Origin: a virus
Taxonomy: Duplodnaviria > Caudoviricetes
Direction: 5' to 3' (one strand)
Virus record (IMG/VR): IMGVR_UViG_3300047510_002055
Location: 1-52,535 of that record
Length of the DNA stretch: 52,535 nucleotides
In this document: in pieces, positions 1 through 52,535 of the stretch
Numbering within the stretch: the first letter of the stretch is position 1
Layout: each line of letters begins with the position of its first letter
Position numbers and translations under genes: made by a program
Notes under the pieces: model-generated
What the model was told of the DNA's origin: nothing
Database searches by the model: none
Seen by the model: the letters and a program-made list of their open reading frames with translations, nothing else

Positions 1-237
1 ACCTAACGCCTTGCCCGCTGATGTTAATTTATCCTTTGCGGACTTTAAGTTATCGGTTGACTTCTTTTCTTCTTTCTTAGCGTTGGTTGATGCAGTAGTG
101 GCTTGAGTATTCTCTTTAATTGCTTCGGTTGTTTCTTTTTGGGCATCAGCTAAATTTTTAGTAGAATCTACCAATAGGTTTAGATATTCTACTGCTAATT
201 CTGCCAACGATTTTAAATCTGAGAAATCATCTGCCAT
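1..237 (-). CDS. Probable tape measure protein, N-terminal part (runs off the left edge of the window)
   Basis: Not in the ORF track. I read ATG at 237 and an open frame to base 1: MADDFSDLKSLAELAVEYLNLLVDSTKNLADAQKETTEAIKENTQATTASTNAKKEKEK... It is helical and Ala/Lys/Glu-rich, and lies directly after the chaperone-like genes. The TMP call is inferred from position and composition. Confidence 0.55.
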   Translation of the reverse strand, partial: MADDFSDLKSLAELAVEYLNLLVDSTKNLADAQKETTEAIKENTQATTASTNAKKEEKKSTDNLKSAKDKLTSAGKALG

Positions 238-240
238 AGG

Positions 241-453
241 TTATCTCTTATTAGGTTTACTACGCTTTTGTGTTTCTTTGTACGCTGCTGCTTCTTTTGT
301 TTTTGCGTCTTCCAATTGTTTCATATGGAAATTGCGTAAGTAGACCGGCATATTATAAGCTTGTTCAAAATCAAACGCCCCATTACTATAATACGCCATT
401 GTAAATAACATTTTGTGAATTTCGACCTTATGCTCCGAGGTCAGGCCAAAAAA
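241..453 (-). CDS. Small tail-assembly protein; probable frameshift extension of the 428-1180 product (or translated alone from ATG 411/399)
   Basis: The frame is open across the U7 run (FFGLTSEHKVEIHKMLFTMAYYSNGAFDFEQAYNMPVYLRNFHMKQL...) and its stop lies 3 nt before the next ATG. The position matches gpGT-type chaperone extensions. Confidence 0.6.
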   Translation of the reverse strand, partial: FFGLTSEHKVEIHKMLFTMAYYSNGAFDFEQAYNMPVYLRNFHMKQLEDAKTKEAAAYKETQKRSKPNKR

Positions 454-1180
454 AGTTTGCCCCAAAGGGCATCCTCGCTTTGACAATGTTTTGACAATCA
501 GAACAACTGACATTCAAATCAAAATTAATATCAGGAGAAACCTTTCTATATGCTTCTCGTAATGCGCGAACATCACGAATAATCATTGCTTCTGCGAACT
601 CACGAACTGCCTTACGGTCACGGTTACCATTAAAAGAAGTGATTATATACTTTAATCGTGTAGTAGAATCACTTTCGATTGAATTATTAAATTTCTTCAA
701 TCCGTTGACCTCTGCAGTAATTTGTTTTTCATCTGCCCGAGTCAACAACTTAAAGGTAACCACCACACCAGTAGGTAATTTCACTTCGTATTCACCTGCA
801 TGGGTATCGTTATCAGCTTCAATAGTATTTAGTGTTGACAAATCTACTATATGCTCAAACTTTGTACCACAAGCACCGCAGGCGAGTTCGATAGGATAGT
901 CTTTTCCATATGCTAAAATACGAGCGGCAACCATTACTGCATTTAAATCCCCAATCAATAAATCATCGGGTTTGACGCCTGGTGTGACAATTAAACTTTC
1001 CATCAACTTGTCAATTACCACACCCTTTTGAATCAAATTGGTCGAGGTCAAGATATCTTCTTCCTTAGCGGTCATATACTTGACATCGACTTTTCCACTT
1101 CGTAACGGACTCCCCTCAGAATAGAACTTCCCACCACTTGGAAGGTCTATCGTTTCTGTCGGGAAATTGTATTCTGCCAT
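428..1180 (-). CDS. T4 gp26-like baseplate hub / tail assembly chaperone protein
   Basis: N-terminal 'IDLPSGGKFY...VKYMTAKEEDILTS' and 'DLLIGDLNAVMVAARILAYG' segments, two CxxC pairs (CGAC, CSDC) and a C-terminal FFWP. AGGAG RBS upstream. Confidence 0.7.
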   Translation of the reverse strand: MAEYNFPTETIDLPSGGKFYSEGSPLRSGKVDVKYMTAKEEDILTSTNLIQKGVVIDKLMESLIVTPGVKPDDLLIGDLNAVMVAARILAYGKDYPIELACGACGTKFEHIVDLSTLNTIEADNDTHAGEYEVKLPTGVVVTFKLLTRADEKQITAEVNGLKKFNNSIESDSTTRLKYIITSFNGNRDRKAVREFAEAMIIRDVRALREAYRKVSPDINFDLNVSCSDCQNIVKARMPFGANFFWPDLGA

Positions 1181-1214
1181 AATAACTCCTTAAACTATTT
1201 GGTTTTACCACCTA

Positions 1215-1224
1215 TATAAATATC
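1215..1224 (-). promoter_or_regulatory. Putative late-promoter motif (GATATTTATA on coding strand)
   Basis: One of eight copies of TA(T/C)TTAT in front of genes; about 35 nt upstream of the ATG at 1180. Confidence 0.55.
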
Positions 1225-3112
1225 AATCGTCTACATTTTTAGTAGAAATATCCTGCTTATAAACCTGGTTTATTTTACTGACAAATTCCTTAAAATAGGA
1301 CTTTGACCGTTCTGGGGTGACCAATGCTCCGTCTACTACCAAGTCTGCCACCTGCTGCTTCTCTTTGAGGATATCCCGCATATATTCGTCAATGGTATCA
1401 GCGCATAACATATAATAGACTTGAACTTGACCCGTTTGACCGATGCGGTGGGTTCTGTCCTCTGCTTGTTCGTGGTTTGCGGGAACCCAATCACAATTGA
1501 GAAAAACAACTGTATCTATCTGATGTTGGAGTCCGTCAATACCCATACCTGCTGCCATCAAACTGAACAATCCAACTTTTGCTTCACCCTTGGTTAATCG
1601 GTCAATGGTATGTTGCCGTTCCTTACTATTCATTTCACCCGTTAAGAGTGCAGCTTTGTCTCCATACTGTTCAGCCAAGAACTTTAATGGAGCAAGGTAA
1701 TTACTGAAAATAAGGATAGGTTTATCGTTATCCAAGAATTCATCCACCATCTCCACCAATCGGGGTATCTTCTTTTTAATCAAGAAGGTTTGAAGTTTCG
1801 GCATGTGACCAATGGTCGGCTTCTCCACCTTCCAACGACCAAAGACTTCTCGTAATAGTTCTTTGTATTGTTTCTGTTCGTCCTTCGTCAATTCCACATA
1901 CAAGTCATTGCGTTGTTTTGCTGGAAGTTCTGTAAGGATTTGTTCTTTCTTTCTACGTATAACCAAATCTTTCGTTCTATCATGCAAGTCTTGGAGATTG
2001 CGGGGTGCTTCTCCTTTCCACCCGCCGTAACGTTGAGTGAAATGAAAAAAGTTATTGAAACGTTCTTTGTCAAGGAAGTTCAACAAAGCAAATGCTTCAA
2101 TAGGACGAGACATGACAGGAGTACCGGTGAGGAAGATACAGTACTTCGTTTTAATGCCGGGATATTTTCGTCGTTCTTTATAAGAACCTAAAATAGACTT
2201 TGCTCTGATGGTTTGTCTGTTTTTTAGATAGGTAGCCTCGTCACATACCAGCAGGTCAAACTCTTGCTTTCGTAAATCATTGACCACCTTACCGACCGCA
2301 TCATAATGGACGATGTGGAACTGATTCGACAGCTTTCCATCATAACTCTTACTATCCCAGATGGTGGCATCTTTGCCCGTGAACTTTTTGATTTCACGCT
2401 TCCAATTGACCACGACTGATAAAGGACAGACGATAATGGTTTTGAGTTTCTTGTGTTGGGCAAATCCAATAGCTTGTGCAGTCTTACCCAACCCAGGCGC
2501 ATCGGCAATCAAGCAACGACCATCTGCTCGCTCCACGAACTTGACACCGACTTTCTGGTATGGATAGAGTTGGAGTTGCATCCCCTTAATGTCAAATTCT
2601 ACATCTTCTTTGACTCGAATCTCATCCAAATCTTCACGGCGGTCTTTGAGTTTCTCCAGTAAGTTCAATACCTTGTCATCACATTTGATATTGGTTGGAC
2701 CGAATACATTAAATGCTTTGGGGAGATGTACCGCAGGAAACTCCCACCACTTTTCTTCCCCGTTCCACTTTCGACCATCCACTTCATACTTGAACTTTGC
2801 CATCAAGGTGGGATTATATGGCATAACAACTACCGCAGTTTTACTATCCTTTAAATGAATAGTAACTGTGGTATCTGTAGATGTTTGTGGTGTATTGGTG
2901 ACAGTCGGATTATTGGTTCTCGCTATCTTTAAGTGCGAGATATCTTCACCTTTAAGAGTCAATGTCGCCGCTTCTTTCCAGACTTCGGGAATCCCGACAG
3001 TCTGTGTCATCCAAGTTAGGTATGACTGATTATTATAATATATGTGGGCGAGTGAGTGTCCTCTGAACTTCCCGAATGTCAGTATCGCGTTATTCGCTGA
3101 CTGATGTAGCAT
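1223..3112 (-). CDS. SNF2-family (SMARCAL1/HARP-like) helicase/ATPase
   Basis: Q-motif LYPYQ, Walker A 'ADAPGLGKT', 'IVCPLSVVVNW', Walker B 'CDEATYLKN', motif III 'LTGTP' and motif VI 'QAEDRTHRIGQ'. Small N-terminal 'FGKFRG...YLTW' domain. Confidence 0.9.
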   Translation of the reverse strand: MLHQSANNAILTFGKFRGHSLAHIYYNNQSYLTWMTQTVGIPEVWKEAATLTLKGEDISHLKIARTNNPTVTNTPQTSTDTTVTIHLKDSKTAVVVMPYNPTLMAKFKYEVDGRKWNGEEKWWEFPAVHLPKAFNVFGPTNIKCDDKVLNLLEKLKDRREDLDEIRVKEDVEFDIKGMQLQLYPYQKVGVKFVERADGRCLIADAPGLGKTAQAIGFAQHKKLKTIIVCPLSVVVNWKREIKKFTGKDATIWDSKSYDGKLSNQFHIVHYDAVGKVVNDLRKQEFDLLVCDEATYLKNRQTIRAKSILGSYKERRKYPGIKTKYCIFLTGTPVMSRPIEAFALLNFLDKERFNNFFHFTQRYGGWKGEAPRNLQDLHDRTKDLVIRRKKEQILTELPAKQRNDLYVELTKDEQKQYKELLREVFGRWKVEKPTIGHMPKLQTFLIKKKIPRLVEMVDEFLDNDKPILIFSNYLAPLKFLAEQYGDKAALLTGEMNSKERQHTIDRLTKGEAKVGLFSLMAAGMGIDGLQHQIDTVVFLNCDWVPANHEQAEDRTHRIGQTGQVQVYYMLCADTIDEYMRDILKEKQQVADLVVDGALVTPERSKSYFKEFVSKINQVYKQDISTKNVDD

Positions 3113-3314
3113 CAGTATTTTCTACCTTGACATATGTGAGACTATCTAAATCTAATCTCCACCCCTCACTTGGGTTAAGATTCAACATTCGCATCATTTC
3201 TTCATTTGCTTGCATAACCTTAGCAGTTAAATCTGCTTGGTGAATCTTTAATAATTGATTATTACTTTCAATTAAATGACGAAGTGCTAAGGGTACTGGA
3301 ACCATTTGTGCCAT
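3090..3314 (-). CDS. Hypothetical protein (74 aa)
   Basis: ATG with a GGAAGG RBS, downstream of a sigma70-like promoter, overlapping the helicase start. Confidence 0.65.
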   Translation of the reverse strand: MAQMVPVPLALRHLIESNNQLLKIHQADLTAKVMQANEEMMRMLNLNPSEGWRLDLDSLTYVKVENTDATSVSE

Positions 3315-3341
3315 AAATTACCTTCCGTTAGTGTTTAATTA

Positions 3342-3370
3342 AATTTAAAATATAGTTTATTATTTGTCAA
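3342..3370 (-). promoter_or_regulatory. Sigma70-like promoter TTGACA-N17-TAAATT
   Basis: Perfect -35 (3370-3365), 17-nt spacer and -10 TAAATT (3347-3342), upstream of the 74-aa ORF and the helicase. Confidence 0.65.
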
Positions 3371-3867
3371 GGGATACTTGGACGAGGAGTAGGTATATAC
3401 AAGGAATCTGGGCAACCAGCTAATGCTTGTGCGGCACTACACGTGGTTGGGATTTGCATACATACAATACTATATTGTGACCCCGATGGTACGTTATAAT
3501 TAGCACCCCGAATGCCTCCAACAAAAAACTGTGCGGATAATGATGGTTCTAAACTAATACAACGAACTGTACCATCTGGACACGTTAATACGTCTGTTCC
3601 TTTTGATCCTGTTGGACCTTGATTTCCAGTAGCACCAGATACCAGTAATGATGGATTTGCACTTGCGGAAGCTTGGCATATTTCTAAAGTTACACTTAAT
3701 CCAGCAAATCCAGCAGATGGTGTACTTCCACTTGCAGCCGCATATGATGCAGTTATAACTGTAATTGTATTTGATGTCGGTGCACTAGCAGTGACTGCTG
3801 ATAGTGAATGACTTATGTTTTGTGTTGTAGCTGCTTGACTACCACCAAAAGGAAAATAATATGACAT
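3367..3867 (-). CDS. Small putative virion protein, Ser/Thr/Ala-rich with short collagen-like tract and Cys-rich C-terminus
   Basis: 'GATGNQGPTGSKG' Gly-X-Y tract and six Cys. N-terminus MSYYFPFGG resembles those of its two neighbours. Confidence 0.6.
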   Translation of the reverse strand: MSYYFPFGGSQAATTQNISHSLSAVTASAPTSNTITVITASYAAASGSTPSAGFAGLSVTLEICQASASANPSLLVSGATGNQGPTGSKGTDVLTCPDGTVRCISLEPSLSAQFFVGGIRGANYNVPSGSQYSIVCMQIPTTCSAAQALAGCPDSLYIPTPRPSIP

Positions 3868-3878
3868 ATTAAATTATG

Positions 3879-4436
3879 TTATAGTGATTCATTACATACA
3901 CCCAACGTCTGCAAGGTGCCACTACCATCTGTGGAATATGCTGTTCCGTCAGGTTCGTATGCACCGAGAGTCTGATTATTTGCTGGATTGGTACACACGC
4001 TATTAAAGAACATTGGACTGCTTCCTGCGCTTAATCCCGCATCCGTACTGTAAACTGTTATGTTCGGACTACCGAAATCACAATACCGTGTCCCACCCAC
4101 TACATATGATGAATAGAATATATATTCGTAACAATTTACTGGTGCCGATGAACAAGACGCGCCGCCTTTACTTTCATCATGCCATGAACTTGATATTAGA
4201 TACACGCTATTACCACGTGGGCCTGTTACTCCTCTTGACCCCTGTGCTCCCTTCGGTCCTGATATCGGTCCTGCACTAGTACCGGCTGCCCCAGTAGAAC
4301 CAGTGATGTTTAATGCCAAACTTGCGGTGACGGGTACCGCAGCAAAAGTTTGAATAAGCGACCCCGTTCTAGCGACACTGGCACTTACTGCAAATCCTAG
4401 TTCATTTACAGCTATATTGTTGGGATAAAATTGCAC
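3879..4436 (-). CDS. Small putative virion protein with short collagen-like tract
   Basis: GTG start, 'GPKGAQGSRGVTGPRG' Gly-X-Y tract and a Cys-containing C-terminal domain. Confidence 0.6.
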   Translation of the reverse strand: MQFYPNNIAVNELGFAVSASVARTGSLIQTFAAVPVTASLALNITGSTGAAGTSAGPISGPKGAQGSRGVTGPRGNSVYLISSSWHDESKGGASCSSAPVNCYEYIFYSSYVVGGTRYCDFGSPNITVYSTDAGLSAGSSPMFFNSVCTNPANNQTLGAYEPDGTAYSTDGSGTLQTLGVCNESL

Positions 4437-4437
4437 G

Positions 4438-4701
4438 TTATGGTACTCCTACGGGTAAAGATACACCACCAGCTGCACCACCGATTCCTTGTAATCCAAT
4501 ATCTCCAGTTAATCCTGGTGTAAAACTACAACTACCATTCGCGCCATTTGCACCAGGAACTCCTGATGTAGCGTACGATGCACTGGTGATACGGATAGCA
4601 TAACTCGCTGATAGTGCATAACTCGACAATGACGCAGTAGTTGCGAGAGTAGTATTATATATTTGGTTTAGTGAACTAGACCCAAATGGATAAAAACGCA
4701 T
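4438..4701 (-). CDS. Small putative virion protein with SASYA repeats and collagen-like tract
   Basis: MRFYPFGSSS N-terminus, 'SSYA/SASYA' repeats also seen in the fibre proteins, and 'GVPGANGANG...GLTGDIGLQGIGG'. Confidence 0.6.
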   Translation of the reverse strand: MRFYPFGSSSLNQIYNTTLATTASLSSYALSASYAIRITSASYATSGVPGANGANGSCSFTPGLTGDIGLQGIGGAAGGVSLPVGVP

Positions 4702-4704
4702 AGA

Positions 4705-6141
4705 TTAATCTTCTAAGTTATAAATGGTAAGGTCTGCATTTAACGAACCAGAATATACCGTAGTCACATTAGATAGGTTTTCTAATATGTAACTTGTTCT
4801 ATTTACCCCAGGACTATAATTAGGGTCATCCCACGTATATGCTTCCAACACAGGAACTAAAGGATACTGATAACTTGCTGAATCAAACATCATATCAGCT
4901 ATAAGTTTTGACCCAGAGTTTGGAACATTTCCGAACGGTCTGATTTGTTCTGCTAAAGGTACATCTTCAATATCCGTAGAATATAGTCGTATTCTAGCAG
5001 CGTAATCAGTTACATTTTCTACGGTAAATCCAGTAAACCATCCATAACCGGGACATACTAATGGTTGAAGGTCATATGTTGGAGAAGTACATACTGGTGC
5101 ACCAAATCCATAACCTGCAGGATATGGTCCATCAATAAATGTACCAATTAATATGGACGATGTACCTGCTGCAATACTGAAGTCTTGGGAAACATATTGC
5201 CAACTTGCCGAAGGCATAGCAGTTGCTTTTATGTAATCATATAATGGGGCGCCGCCGCTGTCCGTTGCTAACGCAAAAAATCCACAAGCGTAATTACCAA
5301 ACAATGTATCGTTTGCAGTTCCGTCATAGGTGGCATATACCCAACCAGAAATTCTATATACATTTCCTACGTCTACTGGTAGGTAGTAAAAACTATTATC
5401 TTTCCAGAATGTAGAGGTACGTGATGCGAGTTGTCCGGCATATAACGTAGACCCAACTGGAATTTCTGGAAATTGTTGTGTTACTTTTGTTGGGTCCGTG
5501 GTTGTGTGTAATTCACTTGTTAACGAACGAGTTTGCCAGAATTCCCAACCATCGTTATCAACCGATGCGTTTCCACGTTCCCATTGCTGGTCTACATTGA
5601 AATTATAAGTACCCTTAGCCTTCAAGATTGCAAAACTTTTTGGGGTGGTAATACTTCCACTAACTCCGTATATCGACCCACCCGTGACCAATACTTGTGA
5701 CCCACTGATATGAATAGCTTCTTTGTTATCTTCGCTGTCACCTACATTACTTAAAGCGTAGGTGGTAAGGGTAACGTTCTGTAAACCAGAACCACTAAGA
5801 TTGTACCATACTAGTCCACCAGTATTGGTGTGTCCAATGACAGGTGGTGCAAATACTAATTTTTCTGTCGTGGTCAGATTGATATCAGCAATTAATCCTA
5901 CCGATTGGGACAAGTTGAAGTTTCCAGCTGCACGGTTAGCATCTATAACCATACTGGATGAATCTGTATATAATCTAAGTCGTACTGGTGGGTTTGTGGA
6001 TACCTTGGCATCCAATAACACAAATGCCCCACCCATTGTTTGGAGTGAGGAACTTGCGATATCACCAGACCCCGCATCTTTAGAGATGACGGTTTCTGTC
6101 CGTGTATTTACGTTGCGTGAGAATTGGTTTATAAATCCCAT
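4705..6141 (-). CDS. Putative virion protein with a duplicated domain and an inserted carbohydrate-binding-like module
   Basis: Two related units ('VRLRLYTD...GLIADI' and 'ARIRLYST...KLIADM') and a central beta-sandwich-like region 'YRISGWVY...WQYVSQDFSI'. Preceded by the late motif. Confidence 0.55.
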   Translation of the reverse strand: MGFINQFSRNVNTRTETVISKDAGSGDIASSSLQTMGGAFVLLDAKVSTNPPVRLRLYTDSSSMVIDANRAAGNFNLSQSVGLIADINLTTTEKLVFAPPVIGHTNTGGLVWYNLSGSGLQNVTLTTYALSNVGDSEDNKEAIHISGSQVLVTGGSIYGVSGSITTPKSFAILKAKGTYNFNVDQQWERGNASVDNDGWEFWQTRSLTSELHTTTDPTKVTQQFPEIPVGSTLYAGQLASRTSTFWKDNSFYYLPVDVGNVYRISGWVYATYDGTANDTLFGNYACGFFALATDSGGAPLYDYIKATAMPSASWQYVSQDFSIAAGTSSILIGTFIDGPYPAGYGFGAPVCTSPTYDLQPLVCPGYGWFTGFTVENVTDYAARIRLYSTDIEDVPLAEQIRPFGNVPNSGSKLIADMMFDSASYQYPLVPVLEAYTWDDPNYSPGVNRTSYILENLSNVTTVYSGSLNADLTIYNLED

Positions 6142-6169
6142 ACTGTGGTTTACTCTTAAAATGTACTCA

Positions 6170-6179
6170 TATAAATATC
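6170..6179 (-). promoter_or_regulatory. Putative late-promoter motif (GATATTTATA)
   Basis: Intergenic, about 29 nt upstream of the ATG at 6141. Confidence 0.55.
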
Positions 6180-6210
6180 GTAGTAATAATAAATTACATC
6201 GTTTATACTA

Positions 6211-6834
6211 TTACGTAGAGGCAGAATAATTAAATACTTTATAATCGTCGTAGAATAAATACTGCACTAATTTTACAAAATTATCGTCAGTAAAGTTTAA
6301 ATGGCTCAATTTATTATCTTTTGTTACTCCAACTCGTTCTATTTTGCTTGTATCTATACCCAGATTCACGCTGAGCCATTCGTTAAACTCAGACAAATTC
6401 TCATATTTGAACCAGTGTACCTTTGGGTGATAGGCCCAATGTACTTGTGTTTTGAAGAAGGATTCGTGATAGCCGATGTAATCTACACCAAATATAGTTG
6501 TCAGCGGTATATCATCTTTAGGTATACAATTCTGATGAAAGTTGTCATACAAAAAGTTGACTAAGTTTTCTATGGTATCCGATGGCATTTTGCCAAATAT
6601 ATCTAGTTCTGCTAAATGTTTTAGTGCAGACACAAATCGAGTTAGAGGATTTCGTATTACAGTAAACCCCTTATATTGCTTTTGATGTTGCAAATATAAT
6701 TCGTGAAAAGTAAAATGAAAATGTAATTTAGGTTCGTCATATGCATAAAATAGCTTTGAATATGCTCTAGTTCCCGTCTTTGGTACCTTTACCCAAATCC
6801 ACTTTTGATTATTTATTTTTGAAGATATTATCAT
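6211..6834 (-). CDS. Sulfotransferase family 2-like protein
   Basis: 5'-PSB-like 'VKVPKTGTRA', 3'-PB-like 'FTVIRNPLTRFVSA', 'FKYENL' and C-terminal 'YDDYKVFNY'. Confidence 0.75.
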   Translation of the reverse strand: MIISSKINNQKWIWVKVPKTGTRAYSKLFYAYDEPKLHFHFTFHELYLQHQKQYKGFTVIRNPLTRFVSALKHLAELDIFGKMPSDTIENLVNFLYDNFHQNCIPKDDIPLTTIFGVDYIGYHESFFKTQVHWAYHPKVHWFKYENLSEFNEWLSVNLGIDTSKIERVGVTKDNKLSHLNFTDDNFVKLVQYLFYDDYKVFNYSAST

Positions 6835-7624
6835 GTGTAAGTCTGGTTATAATACTATCAGCAATTACCCGATGGCATAGTTTTGACGGATGGTAATCTC
6901 TCCGCGGTTTCTTAAAGTTAGCGTAATCAGTTGCGATAGTTAATTCAGGTCTAGAATTTTCGATTACTTGAAAAATTTCACCAGTGTTAAATATTAAGTT
7001 TTTAGAATCTGTTATAGATGTAGATCTGGGAATAGAAGCGAGTATTTCAGACAGTAATCCAAATTTTGGTTTTAAAGGATTATCCATTAAATCAGAAATA
7101 GTTTCGTACCTTTCACCTTTGTACTCCAATCGTATTAGTCTGTCCGTTAACCATGTATGTTCTTTTATGTATGGAAGGATAAAATTAGGCCAACACAAAA
7201 TATATATTGGAAACTTGTGTTCATACTTTTGTAAAAACTGTAATACTTGAAGAACGTCCGATATTTTAGACTGTTCCATATACTCATCTAGCGTAAGATT
7301 ATTTTGTTCTAACCACTTAACAAAAATCTTTTCGTGCCTCCTCATCACATCAATATGTGACGTTTGTGGTAACACTGGGCTATCACTTCTCATCCACATA
7401 GTAAACTGAAACACAAACGCATCCACCGTATCATTTTCAAAAAAAGATTCCCACCACTTAATAATTTGTGTGTGGGAACCCCCTCGGAATGATTGATTTA
7501 ATGACTCAACATTGAAATGAGATGCTACTAGGTGCGAAAATCTACTAGTTTCCTTATTTCCTTCATAGTAGTCTAGACCATCACCATAAGTAAACGAACA
7601 CCCTGCGAAACCAATTTTTTTCAT
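6809..7624 (-). CDS. SGNH/GDSL-like hydrolase or acyltransferase
   Basis: Block I-like 'FAGCSFTYGDG', block II-like 'NQSFRGGS' and block V 'DYHPS'. Confidence 0.6.
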   Translation of the reverse strand: MKKIGFAGCSFTYGDGLDYYEGNKETSRFSHLVASHFNVESLNQSFRGGSHTQIIKWWESFFENDTVDAFVFQFTMWMRSDSPVLPQTSHIDVMRRHEKIFVKWLEQNNLTLDEYMEQSKISDVLQVLQFLQKYEHKFPIYILCWPNFILPYIKEHTWLTDRLIRLEYKGERYETISDLMDNPLKPKFGLLSEILASIPRSTSITDSKNLIFNTGEIFQVIENSRPELTIATDYANFKKPRRDYHPSKLCHRVIADSIITRLTHDNIFKNK

Positions 7625-7637
7625 AAAATATTAAATA

Positions 7638-9146
7638 TTATGCACAGAAGCCACCGGCACAAAATGCACCTTTACCACAATCTGCATTATAATAGCATGC
7701 GGCAGTAACTACGGTTAACGTATCCACGCCATCAACTTCGGTGAGATATTTTTCAATTTCTACCGAATCTAATTCACTGGGAGATGTGTTATATACACCG
7801 ATACTATAGCGGGTATTGTATTCAGTACCTTCCGTATCAGTAGATATCACTTGTATAATATATTTCCCGACTTCAAAATCAGATGGAGACGTGATACTTA
7901 AAGTAAGGGTGTTACCAACATATGAACTACTTATCCACGAAAATGCTTTATATAATGTTGGACCTACGTTAGACATAATTGTATAATCTTCATGAGCTGC
8001 GGCGGCAATAGGTAACGTAGTGGTAAATGTAACTTGTGTTGTTACTCCACGTTGTACTGGAAACATAGATGCGAAGGGCTTATCCCAAATCTTAAGAGCG
8101 GTAATGAATGGAGCCTTAATCAAACGATTAGGTGTAGTACCATATACTGATTCATTACGGAACAACATATCTTCAAACGCAGAATCTAGAACTAGTGTTT
8201 GAATTTGCTGTGCTGTGAATGATGAGGCTTCTTTAATATACTGGGCTACAACACCAGAGACTATAGCCGCACTAACTGAAGTTCCTGATATTTCTCCGTA
8301 TCCATCGATATTTGCAACGTGTACCCCAATTCCAGGAGCAGTTATATCAACTTCGGGCCCCCAGTTACTTGATGCTCCTGTTGCCCAAGAAATAACTCTA
8401 TCATATAAGTCAGATGCAGCAACACCAATTACAGTATTTAAACCAACTGGAGACAGTGTATCTGCTGCAACTCCGGTGTTACCTGCTGCAGCAACGACTA
8501 CTAAGCCGGCATTTTGTAACTCTGTGACTTTATTATCTAGTAGTTGACTCTTTGGTACTGTCCATGAACAGTTTACAACCTTTACTCCAGAAGTCAATAA
8601 ATGGTCAGTCAACACTGCGTCAAACGCAGTTAGTAGTTGTCCGATTGTCACAGCCCCAAATGGTATCTTTACATTCTTAACAATTGCATTCTTAGACACA
8701 CCTCTGGTTTGTCCATTAATTAAACTTGCCATAGATGTACCGTGACTAATAGTATCGGTATAAAATCCATCGTAGGTATATAAATTTTCAATAGTAGAAC
8801 CAGTAAATTCTTCGTGATGTGCATTTATACCAGAATCCATAAGATATACCACTACACCATCTCCGTGGCTGATTGGATTGTAAATGGTTCCCATCGGTAA
8901 TGCATTAGTAACCAAACGAATTTGGTGCCAATAAGCTTGTGGAGTCACGGTGGTACCTGCATCCAACTCTACTAATACGACGCCGGAAATGGCTTCAATC
9001 GTTGCTGCCGATACATCATCGGCTACTTCCAATCCTATGACACGAACTTTTTCTAATGTATAAAGTACAGTTCCATAAGTACCCAACGTTTCAACTAATA
9101 GTGTAACATTGGTGTCCGAAGCATACGCGATATTAAATGTTTTCAT
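7638..9146 (-). CDS. Subtilisin-like S8 serine peptidase with N-terminal prodomain and C-terminal extension ending in a Cys-rich peptide
   Basis: Catalytic Asp 'YLMDSGI', His 'SHGTSMASLI', oxyanion 'AAAGN', 'VDITAPG' and Ser 'SGTSVSAAIVSG'. Confidence 0.9.
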   Translation of the reverse strand: MKTFNIAYASDTNVTLLVETLGTYGTVLYTLEKVRVIGLEVADDVSAATIEAISGVVLVELDAGTTVTPQAYWHQIRLVTNALPMGTIYNPISHGDGVVVYLMDSGINAHHEEFTGSTIENLYTYDGFYTDTISHGTSMASLINGQTRGVSKNAIVKNVKIPFGAVTIGQLLTAFDAVLTDHLLTSGVKVVNCSWTVPKSQLLDNKVTELQNAGLVVVAAAGNTGVAADTLSPVGLNTVIGVAASDLYDRVISWATGASSNWGPEVDITAPGIGVHVANIDGYGEISGTSVSAAIVSGVVAQYIKEASSFTAQQIQTLVLDSAFEDMLFRNESVYGTTPNRLIKAPFITALKIWDKPFASMFPVQRGVTTQVTFTTTLPIAAAAHEDYTIMSNVGPTLYKAFSWISSSYVGNTLTLSITSPSDFEVGKYIIQVISTDTEGTEYNTRYSIGVYNTSPSELDSVEIEKYLTEVDGVDTLTVVTAACYYNADCGKGAFCAGGFCA

Positions 9147-9162
9147 AAATGATTCCTAAAAA

Positions 9163-9738
9163 TTAGTTTACTACACTATCAGATATATTCAAAACCGATA
9201 CTGCCCATGCACGTTCCATACAAAAATAACAACCACCACAACTATCTATTCCAGTAAGACCACATGACCTTGTTTTTTTAAGTAAGTCAAGGATGTTTTC
9301 TTCAACATACATTCTTAATATTTCTACCTTGTCCATATCAATAAATGGACGTAAATGATATTCGTTTAGTGCTGGACCTCTAACTGGTGGTGTGTCACCT
9401 CGAATATACACTGTTGGTGTGAAATGTGTTACTACTTTATTACAACCAGTTAAAACTACACCTGGGTAAACACCCAATATTAGTTGTACTGCATCACGAA
9501 TAAATAAACCTTGTTGTTTTAAAGTACAAATTTTGTATCTTTCACCAAACTTATCTTGAAAATAATCGCTCAGTGGTTCAATTATCTGTTTAAAAGCATC
9601 GTCACTGTTGTTTATGAAATGACAAATAACAGGTTTATCGTATTGCTTAAGTACTAAATACGTCAACAGAGTACTGTCTACACCACCAGAGACAAGAATA
9701 TTAATATTTTCACAGTTTTCTGGTATAGATATGTTCAT
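9163..9738 (-). CDS. QueC-like PP-loop ATP pyrophosphatase (copy 2)
   Basis: PP-loop 'VSGGVDS', 'RPFIDMDKVEI' and Zn site 'TRSC...CGGCYFCMER'. I moved the start to ATG 9738 because the longer TTG start overlaps the upstream gene. Confidence 0.7.
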   Translation of the reverse strand: MNISIPENCENINILVSGGVDSTLLTYLVLKQYDKPVICHFINNSDDAFKQIIEPLSDYFQDKFGERYKICTLKQQGLFIRDAVQLILGVYPGVVLTGCNKVVTHFTPTVYIRGDTPPVRGPALNEYHLRPFIDMDKVEILRMYVEENILDLLKKTRSCGLTGIDSCGGCYFCMERAWAVSVLNISDSVVN

Positions 9739-9739
9739 A

Positions 9740-9749
9740 TATAAGTATC
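9740..9749 (-). promoter_or_regulatory. Putative late-promoter motif variant (GATACTTATA) abutting a start codon
   Basis: Reads CGATACTTATATATG, the same variant as at 49554. It lies in the 13-nt gap between genes. Confidence 0.4.
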
Positions 9750-9751
9750 GG

Positions 9752-10516
9752 TTATATACCCATTTCCTTCCGAATTTGGGTGGCGGAGATAGCCTCGGTT
9801 TGGGCGTCAAGGTTGATTTTCTCTACCTTATATCCCACATCCCGACCATAATATACCCCCGTAATATTCGGTACGGACATTATATAGTATTTTCCACGGT
9901 ACTTACCTTCCAACTTCTTGTGGATTCCTTCGATAACCTCCACATAATTGAATGGGTTCTTTTCGTCGGTATTATAGGTGTCTCTGACCGCAATAAGTAC
10001 CTGACCTTCCTTTTCCAAGATAGTCTCAAATAACTTCAAATGCCCATCGTGGAACGGTTGGAAACGACCAATCATCAGTCCCGTAGGATTCTGCCATCCA
10101 AAATGTACATCCTTCTTCTTGATTTCTTCAATAATGATATCCGCTTGGGTGTTGGGGTCTATCCAGCCGTTGACCAAGACATCTACCTCTGAGGGTTGTT
10201 CGAACACTCTATTTGTGTCCTCAAACCGGCCGGCGTCTATTGTATTCATAAACACAATAAAATCTGGTAAGAAGAGTTCACGGGTTTCTTCTGTGGGACA
10301 AACAAAATCTGCCACCGTGTGATGAGTCTCTACCATATCACAGAGTTCCCGCATCCGATAGGCTTGACGTTTACGGCCTGTATCGGAGAAGTCCCAATCG
10401 TTGAATTGTTTCCGTACTTCGTCTGCGTTGAAGTACGCAGCACCTAACTTTTCTGCCAATACTTTAGATAATGTAGTCTTTCCAGATCCAGGCAATCCCA
10501 TAACCAAAATTCTCAT
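9752..10516 (-). CDS. cysC: Adenylylsulfate (APS) kinase fused to a HxGH nucleotidyltransferase domain
   Basis: P-loop 'MGLPGSGKTT', 'FNADEVR', 'WDFS..GR.RQA' and 'DFVCPT'; second domain 'IGRFQPFHDGH...VPNIT...YGRDVGY...ISATQIR'. Confidence 0.75.
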   Translation of the reverse strand: MRILVMGLPGSGKTTLSKVLAEKLGAAYFNADEVRKQFNDWDFSDTGRKRQAYRMRELCDMVETHHTVADFVCPTEETRELFLPDFIVFMNTIDAGRFEDTNRVFEQPSEVDVLVNGWIDPNTQADIIIEEIKKKDVHFGWQNPTGLMIGRFQPFHDGHLKLFETILEKEGQVLIAVRDTYNTDEKNPFNYVEVIEGIHKKLEGKYRGKYYIMSVPNITGVYYGRDVGYKVEKINLDAQTEAISATQIRKEMGI

Positions 10517-10519
10517 ATA

Positions 10520-10741
10520 CTACTCCTTATCCTTATTAATGAGTCCAAATTTAATCCATCGGTACCAAATACGTTCGTGCATGTAATATAACACAGGTTT
10601 TACTATAAGTTCAACCCCCCCTGCAATAGATGATATATAAACACTACCTGTAAGGACATATCCAATTATTACGGTCTGTACACTTCCAAGTAGTCTATAC
10701 GATATTGCTTTGGCTATGTGTCGTTTTCTTTGAACCGTCAT
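10520..10741 (-). CDS. DUF2061-like small membrane protein
   Basis: 'RHIAKAISYR' and 'LYYMHERIW' pattern with two hydrophobic segments; this family is typically found next to sulfate-activation genes. Confidence 0.75.
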   Translation of the reverse strand: MTVQRKRHIAKAISYRLLGSVQTVIIGYVLTGSVYISSIAGGVELIVKPVLYYMHERIWYRWIKFGLINKDKE

Positions 10742-11316
10742 CTTGTACTTTTATCCTCTATTTGCAGTTCACTAAATGCCCAAATCCGTTCCCTACACTG
10801 CCAACAGGTATTACATCTACCAAATTCGCGTTCGGTACAAGTGTGTGTTAGTTCTACTAAATCCATAATATCGTATCGTACATACGCCTGTACAATGTCT
10901 GTTTTATAACAATCAAAAAATGGTTGACGATGTTTCGGATGATTTCTACGAACTCTGGTCGGACCACCAGGTAATATATCATCTGGATATACGTTTCCTG
11001 CAAAATATAAAATATCATAGTCAGTTTCTATTGATTTCAATGCCACATTTATTATGTTTGCATGATATATCAACGGATTTCCTATAAACTTTGGTTTCTT
11101 GACTTGCTTATCTAATTTTTGATTCACCCAGTCTATTATAGGTTGAACATAATGTTTAGCCCCATCCGTCTTTGGTATCGTGAACGTTATGATATTATCA
11201 ATGTTTTTTGCCAGTAAATATAATAATAATGTACTATCCATACCTCCAGATAACATTATACCTACTCTATCTGTTGAGTTGATTTTACTTAATCCCAATA
11301 ATTCTTCCGATATCAT
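10738..11316 (-). CDS. QueC-like PP-loop ATP pyrophosphatase (copy 1)
   Basis: 'MLSGGMDSTLL', 'QPFFDCYKTDIV' and 'THTCTE...RCNTCWQCRER'. Confidence 0.7.
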   Translation of the reverse strand: MISEELLGLSKINSTDRVGIMLSGGMDSTLLLYLLAKNIDNIITFTIPKTDGAKHYVQPIIDWVNQKLDKQVKKPKFIGNPLIYHANIINVALKSIETDYDILYFAGNVYPDDILPGGPTRVRRNHPKHRQPFFDCYKTDIVQAYVRYDIMDLVELTHTCTEREFGRCNTCWQCRERIWAFSELQIEDKSTR

Positions 11317-11960
11317 ACTATATATCCAAATAATTTGCTACTAATACTATCATACTGTTTGTTAAACTCATCTACATTTTTTAATACATCTACATCAGAA
11401 TAATATGGTGCTACTCTTTTGTAACGTGGGGTTACGTTTGGTAAATTTAATTTTTCTAATACATTTTCACTATTAGTAAAAATAAATTCATCATAAAACA
11501 CATAATCACATCGTTGTTCATATTCCATGTGAAGTTTATAATGTTCAAACCTTTCGGTTATTAATTCATCTGAAAAGATTAGTTTACCCACAAATGGTTC
11601 TCTAATATTTTTCCTATCTGTTCCATTACTATATGTTTTAAAATGTTTTTCTACCAATGCTTTTAGTAAACGTTTTCTGTAGTCTACTGGTTTTATGAAA
11701 ATTGTAGCGTAGTTTTCATTACCAATAAACCGTTCGGCTAACCACGGATAGTGATTAATCACCATCTTTACTGTTGTCGGTGGTTCCTTATTTACAAACC
11801 GTTCATACTTTTGTTTTATTGAATCTTCTGTATTTAATTCTGGATTGAATGGCTCTAAATCCGTACCGATATGTTGTGGGTCCATATACGATAAACTGCT
11901 GTTGATAAGACTATGTAAATAACGAGAACCAGTTCTTGGTAAATGAAAAATACAATACAT
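11313..11960 (-). CDS. Sulfotransferase-like P-loop protein
   Basis: N-terminal 'FHLPRTGSRYL' resembles the PAPS 5'-PSB loop; the rest is divergent. Confidence 0.5.
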   Translation of the reverse strand: MYCIFHLPRTGSRYLHSLINSSLSYMDPQHIGTDLEPFNPELNTEDSIKQKYERFVNKEPPTTVKMVINHYPWLAERFIGNENYATIFIKPVDYRKRLLKALVEKHFKTYSNGTDRKNIREPFVGKLIFSDELITERFEHYKLHMEYEQRCDYVFYDEFIFTNSENVLEKLNLPNVTPRYKRVAPYYSDVDVLKNVDEFNKQYDSISSKLFGYIV

Positions 11961-13411
11961 TACAGTACCTTGATTCCATATGTTTCTTCGAATGCTCGGG
12001 CATCATTTATATTATTTACCATTGGTTTTCCCTTAATGTTCAAACTGGTATTAAGTAACATAGGACATCCGGTTTCTTCATACCAACTAGTTAACAATCT
12101 GTGAAATCCAGGATTATCTCTTTCAGTCACAGTTTGTACCCGTGAGGTTCCATCGGCGTGAATAATTGCAGGAAACTCTTCTGGTCGTTTACATTTTGCC
12201 ACAAACTGCATATATGGACTACGTGGTGTCACCATATCAAAGTAATCTTGTGCGTGTTCTTCCAAGATAGATGGTGCGAAAGGACGAAACTTTTGTCTAC
12301 GTTTGATTTCGTTGACCTTATCCTTAATATCCGTTCCCCGTGGGTCTGCCAACAAACTACGATTTCCCAAAGCTCTTGGTCCGAATTCTGCTCGACCATT
12401 GGCAATACCTACTAGTTTAACATCTTTTAATTGGGAAATCAACCCCTCTACTGGATATTTTTCTCCTATATCATGTCCTAAGAACGGAGAGGTGAATTTG
12501 ATATGTTGTTGTGTATGTGCTGTAATTGCCCCCAAACTGTTTCCTGCGTCACCTGGATTTGGCATTATCCATACGTTATCGAAATACTTGTATGCGATAC
12601 TATTTGCTACACAATTTAGTGCACACCCACCACTTAATACTAGATTGGTTGCCCCCGTAAGTTTCTTAGTATATTCCAATAAATCAGTAAACACCAACTC
12701 ATAAATGTACTGGGTTGCCGCGGCAATATCGTACATATCTTGTTCGGATGTTAGTTCTTGTCGCCACCACATACATCCACGATGAAGATTGTGTCGTAGT
12801 TTTAGTATTGTACTACCATCAAAAAAATCTTCTATTATCGAACTTGCATATTTTGACGGGTCACCATATGCTGCCATGCCCATCAAGATGTATTCTTCTT
12901 CATTTGGTTTTAGTCCCACTCGTTGGGTCATAGCGGAATACCACAATCCTAAACTATGTGGGTACTTAATAGAAAACTTTTTGTCCAGTTTAGCCCCGTT
13001 TCCACGCCAGATAGTGGTGGTGTCAAACTCTCCAATTGCGTCAATCACCAATACTGCTGCATCATCAAACTGAGAAGTATAATAACCTGCCGATGCATGA
13101 CTGTGATGGTGGTCTACGGTAACTACTGGTGCTGTTATTCCGTAATTACGAACATATTGTTTGGGATTGTTGTTCATCCAGCCTTGACCCGCTCGGAATT
13201 GACGTAATGACTTTATCAGTGGCCGTTCATACCAGACCACTTCATCAGGTTCACCGTATCTATAGGCATCTGCCACGATGTCAGGGTTCAGATGAGCATC
13301 ATTCTTCACACCAGAATAGCGTTCTGATTGTGAGGCAAACAATATTTTTTTATCTTGCACCACCGTGATGGCAGCGTCATGACTGTTGGCAGAAATTCCC
13401 CAGATAATCAT
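11960..13411 (-). CDS. O-carbamoyltransferase (NodU/CmcH/TobZ family)
   Basis: 'SHDAA', 'SERYSGVKND', 'HHHSHA', 'VIDAIGEF', 'MGMAAYG', 'LSGGCALNCVAN', 'EFGPRALGNRSLLADP', 'FRPFAPS' and 'LNTSLN'. Confidence 0.95.
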   Translation of the reverse strand: MIIWGISANSHDAAITVVQDKKILFASQSERYSGVKNDAHLNPDIVADAYRYGEPDEVVWYERPLIKSLRQFRAGQGWMNNNPKQYVRNYGITAPVVTVDHHHSHASAGYYTSQFDDAAVLVIDAIGEFDTTTIWRGNGAKLDKKFSIKYPHSLGLWYSAMTQRVGLKPNEEEYILMGMAAYGDPSKYASSIIEDFFDGSTILKLRHNLHRGCMWWRQELTSEQDMYDIAAATQYIYELVFTDLLEYTKKLTGATNLVLSGGCALNCVANSIAYKYFDNVWIMPNPGDAGNSLGAITAHTQQHIKFTSPFLGHDIGEKYPVEGLISQLKDVKLVGIANGRAEFGPRALGNRSLLADPRGTDIKDKVNEIKRRQKFRPFAPSILEEHAQDYFDMVTPRSPYMQFVAKCKRPEEFPAIIHADGTSRVQTVTERDNPGFHRLLTSWYEETGCPMLLNTSLNIKGKPMVNNINDARAFEETYGIKVL

Positions 13412-13412
13412 A

Positions 13413-14639
13413 TTACATTTCCATCACATCTGCTAACTCAGGAAATACTGAGCAGAAATCTTCTCCACGTATCTTATCGATACGTTCCACTTCTGATTTG
13501 AAAAAGTGTTTGTATGGTTCCCAATAATTTTTTTCATTAACCCAATTAGGTAATAGTAATAATTGTTGATAGTGATTATTATTCGTATATCCTTTACTCT
13601 GCAATATATTTAATAATTCATTAAGATTTTTATGCCCCTGTTGTTTTTTAATGTCTGGTAAAGCCATAGATGTTAAATGTTCTGGGGAGTGCATTGGATA
13701 AGTCGTTAATTTTTCACTATACCAACCCATATTATCAAGATAAGAATAAAAATCTTTCAAGGTTAAGTAATTGAAAAAACTCATTACGGTATTCAAACTC
13801 ATATGAATGAATGATTGTTTGTGTAGTAATGTTAAATTTTGTTCAACTGTATTCCAATCTGTACCGTGACGAATATATTCAGCACGAGGACCATAGTGGT
13901 CAATACTAGCATATAATTCTATCTGAGTGTCAAACTTACTCCACAATCCAAGAATATCTTTATCTTTGTATTTTAAATTACTTACATTTGTATTATACCG
14001 CAAACGAACGTCTGTTCTACCCCTGCGTAAAAATTCTTCCAAAATTATATAATGCTGTTCATTAATCAAGGGCTCACCACCAGCAAAATATGCAAGATGA
14101 ATGTGGTCTATATGACCTAATACTTCATCAACCAATGATTGATGATCATTTTTTGGTATTACTCTAGCGTATGGTACGCCGTTTCGTAAGTCTTCGGCTT
14201 CCCATTGCGTACTAAAACTAGAACCGCAAGTTCTACATTTAAAATTGCAAAGATTATTAAATCTCACATCAAAATAACGCATTTTAAACTCACTGATACT
14301 ACCATCCAGATTAGTAAAACTTGCTACCTCGTCAAAAAATTGTTTAAATTCATCGTTGGTGGCAATTCTAGCACTTTTGATACCGGCGTTTTCTAAATTA
14401 TAGCACGGAGTACACATTGGACTTTTGACTTCGTTAAGCATACTCAAGCGTAATGAGCGCATTTTGGGAGAATTTATTAACTCACCTATAGAACTTTGTC
14501 GGGTGTTTCCTATTGGTATACTAGGATTAGCTGTGCAGCATGGATACGATATTCCCTCTGGACTGGCGTGCATATGTACCCAGGGATACATGCAAAAAGT
14601 TTTACTTTCATTTAAAAGAAAATCTTTCTTACTATACAT
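13413..14639 (-). CDS. Radical SAM protein with N-terminal SPASM/twitch-like Fe-S domain
   Basis: 'FCMYPWVH...YPCC...MCTPCY', CxxxCxxC 'LCNFKCRTC', 'YFAGGEPL' and 'YNTN'. Confidence 0.9.
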   Translation of the reverse strand: MYSKKDFLLNESKTFCMYPWVHMHASPEGISYPCCTANPSIPIGNTRQSSIGELINSPKMRSLRLSMLNEVKSPMCTPCYNLENAGIKSARIATNDEFKQFFDEVASFTNLDGSISEFKMRYFDVRFNNLCNFKCRTCGSSFSTQWEAEDLRNGVPYARVIPKNDHQSLVDEVLGHIDHIHLAYFAGGEPLINEQHYIILEEFLRRGRTDVRLRYNTNVSNLKYKDKDILGLWSKFDTQIELYASIDHYGPRAEYIRHGTDWNTVEQNLTLLHKQSFIHMSLNTVMSFFNYLTLKDFYSYLDNMGWYSEKLTTYPMHSPEHLTSMALPDIKKQQGHKNLNELLNILQSKGYTNNNHYQQLLLLPNWVNEKNYWEPYKHFFKSEVERIDKIRGEDFCSVFPELADVMEM

Positions 14640-15765
14640 GATGTAATGCCTTTATTAAAGATGGATAAAATGTGTCATACGGTCTAGTAAAAAACACATT
14701 TCTATTATGTACTAACAACTCATAATCTTTTTTAAAAAACTCATAAAAATGTTTTATATCAATACTCTGTAATCTTTCAAACTCCTCTATAAATAACTGG
14801 AACCGTTTGTCTACGTCTTGCTCAGCATCATAATCATAATTTATCCAAGACGGTAGTTCAAATCCATAAGATTGAATACTTTTTAGTAATCCACAATATC
14901 CGAACGGAAGTATAAAGTGTCCTTTTATAAGTGGGTCAAATGTTTTTTCCGTGACAACTTTAGTAAATGAAGATTTTACCAAAGTTTCTACATATACGCT
15001 TACAAATGTATCAGAATATAATTTATTAGATATAGGAAACCAAATAGGATTATTTAATAATGAATCGGGTGTACGAAAAACATTTTTTTCACTTATTATA
15101 TCTTCTTCTGGTGATAATATTTTTATTGGAGTAGATGACCAGTCTGAAAATATATTATCCGTATTTTTTAAAACTTCCGTAAGAGCTTTTCTATAATACT
15201 GTCTTTTCTTATCCAACAATGGTTGACGATTGTTCTCGACTCTTGTTGCTGATAAAAATCTTTTTGCTGTGTTTGTTTTTTGTATCTTGCTTAAAGCAAA
15301 CATTTTTTCTGAGGCGTCATACGTCCATAGATTATTCTGTAAATTTATTTTATGATACTCTGTAAAGTACAACTTTTGTCTATTCCATAACAAATCATAA
15401 TTTATAACCTTTTCATCTTGATTTATTAAATTAGTTTCAGTTATTAGAAATTTATTAGTAAATTTTTTCCAATTATTTGCGAATGGATATTCAAATAAAA
15501 TTTGGTCATCGTCTGTATGGAATAATCCTACTCCTAAAATAATCTTATCTTTAATTATATCTATAACATCTTTGTTTTGCATTTCTAAAAAATCAGATTG
15601 AAATACAGGAATTATATCGCATTCTTTTAAGTTAGTACTTAAACAAAATCTGGTTGGTTCTAATTCAAAAAACCAAGAACTATTACCGGGTATACCTACG
15701 TCTACTGTAGTACTACCAGCATACGAAGAACGTTGGTAAATTTTATAGGTTTCTTGTATTTCCAT
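14632..15765 (-). CDS. Putative glycosyltransferase ('ET...TEKT.xP' family, GT-B-like)
   Basis: 'YSDTFVSVYVET...VTEKTFDPLIKGHFILPFG...YGFELPSWINYDYD'; paralogous to 17795-19111. The GT assignment is inferred from resemblance to the GT10 nucleotide-sugar motif. Confidence 0.45.
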   Translation of the reverse strand: MEIQETYKIYQRSSYAGSTTVDVGIPGNSSWFFELEPTRFCLSTNLKECDIIPVFQSDFLEMQNKDVIDIIKDKIILGVGLFHTDDDQILFEYPFANNWKKFTNKFLITETNLINQDEKVINYDLLWNRQKLYFTEYHKINLQNNLWTYDASEKMFALSKIQKTNTAKRFLSATRVENNRQPLLDKKRQYYRKALTEVLKNTDNIFSDWSSTPIKILSPEEDIISEKNVFRTPDSLLNNPIWFPISNKLYSDTFVSVYVETLVKSSFTKVVTEKTFDPLIKGHFILPFGYCGLLKSIQSYGFELPSWINYDYDAEQDVDKRFQLFIEEFERLQSIDIKHFYEFFKKDYELLVHNRNVFFTRPYDTFYPSLIKALHHV

Positions 15766-16990
15766 ACGGTACTACAATGCAGTCGGGAATAGATTCCTTT
15801 TCTAGATATCTCCAAATATCAACGATAACACTACCAGATAAAATATTACAATAAAACTTTTGTTTATCGCTACCTATTAAATGACTATGACTATATGTTG
15901 TAGGTGCGTGATGTGCTAACAATACTATTCCTTTTACACTCTCTACGGTATCACCTGTAAGTGGGTCTATATATGTTACCCCGTATCCTTGTTCTTGTAC
16001 ATAATGCCCAATCAGTAAACTATAACTACCTTCCGTATAGGATACACCCGGTTTGTATGCTTTACCGTGAATATAAATTTCTAAATTATATTTGTTAGAC
16101 AAATCAATTAATTTATCCGCAATACGTTTTGCTTGTAATTCTCTACTGTCCATTATAGCACCAAATAAATCATAACCCAAATTTAACTTTTGCGCCATAT
16201 ATCGTAATGCGATATTGTCTCGGGGATGACATGCTCCTGCATCTCCCATACCCGCCTTCATATACGCTGCTCCAGTTATACGTCTATCACTTTCTGCCAA
16301 TGCTTTTGTCACCACATCCACATTGATGTTTCCAGATGCTTCTGCTACATCCTGTATCATATTCACCAACCCAATCTTCGCAGAAATGAATGTGTTGTAG
16401 AAAATCTTGATACATTCTGCTTCATCCCATGTACCAACAACATATCGTGGATTGTTTTGCATCATGGTTTTGTAAAAGTCTGTAAGAATTTTTGCATCAC
16501 CTGTTACTGAACCATCTTCCGTACCTATAATAACCATTTCTGGATTAATCATATCCCAACGTACTGACCCCATGGCAATCAAGTATGGATTATAGATGAA
16601 ACGATAGTTAGTGGTATGTTGAATGAATTCTCGACGAACTGTGCCAGGCAACACAGTGCTGATGAGAACCACCAGCTGGTCCTTGGTGCAATACTTGTTC
16701 ACTTCCTTCAACACATCAATCACGATGGAATAATCAAAGTCTTTGGGTTCCAGATGTGCTGTAGGAGTCTCGCCACCATAGGACTTGTCATGCGGAGTAG
16801 GAACTGCAATGAAAATCAATTCTCTGTCTTTCACAACTTCCTGAATGGTATCAACCAAAGGAAATTCTGGGAGGTCGGATTTCACAACATCATGTCCTAT
16901 CACATCATGTCCTGCACGTTTCATCTCATTGGCACATGGTGCACCAAGTTTTCCACAACCAATCATCGCAACTTTTTTTAATTGTTCCAT
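15743..16990 (-). CDS. ugd: UDP-glucose/GDP-mannose dehydrogenase family protein
   Basis: Rossmann 'IGCGKLG', 'IAVPTP', 'ISTVLPGT', 'YNPY', 'AECIKIFYNTFISAKI' and catalytic 'GACHPRD'. Confidence 0.85.
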   Translation of the reverse strand: MEQLKKVAMIGCGKLGAPCANEMKRAGHDVIGHDVVKSDLPEFPLVDTIQEVVKDRELIFIAVPTPHDKSYGGETPTAHLEPKDFDYSIVIDVLKEVNKYCTKDQLVVLISTVLPGTVRREFIQHTTNYRFIYNPYLIAMGSVRWDMINPEMVIIGTEDGSVTGDAKILTDFYKTMMQNNPRYVVGTWDEAECIKIFYNTFISAKIGLVNMIQDVAEASGNINVDVVTKALAESDRRITGAAYMKAGMGDAGACHPRDNIALRYMAQKLNLGYDLFGAIMDSRELQAKRIADKLIDLSNKYNLEIYIHGKAYKPGVSYTEGSYSLLIGHYVQEQGYGVTYIDPLTGDTVESVKGIVLLAHHAPTTYSHSHLIGSDKQKFYCNILSGSVIVDIWRYLEKESIPDCIVVPYGNTRNL

Positions 16991-17802
16991 AATTTATGAA
17001 CCTCTGATATTTCTCCTGTGTTATTTACGCAACACGCACATGGAGTTTTTCTAGAATTAGGACTATAACTCATTTTGTTATAATGGATTTCTGTTTCTTT
17101 TTGTACATCAAACTCTTCAGGTAAATAGTTCGGTAAAAATTGTTTTACCCAATCATAATGCATTTTAATCGTTGGGTGACCGTCTATAAACAATTCATTT
17201 GGTTTCATCCACGGTTTATCTTTTGATGGTTCAAAACGATAGAAATCAGATTTTGCATATTTACTTTTTACCCAATCTCGCATAGCAATCGAAACATCTA
17301 ATATACGAATTGCATCTTTTTCTAATTCTATGGAAAATTTCTTAGAAGTAATTTCTGGTATGTAATCGTATTCCGCTTCAAATCCTGGTAACATATTAAA
17401 TGCTGTCATTATTTTATGTTGTATATTTTTGTATTCTAGGAATAAGTGTGCGTGATTGATATGCATCCACGTGGTTTGATAACCATAATCCACAGACCAA
17501 TATTCTTGTAAAAATTTTTCATCAAAAAAATTATTTGTAGTAAATATGTTTCCTCTGGTTCCCCAACTACCATGTGTTAGAGTATCAAATCTGGTAGAAC
17601 CGCTGAACATTATTAATACGGTATCGTTTGGCGTAAGATTGTAAACTCTGTCGCATTCTATAAGAGAAGAAACTATGTAATGATTTCCTGCTCCTGATTT
17701 ACCGTAATTTATATAGGTATCAAAAGTCCGACCACAGATGTCTGCCCAAGTTGGCCAACCATACGCAGTATAACTACACCCAAATGTAAACAATCTACTC
17801 AT
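16978..17802 (-). CDS. SGNH/GDSL-like hydrolase or acyltransferase
   Basis: 'FTFGCSYT...WPTWAD', 'NYGKSGAGN' and 'DGHPT'. Confidence 0.6.
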   Translation of the reverse strand: MSRLFTFGCSYTAYGWPTWADICGRTFDTYINYGKSGAGNHYIVSSLIECDRVYNLTPNDTVLIMFSGSTRFDTLTHGSWGTRGNIFTTNNFFDEKFLQEYWSVDYGYQTTWMHINHAHLFLEYKNIQHKIMTAFNMLPGFEAEYDYIPEITSKKFSIELEKDAIRILDVSIAMRDWVKSKYAKSDFYRFEPSKDKPWMKPNELFIDGHPTIKMHYDWVKQFLPNYLPEEFDVQKETEIHYNKMSYSPNSRKTPCACCVNNTGEISEVHKLWNN

Positions 17803-19111
17803 TTTTTAACAAACTCCACCAAAAATTATCTATACGATTAGAATATACATTTTGAAAATGTTTATAATTGTACTCTACTATTTCTTGAGTTTCTTCTATA
17901 AAAGTTTTCTTTTTATCCCGTGACCAATTAGTTATTTCTTTACAAACGTTTCCTATTGTTATCAATCTGTGATGGTGGTCCTCTATATCATCATAACTTT
18001 CATCAAACCATTTGCTAAAAGTTTTGTATCCTTTATTTTTAAGAGACTGTAAACTTTTAGGTGCTCCAACAATAATAAATGGTTGCTTAAATATTATAGG
18101 TTTGAATGTTTTTTCTGTTTCGGCAATCGCGTCTGTATATGCGTTAGTCTCGGTGACAATAGATATCAAACTCTTATCATAAAACTGTGTTAAGTTTCCT
18201 CTATTACCTATCGTCATATTAGAATGATTACTTTTATCTTCTGGTAATGTATCTATACGAAGGGGAAGTATAGAATTTTGTAATGTTTGAACTTCTGCTC
18301 CAGTAAGTCCGATTTTATTACAAAAATTAAAATCTACATTACTTACGAAAGAATGTATAGGTACTTCTGGATTGTATGCGGGAAGAGAAAAATAACTCTT
18401 CTCCAACAATCCTAACTTGTAAAATAATAAGGTTAAATCGATTCTATGCTGTCTATATCTGTAATTCAACGCCAAGAAGTCTTTTTCTAATATATCAATA
18501 TGTCGTTTTGTAACATATTCATCTGTTTGATGTCGTTGTGATAACTGCCATTCAAATGCATCCCATGATAACATATTCATTCGTTGATTTGTGGGAATAT
18601 TATTTCTATCGCAATATCGATTGTAAATTTGATTTACATTAGGACATCCAGTTTGGTATATTATTTTTTCTAATGGTATATTATGACATTTAAAATAATT
18701 GTGCATCAAGAAAAAGAAGTGTTCCTCAACAAATGATTCCAATGACATATCTAAAAATAAATAACCGTTTTTTTGTTTTATACCATGTAAAATATTATGA
18801 GATATGGATACGGATTCTAATAATCCATATTGAGTGCCAAATGAAAAAAATGCATCAAATGGTACCCTATGATGTAACTGATAATCATACAAGAATATAT
18901 CATTTTCTTGTATTGAGTACGCAGAACTCAGTTCAAATAAATTTGGAAATCTTTCAAAAAATGTTTTCCATAAAAACGGAGCATTAGCACGACTATTATC
19001 CACACTCACTGTGTGCATAGCGTTTGCTAATTCGTATACATTTGGTATTCTATTATTCGATAGTGGTCCTCGTGGGCCAATCCATTCGTAAACAACTTTA
19101 ATTTTCTTCAT
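17795..19111 (-). CDS. Putative glycosyltransferase ('ET...TEKTFKP' family, GT-B-like)
   Basis: 'FLALNYRYRQHR' and 'YDKSLISIVTET...ETEKTFKPIIFKQPFIIVG...GYKTFSKWFDESYD'. Confidence 0.45.
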   Translation of the reverse strand: MKKIKVVYEWIGPRGPLSNNRIPNVYELANAMHTVSVDNSRANAPFLWKTFFERFPNLFELSSAYSIQENDIFLYDYQLHHRVPFDAFFSFGTQYGLLESVSISHNILHGIKQKNGYLFLDMSLESFVEEHFFFLMHNYFKCHNIPLEKIIYQTGCPNVNQIYNRYCDRNNIPTNQRMNMLSWDAFEWQLSQRHQTDEYVTKRHIDILEKDFLALNYRYRQHRIDLTLLFYKLGLLEKSYFSLPAYNPEVPIHSFVSNVDFNFCNKIGLTGAEVQTLQNSILPLRIDTLPEDKSNHSNMTIGNRGNLTQFYDKSLISIVTETNAYTDAIAETEKTFKPIIFKQPFIIVGAPKSLQSLKNKGYKTFSKWFDESYDDIEDHHHRLITIGNVCKEITNWSRDKKKTFIEETQEIVEYNYKHFQNVYSNRIDNFWWSLLKNE

Positions 19112-19991
19112 GCTGAATTATCTTTTGGATTTGTGTTGCTACTTGTAGTTGATGTTGGGGTCCATAATGAGAACCATCTGCCGCACGAAATATTTTTTTT
19201 CCCGATTGCATCATATCCCATCCTGCTCCAATATCATAATCAAGTAAATTACATTGTATTCCCGTATACTTTTTTATCGACAATAAATCCGAAGTATTCC
19301 AGGATAACTGATTTGGTAAATTATATACTTTTACTCCCCATGCAGAGCATAGTGCGTTGGCTGCACTGAAATCTTCTATGAAATCATTACTCCATAGAGT
19401 ATTTGATTTTAATCTCATATCAAATATTTCATCTATTATTTTATCGTTGTTATCTAAATGGTTATCTATTCTCCATCTAAAATTTAAATGAACTGGAGAA
19501 CCTGCAGTCCTAATATAAGTATTTCTTGCTGCTTCTGTCCAACACAATAACACTCGTTTTGGTTTTGGTCTGTTTGATAAAAACCAAGAAAACAAAGTGT
19601 TCTTCATATTTTTATTACTGTTTCCACCCTTTGCAAGATTTACGGTTCTAGTATTTAATAAATTTTCGTAATGTGTAACCCACATTTCACTTTTTCTCAA
19701 ACCAATACCTTCAACAAACGAACAACCTAAAATCATATCAAACTCACCGTCTACGAAAGTATCGAATTCATCGGTTCTATAACCATAAGAATTAAGTACG
19801 TAAAAATTATCTTCTAATTCATAATATGGCCAATCAGTATTAGAAATTCCAAGTTCTGTAACTTTTTTAAAAGTCTTTTCGTACAAATCTTTTTCAAACG
19901 TCCCAGAAAATTTTGATTTTCTTTCCAATCCGTAGAATTGTACATAATTAAAAATATCATTAGTTGTATAACTGGGTTCAAACTTGTACAT
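19098..19991 (-). CDS. SGNH/GDSL-like hydrolase or acyltransferase
   Basis: 'NSYGYRTDEF', 'ILGCSFVEGIG', 'NLAKGGNSN' and 'DGSHYG'. I placed the start at ATG 19991 (AAGGA RBS) rather than 20075. Confidence 0.55.
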   Translation of the reverse strand: MYKFEPSYTTNDIFNYVQFYGLERKSKFSGTFEKDLYEKTFKKVTELGISNTDWPYYELEDNFYVLNSYGYRTDEFDTFVDGEFDMILGCSFVEGIGLRKSEMWVTHYENLLNTRTVNLAKGGNSNKNMKNTLFSWFLSNRPKPKRVLLCWTEAARNTYIRTAGSPVHLNFRWRIDNHLDNNDKIIDEIFDMRLKSNTLWSNDFIEDFSAANALCSAWGVKVYNLPNQLSWNTSDLLSIKKYTGIQCNLLDYDIGAGWDMMQSGKKIFRAADGSHYGPQHQLQVATQIQKIIQHEEN

Positions 19992-20958
19992 TTGATTTCC
20001 TTTTTGGTATAATAATGTCTGTACCGCATACACAATGAAACTTATTGCAGGTAATAGTTGTAGGACGAATTTCATCTACGTTTGATAATATACTACCAAC
20101 CACACCAGATACACCACAACTTGCCATAGTTATGATACCAGCAGGATTGATGAATACCGCATCACCAATATCACATTGCCAACCACTAAAGAAGTTTTGG
20201 CGTGCAATAATCACTTCATTACTGTTCATAAACTCGTTACTACCATCACTCCACTTTCCATATGAGATGGCAAGATTTTCTTTGTTTGGTTTGTTTGGAG
20301 CAAACTTTATTTCAAGTTGCTGGTGTTCTTTCAACCATTCTACTTTTTTATTGTCCGCATATTCCCATGGTTTTGCCTCAGAAGACATTTCATCGAATAA
20401 CGGTGTCCATTCTATAAAATATCCAGGAAGCTTATCTTTTAACATTTCCCCATACTCAACAACTTCCCAGAATCGTTCGTCGTGCATAAGTAATTTGTTA
20501 CACATATAATTAATTTTGTCACACAAAAATAGACTGTTCTGAAAATATCTATCCTTATCTACTTGTTCTATGTGGAAACTTGCGACAATATCATCAAATA
20601 GGTGATAATGTTTCTTCCACCAAGAAGTTGCACGACTCAAGTTTGTATTGATGGCAACGGTGTTGTTTGGAGCGTACGATTTGAAGAACTCAACAACAGG
20701 AATCAAGTTTTTCCAAATAGTAGGTTCACCACCACTTAAGTATAATTTAAACGCATTATACCCGTTCTTTTTATAATTATCTATAATCTGTCGTAGATTT
20801 TCTATGTATTGACGTTGATTTCCATCGTTTTTATGAAGTTTACCCCAATTACCAGGATTGCAATAACTGCACTTATAGTTACAGTTATCACTCACCTGCC
20901 ATGTAATTGCTAAATACTTTTCCTTAGGATAAACTTCTAGGAGTTTTCTTTCATCCAT
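19978..20958 (-). CDS. Radical SAM protein with C-terminal twitch/SPASM-like Cys cluster
   Basis: 'NCNYKCSYC', 'LSGGEPT', 'INTN' and C-terminal 'WQCDIG...ASCG...TCNKFHCVCGTD'. Confidence 0.9.
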   Translation of the reverse strand: MDERKLLEVYPKEKYLAITWQVSDNCNYKCSYCNPGNWGKLHKNDGNQRQYIENLRQIIDNYKKNGYNAFKLYLSGGEPTIWKNLIPVVEFFKSYAPNNTVAINTNLSRATSWWKKHYHLFDDIVASFHIEQVDKDRYFQNSLFLCDKINYMCNKLLMHDERFWEVVEYGEMLKDKLPGYFIEWTPLFDEMSSEAKPWEYADNKKVEWLKEHQQLEIKFAPNKPNKENLAISYGKWSDGSNEFMNSNEVIIARQNFFSGWQCDIGDAVFINPAGIITMASCGVSGVVGSILSNVDEIRPTTITCNKFHCVCGTDIIIPKRKSNVQV

Positions 20959-22214
20959 TTATATACATCCTCTAATTCGGGTATGTTTGAAAACAAATCT
21001 TCTTTTCGTATACCATCGTATAATTCACTTCTATCAAAAAATTCTTTTAGTCCACCGACATTTCCTTTAGCATTTTCTAATGCAGTTAATACGGCAAATG
21101 TTTGTCCCAAGTGATGTTCTACTTCTTCTGGACTAAATCTACCTCCGTGTTTTATTGCTGCGAATATATCTTTCCACAACTTTTTAGCTTCTAATGCGAT
21201 TTTTGGAGGTAATACATCCAATCCCATATACCACGGATTGGTTAATATATTTAATCTCAATCCATCTAACGGAATTACGTTATTATATAATAACCACTTT
21301 AAGAACTTAGGAAACTGGAACACATTATATATAGAAATCGTGGGGGTTATTCCAAACTTTGCGTGTGGAACTTCTCGTTTTAGTTCTGCGATATTCTCTA
21401 ATATCGTGTCCCACTTTGCTCCGTGACGTACATATTCAATAACTTTATCAGATCCATCCAAACTTGCCCAAATCTGTACGTTTGAAAACTTTTTCCAGTA
21501 GTCGATAGAGTTTTTATTCTTATATCGTAAAGTAAGGAAATTAGTGGTGTATGTCAATTCCACGTTAGTATGATTATTTTCTAACCAGTAGTCTAATATA
21601 TCATAATGCTCATTAGTAATAAGAGCTTCACCACCAGCAAAGTATACTTCTTCTACGTCTAACAAATATGGTGTTAGTTTTTGTAGTAAATCATTTTCTT
21701 CATTATTAGATACCACAATCTTTTTCATGTTGAAATGTGATTCTAATGTTTCTTTACCAAAATTCTGTTGGTGTTCTTCTGCCCAACGACTACTACACGC
21801 AGGTCCACAAGTACGACATTTCATGTTACATAAGTTACTAAATCTAATGTCTAAGTACTTTAGTTGAAACTTTTCTATGGTCCCGTCTGATTTTGTTAAT
21901 TGTACTAATTCTTTGGAGGAATCAAATCGTCTAGTGTTATTGGATTGTCTTAATGACCATATACCATAATTTTCCAAATCATAACATCTAGAACACTCGT
22001 CAACGTATTCATCGTTGAGCATTTTTACTCGAATTTCTTTATACTTTTCACTATTCATAATATCCAACACAGAATCTTTATCTGTACTGGACACTGGTTT
22101 CTGTGAGTCTGCCACACAACATGGTAACACCCGTTTGTCAGGCCATGCATGAAAATGTATCCATGGAAGAATACAAAAGTGTTTACTAGTCTTTACATTA
22201 TTCAATATTTTCAT
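20937..22214 (-). CDS. Radical SAM protein with N-terminal SPASM/twitch-like Fe-S domain
   Basis: 'FCILPWIH...LPCC...ECSRCY', 'LCNMKCRTC' and 'YFAGGEAL'. Confidence 0.9.
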   Translation of the reverse strand: MKILNNVKTSKHFCILPWIHFHAWPDKRVLPCCVADSQKPVSSTDKDSVLDIMNSEKYKEIRVKMLNDEYVDECSRCYDLENYGIWSLRQSNNTRRFDSSKELVQLTKSDGTIEKFQLKYLDIRFSNLCNMKCRTCGPACSSRWAEEHQQNFGKETLESHFNMKKIVVSNNEENDLLQKLTPYLLDVEEVYFAGGEALITNEHYDILDYWLENNHTNVELTYTTNFLTLRYKNKNSIDYWKKFSNVQIWASLDGSDKVIEYVRHGAKWDTILENIAELKREVPHAKFGITPTISIYNVFQFPKFLKWLLYNNVIPLDGLRLNILTNPWYMGLDVLPPKIALEAKKLWKDIFAAIKHGGRFSPEEVEHHLGQTFAVLTALENAKGNVGGLKEFFDRSELYDGIRKEDLFSNIPELEDVYKWMKENS

Positions 22215-23454
22215 ACCAGGCTCTCAGTTCTGGGAATGTACCAATAAATGTTTCCTCACGAATAGCGTCAAAATGTGTGGTCAATGATTTAAACTTTTGT
22301 TGCCATTCTTTATTGGGTTCTACATCTTCTTGTATAAAATGATAGATATCAGACAATCCATTCTTAATATGTCCATCTGGAACAGTATCTAACCAACTAC
22401 CTATTTTTTCTTTGGCTTCCTTCTTTAATTCCTTGGAAAGAACATTATTTAAATTATAATAATCGGGATTGATAAGTTTATAAAATGAGCATGAAGTAGT
22501 AACCAAATCTATGATACCATTTTCGTGTAGGTGATCAAGGAACTCTGTAATTGTAAGTACATTGAATATTCCTACTACGCAATTAAATGATATAGATACG
22601 TTAGGACAAGAGGATTTAATTTGTTTCAAATTTGAAAGTATGTCCGACCATACAGTACCGTTTCTCATGTATTCCGCACGTGTACCAAATGAATCTAAAC
22701 TACCATACACTTCGATTTTATCAAACTTATTCCATAAATCCAATACACTAATATCTTTAAACGTTAATCGACTACAGTTAGTGTTGTATCGAATAGTTAC
22801 GTTTGTACTGTTATTGTCAATCAAGTACTGAAGTATTTGGTAATGTTCAGGAGTAATAAGTGGTTCTCCTCCTGCAAAGTACAACATCTCTAGTTCCCCT
22901 AGATGTGGCTTAAATTCTTCAAGTAGTCTTGGGTCACCATTAGATGCGTGAGTTATACCAGGAAACTGACCATATCCTTGTTTATGTGACTCTGCTGCCC
23001 ATGTGGATGAAAACATATCACCACAAGTACGACATTTGAAATTACATAAATTACTAAATCGTACATCAAAATACTTTAAATTCATACCAGGAAGATACCC
23101 ATCTTCCAGTGTATCGTGTATTAAATCAAAGTGTTGTCCAAACTCATTGTTAGCAAAGTTTCTAAATGAATATCCACCCGAACCAGTGGATTCGTGTTTA
23201 TAACAGTTTGCACAACCTTCTATCCGTTCGCCTGCTAATAACTTTCTACGAACTTCTTTATACGCCTCACTATTCCAAATTTCTTTAACAGTATTTTCCC
23301 GCACATTGCCCACGGGATTTTCATACTTTGTTGTACAACATGGATACACATTTCCGTCTGTATTGACATACGTGTGTATCCATGGAAACATACAAAATGT
23401 TTTGTTATGTTCTAGTAATTTGGATAAGTCTGGAGTCTGGGGCATCTTTACCAC
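22198..23454 (-). CDS. Radical SAM protein with N-terminal SPASM/twitch-like Fe-S domain
   Basis: 'FCMFPWIH...DGNVYPCC...GCANCY', 'LCNFKCRTC' and 'YFAGGEPL'. The start may be ATG 23445. Confidence 0.9.
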   Translation of the reverse strand: MVKMPQTPDLSKLLEHNKTFCMFPWIHTYVNTDGNVYPCCTTKYENPVGNVRENTVKEIWNSEAYKEVRRKLLAGERIEGCANCYKHESTGSGGYSFRNFANNEFGQHFDLIHDTLEDGYLPGMNLKYFDVRFSNLCNFKCRTCGDMFSSTWAAESHKQGYGQFPGITHASNGDPRLLEEFKPHLGELEMLYFAGGEPLITPEHYQILQYLIDNNSTNVTIRYNTNCSRLTFKDISVLDLWNKFDKIEVYGSLDSFGTRAEYMRNGTVWSDILSNLKQIKSSCPNVSISFNCVVGIFNVLTITEFLDHLHENGIIDLVTTSCSFYKLINPDYYNLNNVLSKELKKEAKEKIGSWLDTVPDGHIKNGLSDIYHFIQEDVEPNKEWQQKFKSLTTHFDAIREETFIGTFPELRAWYENIE

Positions 23455-24823
23455 TCAAATAAAAGTTTTCGTATTCAGGAAATGTTTCTAAGAAATTTGT
23501 TCCTCGACGTTTATCATATTCGGTAAACCAATTATAGAAATCTTTTCTACCTTCAAGTACCTTTTCGGGAGAATATTCTGTAGTCTCCATGTACTTAACA
23601 ACCCGTTTAAATCGTTCTAACTCTAATTCAGAAAACTTTGTTACATCGTTTTCATCAGTATGTTTTTCCATGTACTTAAGAGTTTCGTACATATATGGCA
23701 TGAACTCTTCTTTCGGTAAAATATTCATATCATATTGGAGTGGTTCTTTTAAATACGGTGTATCAAACCGAATTTTTCTTTCTAATGGTCTATCTGGAGT
23801 ATCCGCAATAATTTTATTATACTTCTTTCTCCATTGTAAAATCTTCTTTAGTAATGAAGTGAATGTAGTAACTGTTAGAATGTTAAACGTAATCATAAAG
23901 GTTACGTGACTTTTTGTCATTCTAACGTATGTGTCGAGATTCTTTTCCCAGACCTTTAAATCTAAACCAGTACGAATATATTCTGCTCTCGGTCCCCATG
24001 TGTCAATACTACTAAACAGTTTAAACTTCTTAATAGAGTTCGTTTCTAGTAAGTCGCGAACGTTTTCAGACAAACGTACAACCCATTCATTCTTTCCACC
24101 CAAATTACTATTAATGTTCAACTCTAAATTCGGCATAGGGTCATCTTTTAACGAATCCAACAAACGCCAAGTGCTCTTGTGCATCAATGGTTCACCACCA
24201 GTCAATCGAAGAATGTTCAATGTTTTACGGACATCTGGCCACCAACGCCACCACGCTTCCACATAGGGGTTGGTTTCTTCTTCGTACATGGTGAACCAGT
24301 CAATATCATTTCTGTGATTGTTCACCATGGTGTAAGGACCATGTTGTTGAATCTCACGATAGTACCGCGATGATGCTTTGGGATGACAGTAACCACACTT
24401 GAAGTTACATTCATTACCAAAACTCAATTCAATGTATTCAGGATTGATATTGAAATCCCAAGGACTATTTTTTATTTCATCAAATCTATCTTCTGTGTAA
24501 ATTGATGTTGTTCGAATATGTCTGTCGGAAACATAGTCTGGACCTAATGCTTCGATGTTCCAACAGTATTGACATCCACTAGGCTTTTCCCCGTTAAGCA
24601 TTTGTAAACGTTCTTGTTTCTTTTGGGGGGTATTGTGTAATGCCGACGGATTGTCTTTAAGTTCCTCAATAGGAATCTTATGTGGCGCAGGATGATAACA
24701 ACTATGCGTTTCTCCAGTCTGTAGGTAAATGGTTACGTGATGCCATTTTGCCATACAGAAGGTTGGACTCAGTTGATTTGTTATCGGTAGAATTCTTTTG
24801 ATTCTATCTAGTTCATAACTCAT
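23405..24823 (-). CDS. Radical SAM protein with N-terminal twitch-like domain (divergent subtype)
   Basis: 'FCMAKWHH...HSCYHP...GCQYCW', 'ECNFKCGYC' and 'LTGGEPL'. Confidence 0.9.
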   Translation of the reverse strand: MSYELDRIKRILPITNQLSPTFCMAKWHHVTIYLQTGETHSCYHPAPHKIPIEELKDNPSALHNTPQKKQERLQMLNGEKPSGCQYCWNIEALGPDYVSDRHIRTTSIYTEDRFDEIKNSPWDFNINPEYIELSFGNECNFKCGYCHPKASSRYYREIQQHGPYTMVNNHRNDIDWFTMYEEETNPYVEAWWRWWPDVRKTLNILRLTGGEPLMHKSTWRLLDSLKDDPMPNLELNINSNLGGKNEWVVRLSENVRDLLETNSIKKFKLFSSIDTWGPRAEYIRTGLDLKVWEKNLDTYVRMTKSHVTFMITFNILTVTTFTSLLKKILQWRKKYNKIIADTPDRPLERKIRFDTPYLKEPLQYDMNILPKEEFMPYMYETLKYMEKHTDENDVTKFSELELERFKRVVKYMETTEYSPEKVLEGRKDFYNWFTEYDKRRGTNFLETFPEYENFYLSGKDAPDSRLIQITRT

Positions 24824-25461
24824 ATTTTATAACCTATGTTCATAAATCGTGTGAACTGCGAACAGTCTAATTCACCTGTATACATACTCTTCTTAATTTT
24901 GTTGGTCTTAATAAACTCTTTAAGAGTTTTCGTAGTCCTAACGTGTTCACCCTTTAATTCTTCAAAGTTGTTTCCTTGTAATGCTATCAAAACGTTTTTA
25001 GGAACATTATCGAACCACGTATTAAATACTTTTTGGTTTATATGTTCTGTTGCTGTGTTAACTATTAAACAGACATCTTTAGGGTAGAACTTGAAGTTCT
25101 CCATCTTTTCTGTTATAAAACTAATACGTGTATCATAATTTGTCAAGGTTTGTCCTTGTTTAACACAGTTTGTATCTACATCAATACTATACACGGTTGT
25201 TATATCTGGAAAATTGTCACGTAAAAACATAGCGTTTAAACCATGCCATCCTCCAAATACATACGCAGAACCTTGAAGAGTTTTATTTTCTTTCTTAAGA
25301 ACATTTTTTAATTCTTCAACTAACCATATCTTACTTTTTAGTTGACTTTCCCAAAAACATTCTAATAAAGAATATCGTTCTTCGGCAGTTTCAGCAGAAC
25401 GTATGACATTCATCCACGTACCAACTCTATGTGCAGGTATACCGTAACTATGAAACGACAT
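24820..25461 (-). CDS. Class I SAM-dependent methyltransferase
   Basis: Motif I-like 'YVFGGWHG', acidic 'SIDVD' and 'LIVNTATEH'. Confidence 0.7.
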   Translation of the reverse strand: MSFHSYGIPAHRVGTWMNVIRSAETAEERYSLLECFWESQLKSKIWLVEELKNVLKKENKTLQGSAYVFGGWHGLNAMFLRDNFPDITTVYSIDVDTNCVKQGQTLTNYDTRISFITEKMENFKFYPKDVCLIVNTATEHINQKVFNTWFDNVPKNVLIALQGNNFEELKGEHVRTTKTLKEFIKTNKIKKSMYTGELDCSQFTRFMNIGYKI

Positions 25462-25462
25462 A

Positions 25463-25576
25463 TTAATTGTAAATAAACGGATCTCGTTTTCTTAATTCTT
25501 CTAGTCTACGTTTGTTTATATATTGAACGGTCCACTTATATACCATTTCAACCAACCTGTCTAAGATTTTTCTCAT
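25463..25576 (-). CDS. Small protein, 37 aa (MRKILDRLVEMVYKWTVQYINKRRLEELRKRDPFIYN)
   Basis: Below the ORF-track cutoff and translated by hand. It fills the gap exactly, 1 nt after the upstream stop and 1 nt before the next ATG. Confidence 0.75.
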   Translation of the reverse strand: MRKILDRLVEMVYKWTVQYINKRRLEELRKRDPFIYN

Positions 25577-25577
25577 A

Positions 25578-27800
25578 TTAGTTTCCCAGAACATTTAATG
25601 TTTTCTTTGTTTCTATTTCTTTGGGTTTAGTTACTCGTCTATACATTTCGAAATCACCCCAGTCCCCTTCTCCGGTATATCTGTAGGCGAATGAGAAGTC
25701 TATAGTTTTATTCAACATTTCTTCTTCTTGTAACAATAAACTAAAATCTACGTGGTTTCTACCTTCCATTCCCCATGATGGTTTTGCTAACTTTCTGGCT
25801 CTTACCGCGGTATTAGACATCATTCTACTATAGTCCTGTGCAAAGAACGGACCTTTTCTACCAGGTTGACCATTTGGTTGAAGTTGGTCTGGACGTTCTC
25901 TTGTATCTAAATGGTTGTCTACCTGTTCAAACTTCATATCAAAATCAGCTAACCATTTACCATCATCTGTAATTGAAAATCTGTATTCTGCGGTATACAT
26001 ACCTGGTCCAAATTGCCATCCGAATTCTTTAATATCAATCTCTGGATTAAACTTGACCACCGCATCATATCCACCACGTGTCTTCCACAACATTCTGAAG
26101 AATGGCCACATCTCGTTTACAAGAGTGTCTGCGAACGGATTAATATTAGGTTTGATTATTCTATAATCGAAATCTTCGTATTCAACTTCTCTCAAAGTAT
26201 TAGGATTATGTAGTTTAATACTATAATGTTCCTTTTCTAAATTGAAACGAATAGGATACCCGAATGGAGTTTCCGTACATCCACGCATAAAATCTAAGAA
26301 CATATGGAAAGTTTTCACACGATGCATTACATGAGTACCACCTTTTGTTAGGTCATGAGTAATCCAGTGTCCTTGATATTTGTGTGCACTTACATTAAAC
26401 TTGTGTGTGTTTTGCCCCACAATAGTTTCTGGACCCACTGCCATACCCACACCGGCACCCACGTTGTTGATGTTGTTGTTTCTCATTCTCCATAGGAATG
26501 TCATACTATCAGCAAAGTCTTGGAAATCTTCTGTGGGAAATCCCACAATCCAGTTGGTGGCGGCATAGATTCCCACTTCTTTACCATGACGGAAGTTGGC
26601 TTCCATTTCTTCAATTGTCACACGTTTGTCCATATCGTCTAGTACTCGTTGACTTCCAGACTCAATACCATAATTTAACATGATACATCCACCTGCCTTT
26701 AAGTCCTTAAAGTACTCCAAATCCATACGTCCATCACAACGACAATATCCTGTCCAATGAATCTTCAATTCCTTGGCTTCTACTGCCTTACAGAAGGCAC
26801 GAAGTTCTTTTAAGTTACCATTCACTAAACTATCGATGAACCAAATAACGTCTGTACCTTTATTATAATACAACCATTCAATTTCTTTTAATGCGTCCAC
26901 TGCACTCCGTTGACGATACTTCCAGAAATGAGTTTCTTCACAAAATGTACACTTTGCAGTACATCCACGACTAAACTGACTGTTAACTCCGTTTGGAATT
27001 TCATATTGCGAGAAATCAATACTTTCATAATCTGGCATAGGAAGATTATTGATTTGAATACGTTCTCCTTCTGGCTGAATCATAATGTATGGTTCTGTAC
27101 GAACCACACCATCTTCTACTTCCTGTAGGATGTCAAGAATAGCAGCTTCACCCTCACCTGCTACTACATAGTCATAATATGGTTCTATTTCAAACCAACT
27201 CTTTTTTGTATTACTTCCACCGATGGCAATCTTAATATCAGGTCTACGTCTTTTAATTTCTTGACACATCCACTTCGTGGGTTCTGCACTAATATAATAC
27301 ATAGTAAACCCAACAATCTGTGGGTCGAACTCTAAAATTTCATCTATGGTTTTTAGTAATAATGGTTCTAATACAGGATGAATGTCCTGCATATACGTTT
27401 CGGCTAACCAATGCCAACTCGCACTTGGATCCCACAAACGGAATGGGAGTTTTTGATTAGGCCACCAATCATTTTTAAACTCAGTGTACGCCCTCATATT
27501 TAAATCATAAACTTTTGTTTCGTACCCTGCTGTTTTAGCAATACCACTTAATAATGCTAAATTATATGGTGGGAAATGTGGTGCCCACTCTGGACATAAT
27601 ACTAATGCAAGTTTTGTTTTACGTGTCTTATAATCGATATAAACCGGTGTAACGTTGTGTTGTTCGAACGGTTTAGCATATGGTTTAATAGCCTCGAACA
27701 TTGCTACGTGTTTAGCGTCAGCAATATCTGGAGCTAACGCTTCTCTAGCTTTAGCTTCTTTCGCTAATTTAGTAAGATTAAAATCAATAGGTTCAGTCAT
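25578..27800 (-). CDS. Cobalamin (B12)-binding radical SAM protein (class B methylase-like)
   Basis: N-terminal B12 domain 'PPYNLALL...IVGFT...IAIGG...GEGE', 'SRGCTAKCTFC', 'YGIESGSQRVLDDMDK' and 'WIVGFPTE'. Confidence 0.9.
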   Translation of the reverse strand: MTEPIDFNLTKLAKEAKAREALAPDIADAKHVAMFEAIKPYAKPFEQHNVTPVYIDYKTRKTKLALVLCPEWAPHFPPYNLALLSGIAKTAGYETKVYDLNMRAYTEFKNDWWPNQKLPFRLWDPSASWHWLAETYMQDIHPVLEPLLLKTIDEILEFDPQIVGFTMYYISAEPTKWMCQEIKRRRPDIKIAIGGSNTKKSWFEIEPYYDYVVAGEGEAAILDILQEVEDGVVRTEPYIMIQPEGERIQINNLPMPDYESIDFSQYEIPNGVNSQFSRGCTAKCTFCEETHFWKYRQRSAVDALKEIEWLYYNKGTDVIWFIDSLVNGNLKELRAFCKAVEAKELKIHWTGYCRCDGRMDLEYFKDLKAGGCIMLNYGIESGSQRVLDDMDKRVTIEEMEANFRHGKEVGIYAATNWIVGFPTEDFQDFADSMTFLWRMRNNNINNVGAGVGMAVGPETIVGQNTHKFNVSAHKYQGHWITHDLTKGGTHVMHRVKTFHMFLDFMRGCTETPFGYPIRFNLEKEHYSIKLHNPNTLREVEYEDFDYRIIKPNINPFADTLVNEMWPFFRMLWKTRGGYDAVVKFNPEIDIKEFGWQFGPGMYTAEYRFSITDDGKWLADFDMKFEQVDNHLDTRERPDQLQPNGQPGRKGPFFAQDYSRMMSNTAVRARKLAKPSWGMEGRNHVDFSLLLQEEEMLNKTIDFSFAYRYTGEGDWGDFEMYRRVTKPKEIETKKTLNVLGN

Positions 27801-27802
27801 AA

Positions 27803-28912
27803 TTACCCGTGAAGTTCTTCAAATCGTTCTTGTAACCAGTTCCAATCCACCGTTTTTTGTAATTCATCTGGATTCTTTACATACTGTTCTGCGTACTGTA
27901 TACCGTCTTCCGCACCCTTCAATACCCACTCTGCGTTCGGACCTTCGGCAAAGGCGGTCCATCGTTGTAACCACAAATATGCATCTGGGGTATGTGCCGT
28001 AGATAATTTAACTGCTTCACGAAATGCAGTTCTCCAGGCTTCAAATGGTGACGTTGCAAAATATGCCTCACTAACCTTCATTGGAATAGTAACGGTCTTG
28101 CTGAATTGTGTGAAATCCAATCCGAAGTTTTTTGGAGTATTTAACACCAAATGACTATTGTAACAGACAATACCCATATGCCCATACTCTAAACGATTAC
28201 TCATATTTTTTGCATGAAATACTATATGAGCATCTGTAACCGTTTCAACTGGATAATTAAATACATTTAAATCAGTTATGTAATTTTTACCAGTTACTAC
28301 AAAGAATTGCCTTACGTCCTTAGCTAAATCAACACAACGATGGAACATCTTTCTTCGTCCATCTATTCCATCTATACGAATTGCACGTGGATATAAGCTG
28401 GTTAGATGCTTCCAATTTTCATCTGCGTTACTTTCTCCATTACTGACAAAGAACACAGGAACATTTTTGTCTTTTGGTCTTTTTGCCGTTGGTACAGTTA
28501 GCACTGCAGATGCTGGATTGACTTCAACAATCATTTTTTCTGACCACTTCCACGGGTCATCACTTTCTTTCTTCATCTTTTCAATAATCTTCCGTTCTCC
28601 CGCCCACCCTGCAATAAACACTTGTTCAGAATCTTTACGAACGACAAACAATACTGGACCGGAAATATGTTCCCAAGAAACTCCATTAATACACCTATAC
28701 AGTTTCTTTTCTGCAAGAGGTTGGTCAACGATCTGAACATAATCGAATACCGATAGTTCTTTTTCACCTGCTTGTGCCCACCCACCAGCGTCTTTCACCG
28801 TTTCCATATAGTCGGTAAACCATCCCAAACTACGTACCCACGGTTTGGTTTCGACTACCCAATATTTCTTAAAGAGGTCACTGTGTGCCAACCACGATTC
28901 GTTATTTAGCAT
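27803..28912 (-). CDS. Putative glycosyltransferase-like protein (divergent GT-A) with extra N-terminal domain
   Basis: 'VFFVSNGESNADENW...RIDGIDG...FFVVTGKN...LEYGHMG...SPFEAWRTAFREAVKL'. No canonical DxD is visible. Confidence 0.45.
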   Translation of the reverse strand: MLNNESWLAHSDLFKKYWVVETKPWVRSLGWFTDYMETVKDAGGWAQAGEKELSVFDYVQIVDQPLAEKKLYRCINGVSWEHISGPVLFVVRKDSEQVFIAGWAGERKIIEKMKKESDDPWKWSEKMIVEVNPASAVLTVPTAKRPKDKNVPVFFVSNGESNADENWKHLTSLYPRAIRIDGIDGRRKMFHRCVDLAKDVRQFFVVTGKNYITDLNVFNYPVETVTDAHIVFHAKNMSNRLEYGHMGIVCYNSHLVLNTPKNFGLDFTQFSKTVTIPMKVSEAYFATSPFEAWRTAFREAVKLSTAHTPDAYLWLQRWTAFAEGPNAEWVLKGAEDGIQYAEQYVKNPDELQKTVDWNWLQERFEELHG

Positions 28913-29618
28913 TCTTCTTTACCTTTTTTGTAGGTTTTGTTTTTTCTAAATGACGTTTTACCCGTTGTTCGTCATTGGTACCGATACTTGGACCAAAAGC
29001 CCATTGTCCTACATGACGGACCTGAAAACTAAGATTCATATCTACTAGTATTTTATATCCTGCGTTACGTAACTTACCTTGAAAATAAAAATCTTCACCA
29101 TGCCAGTCTCCGTCCTTAAACTCAAAATTGAAATATGGACGATTGATTTTAGTTAAGACTTCTGTTTTCATCAACATACATCCCATTCCAATACCTTCGA
29201 CTTCTTGTAACTCTTGGTCGGCTTCCAGAGGTAACCAGTTTTCCCAATCTTCACGTTCTGGATATGCTACTGTTTGAAGCGGGACTGACCGTTTCATATA
29301 ATTAGAACAGACAATATCGACGTTATGTCCCATCAACCGCATAGCAGTGGTACTGGGGAACATCATATCGGAATCTAACCACAATGCATAATCCGCGTTT
29401 ATCGCAAGTGCCTGTCGTGCTAACTTCTCACGTTGAGACAAGAGAATGGTACTTTGGTCATATATTACGTGTACATCAATACCTGCCATCGTAGTGGTCT
29501 TAACCAACTCCACCAATGATGCGGTAAACAAACTGTAGGTATATTCTCTGCATGGGACCAGAATTGCTAATTTCGTTGGTCTGGTTTGCCAAATCGTCAA
29601 ATCGTAAATATTTTTCAT
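28902..29618 (-). CDS. Glycosyltransferase, GT-A fold (GT2-like)
   Basis: 'LWLDSDMMFP' (DxD), 'GIGMGCMLMK', 'GEDFYF' and 'VRHVG'. Confidence 0.8.
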   Translation of the reverse strand: MKNIYDLTIWQTRPTKLAILVPCREYTYSLFTASLVELVKTTTMAGIDVHVIYDQSTILLSQREKLARQALAINADYALWLDSDMMFPSTTAMRLMGHNVDIVCSNYMKRSVPLQTVAYPEREDWENWLPLEADQELQEVEGIGMGCMLMKTEVLTKINRPYFNFEFKDGDWHGEDFYFQGKLRNAGYKILVDMNLSFQVRHVGQWAFGPSIGTNDEQRVKRHLEKTKPTKKVKKNAK

Positions 29619-30076
29619 ACGCCAGCCACTCCAGATGCAGCTAATGTTGCTGCTTGGCTGGTGATTTCACGAATCATAGTGACAATTTCTTGTACTCGTT
29701 TGACAAAGAGTTGATAATCTGCCAATGGAAACTGTGTGACAGTATTTAATGTATCGATACTGTATTTATCGAAGATGAGTATTTCCATAGCCCCTTGACG
29801 TGCCCATTTTTCGATTAACGCAAATCGTGTCGTTTGCGTTTCACCGTTTAATAAGTTCAATAAATGTTGGGGATTATGTTGGGCGAGAATACCTTCTAAG
29901 AACTTAATACGTTCCGGCCATTCACCCTTTTCTTTAAGATATTGTAATTCATATAGTAATTCAATCAATACCTTTTTGTCATATCCAATAGAAACCCATC
30001 GGACGTACTTTTCTTCGTATTCCGATGGGTTAGTATTAATTGCTGCCAATAATGTATCAAACGTTATGTGTTCCAT
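29615..30076 (-). CDS. Hypothetical helical protein, first gene of the enzyme cluster
   Basis: ATG with AAGGGG RBS; ATGA overlap with the glycosyltransferase gene. Confidence 0.7.
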   Translation of the reverse strand: MEHITFDTLLAAINTNPSEYEEKYVRWVSIGYDKKVLIELLYELQYLKEKGEWPERIKFLEGILAQHNPQHLLNLLNGETQTTRFALIEKWARQGAMEILIFDKYSIDTLNTVTQFPLADYQLFVKRVQEIVTMIREITSQAATLAASGVAGV

Positions 30077-30109
30077 AATATGTAACCCCTTATTAAATAA
30101 CCGTACTTA

Positions 30110-30138
30110 AATATATATTATACTACTAAATTTGTCAA
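30110..30138 (-). promoter_or_regulatory. Sigma70-like promoter TTGACA-N17-TATATT
   Basis: Perfect -35 (30138-30133), 17-nt spacer and -10 TATATT (30115-30110), about 34 nt before the first cluster gene. Confidence 0.7.
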
Positions 30139-30147
30139 GTCCCCAAA

Positions 30148-30348
30148 TTAATATGTATTTGGGGTAGTTCTTCCACCTAATCTAGTAGAGAATGGGAATG
30201 GTTGAAGTGTTAATGTAGGAGCGCCATATGGGTTTGCATTCGCAGCGCCTCCAAGACCCGCACTTAAGGTTATTTGCCCACTTAACCCGTATGCGTTTCT
30301 GGCTCGTCCCATCGAAATTTCCGACCCCGTATTTGGTATAATACCCAT
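30148..30348 (-). CDS. Small Gly/Ser/Thr-rich protein (66 aa), putative virion component or modification substrate
   Basis: ATG with AGGA RBS and its own late motif upstream. Confidence 0.7.
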   Translation of the reverse strand: MGIIPNTGSEISMGRARNAYGLSGQITLSAGLGGAANANPYGAPTLTLQPFPFSTRLGGRTTPNTY

Positions 30349-30384
30349 AGTTTATCCTATTAACCCTGTATAATTCCCTACTAA

Positions 30385-30394
30385 TATAAATATT
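30385..30394 (-). promoter_or_regulatory. Putative late-promoter motif (AATATTTATA)
   Basis: Intergenic, about 37 nt upstream of the ATG at 30348. Confidence 0.5.
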
Positions 30395-30406
30395 TGAATG
30401 ATACTC

Positions 30407-31528
30407 CTAAAGTCCGAATCTGTGACGCAATGCTTGATAAGCTGTGTTTATTTCTTCTGCCGATAACACCCGATTATAGATATATAAACATCCAATATGA
30501 GAATTACTAAATTCTGAGTTTCCTGGACCGTACATTCCAATAGAAAGGTTATATGGACCAGCACTTCCTGCGTTGTTAGAAACCGCTTGCACACCATTTA
30601 CATACAGTTGCCAAGTATCTGTAGATGTGTTTCCCGTTGTTGCGTATATTCTCCAATTTGTGTCACTTGCACCGGCAGATACACTTGATACCCATCCTTC
30701 GGCGTAATGATTTTCTGTGTTTCCACCCCAATGTCCCATTAACCAATTATTATTTAATGCAGAAAATGTTCTTCCCCCAACTGTATTATATCTTGCGGCA
30801 CCAATAATCGTATATGTTCCACTACGTAAATCTTGAAGGATTCTAATATAATCATTTGACCCATCAAGAACTAGTATCCCTTGATTTGCACTGGAATACG
30901 TTACTCCATTAACAGGAACAGCGTGTATAGAATTTGTTAATAAATTTTTTTGATTAGGATACGTTCCTTCTTCCATCTTTATATTTGCGTAATACCTATA
31001 TCCATTATGAGATGATTGACCATACCCTAGATACCAATTAAAACTATTACTATAATCACTAGGTGTCGTGATAGTTGTATATACATAACTCCAAGTTAAT
31101 GCGCCAACCACTTGTGTTTTGATTGTGGTGCCAATTCCCGTACCCAGTGCTACGTTATTACCAGATGTAGAAAATGCACGACAATGAAACATGGTATCTG
31201 CCCCATTATAATCCGCACTCTTGGCATACCAACCACTTAACACGTAAGTAGTGTTAGAAACTAGTTCGGTGCTAAGGTTAAGTTGGTATTCTGTGAAATT
31301 ACCATTTTGTCGTAGTACATAAGGTGAGTAATTACTTGGATTTGCTAACAATACAATATCATTTGTTGGGTTACTACCTCCTTCATAGGATGACCCCGCA
31401 CCACCTAAAAAACTTGTAGTAGTACCAAACTTATTACTAGAGAATAATCCAAAATTAGCATCTGACGCAGGGTCATATGCTGCAATCAATCCACTTGTAG
31501 GTATCCGTGTACCAACTTGTGTTCCCAC
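30407..31528 (-). CDS. LamG/concanavalin A-like lectin-domain virion protein with inserted carbohydrate-binding-like module
   Basis: 'SGLIAAYD', 'LDGSNDYI', 'QLYVNG' and 'IYNRVLSAEEI...YQALRHRFGL'. GTG start. Confidence 0.75.
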   Translation of the reverse strand: MGTQVGTRIPTSGLIAAYDPASDANFGLFSSNKFGTTTSFLGGAGSSYEGGSNPTNDIVLLANPSNYSPYVLRQNGNFTEYQLNLSTELVSNTTYVLSGWYAKSADYNGADTMFHCRAFSTSGNNVALGTGIGTTIKTQVVGALTWSYVYTTITTPSDYSNSFNWYLGYGQSSHNGYRYYANIKMEEGTYPNQKNLLTNSIHAVPVNGVTYSSANQGILVLDGSNDYIRILQDLRSGTYTIIGAARYNTVGGRTFSALNNNWLMGHWGGNTENHYAEGWVSSVSAGASDTNWRIYATTGNTSTDTWQLYVNGVQAVSNNAGSAGPYNLSIGMYGPGNSEFSNSHIGCLYIYNRVLSAEEINTAYQALRHRFGL

Positions 31529-31529
31529 G

Positions 31530-31868
31530 TTACTCGCCGGCTGGGTAATCTATTGGACGTGACCATTCTTCTCCACTTAAAATTTCTAAAATTTGTTCGT
31601 GGGTATATTCTGGATAACTTTCATTATAAATTGATGGACGACCGTATGTGCCTGCGGGAGTGGTAACAGTCATTGGTTCCCCAGTTTCCGCATTGGTAAA
31701 CGTTTGTACCACATCTTCCTCATATATCACCAAATCATATTTCACAAATGTTTTGGTCCCATCAACAGAATATCGCAAGGTATCCTTTGATGTTTCATGA
31801 ACTTGGGAAAAATTAATATCATCTACGATAGATGATGGAATGACTAAATATTTTCTGGTTTCATACAT
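31530..31868 (-). CDS. Hypothetical phage protein associated with lectin/fibre genes
   Basis: Tightly packed between LamG genes; 'INFSQVHETSKDTLRYSVDGTKTFVKY...YTHEQILEILSGEEW'. Confidence 0.65.
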   Translation of the reverse strand: MYETRKYLVIPSSIVDDINFSQVHETSKDTLRYSVDGTKTFVKYDLVIYEEDVVQTFTNAETGEPMTVTTPAGTYGRPSIYNESYPEYTHEQILEILSGEEWSRPIDYPAGE

Positions 31869-31870
31869 AG

Positions 31871-33115
31871 TTATACTCCAAATCTTGCTCGGGTTGCTTC
31901 AAAGTTTTGTTGTACTTGTGTCGCTGATAGTGCTGTGCTATATATTTTTACTAATGGTACTCTACCTGAAAAATATCGTGAAGAATCTAAATGAAATCCT
32001 CGACCAATCGACGCAGCACCGAATGTTGTTAAAAATCCTTGAGGTGATGAGACACCAGTTTGTATGGTAGACCCGTTTAAATATATTGCAATCGTTCCGT
32101 TATTGTTTACCCACGTTGCATTATACCATGTATTAGCAGAAATACTGAATGTGTTGGTATACTGATAGAAGCTATTGCTATTAGTTACTCCAGACCAAAG
32201 CCAATTTGCAGTACCATCACTAAACTGTTCTAATCGTGGTCCAACATTTCCTGTGTTTGCGTAGTTACCATAATTCATATCCAGTATATTTCTATAATTG
32301 GTAACGCTTGTAGAATAGAACCATACATCTATTGTTTGGAAATTTCCTATAGTACCTAAATTACCCAAACTAACATAGTCATTACTACCGTCAAATACTA
32401 TACTTCCACCATTATTACTATCATAGGTAGGACCATTTGTTAGTGTACCGGTATATCCACCAATATTATCCGTCCAGTTACCAGAATTTGTAGAATTATA
32501 CGTAGTGATGTGTTTTACATCTGGGACGGTACTACCTGCCACCAGGGATACTCTGTCCACATACACTCTGTCCCAAGTAGCATATTGATAGTAAAACAAA
32601 TAGAGTATCATGGTATTGGTACTGGGTTGCGTCGTGAATTGTCCCCAAGCATAATACCACCCATCACCTAGATGTATACGATTACTATCATTGTGAACGC
32701 CTCCTTCGGTTACATATGTACTGGAATTCACGTATTCGTAACGGTACATGAAATTTGGGTGCGTATATCCTGTGGTGGTTTTGTAAATCAACGAATAGGT
32801 GTATGTAGTACTTCCACTAACACTCACCCACCCATCATGATAATAAAATAAACTAGGACAACAATCCCCAGACCCCCCATTATAATCATTCCAGTGGTCA
32901 GCATATTTTACTGTTCGTTTTCCCACTTGAGGAATATCTACAACTTCTGTTCCTTGTGTGTATTTGTAAGTTGATGTATTAGTATTGGAACGATTATAAT
33001 TCACTCCTCTAGCTAAATTAGTTCGTGCAACGCCTTGAAAACTTCTAATACTAGCAGCATCATATACTGCTACTAATCCGTCACGTACAATATTAGGTGA
33101 GTTAATAATACCCAT
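31871..33115 (-). CDS. LamG/concanavalin A-like lectin-domain virion protein
   Basis: 'PNIVRDGLVAVYDA', 'GTLTNGPTY...FDGSNDYV', 'IYLNG' and 'IYSTALSATQVQQNFEATRARFGV'. Confidence 0.8.
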   Translation of the reverse strand: MGIINSPNIVRDGLVAVYDAASIRSFQGVARTNLARGVNYNRSNTNTSTYKYTQGTEVVDIPQVGKRTVKYADHWNDYNGGSGDCCPSLFYYHDGWVSVSGSTTYTYSLIYKTTTGYTHPNFMYRYEYVNSSTYVTEGGVHNDSNRIHLGDGWYYAWGQFTTQPSTNTMILYLFYYQYATWDRVYVDRVSLVAGSTVPDVKHITTYNSTNSGNWTDNIGGYTGTLTNGPTYDSNNGGSIVFDGSNDYVSLGNLGTIGNFQTIDVWFYSTSVTNYRNILDMNYGNYANTGNVGPRLEQFSDGTANWLWSGVTNSNSFYQYTNTFSISANTWYNATWVNNNGTIAIYLNGSTIQTGVSSPQGFLTTFGAASIGRGFHLDSSRYFSGRVPLVKIYSTALSATQVQQNFEATRARFGV

Positions 33116-33831
33116 TAGACAGTAAACCTATCTCGTAAAGCGTTATAATTTTGTAAAATTTGTGCTTGTGTCAAGTGTCCATCATAGTATAAAAATACAG
33201 CAATCTTTCCCCAGTATTGTGAACTGGTTCCTACTGCGGTGCTACCATCGTGATATCCACCAATTACGCAAAATCCATTATTAAATGTAGAATTTGCATT
33301 AGTAATTGTATATTCTGTTCCCGATGCGTTCCACTGAAAACTATAGTACGGTGATGTTTGTGCCAGCTTCCATGTTAAACAGTTGAAATTAGTATACGTA
33401 TTTGGTATTGAAGTAACATCTACACCAGAATACAAATACCCCACTGAATTATTGTCGTACATTCCCAATCGGTTTGACCCTGCTTCTACAATTACTTGGT
33501 GGTCACTACTTGCTCCACGTATTAACGTTCTCCACGTAGATGTACTGTTCAAAATACTACTAAATACCATCACGGTTGCAGTTGGTGCGTTTGCTACATC
33601 GGTTAACGCACCTCCGACAACTTTTTTAGCAGTTCCATACGAACCTTCAAAATTCATATGGGCCACTCCGCCTGCAGTTGAGTATGCAGACGCATTTATT
33701 GTAAACGTATGACCGTTTCCGCTAATATCATACCACGATGTACCTGTACCTGGGTATGACCGTGTGTTTCCTGCGTCTAAACATAGTTTTAGTCCATTAG
33801 TTACAATATTGGGACTATAAATCGTTGCCAT
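33115..33831 (-). CDS. LamG-like lectin-domain virion protein
   Basis: 'PNIVTNGLKLCLDAGNTRSYPGTGTSWYDISGNG' and 'QILQNYNALRDRF'. Confidence 0.75.
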   Translation of the reverse strand: MATIYSPNIVTNGLKLCLDAGNTRSYPGTGTSWYDISGNGHTFTINASAYSTAGGVAHMNFEGSYGTAKKVVGGALTDVANAPTATVMVFSSILNSTSTWRTLIRGASSDHQVIVEAGSNRLGMYDNNSVGYLYSGVDVTSIPNTYTNFNCLTWKLAQTSPYYSFQWNASGTEYTITNANSTFNNGFCVIGGYHDGSTAVGTSSQYWGKIAVFLYYDGHLTQAQILQNYNALRDRFTV

Positions 33832-33835
33832 TCCA

Positions 33836-36800
33836 TTAACCCTTTAAAATATGTTTCTTCAATTCATCAATTTCATCTTGTTGTTTCTTAATTGCTTCAA
33901 TTAACACAGGGACTAACTTTGCGTAGTCCACGGTGAGATAATTATTTCCAGTCTTCGATGTGACTTCACCATTTTCTGATTTGACGGTATCGAATGGTGC
34001 AAGTTTGACCACTTCGGGGAGTACTGCTTGTACTTCTTGTGCACTTAACCCCACTTGGACATTATCGTTGAAATAACCGAAGTCTTTTGCGGTTTGGTTC
34101 CCGACATACTTAAATCCATTCAATGATTTTACAATCTTCATTGGGTCTTCAAAGGTTCCCACTTTGGTCTTTAATCGTTCGTCAGAATAGTATGCGGTGA
34201 TTTCAGATGTTGCTCTGATTTCACCCGTAACCGTAAAGACGTTGGTTGATGCAGCATCTGCTTGTAAGATGGGTACACCCGAAATGTCATTGACTGAGAA
34301 TACCGTTCCCGTCAAACTATCGGTGACTGCGAACAACTGACCAGATGTGCCACGAACGTCAAATTTTGCGGTTGGCGTTGAGGTACCGACGCCGACGTTA
34401 CCAGCCGCCGTAATGCGTAGTTTTTCTGATTTTGTGTTTGCATTTTCTGTTACGAACGCCATATCAGAAGTTGCACTTGCCATTCTAATCCCAACGATTC
34501 TTGCTACCGCTCTTCCGCTGTTTCCACTAACTTGAAGATTTAGTTGTGCAAAACTGTTCACCGTTTCATTTTGATTGGTAACAGTTATACCCGCACCACT
34601 TCCATATTGTCCAGTATCAGATGTAGCGTCAAACGCAGTAGCACTATCTCTCCGAACCTGTAGCGCATCGAGCGGAGCTGTTGTTCCAATACCTACACTT
34701 CCTCCAAGTGTAAATAGTCCATCTTGACTAAATTGAAACTGTGATGCGGCTGCAGTTGCAGTTCCAAAATGTATTCCTAAAGTATCTGTAGTACTTCCTA
34801 CTAAACCAGCTGTACCTTGAAAATAACTTAACCCGTATCCATCTGCATTACCAAAACTCCAAATTCTGTTTCTGGCATTACTTGCATATGTTGCAGTTTG
34901 AAATCCTGTACCCGAGCTTACTATTCCCCCAACCGAGAGGGTTGTACCACTAAACGTAAGATTTGCATCACTCGTTAAAGTAGTTGCTCCAGAGAATAAT
35001 GCTACTCTGTTTGCTGCGCCACCACTAATCGTTCCTGCACCGGACGTACCACTCGTTCCATTTGCCCCAGAGGTACCACTCGTTCCATTTGCCCCAGACG
35101 TACCCGATGTACCGCTTACTCCAGAAGTTCCGTTAGCTCCAGAGGTACCCGATGTACCGTTAGCTCCAGACGTACCTGATGTTCCGCTTGCTCCAGAAGT
35201 ACCGGAAGAACCACTACTACCCGAACTACCTGAACTACCTGAACTGCCCGATGTTCCGTTAGCTCCCGAAGTTCCCGATGTACCAGCTGTTCCCGATGTA
35301 CCAGCGGGAGTTAATGCGAATGATGCGGTACCAAAGAACCCAACACCATTTGAAATTGAACTGGTGAACGAAGATGCTGATACGGTACCTGCGACAGTAA
35401 TTTGTGACCCATTATCAGTGATAATAGAATCACTAAGATGTTCTGCATTTTGACTCTTTGGAATTCTATTTGTAGTTAAAGTAAGTTCATTACCAACACT
35501 ATCAAATGTTTGTGGACCCATCATAAATACAGATGAGGTAACTCCTGCACCCGCTGCTTGTTGGTGAATGAATATCCATTCGTCCTTGAGAGAATCAAAG
35601 AATATTGAACCACTTACTTTTGGTGATGAACCAGAGTCAATTACCGATAGACCACCGAATCTTGTACCAGGTGCTAACGTGTTAACGGTAATAACATTGG
35701 TACCAACATCTAAGGTACTTTGAGAAATGAAACTAATTGATGATGAACCGAATACTGTAAGGTTTTGACTGATGAACAACGAACCAGTAATGGTTTGGTT
35801 TGCAGTAAAGGTATTTGACCCCGTGGTTGCATATGACCCAGTGACGTTTTCCAATGCGGTCAATCGGTTGTTTTGACCAACATCAATCGTCGCAAGAGAA
35901 CTACTAAAGGTTGTATAGTTCGTTGTTGCAGTGATATCAACTTGACTTGAAGCAGACACCGTTCCTACTGGGAGTTGTGTACTACTACTAATGGTTCCCG
36001 TAGGTAAGAACGCGGTAACTTGTGCACTACTGGATACTGTATTTGCGGGAAGAAGTGCGGTTACTTGACCACTACTACTGACTATGCCAACAGAGATATT
36101 ACTAATATCAGCGTATTGAATTTGACTAGAAGCAGATACGGTACCTGCTGGTAATTGTGCTGATGACGAGACAGTACCGCTAGGTAAGAATGCCGTGACT
36201 TGTGCTGAAGATGATACGGTATCTGTTGGGAGATATGTAGTAACTTGTGCCGAACTACTTGCTATTCCTGCGGGAATATTACTTAGCCCAGCATATGAGA
36301 CCTGACTTGATGCGGAAACGGTACCCGCAGGTAATTGTGCGGACGATGAGAAAGTACCTGCGGGTAGTAGTGCAGTTACTTGACCACTACTACTGACAAT
36401 ACCAGCAGGAATATTACTAATATCAGCGTATTGAACTTGACTAGAAGCGGATACTGTGCCTGCAGGAAGCGTTATTGTGACTGTGTTATCGGTTACTGTT
36501 GTGGTGATTCCACTAGCACCAATTACATTTAATGTATCGGTTTTAAGATTTAAGGTATCCCCGCCAGTAGACCCACTAAAAGTAAGTGTAGATGCGATTC
36601 CTGTTAATCCCGACCCATCACCAACAAACGACCCAGTAAACGAGCCTGTATTGATTTGTGCCGAACTACTGACCGTTCCTGCTGGTAGTCCCGATGTAAC
36701 TTGCGCAGAACTACTGACAGTCCCTGCGGGAAGTGAACTAACAATCTGTGCGGAACTAGAAACAACCCCACCACTCAATGCAGTAGTGGGGATACTTCCA

Positions 36801-36841
36801 CTTCGGATTAATATACCAGGAACGCGAGTATTTGAGGACAT
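33836..36841 (-). CDS. Tail fibre protein with C-terminal intramolecular chaperone (peptidase S74) domain
   Basis: 'VSSSAQ' repeats, a Gly-X-Y tract, 'GNVGVGTSTP' beta-repeats, and 'ITAYYSDERLK...GLSAQEVQAVLPE...VDYAKLVPVLIEAIK' followed by a coiled coil. Confidence 0.85.
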   Translation of the reverse strand: MSSNTRVPGILIRSGSIPTTALSGGVVSSSAQIVSSLPAGTVSSSAQVTSGLPAGTVSSSAQINTGSFTGSFVGDGSGLTGIASTLTFSGSTGGDTLNLKTDTLNVIGASGITTTVTDNTVTITLPAGTVSASSQVQYADISNIPAGIVSSSGQVTALLPAGTFSSSAQLPAGTVSASSQVSYAGLSNIPAGIASSSAQVTTYLPTDTVSSSAQVTAFLPSGTVSSSAQLPAGTVSASSQIQYADISNISVGIVSSSGQVTALLPANTVSSSAQVTAFLPTGTISSSTQLPVGTVSASSQVDITATTNYTTFSSSLATIDVGQNNRLTALENVTGSYATTGSNTFTANQTITGSLFISQNLTVFGSSSISFISQSTLDVGTNVITVNTLAPGTRFGGLSVIDSGSSPKVSGSIFFDSLKDEWIFIHQQAAGAGVTSSVFMMGPQTFDSVGNELTLTTNRIPKSQNAEHLSDSIITDNGSQITVAGTVSASSFTSSISNGVGFFGTASFALTPAGTSGTAGTSGTSGANGTSGSSGSSGSSGSSGSSGTSGASGTSGTSGANGTSGTSGANGTSGVSGTSGTSGANGTSGTSGANGTSGTSGAGTISGGAANRVALFSGATTLTSDANLTFSGTTLSVGGIVSSGTGFQTATYASNARNRIWSFGNADGYGLSYFQGTAGLVGSTTDTLGIHFGTATAAASQFQFSQDGLFTLGGSVGIGTTAPLDALQVRRDSATAFDATSDTGQYGSGAGITVTNQNETVNSFAQLNLQVSGNSGRAVARIVGIRMASATSDMAFVTENANTKSEKLRITAAGNVGVGTSTPTAKFDVRGTSGQLFAVTDSLTGTVFSVNDISGVPILQADAASTNVFTVTGEIRATSEITAYYSDERLKTKVGTFEDPMKIVKSLNGFKYVGNQTAKDFGYFNDNVQVGLSAQEVQAVLPEVVKLAPFDTVKSENGEVTSKTGNNYLTVDYAKLVPVLIEAIKKQQDEIDELKKHILKG
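35033..35302 (-). repeat. Collagen-like Gly-X-Y tract (about 30 triplets: GTS/GSS/GAN)
   Basis: Uninterrupted triplet periodicity in the translation; 9-bp degenerate DNA repeat. Confidence 0.9.
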
Positions 36842-36873
36842 ATTATCTCAAACTAAGGGTGAAACACTACTAA

Positions 36874-36883
36874 CATAAATATC
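36874..36883 (-). promoter_or_regulatory. Putative late-promoter motif (GATATTTATG)
   Basis: Intergenic, about 33 nt upstream of the ATG at 36841. Confidence 0.55.
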
Positions 36884-36894
36884 GTTTTTGACCA

Positions 36895-39384
36895 TTAAAC
36901 ACCGAAACGTGACCGTATAGAATTGAAACTTCTTGTTAATTCTTCTTGTGTTAATGTTCTTCTCCATACACGTGCCATTGCGATACGACCTTGCCAACGT
37001 TCACCATCACTCGTTCCATGTCCACCAATTCGTAAGAAATCAAAATCTGTACAATCAGCACATGCTCCGCTAACAGTTTGGAATTGTCCATTTACACAGT
37101 ATAGTATTGAATTGCTTCCATTATATGCCATTGCGACATATACCCATTGGTTAGTAGGTACTGCCATAGTTGATGTATTGCATGGCCAGAATCCTAGGTA
37201 ACGAGTGGTTGGATATACATACAGTGCATCATCTGAAGCTAAGTTTGTTTGGATAATTGCACGATAACCACTTCCTGCGGTATCGTATACCCATGCTTCA
37301 AACGTTGGAGTAGCAACATCACCTGCACTATAATTGGTATCTAAGAAATCATCACTACCGTCAAATGAGAAATACCCACGGTTACCAGAATTATAGGTAA
37401 TACCTACTGGAATTCCTCTAATCTTATTTTTACTTGCGTCACTCCAATCTAAGAATGCAGTTGGTGTAAAAGTACCCGAGGACGTAAAGGTGTGAATGGT
37501 ATATCCACCAGATGAGGTAATAGTACCACCTGTTGCTTTTTGTGACCCATAGTATCTGATGATGACGATTCCAGAACCACCTGCTCCGCCGGTAGAGTAT
37601 GCGTGAGTTCCTCCTCCACCGCCTCCACCAGTATTAGCACCACCTGCGCCACCATTTGAACCTTCCGAGGCACCACCACTTGCTCCAGCGTTCAATCCAG
37701 AACCACCAGACCCAGCACTGTTAGGTGTTGCTCCACCACCACCACCTCCTGCTCCACCACTTGCGCCAGTATTATACCAACCAGACCCTCCACCACCTCC
37801 ACCCCAATAATATGAGGTACCGTTGATGGCAGATAAGAAACCTATACCACCATTTCCAGATTTATAATAGTTACCACCCATACCAGTGCCGCCGGCGCCA
37901 CCACCGCCGCCACCGGTATAATATCCATCACCGTATCCACTAGCGAGGCCACCGCCAAATCCTTGATTTTCTATGCCTTTTGACCCAACACCTGGATTGT
38001 ATGATGAACCTCTACCTCGACCCCACAATGTGGAATCACCACCGCCGCAACCACCATCTTTTCCTTGTGGACCTGCATATGGAGATGTAAAATAATGCCC
38101 ACTACCACCACCGCCTCCACCATATGAGATAAGACCGCCTGGAGTACTATAAAATATATTACCACCGTTTATCGATGAATTGGTTCCGTTTCCTCCAGCA
38201 GAAGGTGGACCTGCATATCCTGTACCACCAACACCACCAGCACCAACCGTAATTGTATATGGTCTGTTTGGGATGAATGGGAGAGACGCTTTATATATTA
38301 CTCCTCCACCCCCACCGCCACCTCCCATATCACACCCACCACCACCACCACCACCGACAATTAATACTTCTGCAGTAGAGCAATCTGTTTGACTGGCGGC
38401 GTCTATAACAAATAGTGCATCATTATTTACATATGTTCCACGGGACGTACCAAATGTGGATGTTCCTGCGGTTCGTAAATGTTTAATAATAACAATCCCC
38501 GACCCACCATTACCACCATTATTATTTCTATTATAATGAGAACCACCACCTCCACCACCACCGGTGTGAGTACCACCACGACCACCTGGAACATTTACTT
38601 GGTCACCACTATATTGTCCACCACCAGGTTGCCCATCTTGAAATCCTGCACCACCAGTAGTGACACTTACCGCGCCACCGCCTCCACCACCAATACCACC
38701 ATTCCCACCGGCGCCACTATATCCAGCACCACCACCGCCACCAGCCCAATAATAAGGACGGCCGAGGATGTTATTTAATACTCCGGCTCCACCGGTTGGT
38801 GGGTTAACACTTCCTGCACCGCCTGCTCCCCCGCCACCACCAGAATAATATTGACCAATACTTCCACCACCAGAGTTACCGTATCCAGTACCACCAGAAG
38901 TTGTATTGGCGGTTACTCCACCGCCACGACCAGTACTACCGTCTGAATATCCAGATGCTCCACCACCAGACCCACCAGAATTCCCGTATCCATTATTAGG
39001 GGTATATCCAAAATATGAACTACCACCATATCCACCACCAACTGCAGTAATTGCACCAAACACGGAATTACCTCCGTTGGTACCGCCAATTTGGAATTGA
39101 TGGAATACACCTTGCCCAGTGGTTCCTCCTGCTGGACCACCAGTTCCTCCTGCGCCTACGGTAACAGTATAATTGGAATTTGCAGTTACACTATAACTTG
39201 AATGATAAACTACACCACCACCGCCGCCACCACCTCCCATATCCATACCACCACCACCGCCACCAGCAACAACAAGAACCTCTACGTTCCCAGAAAAGCC
39301 TGGTGTAAAGGTTCCAGATGTTTTGCATACGTGATATATGTACAAATCATCAAATTGTGTTGATGTGCCCAATGATGTTGGCAT
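36895..39384 (-). CDS. Virion protein with two glycine-rich domains and a C-terminal LamG domain
   Basis: Two units 'EVL(V/I)V.GGGGGG.DMGGGGGGGGV...YT.TVGAGG...GGSGIVII' and C-terminal 'FDGSDDFL...RSFNSIRSRFGV'. Confidence 0.8.
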   Translation of the reverse strand: MPTSLGTSTQFDDLYIYHVCKTSGTFTPGFSGNVEVLVVAGGGGGGMDMGGGGGGGGVVYHSSYSVTANSNYTVTVGAGGTGGPAGGTTGQGVFHQFQIGGTNGGNSVFGAITAVGGGYGGSSYFGYTPNNGYGNSGGSGGGASGYSDGSTGRGGGVTANTTSGGTGYGNSGGGSIGQYYSGGGGGAGGAGSVNPPTGGAGVLNNILGRPYYWAGGGGGAGYSGAGGNGGIGGGGGGAVSVTTGGAGFQDGQPGGGQYSGDQVNVPGGRGGTHTGGGGGGGSHYNRNNNGGNGGSGIVIIKHLRTAGTSTFGTSRGTYVNNDALFVIDAASQTDCSTAEVLIVGGGGGGGCDMGGGGGGGGVIYKASLPFIPNRPYTITVGAGGVGGTGYAGPPSAGGNGTNSSINGGNIFYSTPGGLISYGGGGGGSGHYFTSPYAGPQGKDGGCGGGDSTLWGRGRGSSYNPGVGSKGIENQGFGGGLASGYGDGYYTGGGGGGAGGTGMGGNYYKSGNGGIGFLSAINGTSYYWGGGGGGSGWYNTGASGGAGGGGGGATPNSAGSGGSGLNAGASGGASEGSNGGAGGANTGGGGGGGTHAYSTGGAGGSGIVIIRYYGSQKATGGTITSSGGYTIHTFTSSGTFTPTAFLDWSDASKNKIRGIPVGITYNSGNRGYFSFDGSDDFLDTNYSAGDVATPTFEAWVYDTAGSGYRAIIQTNLASDDALYVYPTTRYLGFWPCNTSTMAVPTNQWVYVAMAYNGSNSILYCVNGQFQTVSGACADCTDFDFLRIGGHGTSDGERWQGRIAMARVWRRTLTQEELTRSFNSIRSRFGV

Positions 39385-39390
39385 CGTTAA

Positions 39391-39759
39391 TTATGGGCGA
39401 GGTGGGAGTACGCTTGGTGCTTCTACCCAATTATTAATCTTATCGTCCCATCCATAAGTTTTCCCATCAGTTGGTTGTGGGATTGGTGCAACCCAATGAC
39501 AAGTAAATTCATCTAATATCCACGCAGGATGTGTTTTTGGTGGAACAAAGGCATCACGTTCTGCATCATAACTGTATCCAATACCTGCATAATTTTTACG
39601 TAATGGGGTACCACCTTCTGCGTGAACGCCTGCATGTGTATTATATGATGTTTGAATCCACGTTGATGGGTCACCTGCAACACCAGAATCAATAAAATCT
39701 TGTTCTGCGACGATGACTTGGGTGACGATTCCATTTTCTATTTTTGCATAATGTGCCAT
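39391..39759 (-). CDS. Conserved phage protein accompanying glycine-rich fibre proteins (possible assembly factor)
   Basis: 'MAHYAKIENGIVTQVIV...WIQTSYN...RKNYAGIGYSYD..RDAF.PP'. Confidence 0.7.
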   Translation of the reverse strand: MAHYAKIENGIVTQVIVAEQDFIDSGVAGDPSTWIQTSYNTHAGVHAEGGTPLRKNYAGIGYSYDAERDAFVPPKTHPAWILDEFTCHWVAPIPQPTDGKTYGWDDKINNWVEAPSVLPPRP

Positions 39760-40427
39760 TATCTATTAAACCTCCCTCTAGTTGTTGCATATTCTCGTGA
39801 AATTACTGTAGCTGACAGTGCTTGTGTATACAATTTTAGTGTACCAATTCTTCCATCGAATGACGCTGCCCACGAACCACCAACTCTGTCCACAGGATTA
39901 TTGTTTCCAGACGATGAATTTGCTACGTTACTATCTAATGCCCCATCCACATACATAGCCATTGTGGAATTACTATTATTAACCCACGTAAGCATGTGCC
40001 AATTACCATCGTTTACGGTTGTTCCTACTCCAAGTTTTTGTGACCATCCACCTTGATATGTCCAGTATACAATTTTTCCAGCATTAATTCCTAACATAGA
40101 ATATACCGGACCACCACTAGCATTAGAAATAACTGAACCATAACCTAGACTGTTGACCGATGTGGTAGTTTTGACCCAAGAAGAAATTGTCCATGGAACA
40201 TTACCATTTCCTAATGTGATATTAGAAATCGCACAGAAATCATTACTTCCGTCGAATGATATACCACCTTCACTAAATGTGGGACCGTTGGTTAATGTAC
40301 CATTATTTCCACTTCTACTTAAGTCAAACCAAGTAGTTCCACTGCCAGGATAACTGTCTGTAGTTCCAGCATCTAAATTAAGTGTAATACTGTCTCGTAT
40401 TGCGTTGGAAGTATAAAATACTGCCAT
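39759..40427 (-). CDS. LamG/concanavalin A-like lectin-domain virion protein
   Basis: 'LDAGTTDSYPGSGTTWFDLS', 'FDGSNDF', 'NDGNWHML' and 'MYVDG'. Confidence 0.8.
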   Translation of the reverse strand: MAVFYTSNAIRDSITLNLDAGTTDSYPGSGTTWFDLSRSGNNGTLTNGPTFSEGGISFDGSNDFCAISNITLGNGNVPWTISSWVKTTTSVNSLGYGSVISNASGGPVYSMLGINAGKIVYWTYQGGWSQKLGVGTTVNDGNWHMLTWVNNSNSTMAMYVDGALDSNVANSSSGNNNPVDRVGGSWAASFDGRIGTLKLYTQALSATVISREYATTRGRFNR

Positions 40428-40642
40428 TAGATGAACCTCTCGACTTCTACAATATTAAATTTAGGAATCATCTTCATTTGAGTTTCCCAATCATTGAAAT
40501 ATTCAACATTAATTTGTTCTGGAAATAGTATTATGTTTCTTTGTTCAAAAAGAATATTACCATCCATATCGGTGATTACTTTATCCCAAAAATTATCATG
40601 TCGGATAAATTGTAATTTCATTGGTTTTAATTGTATGTTCAT
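40427..40642 (-). CDS. Hypothetical protein (71 aa)
   Basis: Translationally coupled on both sides (ATGA and TAATG overlaps). Confidence 0.65.
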   Translation of the reverse strand: MNIQLKPMKLQFIRHDNFWDKVITDMDGNILFEQRNIILFPEQINVEYFNDWETQMKMIPKFNIVEVERFI

Positions 40643-41352
40643 TTGATATACACCGCCCCGTATTGATGATTGTCTCCGCCTGAACTATCCCAGTATGGTC
40701 TGTCCGAATATCCACCACCTGCGAAATAGTTACCAGACCAACATGCTCCATACCACCACGGATTATTATTATATAACGTAGAGCAATTTGCTCCGTATAC
40801 GTCTTGGTCGTTATCGTATGTAGTTAGTGAGTATCCGCCAACAGCGTGAAAACTATACATTCCAGGTGCACCTGTACTCGTTTCATCACTTACTGCTGTT
40901 GCTCCACTGAAGGCGTATGTACTAGTAAAATTATCAAATCTCCACCGATATCGTTTCGTGTGTGAACCCGTGCTATTTAGTGCAGTTCCATTTGATGTAG
41001 ACACGAATTGTACTACTGTAACTTTATTTGCCGTTGCTCTCCCTGCCAATCCAGACCACATACTGGTTCCGACCCAGACATTATAATCAGATAATGCACC
41101 AAAGGTTCTATTTGGAGATATAAACCCACTGTTGGTTCTATAGTTTGAGCCGAAGACTGCATTGTTATATGTGAGATTATTCATCCCACCAGTTCCACTA
41201 CGATTGGCAAGGACCAGTACCCATCCACCGCCATCATAGTCTTGGTTCACGTATACGAATGCTTTTCGTCCACTCACAAATACGTTATACCATCCAGACG
41301 GACCCGTTATCTGTGATATACTTGTATAACCTTTACCGTAATATGTTCCCAT
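40639..41352 (-). CDS. Fibrinogen C-terminal-like (FReD) domain protein
   Basis: 'YDGGGWVLV' and 'LTTYDNDQD...NCSTLYNNNPWWYGACWSGN' match the fibrinogen/ficolin Ca-binding P-domain pattern. Confidence 0.75.
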   Translation of the reverse strand: MGTYYGKGYTSISQITGPSGWYNVFVSGRKAFVYVNQDYDGGGWVLVLANRSGTGGMNNLTYNNAVFGSNYRTNSGFISPNRTFGALSDYNVWVGTSMWSGLAGRATANKVTVVQFVSTSNGTALNSTGSHTKRYRWRFDNFTSTYAFSGATAVSDETSTGAPGMYSFHAVGGYSLTTYDNDQDVYGANCSTLYNNNPWWYGACWSGNYFAGGGYSDRPYWDSSGGDNHQYGAVYIK

Positions 41353-41357
41353 AACCG

Positions 41358-44300
41358 TTATTCCTCGTTCTTATTCAAAATAATATTTTCAAGTCGTTCA
41401 ATCTTCTTTTGTTGTTCTTTCATTGCTTCTATAAGTACTGGAACCAATTTAACATAATCTAGTGTCAAATAGTTTGCCCCAGTCTTGGAGAATTGGTTAC
41501 CGTCATCATCATGCTCAACGTCAAATGCTGCCAACTTGACAAGTTCTGGTAGTACCTTTTGTACTTCTTGTGCACTCAAACCAATTTGTACACCAGTATC
41601 TTTATATCCATTTTGTACTGCTAATTCGTTTGCAGTATACTTAAATCCACTTAATGATAATATTGCATCCAATGCGTTTTCAATGCGACCCATACGATTC
41701 TTTAGTCGTTCATCGGAATAGTATGCGGTAATTTCACCAGTACAATATAATGTTCCCGTGACGATTACTTCATCAGAGGATGTGACTTCGAGGATTGGCA
41801 TACCCGAACTGTCGTTAACTGCCATCAACGTACCAGTTGACGAATCAACAACAGAGAACAATTGTCCTGTACTTCCTGCTACGTCAAATCTTGTTGTTGA
41901 TGTTGGGTCGGTGGTATCACTTTCTCCGTACCCTACACGGATAAGATTTGCGACAGTAAGGAATCCGTTTGTGGTAAGTGCCATCGCACCTTGACCAGTG
42001 GTATGTGTCGTATCACCCCACCAGAAACCTCTATCATTTTCATCATTAAATTGGAACGTCATGCCCCAATCGTTTAATCCACCAAAGGTAATACCAGATT
42101 GCATACCAATTGCATAGTCACTACTACTATATACTCTGTATTTATCTCTTGTAGATGTGTTATTGTGTATTACTGTGCCACCTACTGTGTAATTAGTTGT
42201 TGCTCTGACATCACCAGTAACGTCTAATTTATATCCAGGACTTGCAGTTCCGACACCTAAACTACCCCCGTTATCCATAACAACGTTACCGCCGGCTGTA
42301 AATCTAATTTGGTAAGAGTTATTGGAACCAATATATAATTCATCTCCTGATGCTGCTTGTACTTTACAAGCATCGGTACCTGCGTCTCCAATCAATAATG
42401 AACTATTAGCATCTCTAAGAGTTAAATTACCGATTACATCCAGCATCGACCCATTAAATGTAAGATTTGCACTACTCGTTAACGTAGTTGCTCCAGAGAA
42501 TAAGGCAACTCGGTCTGCAGCACCACCACTGATAGTACCTGCGCCAGACGTACCTGAGGTGCCGCTTACTCCAGAAGTTCCATTTCCACCATTAGCACCA
42601 GATGTTCCAGATGTTCCACTAGTACCATTTCCACCATTAGCACCAGATGTTCCAGATGTTCCACTAGTACCATTTCCACCATTAGCACCGGAGGTACCTG
42701 AAGTGCCACTTACTCCAGAAGTTCCATTTGCTCCATTAGCACCCGATGTACCGGAGGTGCCATTTGCACCTGAAGTCCCCGAAGTTCCGTTTGCTCCAGA
42801 GGTACCAGAACTGCCAGATGAGCCACTCGAACCGGAACTTCCACTACTACCAGACGAACCAGCTGTACCTGACGTTCCAGATGCTCCAGAACTACCACTA
42901 CTACCTGCGGTACCGGATGTTCCACTGGTACCCGCAGGAGTTAGTGCGAAATTTGCGGTTTCTGCATAACTAGCTGTACCAAAGAATCCTGCGGAAGCAG
43001 TCATTTGTGCTGAGGTGATACTTCCGGTGACAGCAAGATTTCCTGTCATGCCTACGGTGGTACCATTATCAGTAATTTGTGAATCGGTGACGTGTTCTAG
43101 TCCATTAGACTTTAATACACGATTTTGTGTAAGTAAGGTTTCATTACCAACATCATTAAAGGTTTGCGGACCCATTAATAATATGGATGATGTAGTACCT
43201 GCCCCCGCTACTTGTTGATGAATGAATATCCATTGGTCATTAATGGAATCAAATAATAACGAACCACTAACTTTTGGTGATGATCCTGAATCAATAACAG
43301 CTAATCCTCCAAAACGGAATTCAGGATTGAGTGCATTAACTGTGATTAAATTGGTACCGATATTTAATTGACTTTGGGTAAGATATCCAACCGATGATGA
43401 CCCAAGCACAGTTAAGTTTTCACTAATGAATAGTGAACCAGTGATTACTTGACTACCTTGAAATGTATTTGAACCGGTAGTTGCGTATGAACCAGTCTTA
43501 CTATTCAATGCAGTTAATACGTTGTTTTGTGAACTATTTTCACTAGCGATGGATGAACTAAATGTGGTATATCCAGTAGTTGCTGTAATATCAACTTGAC
43601 CGCTACTAGAGACTGTACCGTTTGGTAAGAATGCGGTGACTTGTGTAGAAGAAGAAACTGTATTAGTTGGTAGATTGAGTGTTATGTTATTATCTGTTAC
43701 TGTTGTCGTGATACCATTACTACCTACGATATTCAGTGCTTCTGTTTTTAAATTAAGTGTATCACTACCAGTGGAACCGCTAAATGTTAAAGTTGATGCA
43801 ATTCCGGTTAATCCAGAACCATCCCCAATAAATGATCCAGTAAATGAACCAGTATTAATTTGTGCAGAACTACTTACCGTTCCTGCTGGAAGGAAACTAA
43901 TAACTTGAGCAGATGAAGATACGGTATCTGTTGGTAAATATTCTTTGATTTGTGCACTACTACTTGCAATACCAGACGGAATATTACTTAATCCTGTGTA
44001 TGAAACTTGACCACTACTTGATACGGTTCCACTTGGTAAAAATGCAGTTACTTGTGCTGATGATGAAACTGTATCGGTTGGTAAATATTCCTTAACTTGT
44101 GCACTACTACTTGCAATACCACTTGGAATACTCTGTAGTTGAGTGTAATCAACCTGTGCAGAACTAGTGACCCATCCAGGATATTGTGTGGAACTAGATA
44201 CCGTTCCTAATGGTAAAAAGTTAATTACTTGAGCTGATGAGGATACGGTGTCAGTTGGAAGATATGCGGTAACTTGTGCACTACTACTTGCAATTCCACT

Positions 44301-44507
44301 TGGAAGTTGTGTAGAAGAAGAAACAACGCCAGCAGGTAATGAATCGGTAACTTGAGTTGAACTAGATATTAGTGTGGGAAGTCCTGCAATATTTGTAAAA
44401 GCAACGCTGGTTATTTCGCTGCCATCTCCTTTAAATGAAGACGCAGAAACTAATCCCGTACTAGTAATATTATTAAAACTACCTGAATTTGCTGAAAATA
44501 TTGTCAT
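41358..44507 (-). CDS. Tail fibre protein with C-terminal intramolecular chaperone (peptidase S74) domain; paralog of 33836-36841
   Basis: Same layout: SSSAQV repeats, Gly-X-Y tract and 'GEITAYYSDERLK...GLSAQEVQKVLPE...LDYVKLVPVLIEAMKEQQ'. Confidence 0.85.
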   Translation of the reverse strand: MTIFSANSGSFNNITSTGLVSASSFKGDGSEITSVAFTNIAGLPTLISSSTQVTDSLPAGVVSSSTQLPSGIASSSAQVTAYLPTDTVSSSAQVINFLPLGTVSSSTQYPGWVTSSAQVDYTQLQSIPSGIASSSAQVKEYLPTDTVSSSAQVTAFLPSGTVSSSGQVSYTGLSNIPSGIASSSAQIKEYLPTDTVSSSAQVISFLPAGTVSSSAQINTGSFTGSFIGDGSGLTGIASTLTFSGSTGSDTLNLKTEALNIVGSNGITTTVTDNNITLNLPTNTVSSSTQVTAFLPNGTVSSSGQVDITATTGYTTFSSSIASENSSQNNVLTALNSKTGSYATTGSNTFQGSQVITGSLFISENLTVLGSSSVGYLTQSQLNIGTNLITVNALNPEFRFGGLAVIDSGSSPKVSGSLLFDSINDQWIFIHQQVAGAGTTSSILLMGPQTFNDVGNETLLTQNRVLKSNGLEHVTDSQITDNGTTVGMTGNLAVTGSITSAQMTASAGFFGTASYAETANFALTPAGTSGTSGTAGSSGSSGASGTSGTAGSSGSSGSSGSSGSSGSSGTSGANGTSGTSGANGTSGTSGANGANGTSGVSGTSGTSGANGGNGTSGTSGTSGANGGNGTSGTSGTSGANGGNGTSGVSGTSGTSGAGTISGGAADRVALFSGATTLTSSANLTFNGSMLDVIGNLTLRDANSSLLIGDAGTDACKVQAASGDELYIGSNNSYQIRFTAGGNVVMDNGGSLGVGTASPGYKLDVTGDVRATTNYTVGGTVIHNNTSTRDKYRVYSSSDYAIGMQSGITFGGLNDWGMTFQFNDENDRGFWWGDTTHTTGQGAMALTTNGFLTVANLIRVGYGESDTTDPTSTTRFDVAGSTGQLFSVVDSSTGTLMAVNDSSGMPILEVTSSDEVIVTGTLYCTGEITAYYSDERLKNRMGRIENALDAILSLSGFKYTANELAVQNGYKDTGVQIGLSAQEVQKVLPELVKLAAFDVEHDDDGNQFSKTGANYLTLDYVKLVPVLIEAMKEQQKKIERLENIILNKNEE
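42537..42932 (-). repeat. Collagen-like Gly-X-Y tract (about 44 triplets), including an exact 45-bp tandem repeat at 42580-42689
   Basis: Unit ccatttccaccattagcaccagatgttccagatgttccactagta at 42580 and 42625, with a partial third copy at 42670. Confidence 0.9.
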
Positions 44508-44510
44508 ACG

Positions 44511-45563
44511 TTAATTTTCCCCATACGCTGTGCAGGTCCAGTATGTGGTTCCTGTTATTGCTACACTACTAACACTATTAATTTCAAACCCACTTGTTGT
44601 TTTATTTTGAATTATCCATGCACGCGAATCTTCACCAGTTACAGCGATAGCATAATTGGTATTACCAAATGCAGTACTGAATATTACTGATGCGGTCAGT
44701 GGTGACCCACCAAACGAAGTATTTGTAACAGACCCTGCTTTTGTTTTTAGTACATTGCTTGCAAAACTTGCTGTAGTTGCATAACTAGAACTGATTGCAT
44801 TATTTGCCCAACTACTGGTTCCAAATAATGATCCTGTAATTCCTTGTGTTACATTTAATGAACCAGTTATAGTTTGATTACCATTAAATATATTTGAACC
44901 AGTAGTTGCAAATGTGGTGGAATCTTTACCATCAAACAAATCTGCATTAGATGCGTACGATGATGATACTGCGACACTTGATGTACCTGTTACAATACCT
45001 GATATATTACCAACAAATGACCCACTGAATGAACCACTTAATACATTAATCGACCCAGAAGTAACTGCTACTAATGCTCTAACGGTAATATTAGAACCAG
45101 ATGGTGGAATTTCTGTAAATGTTATTAAATTAGACGATACTGTATAATCTAATGTTGGAGTGTATATTACACCACCAACTGATATAATTAAATCATCTAC
45201 CGAGTAAATAGATTCTGATACGGTATACGAAATAGTTGTACCATCTGCTTCAAACGTGTATCCATCTACTCGTAATGCAGCTTGACCAGTACTGGAAGGT
45301 AAATTTGTAATTTGACTACCATCACCCTTAAAAAACGATGCAGTCACCGCCTGGGTTACATTAAGTGACCCGGTGATGACTGCATTACCTGTGAAGGGGA
45401 ATCCTGCTCCTGAATCTACGTATGAAGCGGTTAATGCATATGAGGAACTAACTGCTTGACTAGCTGTTCCTAAAAAATTTGATGCGGTGACCGCACCATC
45501 CATTACCCATATACTACCAGTAGGGACAATCAGTCCCTTTCTGGCTATAAATTCATTTGCCAT
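44511..45563 (-). CDS. Tail fibre-like virion protein
   Basis: MANEFIARKGLIV N-terminus shared with the upstream gene, 'TGS/SSSYA' fibre repeats, an Ig-like insert, and a C-terminal H-lectin/gp53-like 'IFSTAF..TNYAIAVT...TTSGF...YW.C..YG' domain. Confidence 0.7.
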   Translation of the reverse strand: MANEFIARKGLIVPTGSIWVMDGAVTASNFLGTASQAVSSSYALTASYVDSGAGFPFTGNAVITGSLNVTQAVTASFFKGDGSQITNLPSSTGQAALRVDGYTFEADGTTISYTVSESIYSVDDLIISVGGVIYTPTLDYTVSSNLITFTEIPPSGSNITVRALVAVTSGSINVLSGSFSGSFVGNISGIVTGTSSVAVSSSYASNADLFDGKDSTTFATTGSNIFNGNQTITGSLNVTQGITGSLFGTSSWANNAISSSYATTASFASNVLKTKAGSVTNTSFGGSPLTASVIFSTAFGNTNYAIAVTGEDSRAWIIQNKTTSGFEINSVSSVAITGTTYWTCTAYGEN

Positions 45564-45626
45564 AATTCCCCTTCTTCAATATCCAAAGGTAAGTTTCTAT
45601 TGTATTACAACCTTTTATTTGTTATC

Positions 45627-48047
45627 TTATAATGCTCTTACTGCGGTTTTTACAATCCAGTTATCTGAAGATACTGTTGCCTTCAATCGTGCGGTTGCTG
45701 AGAGAATGTCTACTGACAATACTACATCTGCGGTACTTCCCAAATCGTTAGTAGATACATCAGTGAATTCAACATTACTTGTACCTGCTTCCCATACTGC
45801 GGTCACGGTACCTGCTCTATAGTTACTTCCCTTCTTTACAACATAATCAAAGTATGCTGCGTCATAACTTCCGGTTGTTACCGTGGCGATAACTTCGGTT
45901 CCACTATCTACATCTGTGTTACTACCAGATGTAAAGAGAACACCATGTACAATTGCCCCACCGTTGAATGTAACTTGGTCAGCAGTTGATGCACCGTATG
46001 GTGTGATATTTTGTAAACCGAATGAGTGCGTACCACCAAGATTAATGTTAGCACCGTTGAAGTTAATAGCGTTTGAAGCAACATTACCGCCGGTAACTGT
46101 AAAGTTTGTTACATTATATGATGCAACACCTTTTATAAGGTCGGTTGCATTACTACCACTGATTGTAATGGTTTGACCACTAACTGTTGCAGTTAGACCG
46201 TTTGTACCATCAACGGTAAGCGCTTGAGTCTTAAGTGAGACAGTACCCGTACCACCATCTGAACCAGTAAGTGCAAGTTCTGTAACGATACCTGTAAGTT
46301 GACTACCATCACCAGAGAATCCTACTGATGAAGTTACTGAACCCGTTATAACCAGTCCTGCTTCAACGTGAGTGAGTCGTGATGGGAAATCTACACGGAT
46401 AGAACTTGATTCTACTCTATTATCAATATGATGGTCCGTAAATCCAACAGGAACACGATAATCAACTATTGATGGTTCATCGCCAAGTGTTCCAGTGTGC
46501 TTTGGACCAACAATGAGTACTGCTGACTCGTAATTTGCATCATCTGCTTCAACTATCCAACGATTACTTAAACTATCCCAAAGGAATGAGCCTGTTCCAA
46601 ATGTTGAACCAGAGTCAACAACGGATAGACCAGCAAATCTTACTAGGTCATCGTCATTTACCGTGATTCTGCTTAAACCGATATTAAGTTGTGAAGATGT
46701 AACATATTGGATAGAGGTGGATACTGCGGTCAACAATCCAGTAACGGTCAAACTACCAGAGATGTTTACATCCTTAGTGATGCCAACACCACCTTGTACA
46801 ATTAATGCACCATCTGCAAAATTTGTACTGTTGGTAGTATTACTGATTGTTTGAATACCAGTAAAGGTGTTTGAACCAGTAGTTGCAATGGTTGCAATAC
46901 CAGTGGTGTTACGAACATCAATTTGGTTACTACTCGATACAACACCGTTGGTTGAAAGAAGAGAACCGGTGATGCCTTCGGTTACTGCAAATGAACCTGT
47001 TACATTTGCGCCGGTACTGTCTACTCTGAATCTTCTTGTCCATGTGCTGCCGTTGTATTCTGCAACGTTGAATCCACTGACACCGCCATTTTGTGTGTCA
47101 AATACGAATTCTGCACTGCCTCGTTGTGTTGTATTTGAATAGTTGTTACCAAACATTTGGTAATACGACCCAAGGATGTTTGTACCATCATAGAATCCAA
47201 AGAGAGTACTTGCTGTATTGTTTACTACACGAATTTCACCGTTTGAGCCAAGTAAAACACTTCCACTAATTGTTTGACCGGCGGTGAATACATTTGAACC
47301 AGTAGTTGCAATGGTTGCAATACCAGTGGTGTTACGAACATCGGTTTGTACAGAACTACTGAATATACCTTCTGTGTTTAACTTAGTCTTGACACCATCG
47401 TTAAATGTTGCCGACCCCGTATCAAGTGCGACAGTAACAGAACCGCCAAGTGATACTGAGCCACCTTGAGTTAAACCACTACCTGCGGTAACGGTTACGG
47501 AGCTATTGACTAATCCACTATTTGGGATATTAGTAATTTGTGCACCACTACCAGAGAATGACCCACTAATTGATGTTGAACTGATTGACCCCGTGTTAAT
47601 TACACTACCAGAAATTATTACGTTATCAGTTAGTGCGTTACCTAAGTTCGTGTTACCTTGAACTGTTAAATCTTCAAGAACTGTAATACTGTCAAGATTA
47701 ATTGTAGTTGCTTGAACTGTACCGATATATGCGGTACCACTTACATATAAGTCCTTCCAATACTTGGACCCAGAACCGAGGTCAAACGCATTGTTGACAT
47801 CGGGAACGATAGAAGAACTAACTTCGGCTAGGAACTTGACTACATCAAGGTCTGCGTTACCAACCGTTAGATTACCACCGATTGTAATATCACCATTGAT
47901 ACTTGCACTTCCAAGTAACTGGAGATTTGATGCCGTGACATTGTAGCCAGTTGCGTTAATATCACCTTGAACACCTAAAGAGCCTGTTACCTTCGCACCA
48001 TTCGCAAGGACTATCAGACCTTTACGTGCAATAAATTCATTCGCCAT
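45627..48047 (-). CDS. Tail fibre-like virion protein
   Basis: MANEFIARKGLIV start, 'DLGSGSKYWKDLY', 'ATTGSN.F' repeats, and a C-terminal beta domain shared with 48096-49184. Confidence 0.75.
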   Translation of the reverse strand: MANEFIARKGLIVLANGAKVTGSLGVQGDINATGYNVTASNLQLLGSASINGDITIGGNLTVGNADLDVVKFLAEVSSSIVPDVNNAFDLGSGSKYWKDLYVSGTAYIGTVQATTINLDSITVLEDLTVQGNTNLGNALTDNVIISGSVINTGSISSTSISGSFSGSGAQITNIPNSGLVNSSVTVTAGSGLTQGGSVSLGGSVTVALDTGSATFNDGVKTKLNTEGIFSSSVQTDVRNTTGIATIATTGSNVFTAGQTISGSVLLGSNGEIRVVNNTASTLFGFYDGTNILGSYYQMFGNNYSNTTQRGSAEFVFDTQNGGVSGFNVAEYNGSTWTRRFRVDSTGANVTGSFAVTEGITGSLLSTNGVVSSSNQIDVRNTTGIATIATTGSNTFTGIQTISNTTNSTNFADGALIVQGGVGITKDVNISGSLTVTGLLTAVSTSIQYVTSSQLNIGLSRITVNDDDLVRFAGLSVVDSGSTFGTGSFLWDSLSNRWIVEADDANYESAVLIVGPKHTGTLGDEPSIVDYRVPVGFTDHHIDNRVESSSIRVDFPSRLTHVEAGLVITGSVTSSVGFSGDGSQLTGIVTELALTGSDGGTGTVSLKTQALTVDGTNGLTATVSGQTITISGSNATDLIKGVASYNVTNFTVTGGNVASNAINFNGANINLGGTHSFGLQNITPYGASTADQVTFNGGAIVHGVLFTSGSNTDVDSGTEVIATVTTGSYDAAYFDYVVKKGSNYRAGTVTAVWEAGTSNVEFTDVSTNDLGSTADVVLSVDILSATARLKATVSSDNWIVKTAVRAL
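46870..47342. repeat. Exact 50-bp direct repeat (46870-46919 and 47293-47342)
   Basis: tttgaaccagtagttgcaatggttgcaataccagtggtgttacgaacatc occurs twice, 423 bp apart, encoding DVRNTTGIATIATTGS. Confidence 0.9.
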
Positions 48048-48075
48048 ACGGTTCTCCCAACGGGGTTTTATTGTA

Positions 48076-48085
48076 TATAAATATT
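48076..48085 (-). promoter_or_regulatory. Putative late-promoter motif (AATATTTATA)
   Basis: Intergenic, about 29 nt upstream of the ATG at 48047. Confidence 0.55.
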
Positions 48086-48095
48086 AAATACTTTT

Positions 48096-49184
48096 TTAAG
48101 AATTCAAATTTGGAAACAATTTGAATAAACTTTGTACAGTCCAAGCACCTGTACCCGTGCCTTCACTATTAACGCGTAACCGTAATTCATTTGAACTACT
48201 TAGGAATCTAAACGATATATCACTAGTATCCCCGATATCTGTAGTAGATATGTCTGTAAATACGATACTGGCCGTATTTAACCACGATGCCATAATAATA
48301 CCCATCCGACATGCACCTGGACGTTGTGCAAGGTATTCTACAGTCATACCTGAATATTGCGTCGTTGAAATATACGGCTGTACATATTCTGTAACCCCGA
48401 ATATTCCTTGGTTAATAGACCCAGTAAATACAATAGAAACTGTTCCTGCATTTAACTTGTATTCATTAGATTTTACAAATTCTGTAACGGTTGTGGAACC
48501 TGTGACTTCTATACTTTGTTTTGCTACTAACGGAGTGTTTACCGTTACTCGTCCATCAGTATAACTTCCCGACCCTTGAAATTCTAATGGAATATAAGCA
48601 GTAAAATCTGTGCTTCCACTTGTAACAAATATTGCAGGATTATCGTGTGTTGCAAATCCTGGACGGCTGGCTATTTGTGACGGAAATCCAACTAATCCAA
48701 TTTGCTTTCCATCATATGATGTAAACACACCATCTTTGTTTAATCCCGATGTGTGGGTGGATCCTGAACTAATTGCTACTCCAGTTGTATCTATTCTAAC
48801 GTTTCCTGCGGTCTGACCAAGACCTCCACTAATTCTTAATTGGTGTGTTGCGGGATTAAATGTTAATTTTACATCTCCATCTGTAGCTAACTTAGATCCA
48901 CTTACAACTGGAATTTCAAAATAAGAACTTTGTGTTACCGTTGCAAAATTTATAGTTTCTGCGGTTTGTGCATAACTCGCTGATGTTGCGAATTGAGCAC
49001 TTACACTTGCACCACTTACATACGAGGCAGATGCAGCTATTCCAGCCATATCCGCATAACTAGTAAATGACCCAGTTACTTGGGTAGTAATTCTACCGGG
49101 AACGATGTTTATATTATATTGGTCACCTTCTCTAACAACAACCCGAAGATTTGGAATATCGGTATTGACGATAAAATTGCTCAT
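48096..49184 (-). CDS. Virion/fibre-associated protein
   Basis: SASYA repeats; the C-terminal domain 'FTDISTTDIGDTSDI...WTVQS' is paralogous to that of 45627-48047. Confidence 0.65.
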   Translation of the reverse strand: MSNFIVNTDIPNLRVVVREGDQYNINIVPGRITTQVTGSFTSYADMAGIAASASYVSGASVSAQFATSASYAQTAETINFATVTQSSYFEIPVVSGSKLATDGDVKLTFNPATHQLRISGGLGQTAGNVRIDTTGVAISSGSTHTSGLNKDGVFTSYDGKQIGLVGFPSQIASRPGFATHDNPAIFVTSGSTDFTAYIPLEFQGSGSYTDGRVTVNTPLVAKQSIEVTGSTTVTEFVKSNEYKLNAGTVSIVFTGSINQGIFGVTEYVQPYISTTQYSGMTVEYLAQRPGACRMGIIMASWLNTASIVFTDISTTDIGDTSDISFRFLSSSNELRLRVNSEGTGTGAWTVQSLFKLFPNLNS

Positions 49185-49187
49185 CTA

Positions 49188-49526
49188 TTATCTCGTAGCA
49201 GCTGGGCGAACGACAAAGTATCCTTCAAGAACACGACGAGTGATGGAACCACTGGTCATCTTGACATCATACACATACTTACGCTGTGTTAATGCACTTG
49301 TATCCGAAGGGCTCAATTCTATATAGAAACTTCCCGAAGTCTGTGGATTTACTTTTGTAATCGTGAATGTAGCAGCAATTTCATCCGTGCTAAAATTTTC
49401 ACGAACTTGGCCAGTAAATGTATAATTTGTTATATCTAAGTAAGAATCTGTATCTATATTTTCTAGGCTGGTCAATATTTTGAAAGTTTCCCCTTGACCA
49501 ATGTTGAATTCAGTAATTTCTGCCAT
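49188..49526 (-). CDS. Beta-sandwich baseplate/fibre-attachment protein (LtfC/BppU-like)
   Basis: 'IGQGETF...LDITNYTFTGQVR...YVYDVKM...RVLEG..VVRPAATR' pattern, in tail gene context. Confidence 0.65.
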   Translation of the reverse strand: MAEITEFNIGQGETFKILTSLENIDTDSYLDITNYTFTGQVRENFSTDEIAATFTITKVNPQTSGSFYIELSPSDTSALTQRKYVYDVKMTSGSITRRVLEGYFVVRPAATR

Positions 49527-49553
49527 AGTCTTCCTCGAAAAAATACACCTTTA

Positions 49554-49563
49554 TATAAGTATC
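49554..49563 (-). promoter_or_regulatory. Putative late-promoter motif variant (GATACTTATA)
   Basis: Lies just downstream of the terminator and about 28 nt before the ATG at 49526, where a fresh promoter would be needed. Confidence 0.6.
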
Positions 49564-49583
49564 ACTAAGTATTGGTATATAAC

Positions 49584-49613
49584 AAAAAACCCCACTTTTT
49601 AGGTGGGGTTTTT
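49584..49613 (-). terminator. Rho-independent terminator after the tail tube gene
   Basis: Minus strand AAAAACCCCAC-CTAAAAA-GTGGGGTTTTTT: GC stem plus U6 tail. It is symmetric, so potentially bidirectional. Confidence 0.85.
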
Positions 49614-49628
49614 GCTTTTACTACAATA

Positions 49629-50117
49629 TTAGTAGTTGAGGATGCAGTAGTCTGGTTGGATGGTCAATGAGATGGACATAGGGTCATCCTTTTCCCAACT
49701 CATTTCACCGAATTCAACTTTGGTGATTTGTGCGCCCTTAAGAATCCATTCTTCAACCTTATCACCTACTGGACCAAGAACATTAATGATGATGTCCTTC
49801 TTGTAGAATTCTGCATATCCGTCACGACCGGTAACTGATTCGTGGTGAAGACGAACCCATTCCATTACTGCTTGTGCACCTGATGGTACGATTGGGTCAT
49901 ATAATTCTAATACCATTTCATCCCATACAGTCTTACCCTTGATGTAGCGTTGTAGATTGATGTGGTCTAAACGCTTTTTTTCTTGGGTAATCTTTGGACG
50001 GTCTGCCTTCTTGATAAGATAGGAAGGAATTCCGTCGATAGACATAATATAGCGATTCGCAGTCTTTGGTTCGAATGCGGTGAAAAATAGTTCTTGTTCA
50101 TTGACCAAATTTGCCAT
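49629..50117 (-). CDS. Tail tube protein (T4 gp19-like)
   Basis: 'FEPKTANRY...RPKI...LYDPIVPSGAQAVMEW...YKKDI...GDKVEEWILKGA'; directly follows the sheath gene, with GGAG RBS. Confidence 0.88.
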   Translation of the reverse strand: MANLVNEQELFFTAFEPKTANRYIMSIDGIPSYLIKKADRPKITQEKKRLDHINLQRYIKGKTVWDEMVLELYDPIVPSGAQAVMEWVRLHHESVTGRDGYAEFYKKDIIINVLGPVGDKVEEWILKGAQITKVEFGEMSWEKDDPMSISLTIQPDYCILNY

Positions 50118-50147
50118 ATGGCTCTCCAGATATAGATTGGTACTTTA

Positions 50148-50157
50148 AATAAATAGT
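50148..50157 (-). promoter_or_regulatory. Putative late-promoter motif (ACTATTTATT)
   Basis: Intergenic, about 31 nt upstream of the tube ATG. Confidence 0.45.
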
Positions 50158-50175
50158 GGTTATTAAAAAAACTGA

Positions 50176-52512
50176 TTAGATGGTATCGAAGGTTGCACCA
50201 GTTGGGAGAATATTGAAATCCAACTTGATGAATTCTGCGGTACGGGTTGGTTGGAGATAGATTGCACCAACCAAAATGTTGCGGTCAATAATATCTGGTG
50301 TATTATTGGTTTCATCCATAACCACACGGAATGCGGTCAAACCAGAACGTTGTTGAATACCTGCGAGATATGGATTGACAATGTTCAAGAAACGTGTACG
50401 TGTTGCTTCGGTGTTTTGTTCGAAGACCAAGTAACGTGCTGAACTTGCGATGTACTTCTTAACAGTGATAAGAAGACGACGAACGTTTACGCGGTCAAGT
50501 GCTGATGCTCTACGTTGTAATGTCTTTTGTCCCCAAACACAGATGCCTTGTCCTGGGAATTGTGCGATTGGATTGACCTTTGATTCGTACAATTCGTCAC
50601 GTTGTGCTTGAGTTAGACGAGTCTTAACACCGACTGCGCCTGGAATACCACCACGGTTCAATCCTGCTGGTGCGAACCATTCTGCTCCAACGTTATCACT
50701 GTATGCGTATACTTCTGGAAGAACTACTGATGGTGGTGCCCAGAGAAACTTACCAGTAATATCGTCAAGAACACGAACCCAAGGATAGTAACCAGCTGCG
50801 TAGTTAGTATCAAGAAGTTCTGCGTATGATGTTACTGAATCAATTGTTGCGTCAAGAACGTCAAGGTCTGCGATATAGAAGCAGTCACCACGTTGTTCAC
50901 AGATGTCAATTGCTGATTGTGCAATATAACTGTGTTGTGAGTAGATAACACCAGGTACGACTAAGAGATTGAAATCTACTGCATCTGCATTACTTAATTG
51001 ATTCAATGCTCTCTTATATTCTACTGAACCAGATGCTGCTGCACCGTTAAGATTGAATCCTTGGGTGTTTGTTGCGGTGATTGCGCCACCAAGTGCGATT
51101 TGACGGTTTGGCTTGAATCCATCGAATCCACTTTGGAATGGAACTGAAAAACGACGATATGTTACGTGGTCGCGGTTGGTAAGAGAAATTGCACTTCCAT
51201 TTACTTCTGTTGCTGGAAGGTTTTCAATATTGAATTCTCCACCAACAGTGTTTGAACCTACTGTTGGTCCAAGATATGATTCTGCGGTAAAGACACTACC
51301 AGATACGTATGTACCATCAAAGTTGAATCCGTAGTAGTTAGTGTTTGGACCAGTTGCATCTGCATTGTATCCAGCAACACTTGCACTTACCCAACGACTG
51401 TTCACATATGCTGTGAATGGAACTTCACCAGAAGTTGAAGAGAATACTGAGTTCAATGCTGCGAATCCATATGGAACTGCATTTTGTGGAATGACATCTT
51501 CACTTATTTCAATACGAATATACTTTGAAAGGTTTGGATAATCACCTTCGTAAGTAGTTAATCCAGTACTTGAGTTATATGTTGGAACACTGTTACCAAT
51601 TACTCTTGCGATATAATTTGGACTAGTTGGGTCAAAGTTTAAGTTGTTGAATTGTTCAACTACAACTGGTGATGTATCAGTGTCGGTAAATTCACGAACA
51701 TTAAGTGTGAATGAGCCGTATTGACTGTCTGGATTGGTACTTGGTGAAATACCAGTGATAGAAATCTTAATTTGCTTGTTTGCACCAGTACCGTCACTTA
51801 ATGTATGTACCTTGAACAAATTACGCTTACTACCACCGATGGTTTGTGAACGAATCCAAGGAGTGGTTGCATTATCGTATTGAGTTGCTAAGTTTAATGT
51901 GTTGATACTTGAGGAGAAGTGGATTAATTCTCCAGCAAATGAACCAACTTGATTGAGTGCATCTGGGAACACTGCATAAACATATGCAGGAATAGTTGAA
52001 CTCTTACCTTGTGCGTCAGTACCAAATACTTCATTGATGAATGAAGAATTAGTTTCTGTTGGACTTACAACACTTGCTGAATAGTGAATGTTAGCGGAAC
52101 TACTGACCACTACACTGAAACTTGATGTAGTACCACCTACCACTACACTACTAAGTGAACTTCCCGATACAGTTGGATGAAGAACTGCGAATACCTTATT
52201 TCCAGTTGAACCAGAAGCGAAGATAGTTGCGACACTTGTTGTGTATCCAGCTAAACCAAGAACACGAACAATCGTTGCACTACCAGCTTCTTGAAGGTAG
52301 TTCTTAACGGTGTATCCCATATAAGAAGTACCATCTGGTTCACCAAATGAGGTGACGAATCCATCTAGTCCTTGAACTGGGGTAGCTACGAATGCTGGTC
52401 CTTTAGTAGTTGGACCAACAAACGCCGCGCCTATTTCAGCAACGCCTTGAGCGAGGAATGTTTGGTCGCGTTCTTGTGTAAAGACACCAGGCGACACGAT
52501 TCTTTCTGCCAT
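50176..52512 (-). CDS. Contractile tail sheath protein (T4 gp18-like)
   Basis: 'SPGVFTQERD', 'AFVGPTTKGP', 'WFAPAGLNRG', 'VWGQKTL...LDRVNVRRLL', 'VFEQN' and 'LQPTRTAEFI'. Confidence 0.95.
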   Translation of the reverse strand: MAERIVSPGVFTQERDQTFLAQGVAEIGAAFVGPTTKGPAFVATPVQGLDGFVTSFGEPDGTSYMGYTVKNYLQEAGSATIVRVLGLAGYTTSVATIFASGSTGNKVFAVLHPTVSGSSLSSVVVGGTTSSFSVVVSSSANIHYSASVVSPTETNSSFINEVFGTDAQGKSSTIPAYVYAVFPDALNQVGSFAGELIHFSSSINTLNLATQYDNATTPWIRSQTIGGSKRNLFKVHTLSDGTGANKQIKISITGISPSTNPDSQYGSFTLNVREFTDTDTSPVVVEQFNNLNFDPTSPNYIARVIGNSVPTYNSSTGLTTYEGDYPNLSKYIRIEISEDVIPQNAVPYGFAALNSVFSSTSGEVPFTAYVNSRWVSASVAGYNADATGPNTNYYGFNFDGTYVSGSVFTAESYLGPTVGSNTVGGEFNIENLPATEVNGSAISLTNRDHVTYRRFSVPFQSGFDGFKPNRQIALGGAITATNTQGFNLNGAAASGSVEYKRALNQLSNADAVDFNLLVVPGVIYSQHSYIAQSAIDICEQRGDCFYIADLDVLDATIDSVTSYAELLDTNYAAGYYPWVRVLDDITGKFLWAPPSVVLPEVYAYSDNVGAEWFAPAGLNRGGIPGAVGVKTRLTQAQRDELYESKVNPIAQFPGQGICVWGQKTLQRRASALDRVNVRRLLITVKKYIASSARYLVFEQNTEATRTRFLNIVNPYLAGIQQRSGLTAFRVVMDETNNTPDIIDRNILVGAIYLQPTRTAEFIKLDFNILPTGATFDTI

Positions 52513-52535
52513 ACGGTATTCTCCAAACTAAATTT

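What the first reader, a model, noticed from the sequence alone, without database searches (positions are those of the whole stretch)
6211..30076. Phage-encoded ~24-kb tailoring-enzyme cluster embedded in the tail-fibre region: candidate virion-decoration (glycan or RiPP-like) system
Seen in sequence: 25 co-oriented, mostly overlapping or abutting genes follow one near-perfect sigma70 promoter. They encode 5 SPASM/twitch radical SAM enzymes, 1 B12 radical SAM, 4 glycosyltransferase-like proteins, a UDP-sugar dehydrogenase, a NodU-type carbamoyltransferase, a methyltransferase, 2 QueC-like enzymes, 2 sulfotransferase-like proteins, an APS kinase fusion, 3 SGNH-like proteins and a subtilisin, and are flanked on both sides by virion genes. 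Established: carbamoylation (NodU/TobZ), sulfation with PAPS supply (NodH/NodPQ), O-acylation, uronic-acid formation, twitch radical SAM sugar oxidation (BtrN) and B12-dependent methylation (GenK) are tailoring steps of Nod-factor and aminoglycoside sugars, and giant viruses glycosylate their own fibrils. Inference: the phage builds a heavily modified glycan or other adduct on its Ser/Thr-rich fibres or capsid. Alternatives are remodelling of the host surface, DNA hypermodification, or a small molecule. I know of no characterised phage pathway with this composition.
Basis: partly seen in the sequence, partly recalled or inferred. Interest (0 to 1): 0.9.

Follow-up and report, generated by a model that had tools for sequence, protein, structure and literature searches.

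The report
Phage radical-SAM sugar-tailoring gene island
An uncultured freshwater phage carries, next to its tail-fibre genes, a block of sugar-transferring and iron-sulfur "radical SAM" enzymes plus a tiny conserved peptide; it most likely builds a heavily edited sugar decoration, but nobody has yet seen the product or its target.

Summary
There are 25 co-oriented minus-strand ORFs at 6211-30076, behind the best sigma70-like site of the region. Most of the stated enzyme families were verified.

The block is not one unit. Genes g01-g16 (11960-30076) form a module that recurs in 28 IMG/VR loci. It holds four N-terminal-twitch radical SAM paralogs (NCBIfam NF033640), a fifth radical SAM, a B12 radical SAM, GT-A and GT-B glycosyltransferases, a UDP-sugar dehydrogenase, SGNH-like proteins and a carbamoyltransferase. 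Genes g17-g23 (sulfotransferase-like, PP-loop, kinase-NMNAT, subtilase) are inherited separately. In relatives they sit among DNA ligase, PhoH and gp32 genes.

I confirmed here a lead from earlier scan reports. A 43-aa ORF (25463-25594) belongs to a peptide family with an invariant C-terminal DPFIY. This peptide tracks the carbamoyltransferase across records, and a complex prediction gave weak support for binding.

There are no membrane, flippase or polymerase genes. The best reading is a soluble glycan-building and glycan-editing pathway. The acceptor is unproven. Virion fibres are favoured; the peptide, the host envelope and DNA remain rivals.

The scan found this operon class before on other DNA (125 notes in at least 109 genomes). 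In print I found only a passing mention of it, in the hypervariable host-recognition region of pelagimyophages.

The parts
30110..30138 (-). sigma70-like site TTGACA-17-TATATT ahead of g01
   Evidence: 11 of 12, the best site in 25400-34000. No site of 11/12 in 5900-25800. Function untested.
29615..30076 (-). g01, 153 aa, unknown; travels with g02
   Evidence: No Pfam or NCBIfam hit. Homologs sit beside g02 homologs in L027 (59%) and L106.
28902..29618 (-). g02, GT-A-like (weak)
   Evidence: Anp1, 26.9 bits, below the cut-off of 28.8. The DxD-type stretch aligns to the GT8 family DxD, but weakly.
27803..28912 (-). g03, GT-A fold glycosyltransferase (C-terminal 150-369)
   Evidence: AlphaFold2 mean pLDDT 69, with the C-terminal part at 72-93. 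The top 10 Foldseek hits are glycosyltransferases; nucleotidyltransferases of the same fold follow further down the list. Homologs lie directly before the g06 type in most related loci.
25578..27800 (-). g04, B12-binding radical SAM (class B methyltransferase-like)
   Evidence: PF02310 40.3 bits and PF04055 65.3 bits. Best NCBIfam models are PhpK, ApyD and C-methyltransferase types, all far below their cut-offs.
25463..25594 (-). 43-aa peptide with invariant C-terminal DPFIY plus one residue
   Evidence: an HMM separates 19 such ORF tails (E <= 1.5e-12) from the next hit (E 0.53) among 66,552 tails. It overlaps the end of g04 by 17 nt and stops 1 nt before the g05 start. It co-occurs with the carbamoyltransferase. 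Complex prediction: weak support.
24820..25461 (-). g05, SAM methyltransferase-like (weak)
   Evidence: Methyltransf_25, 19.4 bits against a cut-off of 27. Conserved directly after the peptide in group A loci.
23405..24823 (-). g06, N-terminal-twitch radical SAM; the most conserved subtype
   Evidence: NF033640, 326 bits. 60-64% identity even in distant locus groups.
20937..23454 (-). g07 and g08, N-terminal-twitch radical SAM paralogs
   Evidence: NF033640, 377 and 375 bits. Paralogs at 35% identity. Invariant Cys at 21, 40, 81, 84 and a CX3CX2C at 137-144.
19978..20958 (-). g09, radical SAM with a C-terminal Cys cluster motif
   Evidence: PF04055, 33.1 bits. Invariant C26, C30, C33 and C262, C281, C304, C309, C311. 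Co-occurs with N_Twi genes also in Bdellovibrionota loci.
19098..20075 (-). g10, SGNH-like (motif level); the true start is probably Met28 at 19994
   Evidence: Invariant GCS...E.G...D..H in 8 homologs. Orthologs begin near residue 28.
17795..19111 (-). g11, GT-B fold glycosyltransferase; multi-copy family in related loci
   Evidence: AlphaFold2 pLDDT 85.6. Foldseek: a PBCV NY2A glycosyltransferase, OtsA and other GT-B enzymes, E from 3.8e-5, probability 1.0, TM 0.34-0.41.
16978..17802 (-). g12, SGNH-like (motif level)
   Evidence: Invariant GCS.T ... G.GN ... D.HP in 8 homologs. No Pfam hit.
15743..16990 (-). g13, UDP-glucose/GDP-mannose dehydrogenase family
   Evidence: PF03721 69.1 bits and PF00984 60.5 bits.
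14632..15765 (-). g14, protein with a GT-B-like C-terminal half
   Evidence: hhalign to the g11 family: 90.5%, E 1.4e-6, 115 columns.
13413..14639 (-). g15, N-terminal-twitch radical SAM paralog
   Evidence: NF033640, 347 bits.
11960..13411 (-). g16, NodU/TobZ-type carbamoyltransferase
   Evidence: PF16861 188.5 bits and PF02543 141.4 bits. 50.7% identical to the Ralstonia phage RsoM2USA protein.
9752..11960 (-). Accessory block a: g17 (sulfotransferase-like lead), g18 (QueC/Cap9-like PP-loop), 73-aa hydrophobic ORF, g19 (P-loop kinase plus NMNAT-like nucleotidyltransferase)
   Evidence: The same order is found in L139/L145.
6211..9810 (-). Accessory block b: g20 (PP-loop), g21 (subtilase S8 with Cys-rich tail), g22 (SGNH-like motif), g23 (Sulfotransfer_2)
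   Evidence: g20 lies directly before g21 in 33 of 36 loci; the other 3 are cut at the contig end.

Best explanation
The region is a composite accessory island. It sits at a fixed site, between the tail-fibre genes and a conserved backbone block that ends in an SNF2 helicase, in a family of uncultured freshwater myoviruses of roughly 180 kb.

Its larger part, g01-g16 (about 18 kb), is one functional module. It is a soluble, cytoplasmic pathway that assembles an oligosaccharide from nucleotide sugars, using GT-A and GT-B transferases. One building block is made by the UDP-sugar 6-dehydrogenase. The pathway then edits the sugars in several ways:
- O-carbamoylation (NodU/TobZ-type enzyme, working with the DPFIY peptide as subunit, carrier or substrate);
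- acyl ester handling (SGNH-like proteins);
- methylation (SAM-dependent and B12 radical SAM enzymes);
- radical redox chemistry by four N-terminal-twitch radical SAM paralogs plus a fifth radical SAM. By analogy with the twitch enzyme BtrN, this would be dehydrogenation or epimerisation of sugar carbons.

The acceptor is inferred, not shown. I favour the phage's own fibre or other virion proteins.

The smaller part, g17-g23, is a separately inherited set of accessory genes. Its link to the glycan is unproven.

Shown here: gene content, folds, synteny, the peptide family and its co-occurrence with the carbamoyltransferase. Inferred: every chemical step and the acceptor.
For: Module reality. 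g03-g16 homologs recur in the same order in 28 IMG/VR loci at 25-100% identity. The g07 type alone has 2680 homologs at E <= 1e-10.

Sugar chemistry:
- GT-B fold for g11 and GT-A fold for g03.
- UDP-sugar dehydrogenase and carbamoyltransferase pass curated cut-offs.
- Relatives add two GT8 (glycogenin-like) genes and NAD-dependent epimerase/dehydratases.

Soluble pathway. No ORF of the cluster has more than one hydrophobic segment. Only 3 of 637 ORFs in the radical-SAM-centred loci have three or more, and none of these lies inside a cluster.

Fibre linkage:
- The window has fibre-like genes directly upstream.
- 15 of 28 related loci carry the c7 or c30 family upstream. One tested member of each has a Peptidase_G2 IMC-type region and tail-fibre or virion PHROG hits.
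- L106 repeats the order fibre C-terminus, g01, g02 ... g11, g13, g16.

Twitch-type auxiliary site. Four invariant Cys precede the CX3CX2C motif.

Peptide and carbamoyltransferase:
- Among 13 records where both were looked for, both are present in 8, neither in 4, the carbamoyltransferase alone in 1, and the peptide alone in 0.
- They are 18 nt apart in G002.
- Complex prediction gave weak support. Score 0.54 (runs 0.54, 0.57, 0.51); best of 3 controls 0.01; partner pLDDT at least 63; runs agree in at least 60% of contacts. The mark was reached by 58 of 80 solved complexes and 2 of 110 mismatched pairs. At 0.60 or under it was reached by only 7 of those 80 and by both passing mismatches.

Composite nature:
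- g20-g21 with g22/g23 is conserved in 36 loci.
- In relatives this block is separated from g16 by DNA ligase, Zn ribbon, PhoH and PD-(D/E)XK genes and followed by a cell-wall hydrolase and gp32.
- It is present in G010, which has no N_Twi gene.
Against: - No product or acceptor has been measured anywhere.
- Fibre adjacency is not universal. The nearest relatives L005, L008 and L010 have IMPDH-family and other genes upstream instead. The pelagimyophage paper describes the fibre region as a hypervariable zone where accessory genes collect (PMC7029224), so position alone is weak evidence.
- The module has its own sigma70-like site rather than the motif seen before flanking genes. This fits early expression as well as virion decoration.
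- N_Twi plus g09-type radical SAM pairs also lie in Bdellovibrionales chromosomes among Lon, patatin, aminotransferase and nuo genes, with no glycosyltransferases or fibres. The radical chemistry is therefore not tied to fibres or even to glycans.
- SGNH, methyltransferase and g02 assignments are below family thresholds.
- Foldseek TM-scores for g11 and g03 are low (0.25-0.41), although the hit lists are uniform.
- The peptide is absent from 5 of 9 N_Twi-bearing records searched whole, so it cannot be the general scaffold.
Confidence: 0.45

Rival explanations
1. The product is a peptide-derived glycoconjugate or small molecule, with RiPP-like or mycofactocin-like logic. The DPFIY peptide is the ribosomal precursor. 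Radical SAM enzymes cross-link or trim its conserved C-terminus. The carbamoyltransferase, methyltransferases and glycosyltransferases then decorate it. The product acts as a cofactor, signal or toxin rather than as a virion decoration.
For: - The peptide family has an invariant C-terminal DPFIY plus one residue, while the rest of the peptide and the enzymes diverge. It is always on the cluster strand and tightly coupled to cluster genes.
- It co-occurs with the carbamoyltransferase, and there is weak complex support (score 0.54, best control 0.01).
- Ralstonia phage RsoM2USA has a small set without recognised glycosyltransferases: one N_Twi gene, the peptide and the carbamoyltransferase within 5 kb.
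- Bdellovibrionales chromosomal radical SAM pairs lack glycosyltransferases.
- Mycofactocin combines a short peptide, a SPASM radical SAM enzyme, a glycosyltransferase (MftF) and a methyltransferase (MftM). For PMC7491314 and PMC9679996 I saw only the listing and the start of the abstracts.
Against: - The peptide is missing from 5 of 9 N_Twi-bearing records searched whole, including G008 with 7 N_Twi genes and a carbamoyltransferase.
- No RiPP recognition element or known maturase model passes its cut-off; all RiPP maturase NCBIfam hits are far below theirs.
- The subtilase belongs to the separately inherited block.
- The peptide could equally be a small subunit of the carbamoyltransferase.
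Confidence: 0.22
2. The module remodels the host cell envelope during infection (lipopolysaccharide, capsule or glycoprotein sugars). This would block superinfection by competing phages, as proposed for glycosyltransferases in the pelagimyophage host-recognition cluster.
For: [quoted passage not shown] The module has its own sigma70-like site. GT8 is the commonest glycosyltransferase family in those phages, and GT8-like genes occur in relatives of this module.
Against: - No membrane-embedded transferase, flippase, polymerase or exporter is present in the window or inside the related clusters. From recall, the known serotype-converting phage systems use membrane proteins.
- An 18-kb investment with five or more radical SAM enzymes is large for transient surface masking.
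- The paper gives no experiment for this reading.
Confidence: 0.15
3. The module hypermodifies phage DNA with an edited glycan, in the way of glycosylated hydroxymethyl-pyrimidines.
For: T4 beta-glucosyltransferase appears among the GT-B structural matches of g11 (ranks 26, 45, 48; E 1.3e-3 to 2.5e-3). [quoted passage not shown] QueC-like genes are in the island.
Against: - The window has no hydroxymethylase, TGT/DpdA or other base-modifying gene among the ORFs scanned.
- A thymidylate-synthase-family gene was found in 1 of 5 related records, far from the cluster.
- Trehalose-phosphate synthases and a chlorovirus glycosyltransferase outrank the DNA enzyme.
- The QueC-like genes belong to the separate block and match only the PP-loop and the C-terminal zinc region.
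- All the related records are fragments (29-67% complete), so absence is weak evidence.
Confidence: 0.05
4. There is no single product. The 24 kb is an accumulation of unrelated auxiliary genes in a hypervariable region, and only small sub-sets work together.
For: g17-g23 is inherited apart from g01-g16. Relatives interleave IMPDH/GMP-reductase-family, UvdE, DNA ligase and PhoH genes. Module content varies from 2 to 9 N_Twi copies.
Against: The order g03, g06, further N_Twi genes, g09, GT-B, SGNH-like is kept across locus groups whose proteins are only 25-60% identical. It recurs in metagenome-assembled bacterial contigs. Genes overlap or abut throughout.
Confidence: 0.1

Closest known systems
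NCBIfam NF033640, N_Twi_rSAM (twitch domain-containing radical SAM protein)
   Same: g06, g07, g08 and g15 score 326-377 bits against a cut-off of 170, over the full model length. They have the CX3CX2C motif and four invariant N-terminal Cys.
   Different: The family has no characterised member that I could find (literature searches). Here it comes as four specialised paralogs inside a glycosyltransferase operon.
Host recognition cluster of pelagimyophages and cyanomyophages (Zaragoza-Solas et al. 2020, PMC7029224)
   Same: [quoted passage not shown]
   Different: That paper describes marine T4-like phages of SAR11. It gives annotation only, with no dissection of the cassette, no peptide and no experiment. 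This window is from freshwater metagenomes, and its sheath is closest to a Microcystis phage (46%) and Flavobacterium phages (40%). The supplements of that paper were not available to me.
BtrN, the twitch radical SAM 2-deoxy-scyllo-inosamine dehydrogenase (recalled, not fetched)
   Same: A fully Cys-ligated auxiliary cluster site with spacing of the C-x18-C-x40-C-x2-C type (for this family; BtrN spacing recalled). The context is sugar tailoring.
   Different: The domain order is reversed: here the twitch comes before the radical SAM core. No significant sequence match to a BtrN model was returned. The substrate is unknown.
Virus-encoded virion glycosylation (chlorovirus PBCV-1 A64R; mycobacteriophage capsid and tail-tube glycans)
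   Same: Soluble viral glycosyltransferases act in the cytoplasm. A PBCV-1 capsid-glycosylating GT-A and a PBCV NY2A GT-B are among the structural matches. Mycobacteriophage virion glycans are cited in PMC12619734 (passage).
   Different: To my knowledge (recalled) those systems have no radical SAM arrays, no carbamoyltransferase and no conserved peptide. Virion glycosylation is not shown here.
Mycofactocin pathway (MftA peptide, MftC radical SAM/SPASM, MftE peptidase, MftF glycosyltransferase, MftM methyltransferase)
   Same: It combines a short peptide with a conserved C-terminal aromatic motif, an auxiliary-cluster radical SAM enzyme, a glycosyltransferase and a methyltransferase (PMC7491314 and PMC9679996, abstract starts only).
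   Different: The mycofactocin maturase model scores only 20-31 bits here against a cut-off of 265. No RRE or MftB-like gene was found. The peptide is absent from many clusters.
NodU/TobZ O-carbamoyltransferases
   Same: g16 matches both Pfam domains strongly. 'Nol-like carbamoyltransferase' genes are common in cyanophage records (141 records matched).
   Different: Here and in relatives the enzyme is paired with a DPFIY peptide. The cyanophage-type locus L002 (35% identical) has no such peptide within the 15 kb held on each side.

Membership tests
NF033640 N_Twi_rSAM | Whole-protein score above the curated cut-off (170 bits) over the full model | tested here: met
   g06 326.3, g07 377.3, g08 374.7 and g15 346.9 bits. 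g09 scores only 45.6 bits and is not a member.
NF033640 N_Twi_rSAM | Radical SAM CX3CX2C motif preceded by an N-terminal Cys-rich twitch domain | tested here: met
   Invariant C21, C40, C81, C84 and C137, C141, C144 across 20 sequences. The Pfam SPASM hit lies at residues 14-85, ahead of the Radical_SAM hit.
RiPP biosynthetic cluster | A precursor peptide gene with a conserved core next to the maturases | tested here: inconclusive
   A candidate exists (25463-25594). It is absent from 5 of 9 N_Twi-bearing records searched whole. No modification has been shown.
RiPP biosynthetic cluster | A maturase with a peptide-recognition element, or membership of a known maturase family | tested here: not met
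   All RiPP maturase NCBIfam hits are far below their cut-offs, for example StsB 41 vs 625 and mycofactocin 30.9 vs 265. No RRE-type Pfam hit.
Lipid-linked surface polysaccharide locus (O-antigen or capsule type) | Membrane initiating transferase, flippase, polymerase or exporter | tested here: not met
   A hydropathy scan found no polytopic ORF in the window cluster. 3 of 637 ORFs in the related loci have three or more segments, and none lies in a cluster. No such Pfam family was returned.
Virus-encoded virion glycosylation system | A glycan shown on a virion protein and dependent on the viral transferases | not testable with these tools
   Only position beside fibre genes and soluble GT folds are available.
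PAPS synthase (APS kinase fused to ATP sulfurylase) | An ATP sulfurylase-type second domain | tested here: not met
   The C-terminal domain of g19 is nearest to NMN adenylyltransferases (PDB 2qjt at 3.6e-7; NCBIfam NMNAT models). No sulfurylase hit was returned for that domain; the one SAT/APS kinase fusion listed (2gks) matches the kinase part only.
PAPS synthase (APS kinase fused to ATP sulfurylase) | An APS kinase domain | tested here: inconclusive
   PF01583 scores 23.2 bits against a cut-off of 21.1. The best PDB kinase hit is an APS kinase at 1.7e-6. Generic P-loop kinase models score alike.
7-deazaguanine (QueC) pathway | A full-length QueC match, with QueD, QueE, FolE or a transglycosylase nearby | tested here: not met
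   g18 and g20 match only QueC positions 155-210 plus the PP-loop. TIGR00364 scores 28-31 bits against a cut-off of 150. None of the partner families was found in the window.
DNA glycosyl-hypermodification system | A hydroxymethylase or other enzyme that makes the modifiable base | tested here: inconclusive
   None was found in the window. PF00303 is present in 1 of 5 related records. The Tet_JBP search rang nowhere, controls included. All records are fragments.

The most novel reading that the evidence does not exclude
The DPFIY peptide is a ribosomally made scaffold or carrier. On it the phage builds a carbamoylated, radical-edited glycopeptide: a phage-encoded glyco-RiPP or cofactor-like molecule, made by a radical SAM family (N-terminal twitch) whose chemistry has never been assayed. 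Alternatively, the same enzymes perform radical editing of sugars already attached to virion fibres. Either would be a kind of viral post-translational chemistry not described so far.
Probability: 0.2. Interest if true: 0.88.

Novelty: new variant of a known kind. Interest (0 to 1): 0.72.

Why it matters
Phage receptor-binding structures decide host range. A phage-made, chemically edited glycan on them, or on the host surface, would add an unstudied layer to phage-host recognition in lakes and oceans.

The N-terminal-twitch radical SAM family is large. It has 2680 homologs at E <= 1e-10 and is virus-dominated in the Atlas clusters. It occurs in tandem arrays of up to eight or nine copies. It has no known reaction.

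Linking the family to glycosyltransferases, a carbamoyltransferase and a conserved 33-43-residue peptide gives concrete substrates to test. Cultured carriers are rare: only 3 of 50,697 deposited phage records have a homolog. That explains why the system has escaped study.

Tried and rejected
- Megablast of both halves of the window against 50,697 phage records found nothing.
I therefore could not read the precomputed neighbourhoods of the long contigs that carry N_Twi homologs.
- A single-protein scan of genome contigs found no relative. The alignment-based scan did.
- PDB profile searches for the g11 family (A1), the g03 family (A2), the c15 family (A7) and the g23 family (A8) gave nothing significant. 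The folds of g11 and g03 had to come from AlphaFold2.
- hhalign of the c15 family against the window's 373-aa fibre-side protein gave no relation. GT8 family against g02 matched only the DxD stretch. g23 family against g17, and g12 family against g22, matched only the N-terminal motifs.
- I first dismissed the 43-aa ORF as not conserved, because the g04-g05 gaps in relatives looked too short. That was wrong. The ORF overlaps g04, and an HMM finds it in those loci.
- I considered a signal anchor on g10 and rejected it. The hydrophobic N-terminus precedes the start used by orthologs.
- The Tet_JBP search rang nowhere, controls included, so it is uninformative.
- No RNA holder was listed for the 9.9-kb stretch.
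- The literature searches returned no paper on the function of N-terminal-twitch radical SAM enzymes or on this operon. The only mention I found of radical SAM cassettes in a phage fibre region is PMC7029224 (passages). Paper supplements were closed and may hold gene tables that bear on this.
- I did not build a paralog tree. The two structure jobs went to g11 and g03, so g01, g10, g12, g14, g17 and g22 remain unfolded.
- Correction to my notebook: checkpoint entry 3 says 21 peptide tails. The count is 19.

Full report
WHAT IS THERE. The window is a whole 52.5-kb contig, and every substantial ORF is on the minus strand. In the direction of transcription it reads as follows:
- tail sheath and tail tube (PHROG hits);
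- several large proteins without hits;
- two roughly 1000-aa fibre proteins and smaller fibre-like or virion proteins;
- a 66-aa ORF;
- the 25 ORFs of the finding (30076 down to 6211);
- four ORFs without any family;
- an SNF2 helicase and a T4_baseplate-family protein.

One search gives 23 ORFs of at least 80 aa in the finding. One search adds a 43-aa ORF (25463-25594) and a 73-aa ORF (10520-10741) that fill the only real gaps. It lies at 30138-30110 with 11 of 12 matches and is the best site of both scans. Total counts of such sites do not exceed the shuffles.

THE ENZYMES.
- Four proteins (g06, g07, g08, g15) are clear members of NCBIfam NF033640. This family has a twitch-type four-Cys domain ahead of the radical SAM core, not behind it.
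- g09 is a fifth radical SAM with invariant C-terminal cysteines.
- g04 is a B12-binding radical SAM.
- g13 (UDP-sugar dehydrogenase family) and g16 (NodU/TobZ-type carbamoyltransferase) pass curated cut-offs. So does g21, a subtilase.
- Two unknowns were folded with alignments built from related loci. g11 is a GT-B glycosyltransferase (pLDDT 85.6). The C-terminal two-thirds of g03 is a GT-A glycosyltransferase.
- g14 shares the C-terminal GT-B half of g11.
- g02 has only a sub-threshold GT-A hit.
- g10, g12 and g22 show SGNH-type motifs but match no family.
- g23 passes Sulfotransfer_2. g17 has only a loop motif and language-model neighbours, of which 14-75% of members carry sulfotransferase families.
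- g18 and g20 are PP-loop enzymes with a QueC-like zinc tail. Their nearest solved relative is Cap9.
- g19 joins a P-loop kinase, nearest to APS kinases, to a nucleotidyltransferase that is nearest to NMN adenylyltransferases, not to ATP sulfurylase.

THE ISLAND IS COMPOSITE. A scan of IMG/VR with g07 returned 28 loci. Across them the order is kept while identities fall to 25-60%: g03-type GT-A, g06-type N_Twi, further N_Twi copies (2 to 9), g09 type, GT-B copies, SGNH-like genes, often the dehydrogenase and the B12 enzyme. Other locus groups add two GT8 (glycogenin-like) genes just upstream and NAD-dependent epimerase/dehydratases.

None of g17-g23 appeared in those windows except g18 or g19 in three loci. 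A second scan, with the subtilase, returned 36 loci.
- g20 lies directly before g21 in 33 of them. The other three are cut at the contig end.
- g22 and g23 usually follow.
- In many of these phages the block is separated from the carbamoyltransferase by DNA ligase, a zinc ribbon, PhoH and a PD-(D/E)XK nuclease. It is followed by a cell-wall hydrolase and gp32.
- One 84-kb record has the subtilase pair but no N_Twi gene and no peptide.

Downstream of the island, the backbone up to the SNF2 helicase is 92-100% identical in several contigs whose island content differs. So the island sits at a fixed site and varies. [quoted passage not shown]

A CONSERVED PEPTIDE. Earlier reports of this scan, on other genomes, mention a near-invariant 33-36-residue peptide beside the carbamoyltransferase. 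I tested this here.
- The 43-aa ORF at 25463-25594 ends in DPFIY plus one residue. Similar short ORFs occur on the cluster strand in related loci.
- An HMM built from seeds picked by motif finds 19 ORF tails at E <= 1.5e-12. The next hit is at E 0.53, among 66,552 stop-to-stop tails from 153 held sequences.
- DPFIY is invariant in 16 aligned members, while the rest of the peptide is 28-62% identical.
- The ORF lies directly before the g05-type gene in the window's group. In other groups it lies directly before the carbamoyltransferase: 18 nt apart in G002 and one gene away in Ralstonia phage RsoM2USA.
- In whole-record searches the peptide is present in 4 of 9 N_Twi-bearing records.
- Counting every record where both were looked for: peptide and carbamoyltransferase together in 8, neither in 4, carbamoyltransferase alone in 1, peptide alone in 0. 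These records are related, so the counts are not independent events.
- A complex prediction of g16 with the peptide gave weak support. The score was 0.54 and the best of 3 controls 0.01. Partner pLDDT was at least 63 and the runs agreed in at least 60% of contacts. The mark was reached by 58 of 80 solved complexes and 2 of 110 mismatches. At 0.60 or under it was reached by only 7 of the 80 and by both passing mismatches.

WHERE ELSE THE FAMILY OCCURS.
- Only 3 of 50,697 deposited phage records have an N_Twi homolog: RsoM2USA and Vibrio phages K566 and K567. K566 carries four copies.
- The big protein collection holds 2680 homologs at E <= 1e-10. The nearest Atlas clusters are 89-100% viral.
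- An alignment-based scan of one genome per prokaryote species gave 78 loci, mostly Bdellovibrionota metagenome-assembled genomes. They carry tandem arrays of up to eight copies.
- Some short marine or lake contigs there repeat the phage layout and may be phage DNA in bins. One example is L106, with a fibre C-terminus followed by g01, g02 ... g11, g13, g16.
- In Bdellovibrionales chromosomes, two N_Twi genes and a g09-type gene lie among Lon, patatin, class V aminotransferase and nuo genes.
- Near-identical DNA of the window's cluster is held by freshwater metagenome runs of 10 studies other than the two possible sources.

HOW IT MOST LIKELY WORKS. All cluster proteins look soluble. Neither the window's cluster nor the related clusters contain a polytopic membrane protein. 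Several glycosyltransferases, a nucleotide-sugar dehydrogenase and, in relatives, epimerase/dehydratases point to the assembly of an oligosaccharide in the cytoplasm. The carbamoyltransferase, SGNH-like proteins, methyltransferase-like protein and B12 radical SAM point to decoration of that sugar.

The four N_Twi paralogs have a fully Cys-ligated auxiliary site of the kind that BtrN uses as an electron sink (recalled). They are best guessed to oxidise or epimerise particular sugar positions.

The acceptor is open. I favour virion fibre proteins for three reasons. The module lies directly behind fibre genes in the window, in 15 of 28 related loci and in L106. The pathway is soluble. Viral precedents exist: a chlorovirus capsid transferase is among the fold matches, and mycobacteriophage virion glycans are cited in PMC12619734.

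Against this, the fibre region is a known collecting place for accessory genes. The closest relatives have other genes upstream. The module has its own sigma70-like site. The radical SAM pair exists in bacteria without fibres or transferases.

The peptide keeps a glyco-peptide product alive as the main rival. Host envelope remodelling, the reading of PMC7029224, and DNA glycan hypermodification remain possible but lack their defining parts.

NOVELTY. The families are known as models, and the presence of radical SAM cassettes in fibre-linked regions has been mentioned in print. The scan itself has met this operon class many times. No reaction, product or target is known for any member. The pairing of the carbamoyltransferase with a DPFIY peptide is, as far as my four searches show, not in print. 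I file it as a new variant of a known kind, namely virus-encoded glycan machinery in the host-recognition region. There is a real chance that the chemistry is new.

Noticed in passing
window 7638-7772 (C-terminus of g21) and L109-L143: The subtilase ends in a Cys-rich tail: 4 or 6 Cys in the last 45 residues, in 21 of 21 distinct full-length homologs. The tail is otherwise hypervariable. It is also present in L124, whose record has no N_Twi gene.
   Followed up: partly
window 7638-9810; L109-L143: A Cap9/QueC-like PP-loop gene lies directly before the subtilase in 33 of 36 loci, often between PhoH/nuclease genes and a cell-wall hydrolase and gp32. This is a tight pair of unknown role that looks independent of the glycan module.
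   Followed up: partly
window 1215-1222, 6170-6177, 30385-30392, 48076-48083: TATAAATA on the plus strand (TATTTATA on the coding strand) lies in intergenic spacers 20-40 nt ahead of minus-strand gene starts in 4 of its 5 occurrences. Two of them bracket the island. The total count is not above chance (5 vs 7.4 in shuffles).
   Followed up: partly
L031-L108, for example L039, L082, L063: In cellular assemblies the N_Twi family is concentrated in Bdellovibrionota, with up to eight tandem copies. In Bdellovibrionales chromosomes it sits with a g09-type radical SAM among housekeeping genes.
   Followed up: partly
L040 7733-8035; L048 11267-11563: Pseudobdellovibrio-type MAG contigs encode a homolog of the C-terminal domain of the window's long fibres (32-38% identity over about 115 aa), beside N_Twi and B12 radical SAM genes.
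   Followed up: no
L005, L008, L010, L147 (for example L008 4579-5637): An IMPDH/GMP-reductase-family gene lies just upstream of the B12 radical SAM or the peptide in close relatives, next to g19 homologs and, in L147, a UvdE endonuclease.
   Followed up: no
L001 (Ralstonia phage RsoM2USA) 11811-16572: A cultured jumbo phage holds what looks like a minimal set: one N_Twi gene, two unknown genes of about 283 aa, the DPFIY peptide (unannotated, 14026-14148) and the carbamoyltransferase.
   Followed up: partly
window 30148-30348: A 66-aa Gly/Ser/Thr/Asn-rich ORF sits between the last fibre-side gene and the sigma70-like site, preceded by the TATAAATA motif. I did not test its conservation.
   Followed up: no
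window 19994-20075: The longest-ORF start of g10 adds 27 hydrophobic residues that orthologs lack. The real start is probably Met28 at 19994.
   Followed up: yes
window 14000-23900: Near-identical DNA (43-66% of sampled 31-mers) is held by freshwater metagenome runs, and some labelled fungus metagenome, from 10 studies besides the two possible sources.
   Followed up: no
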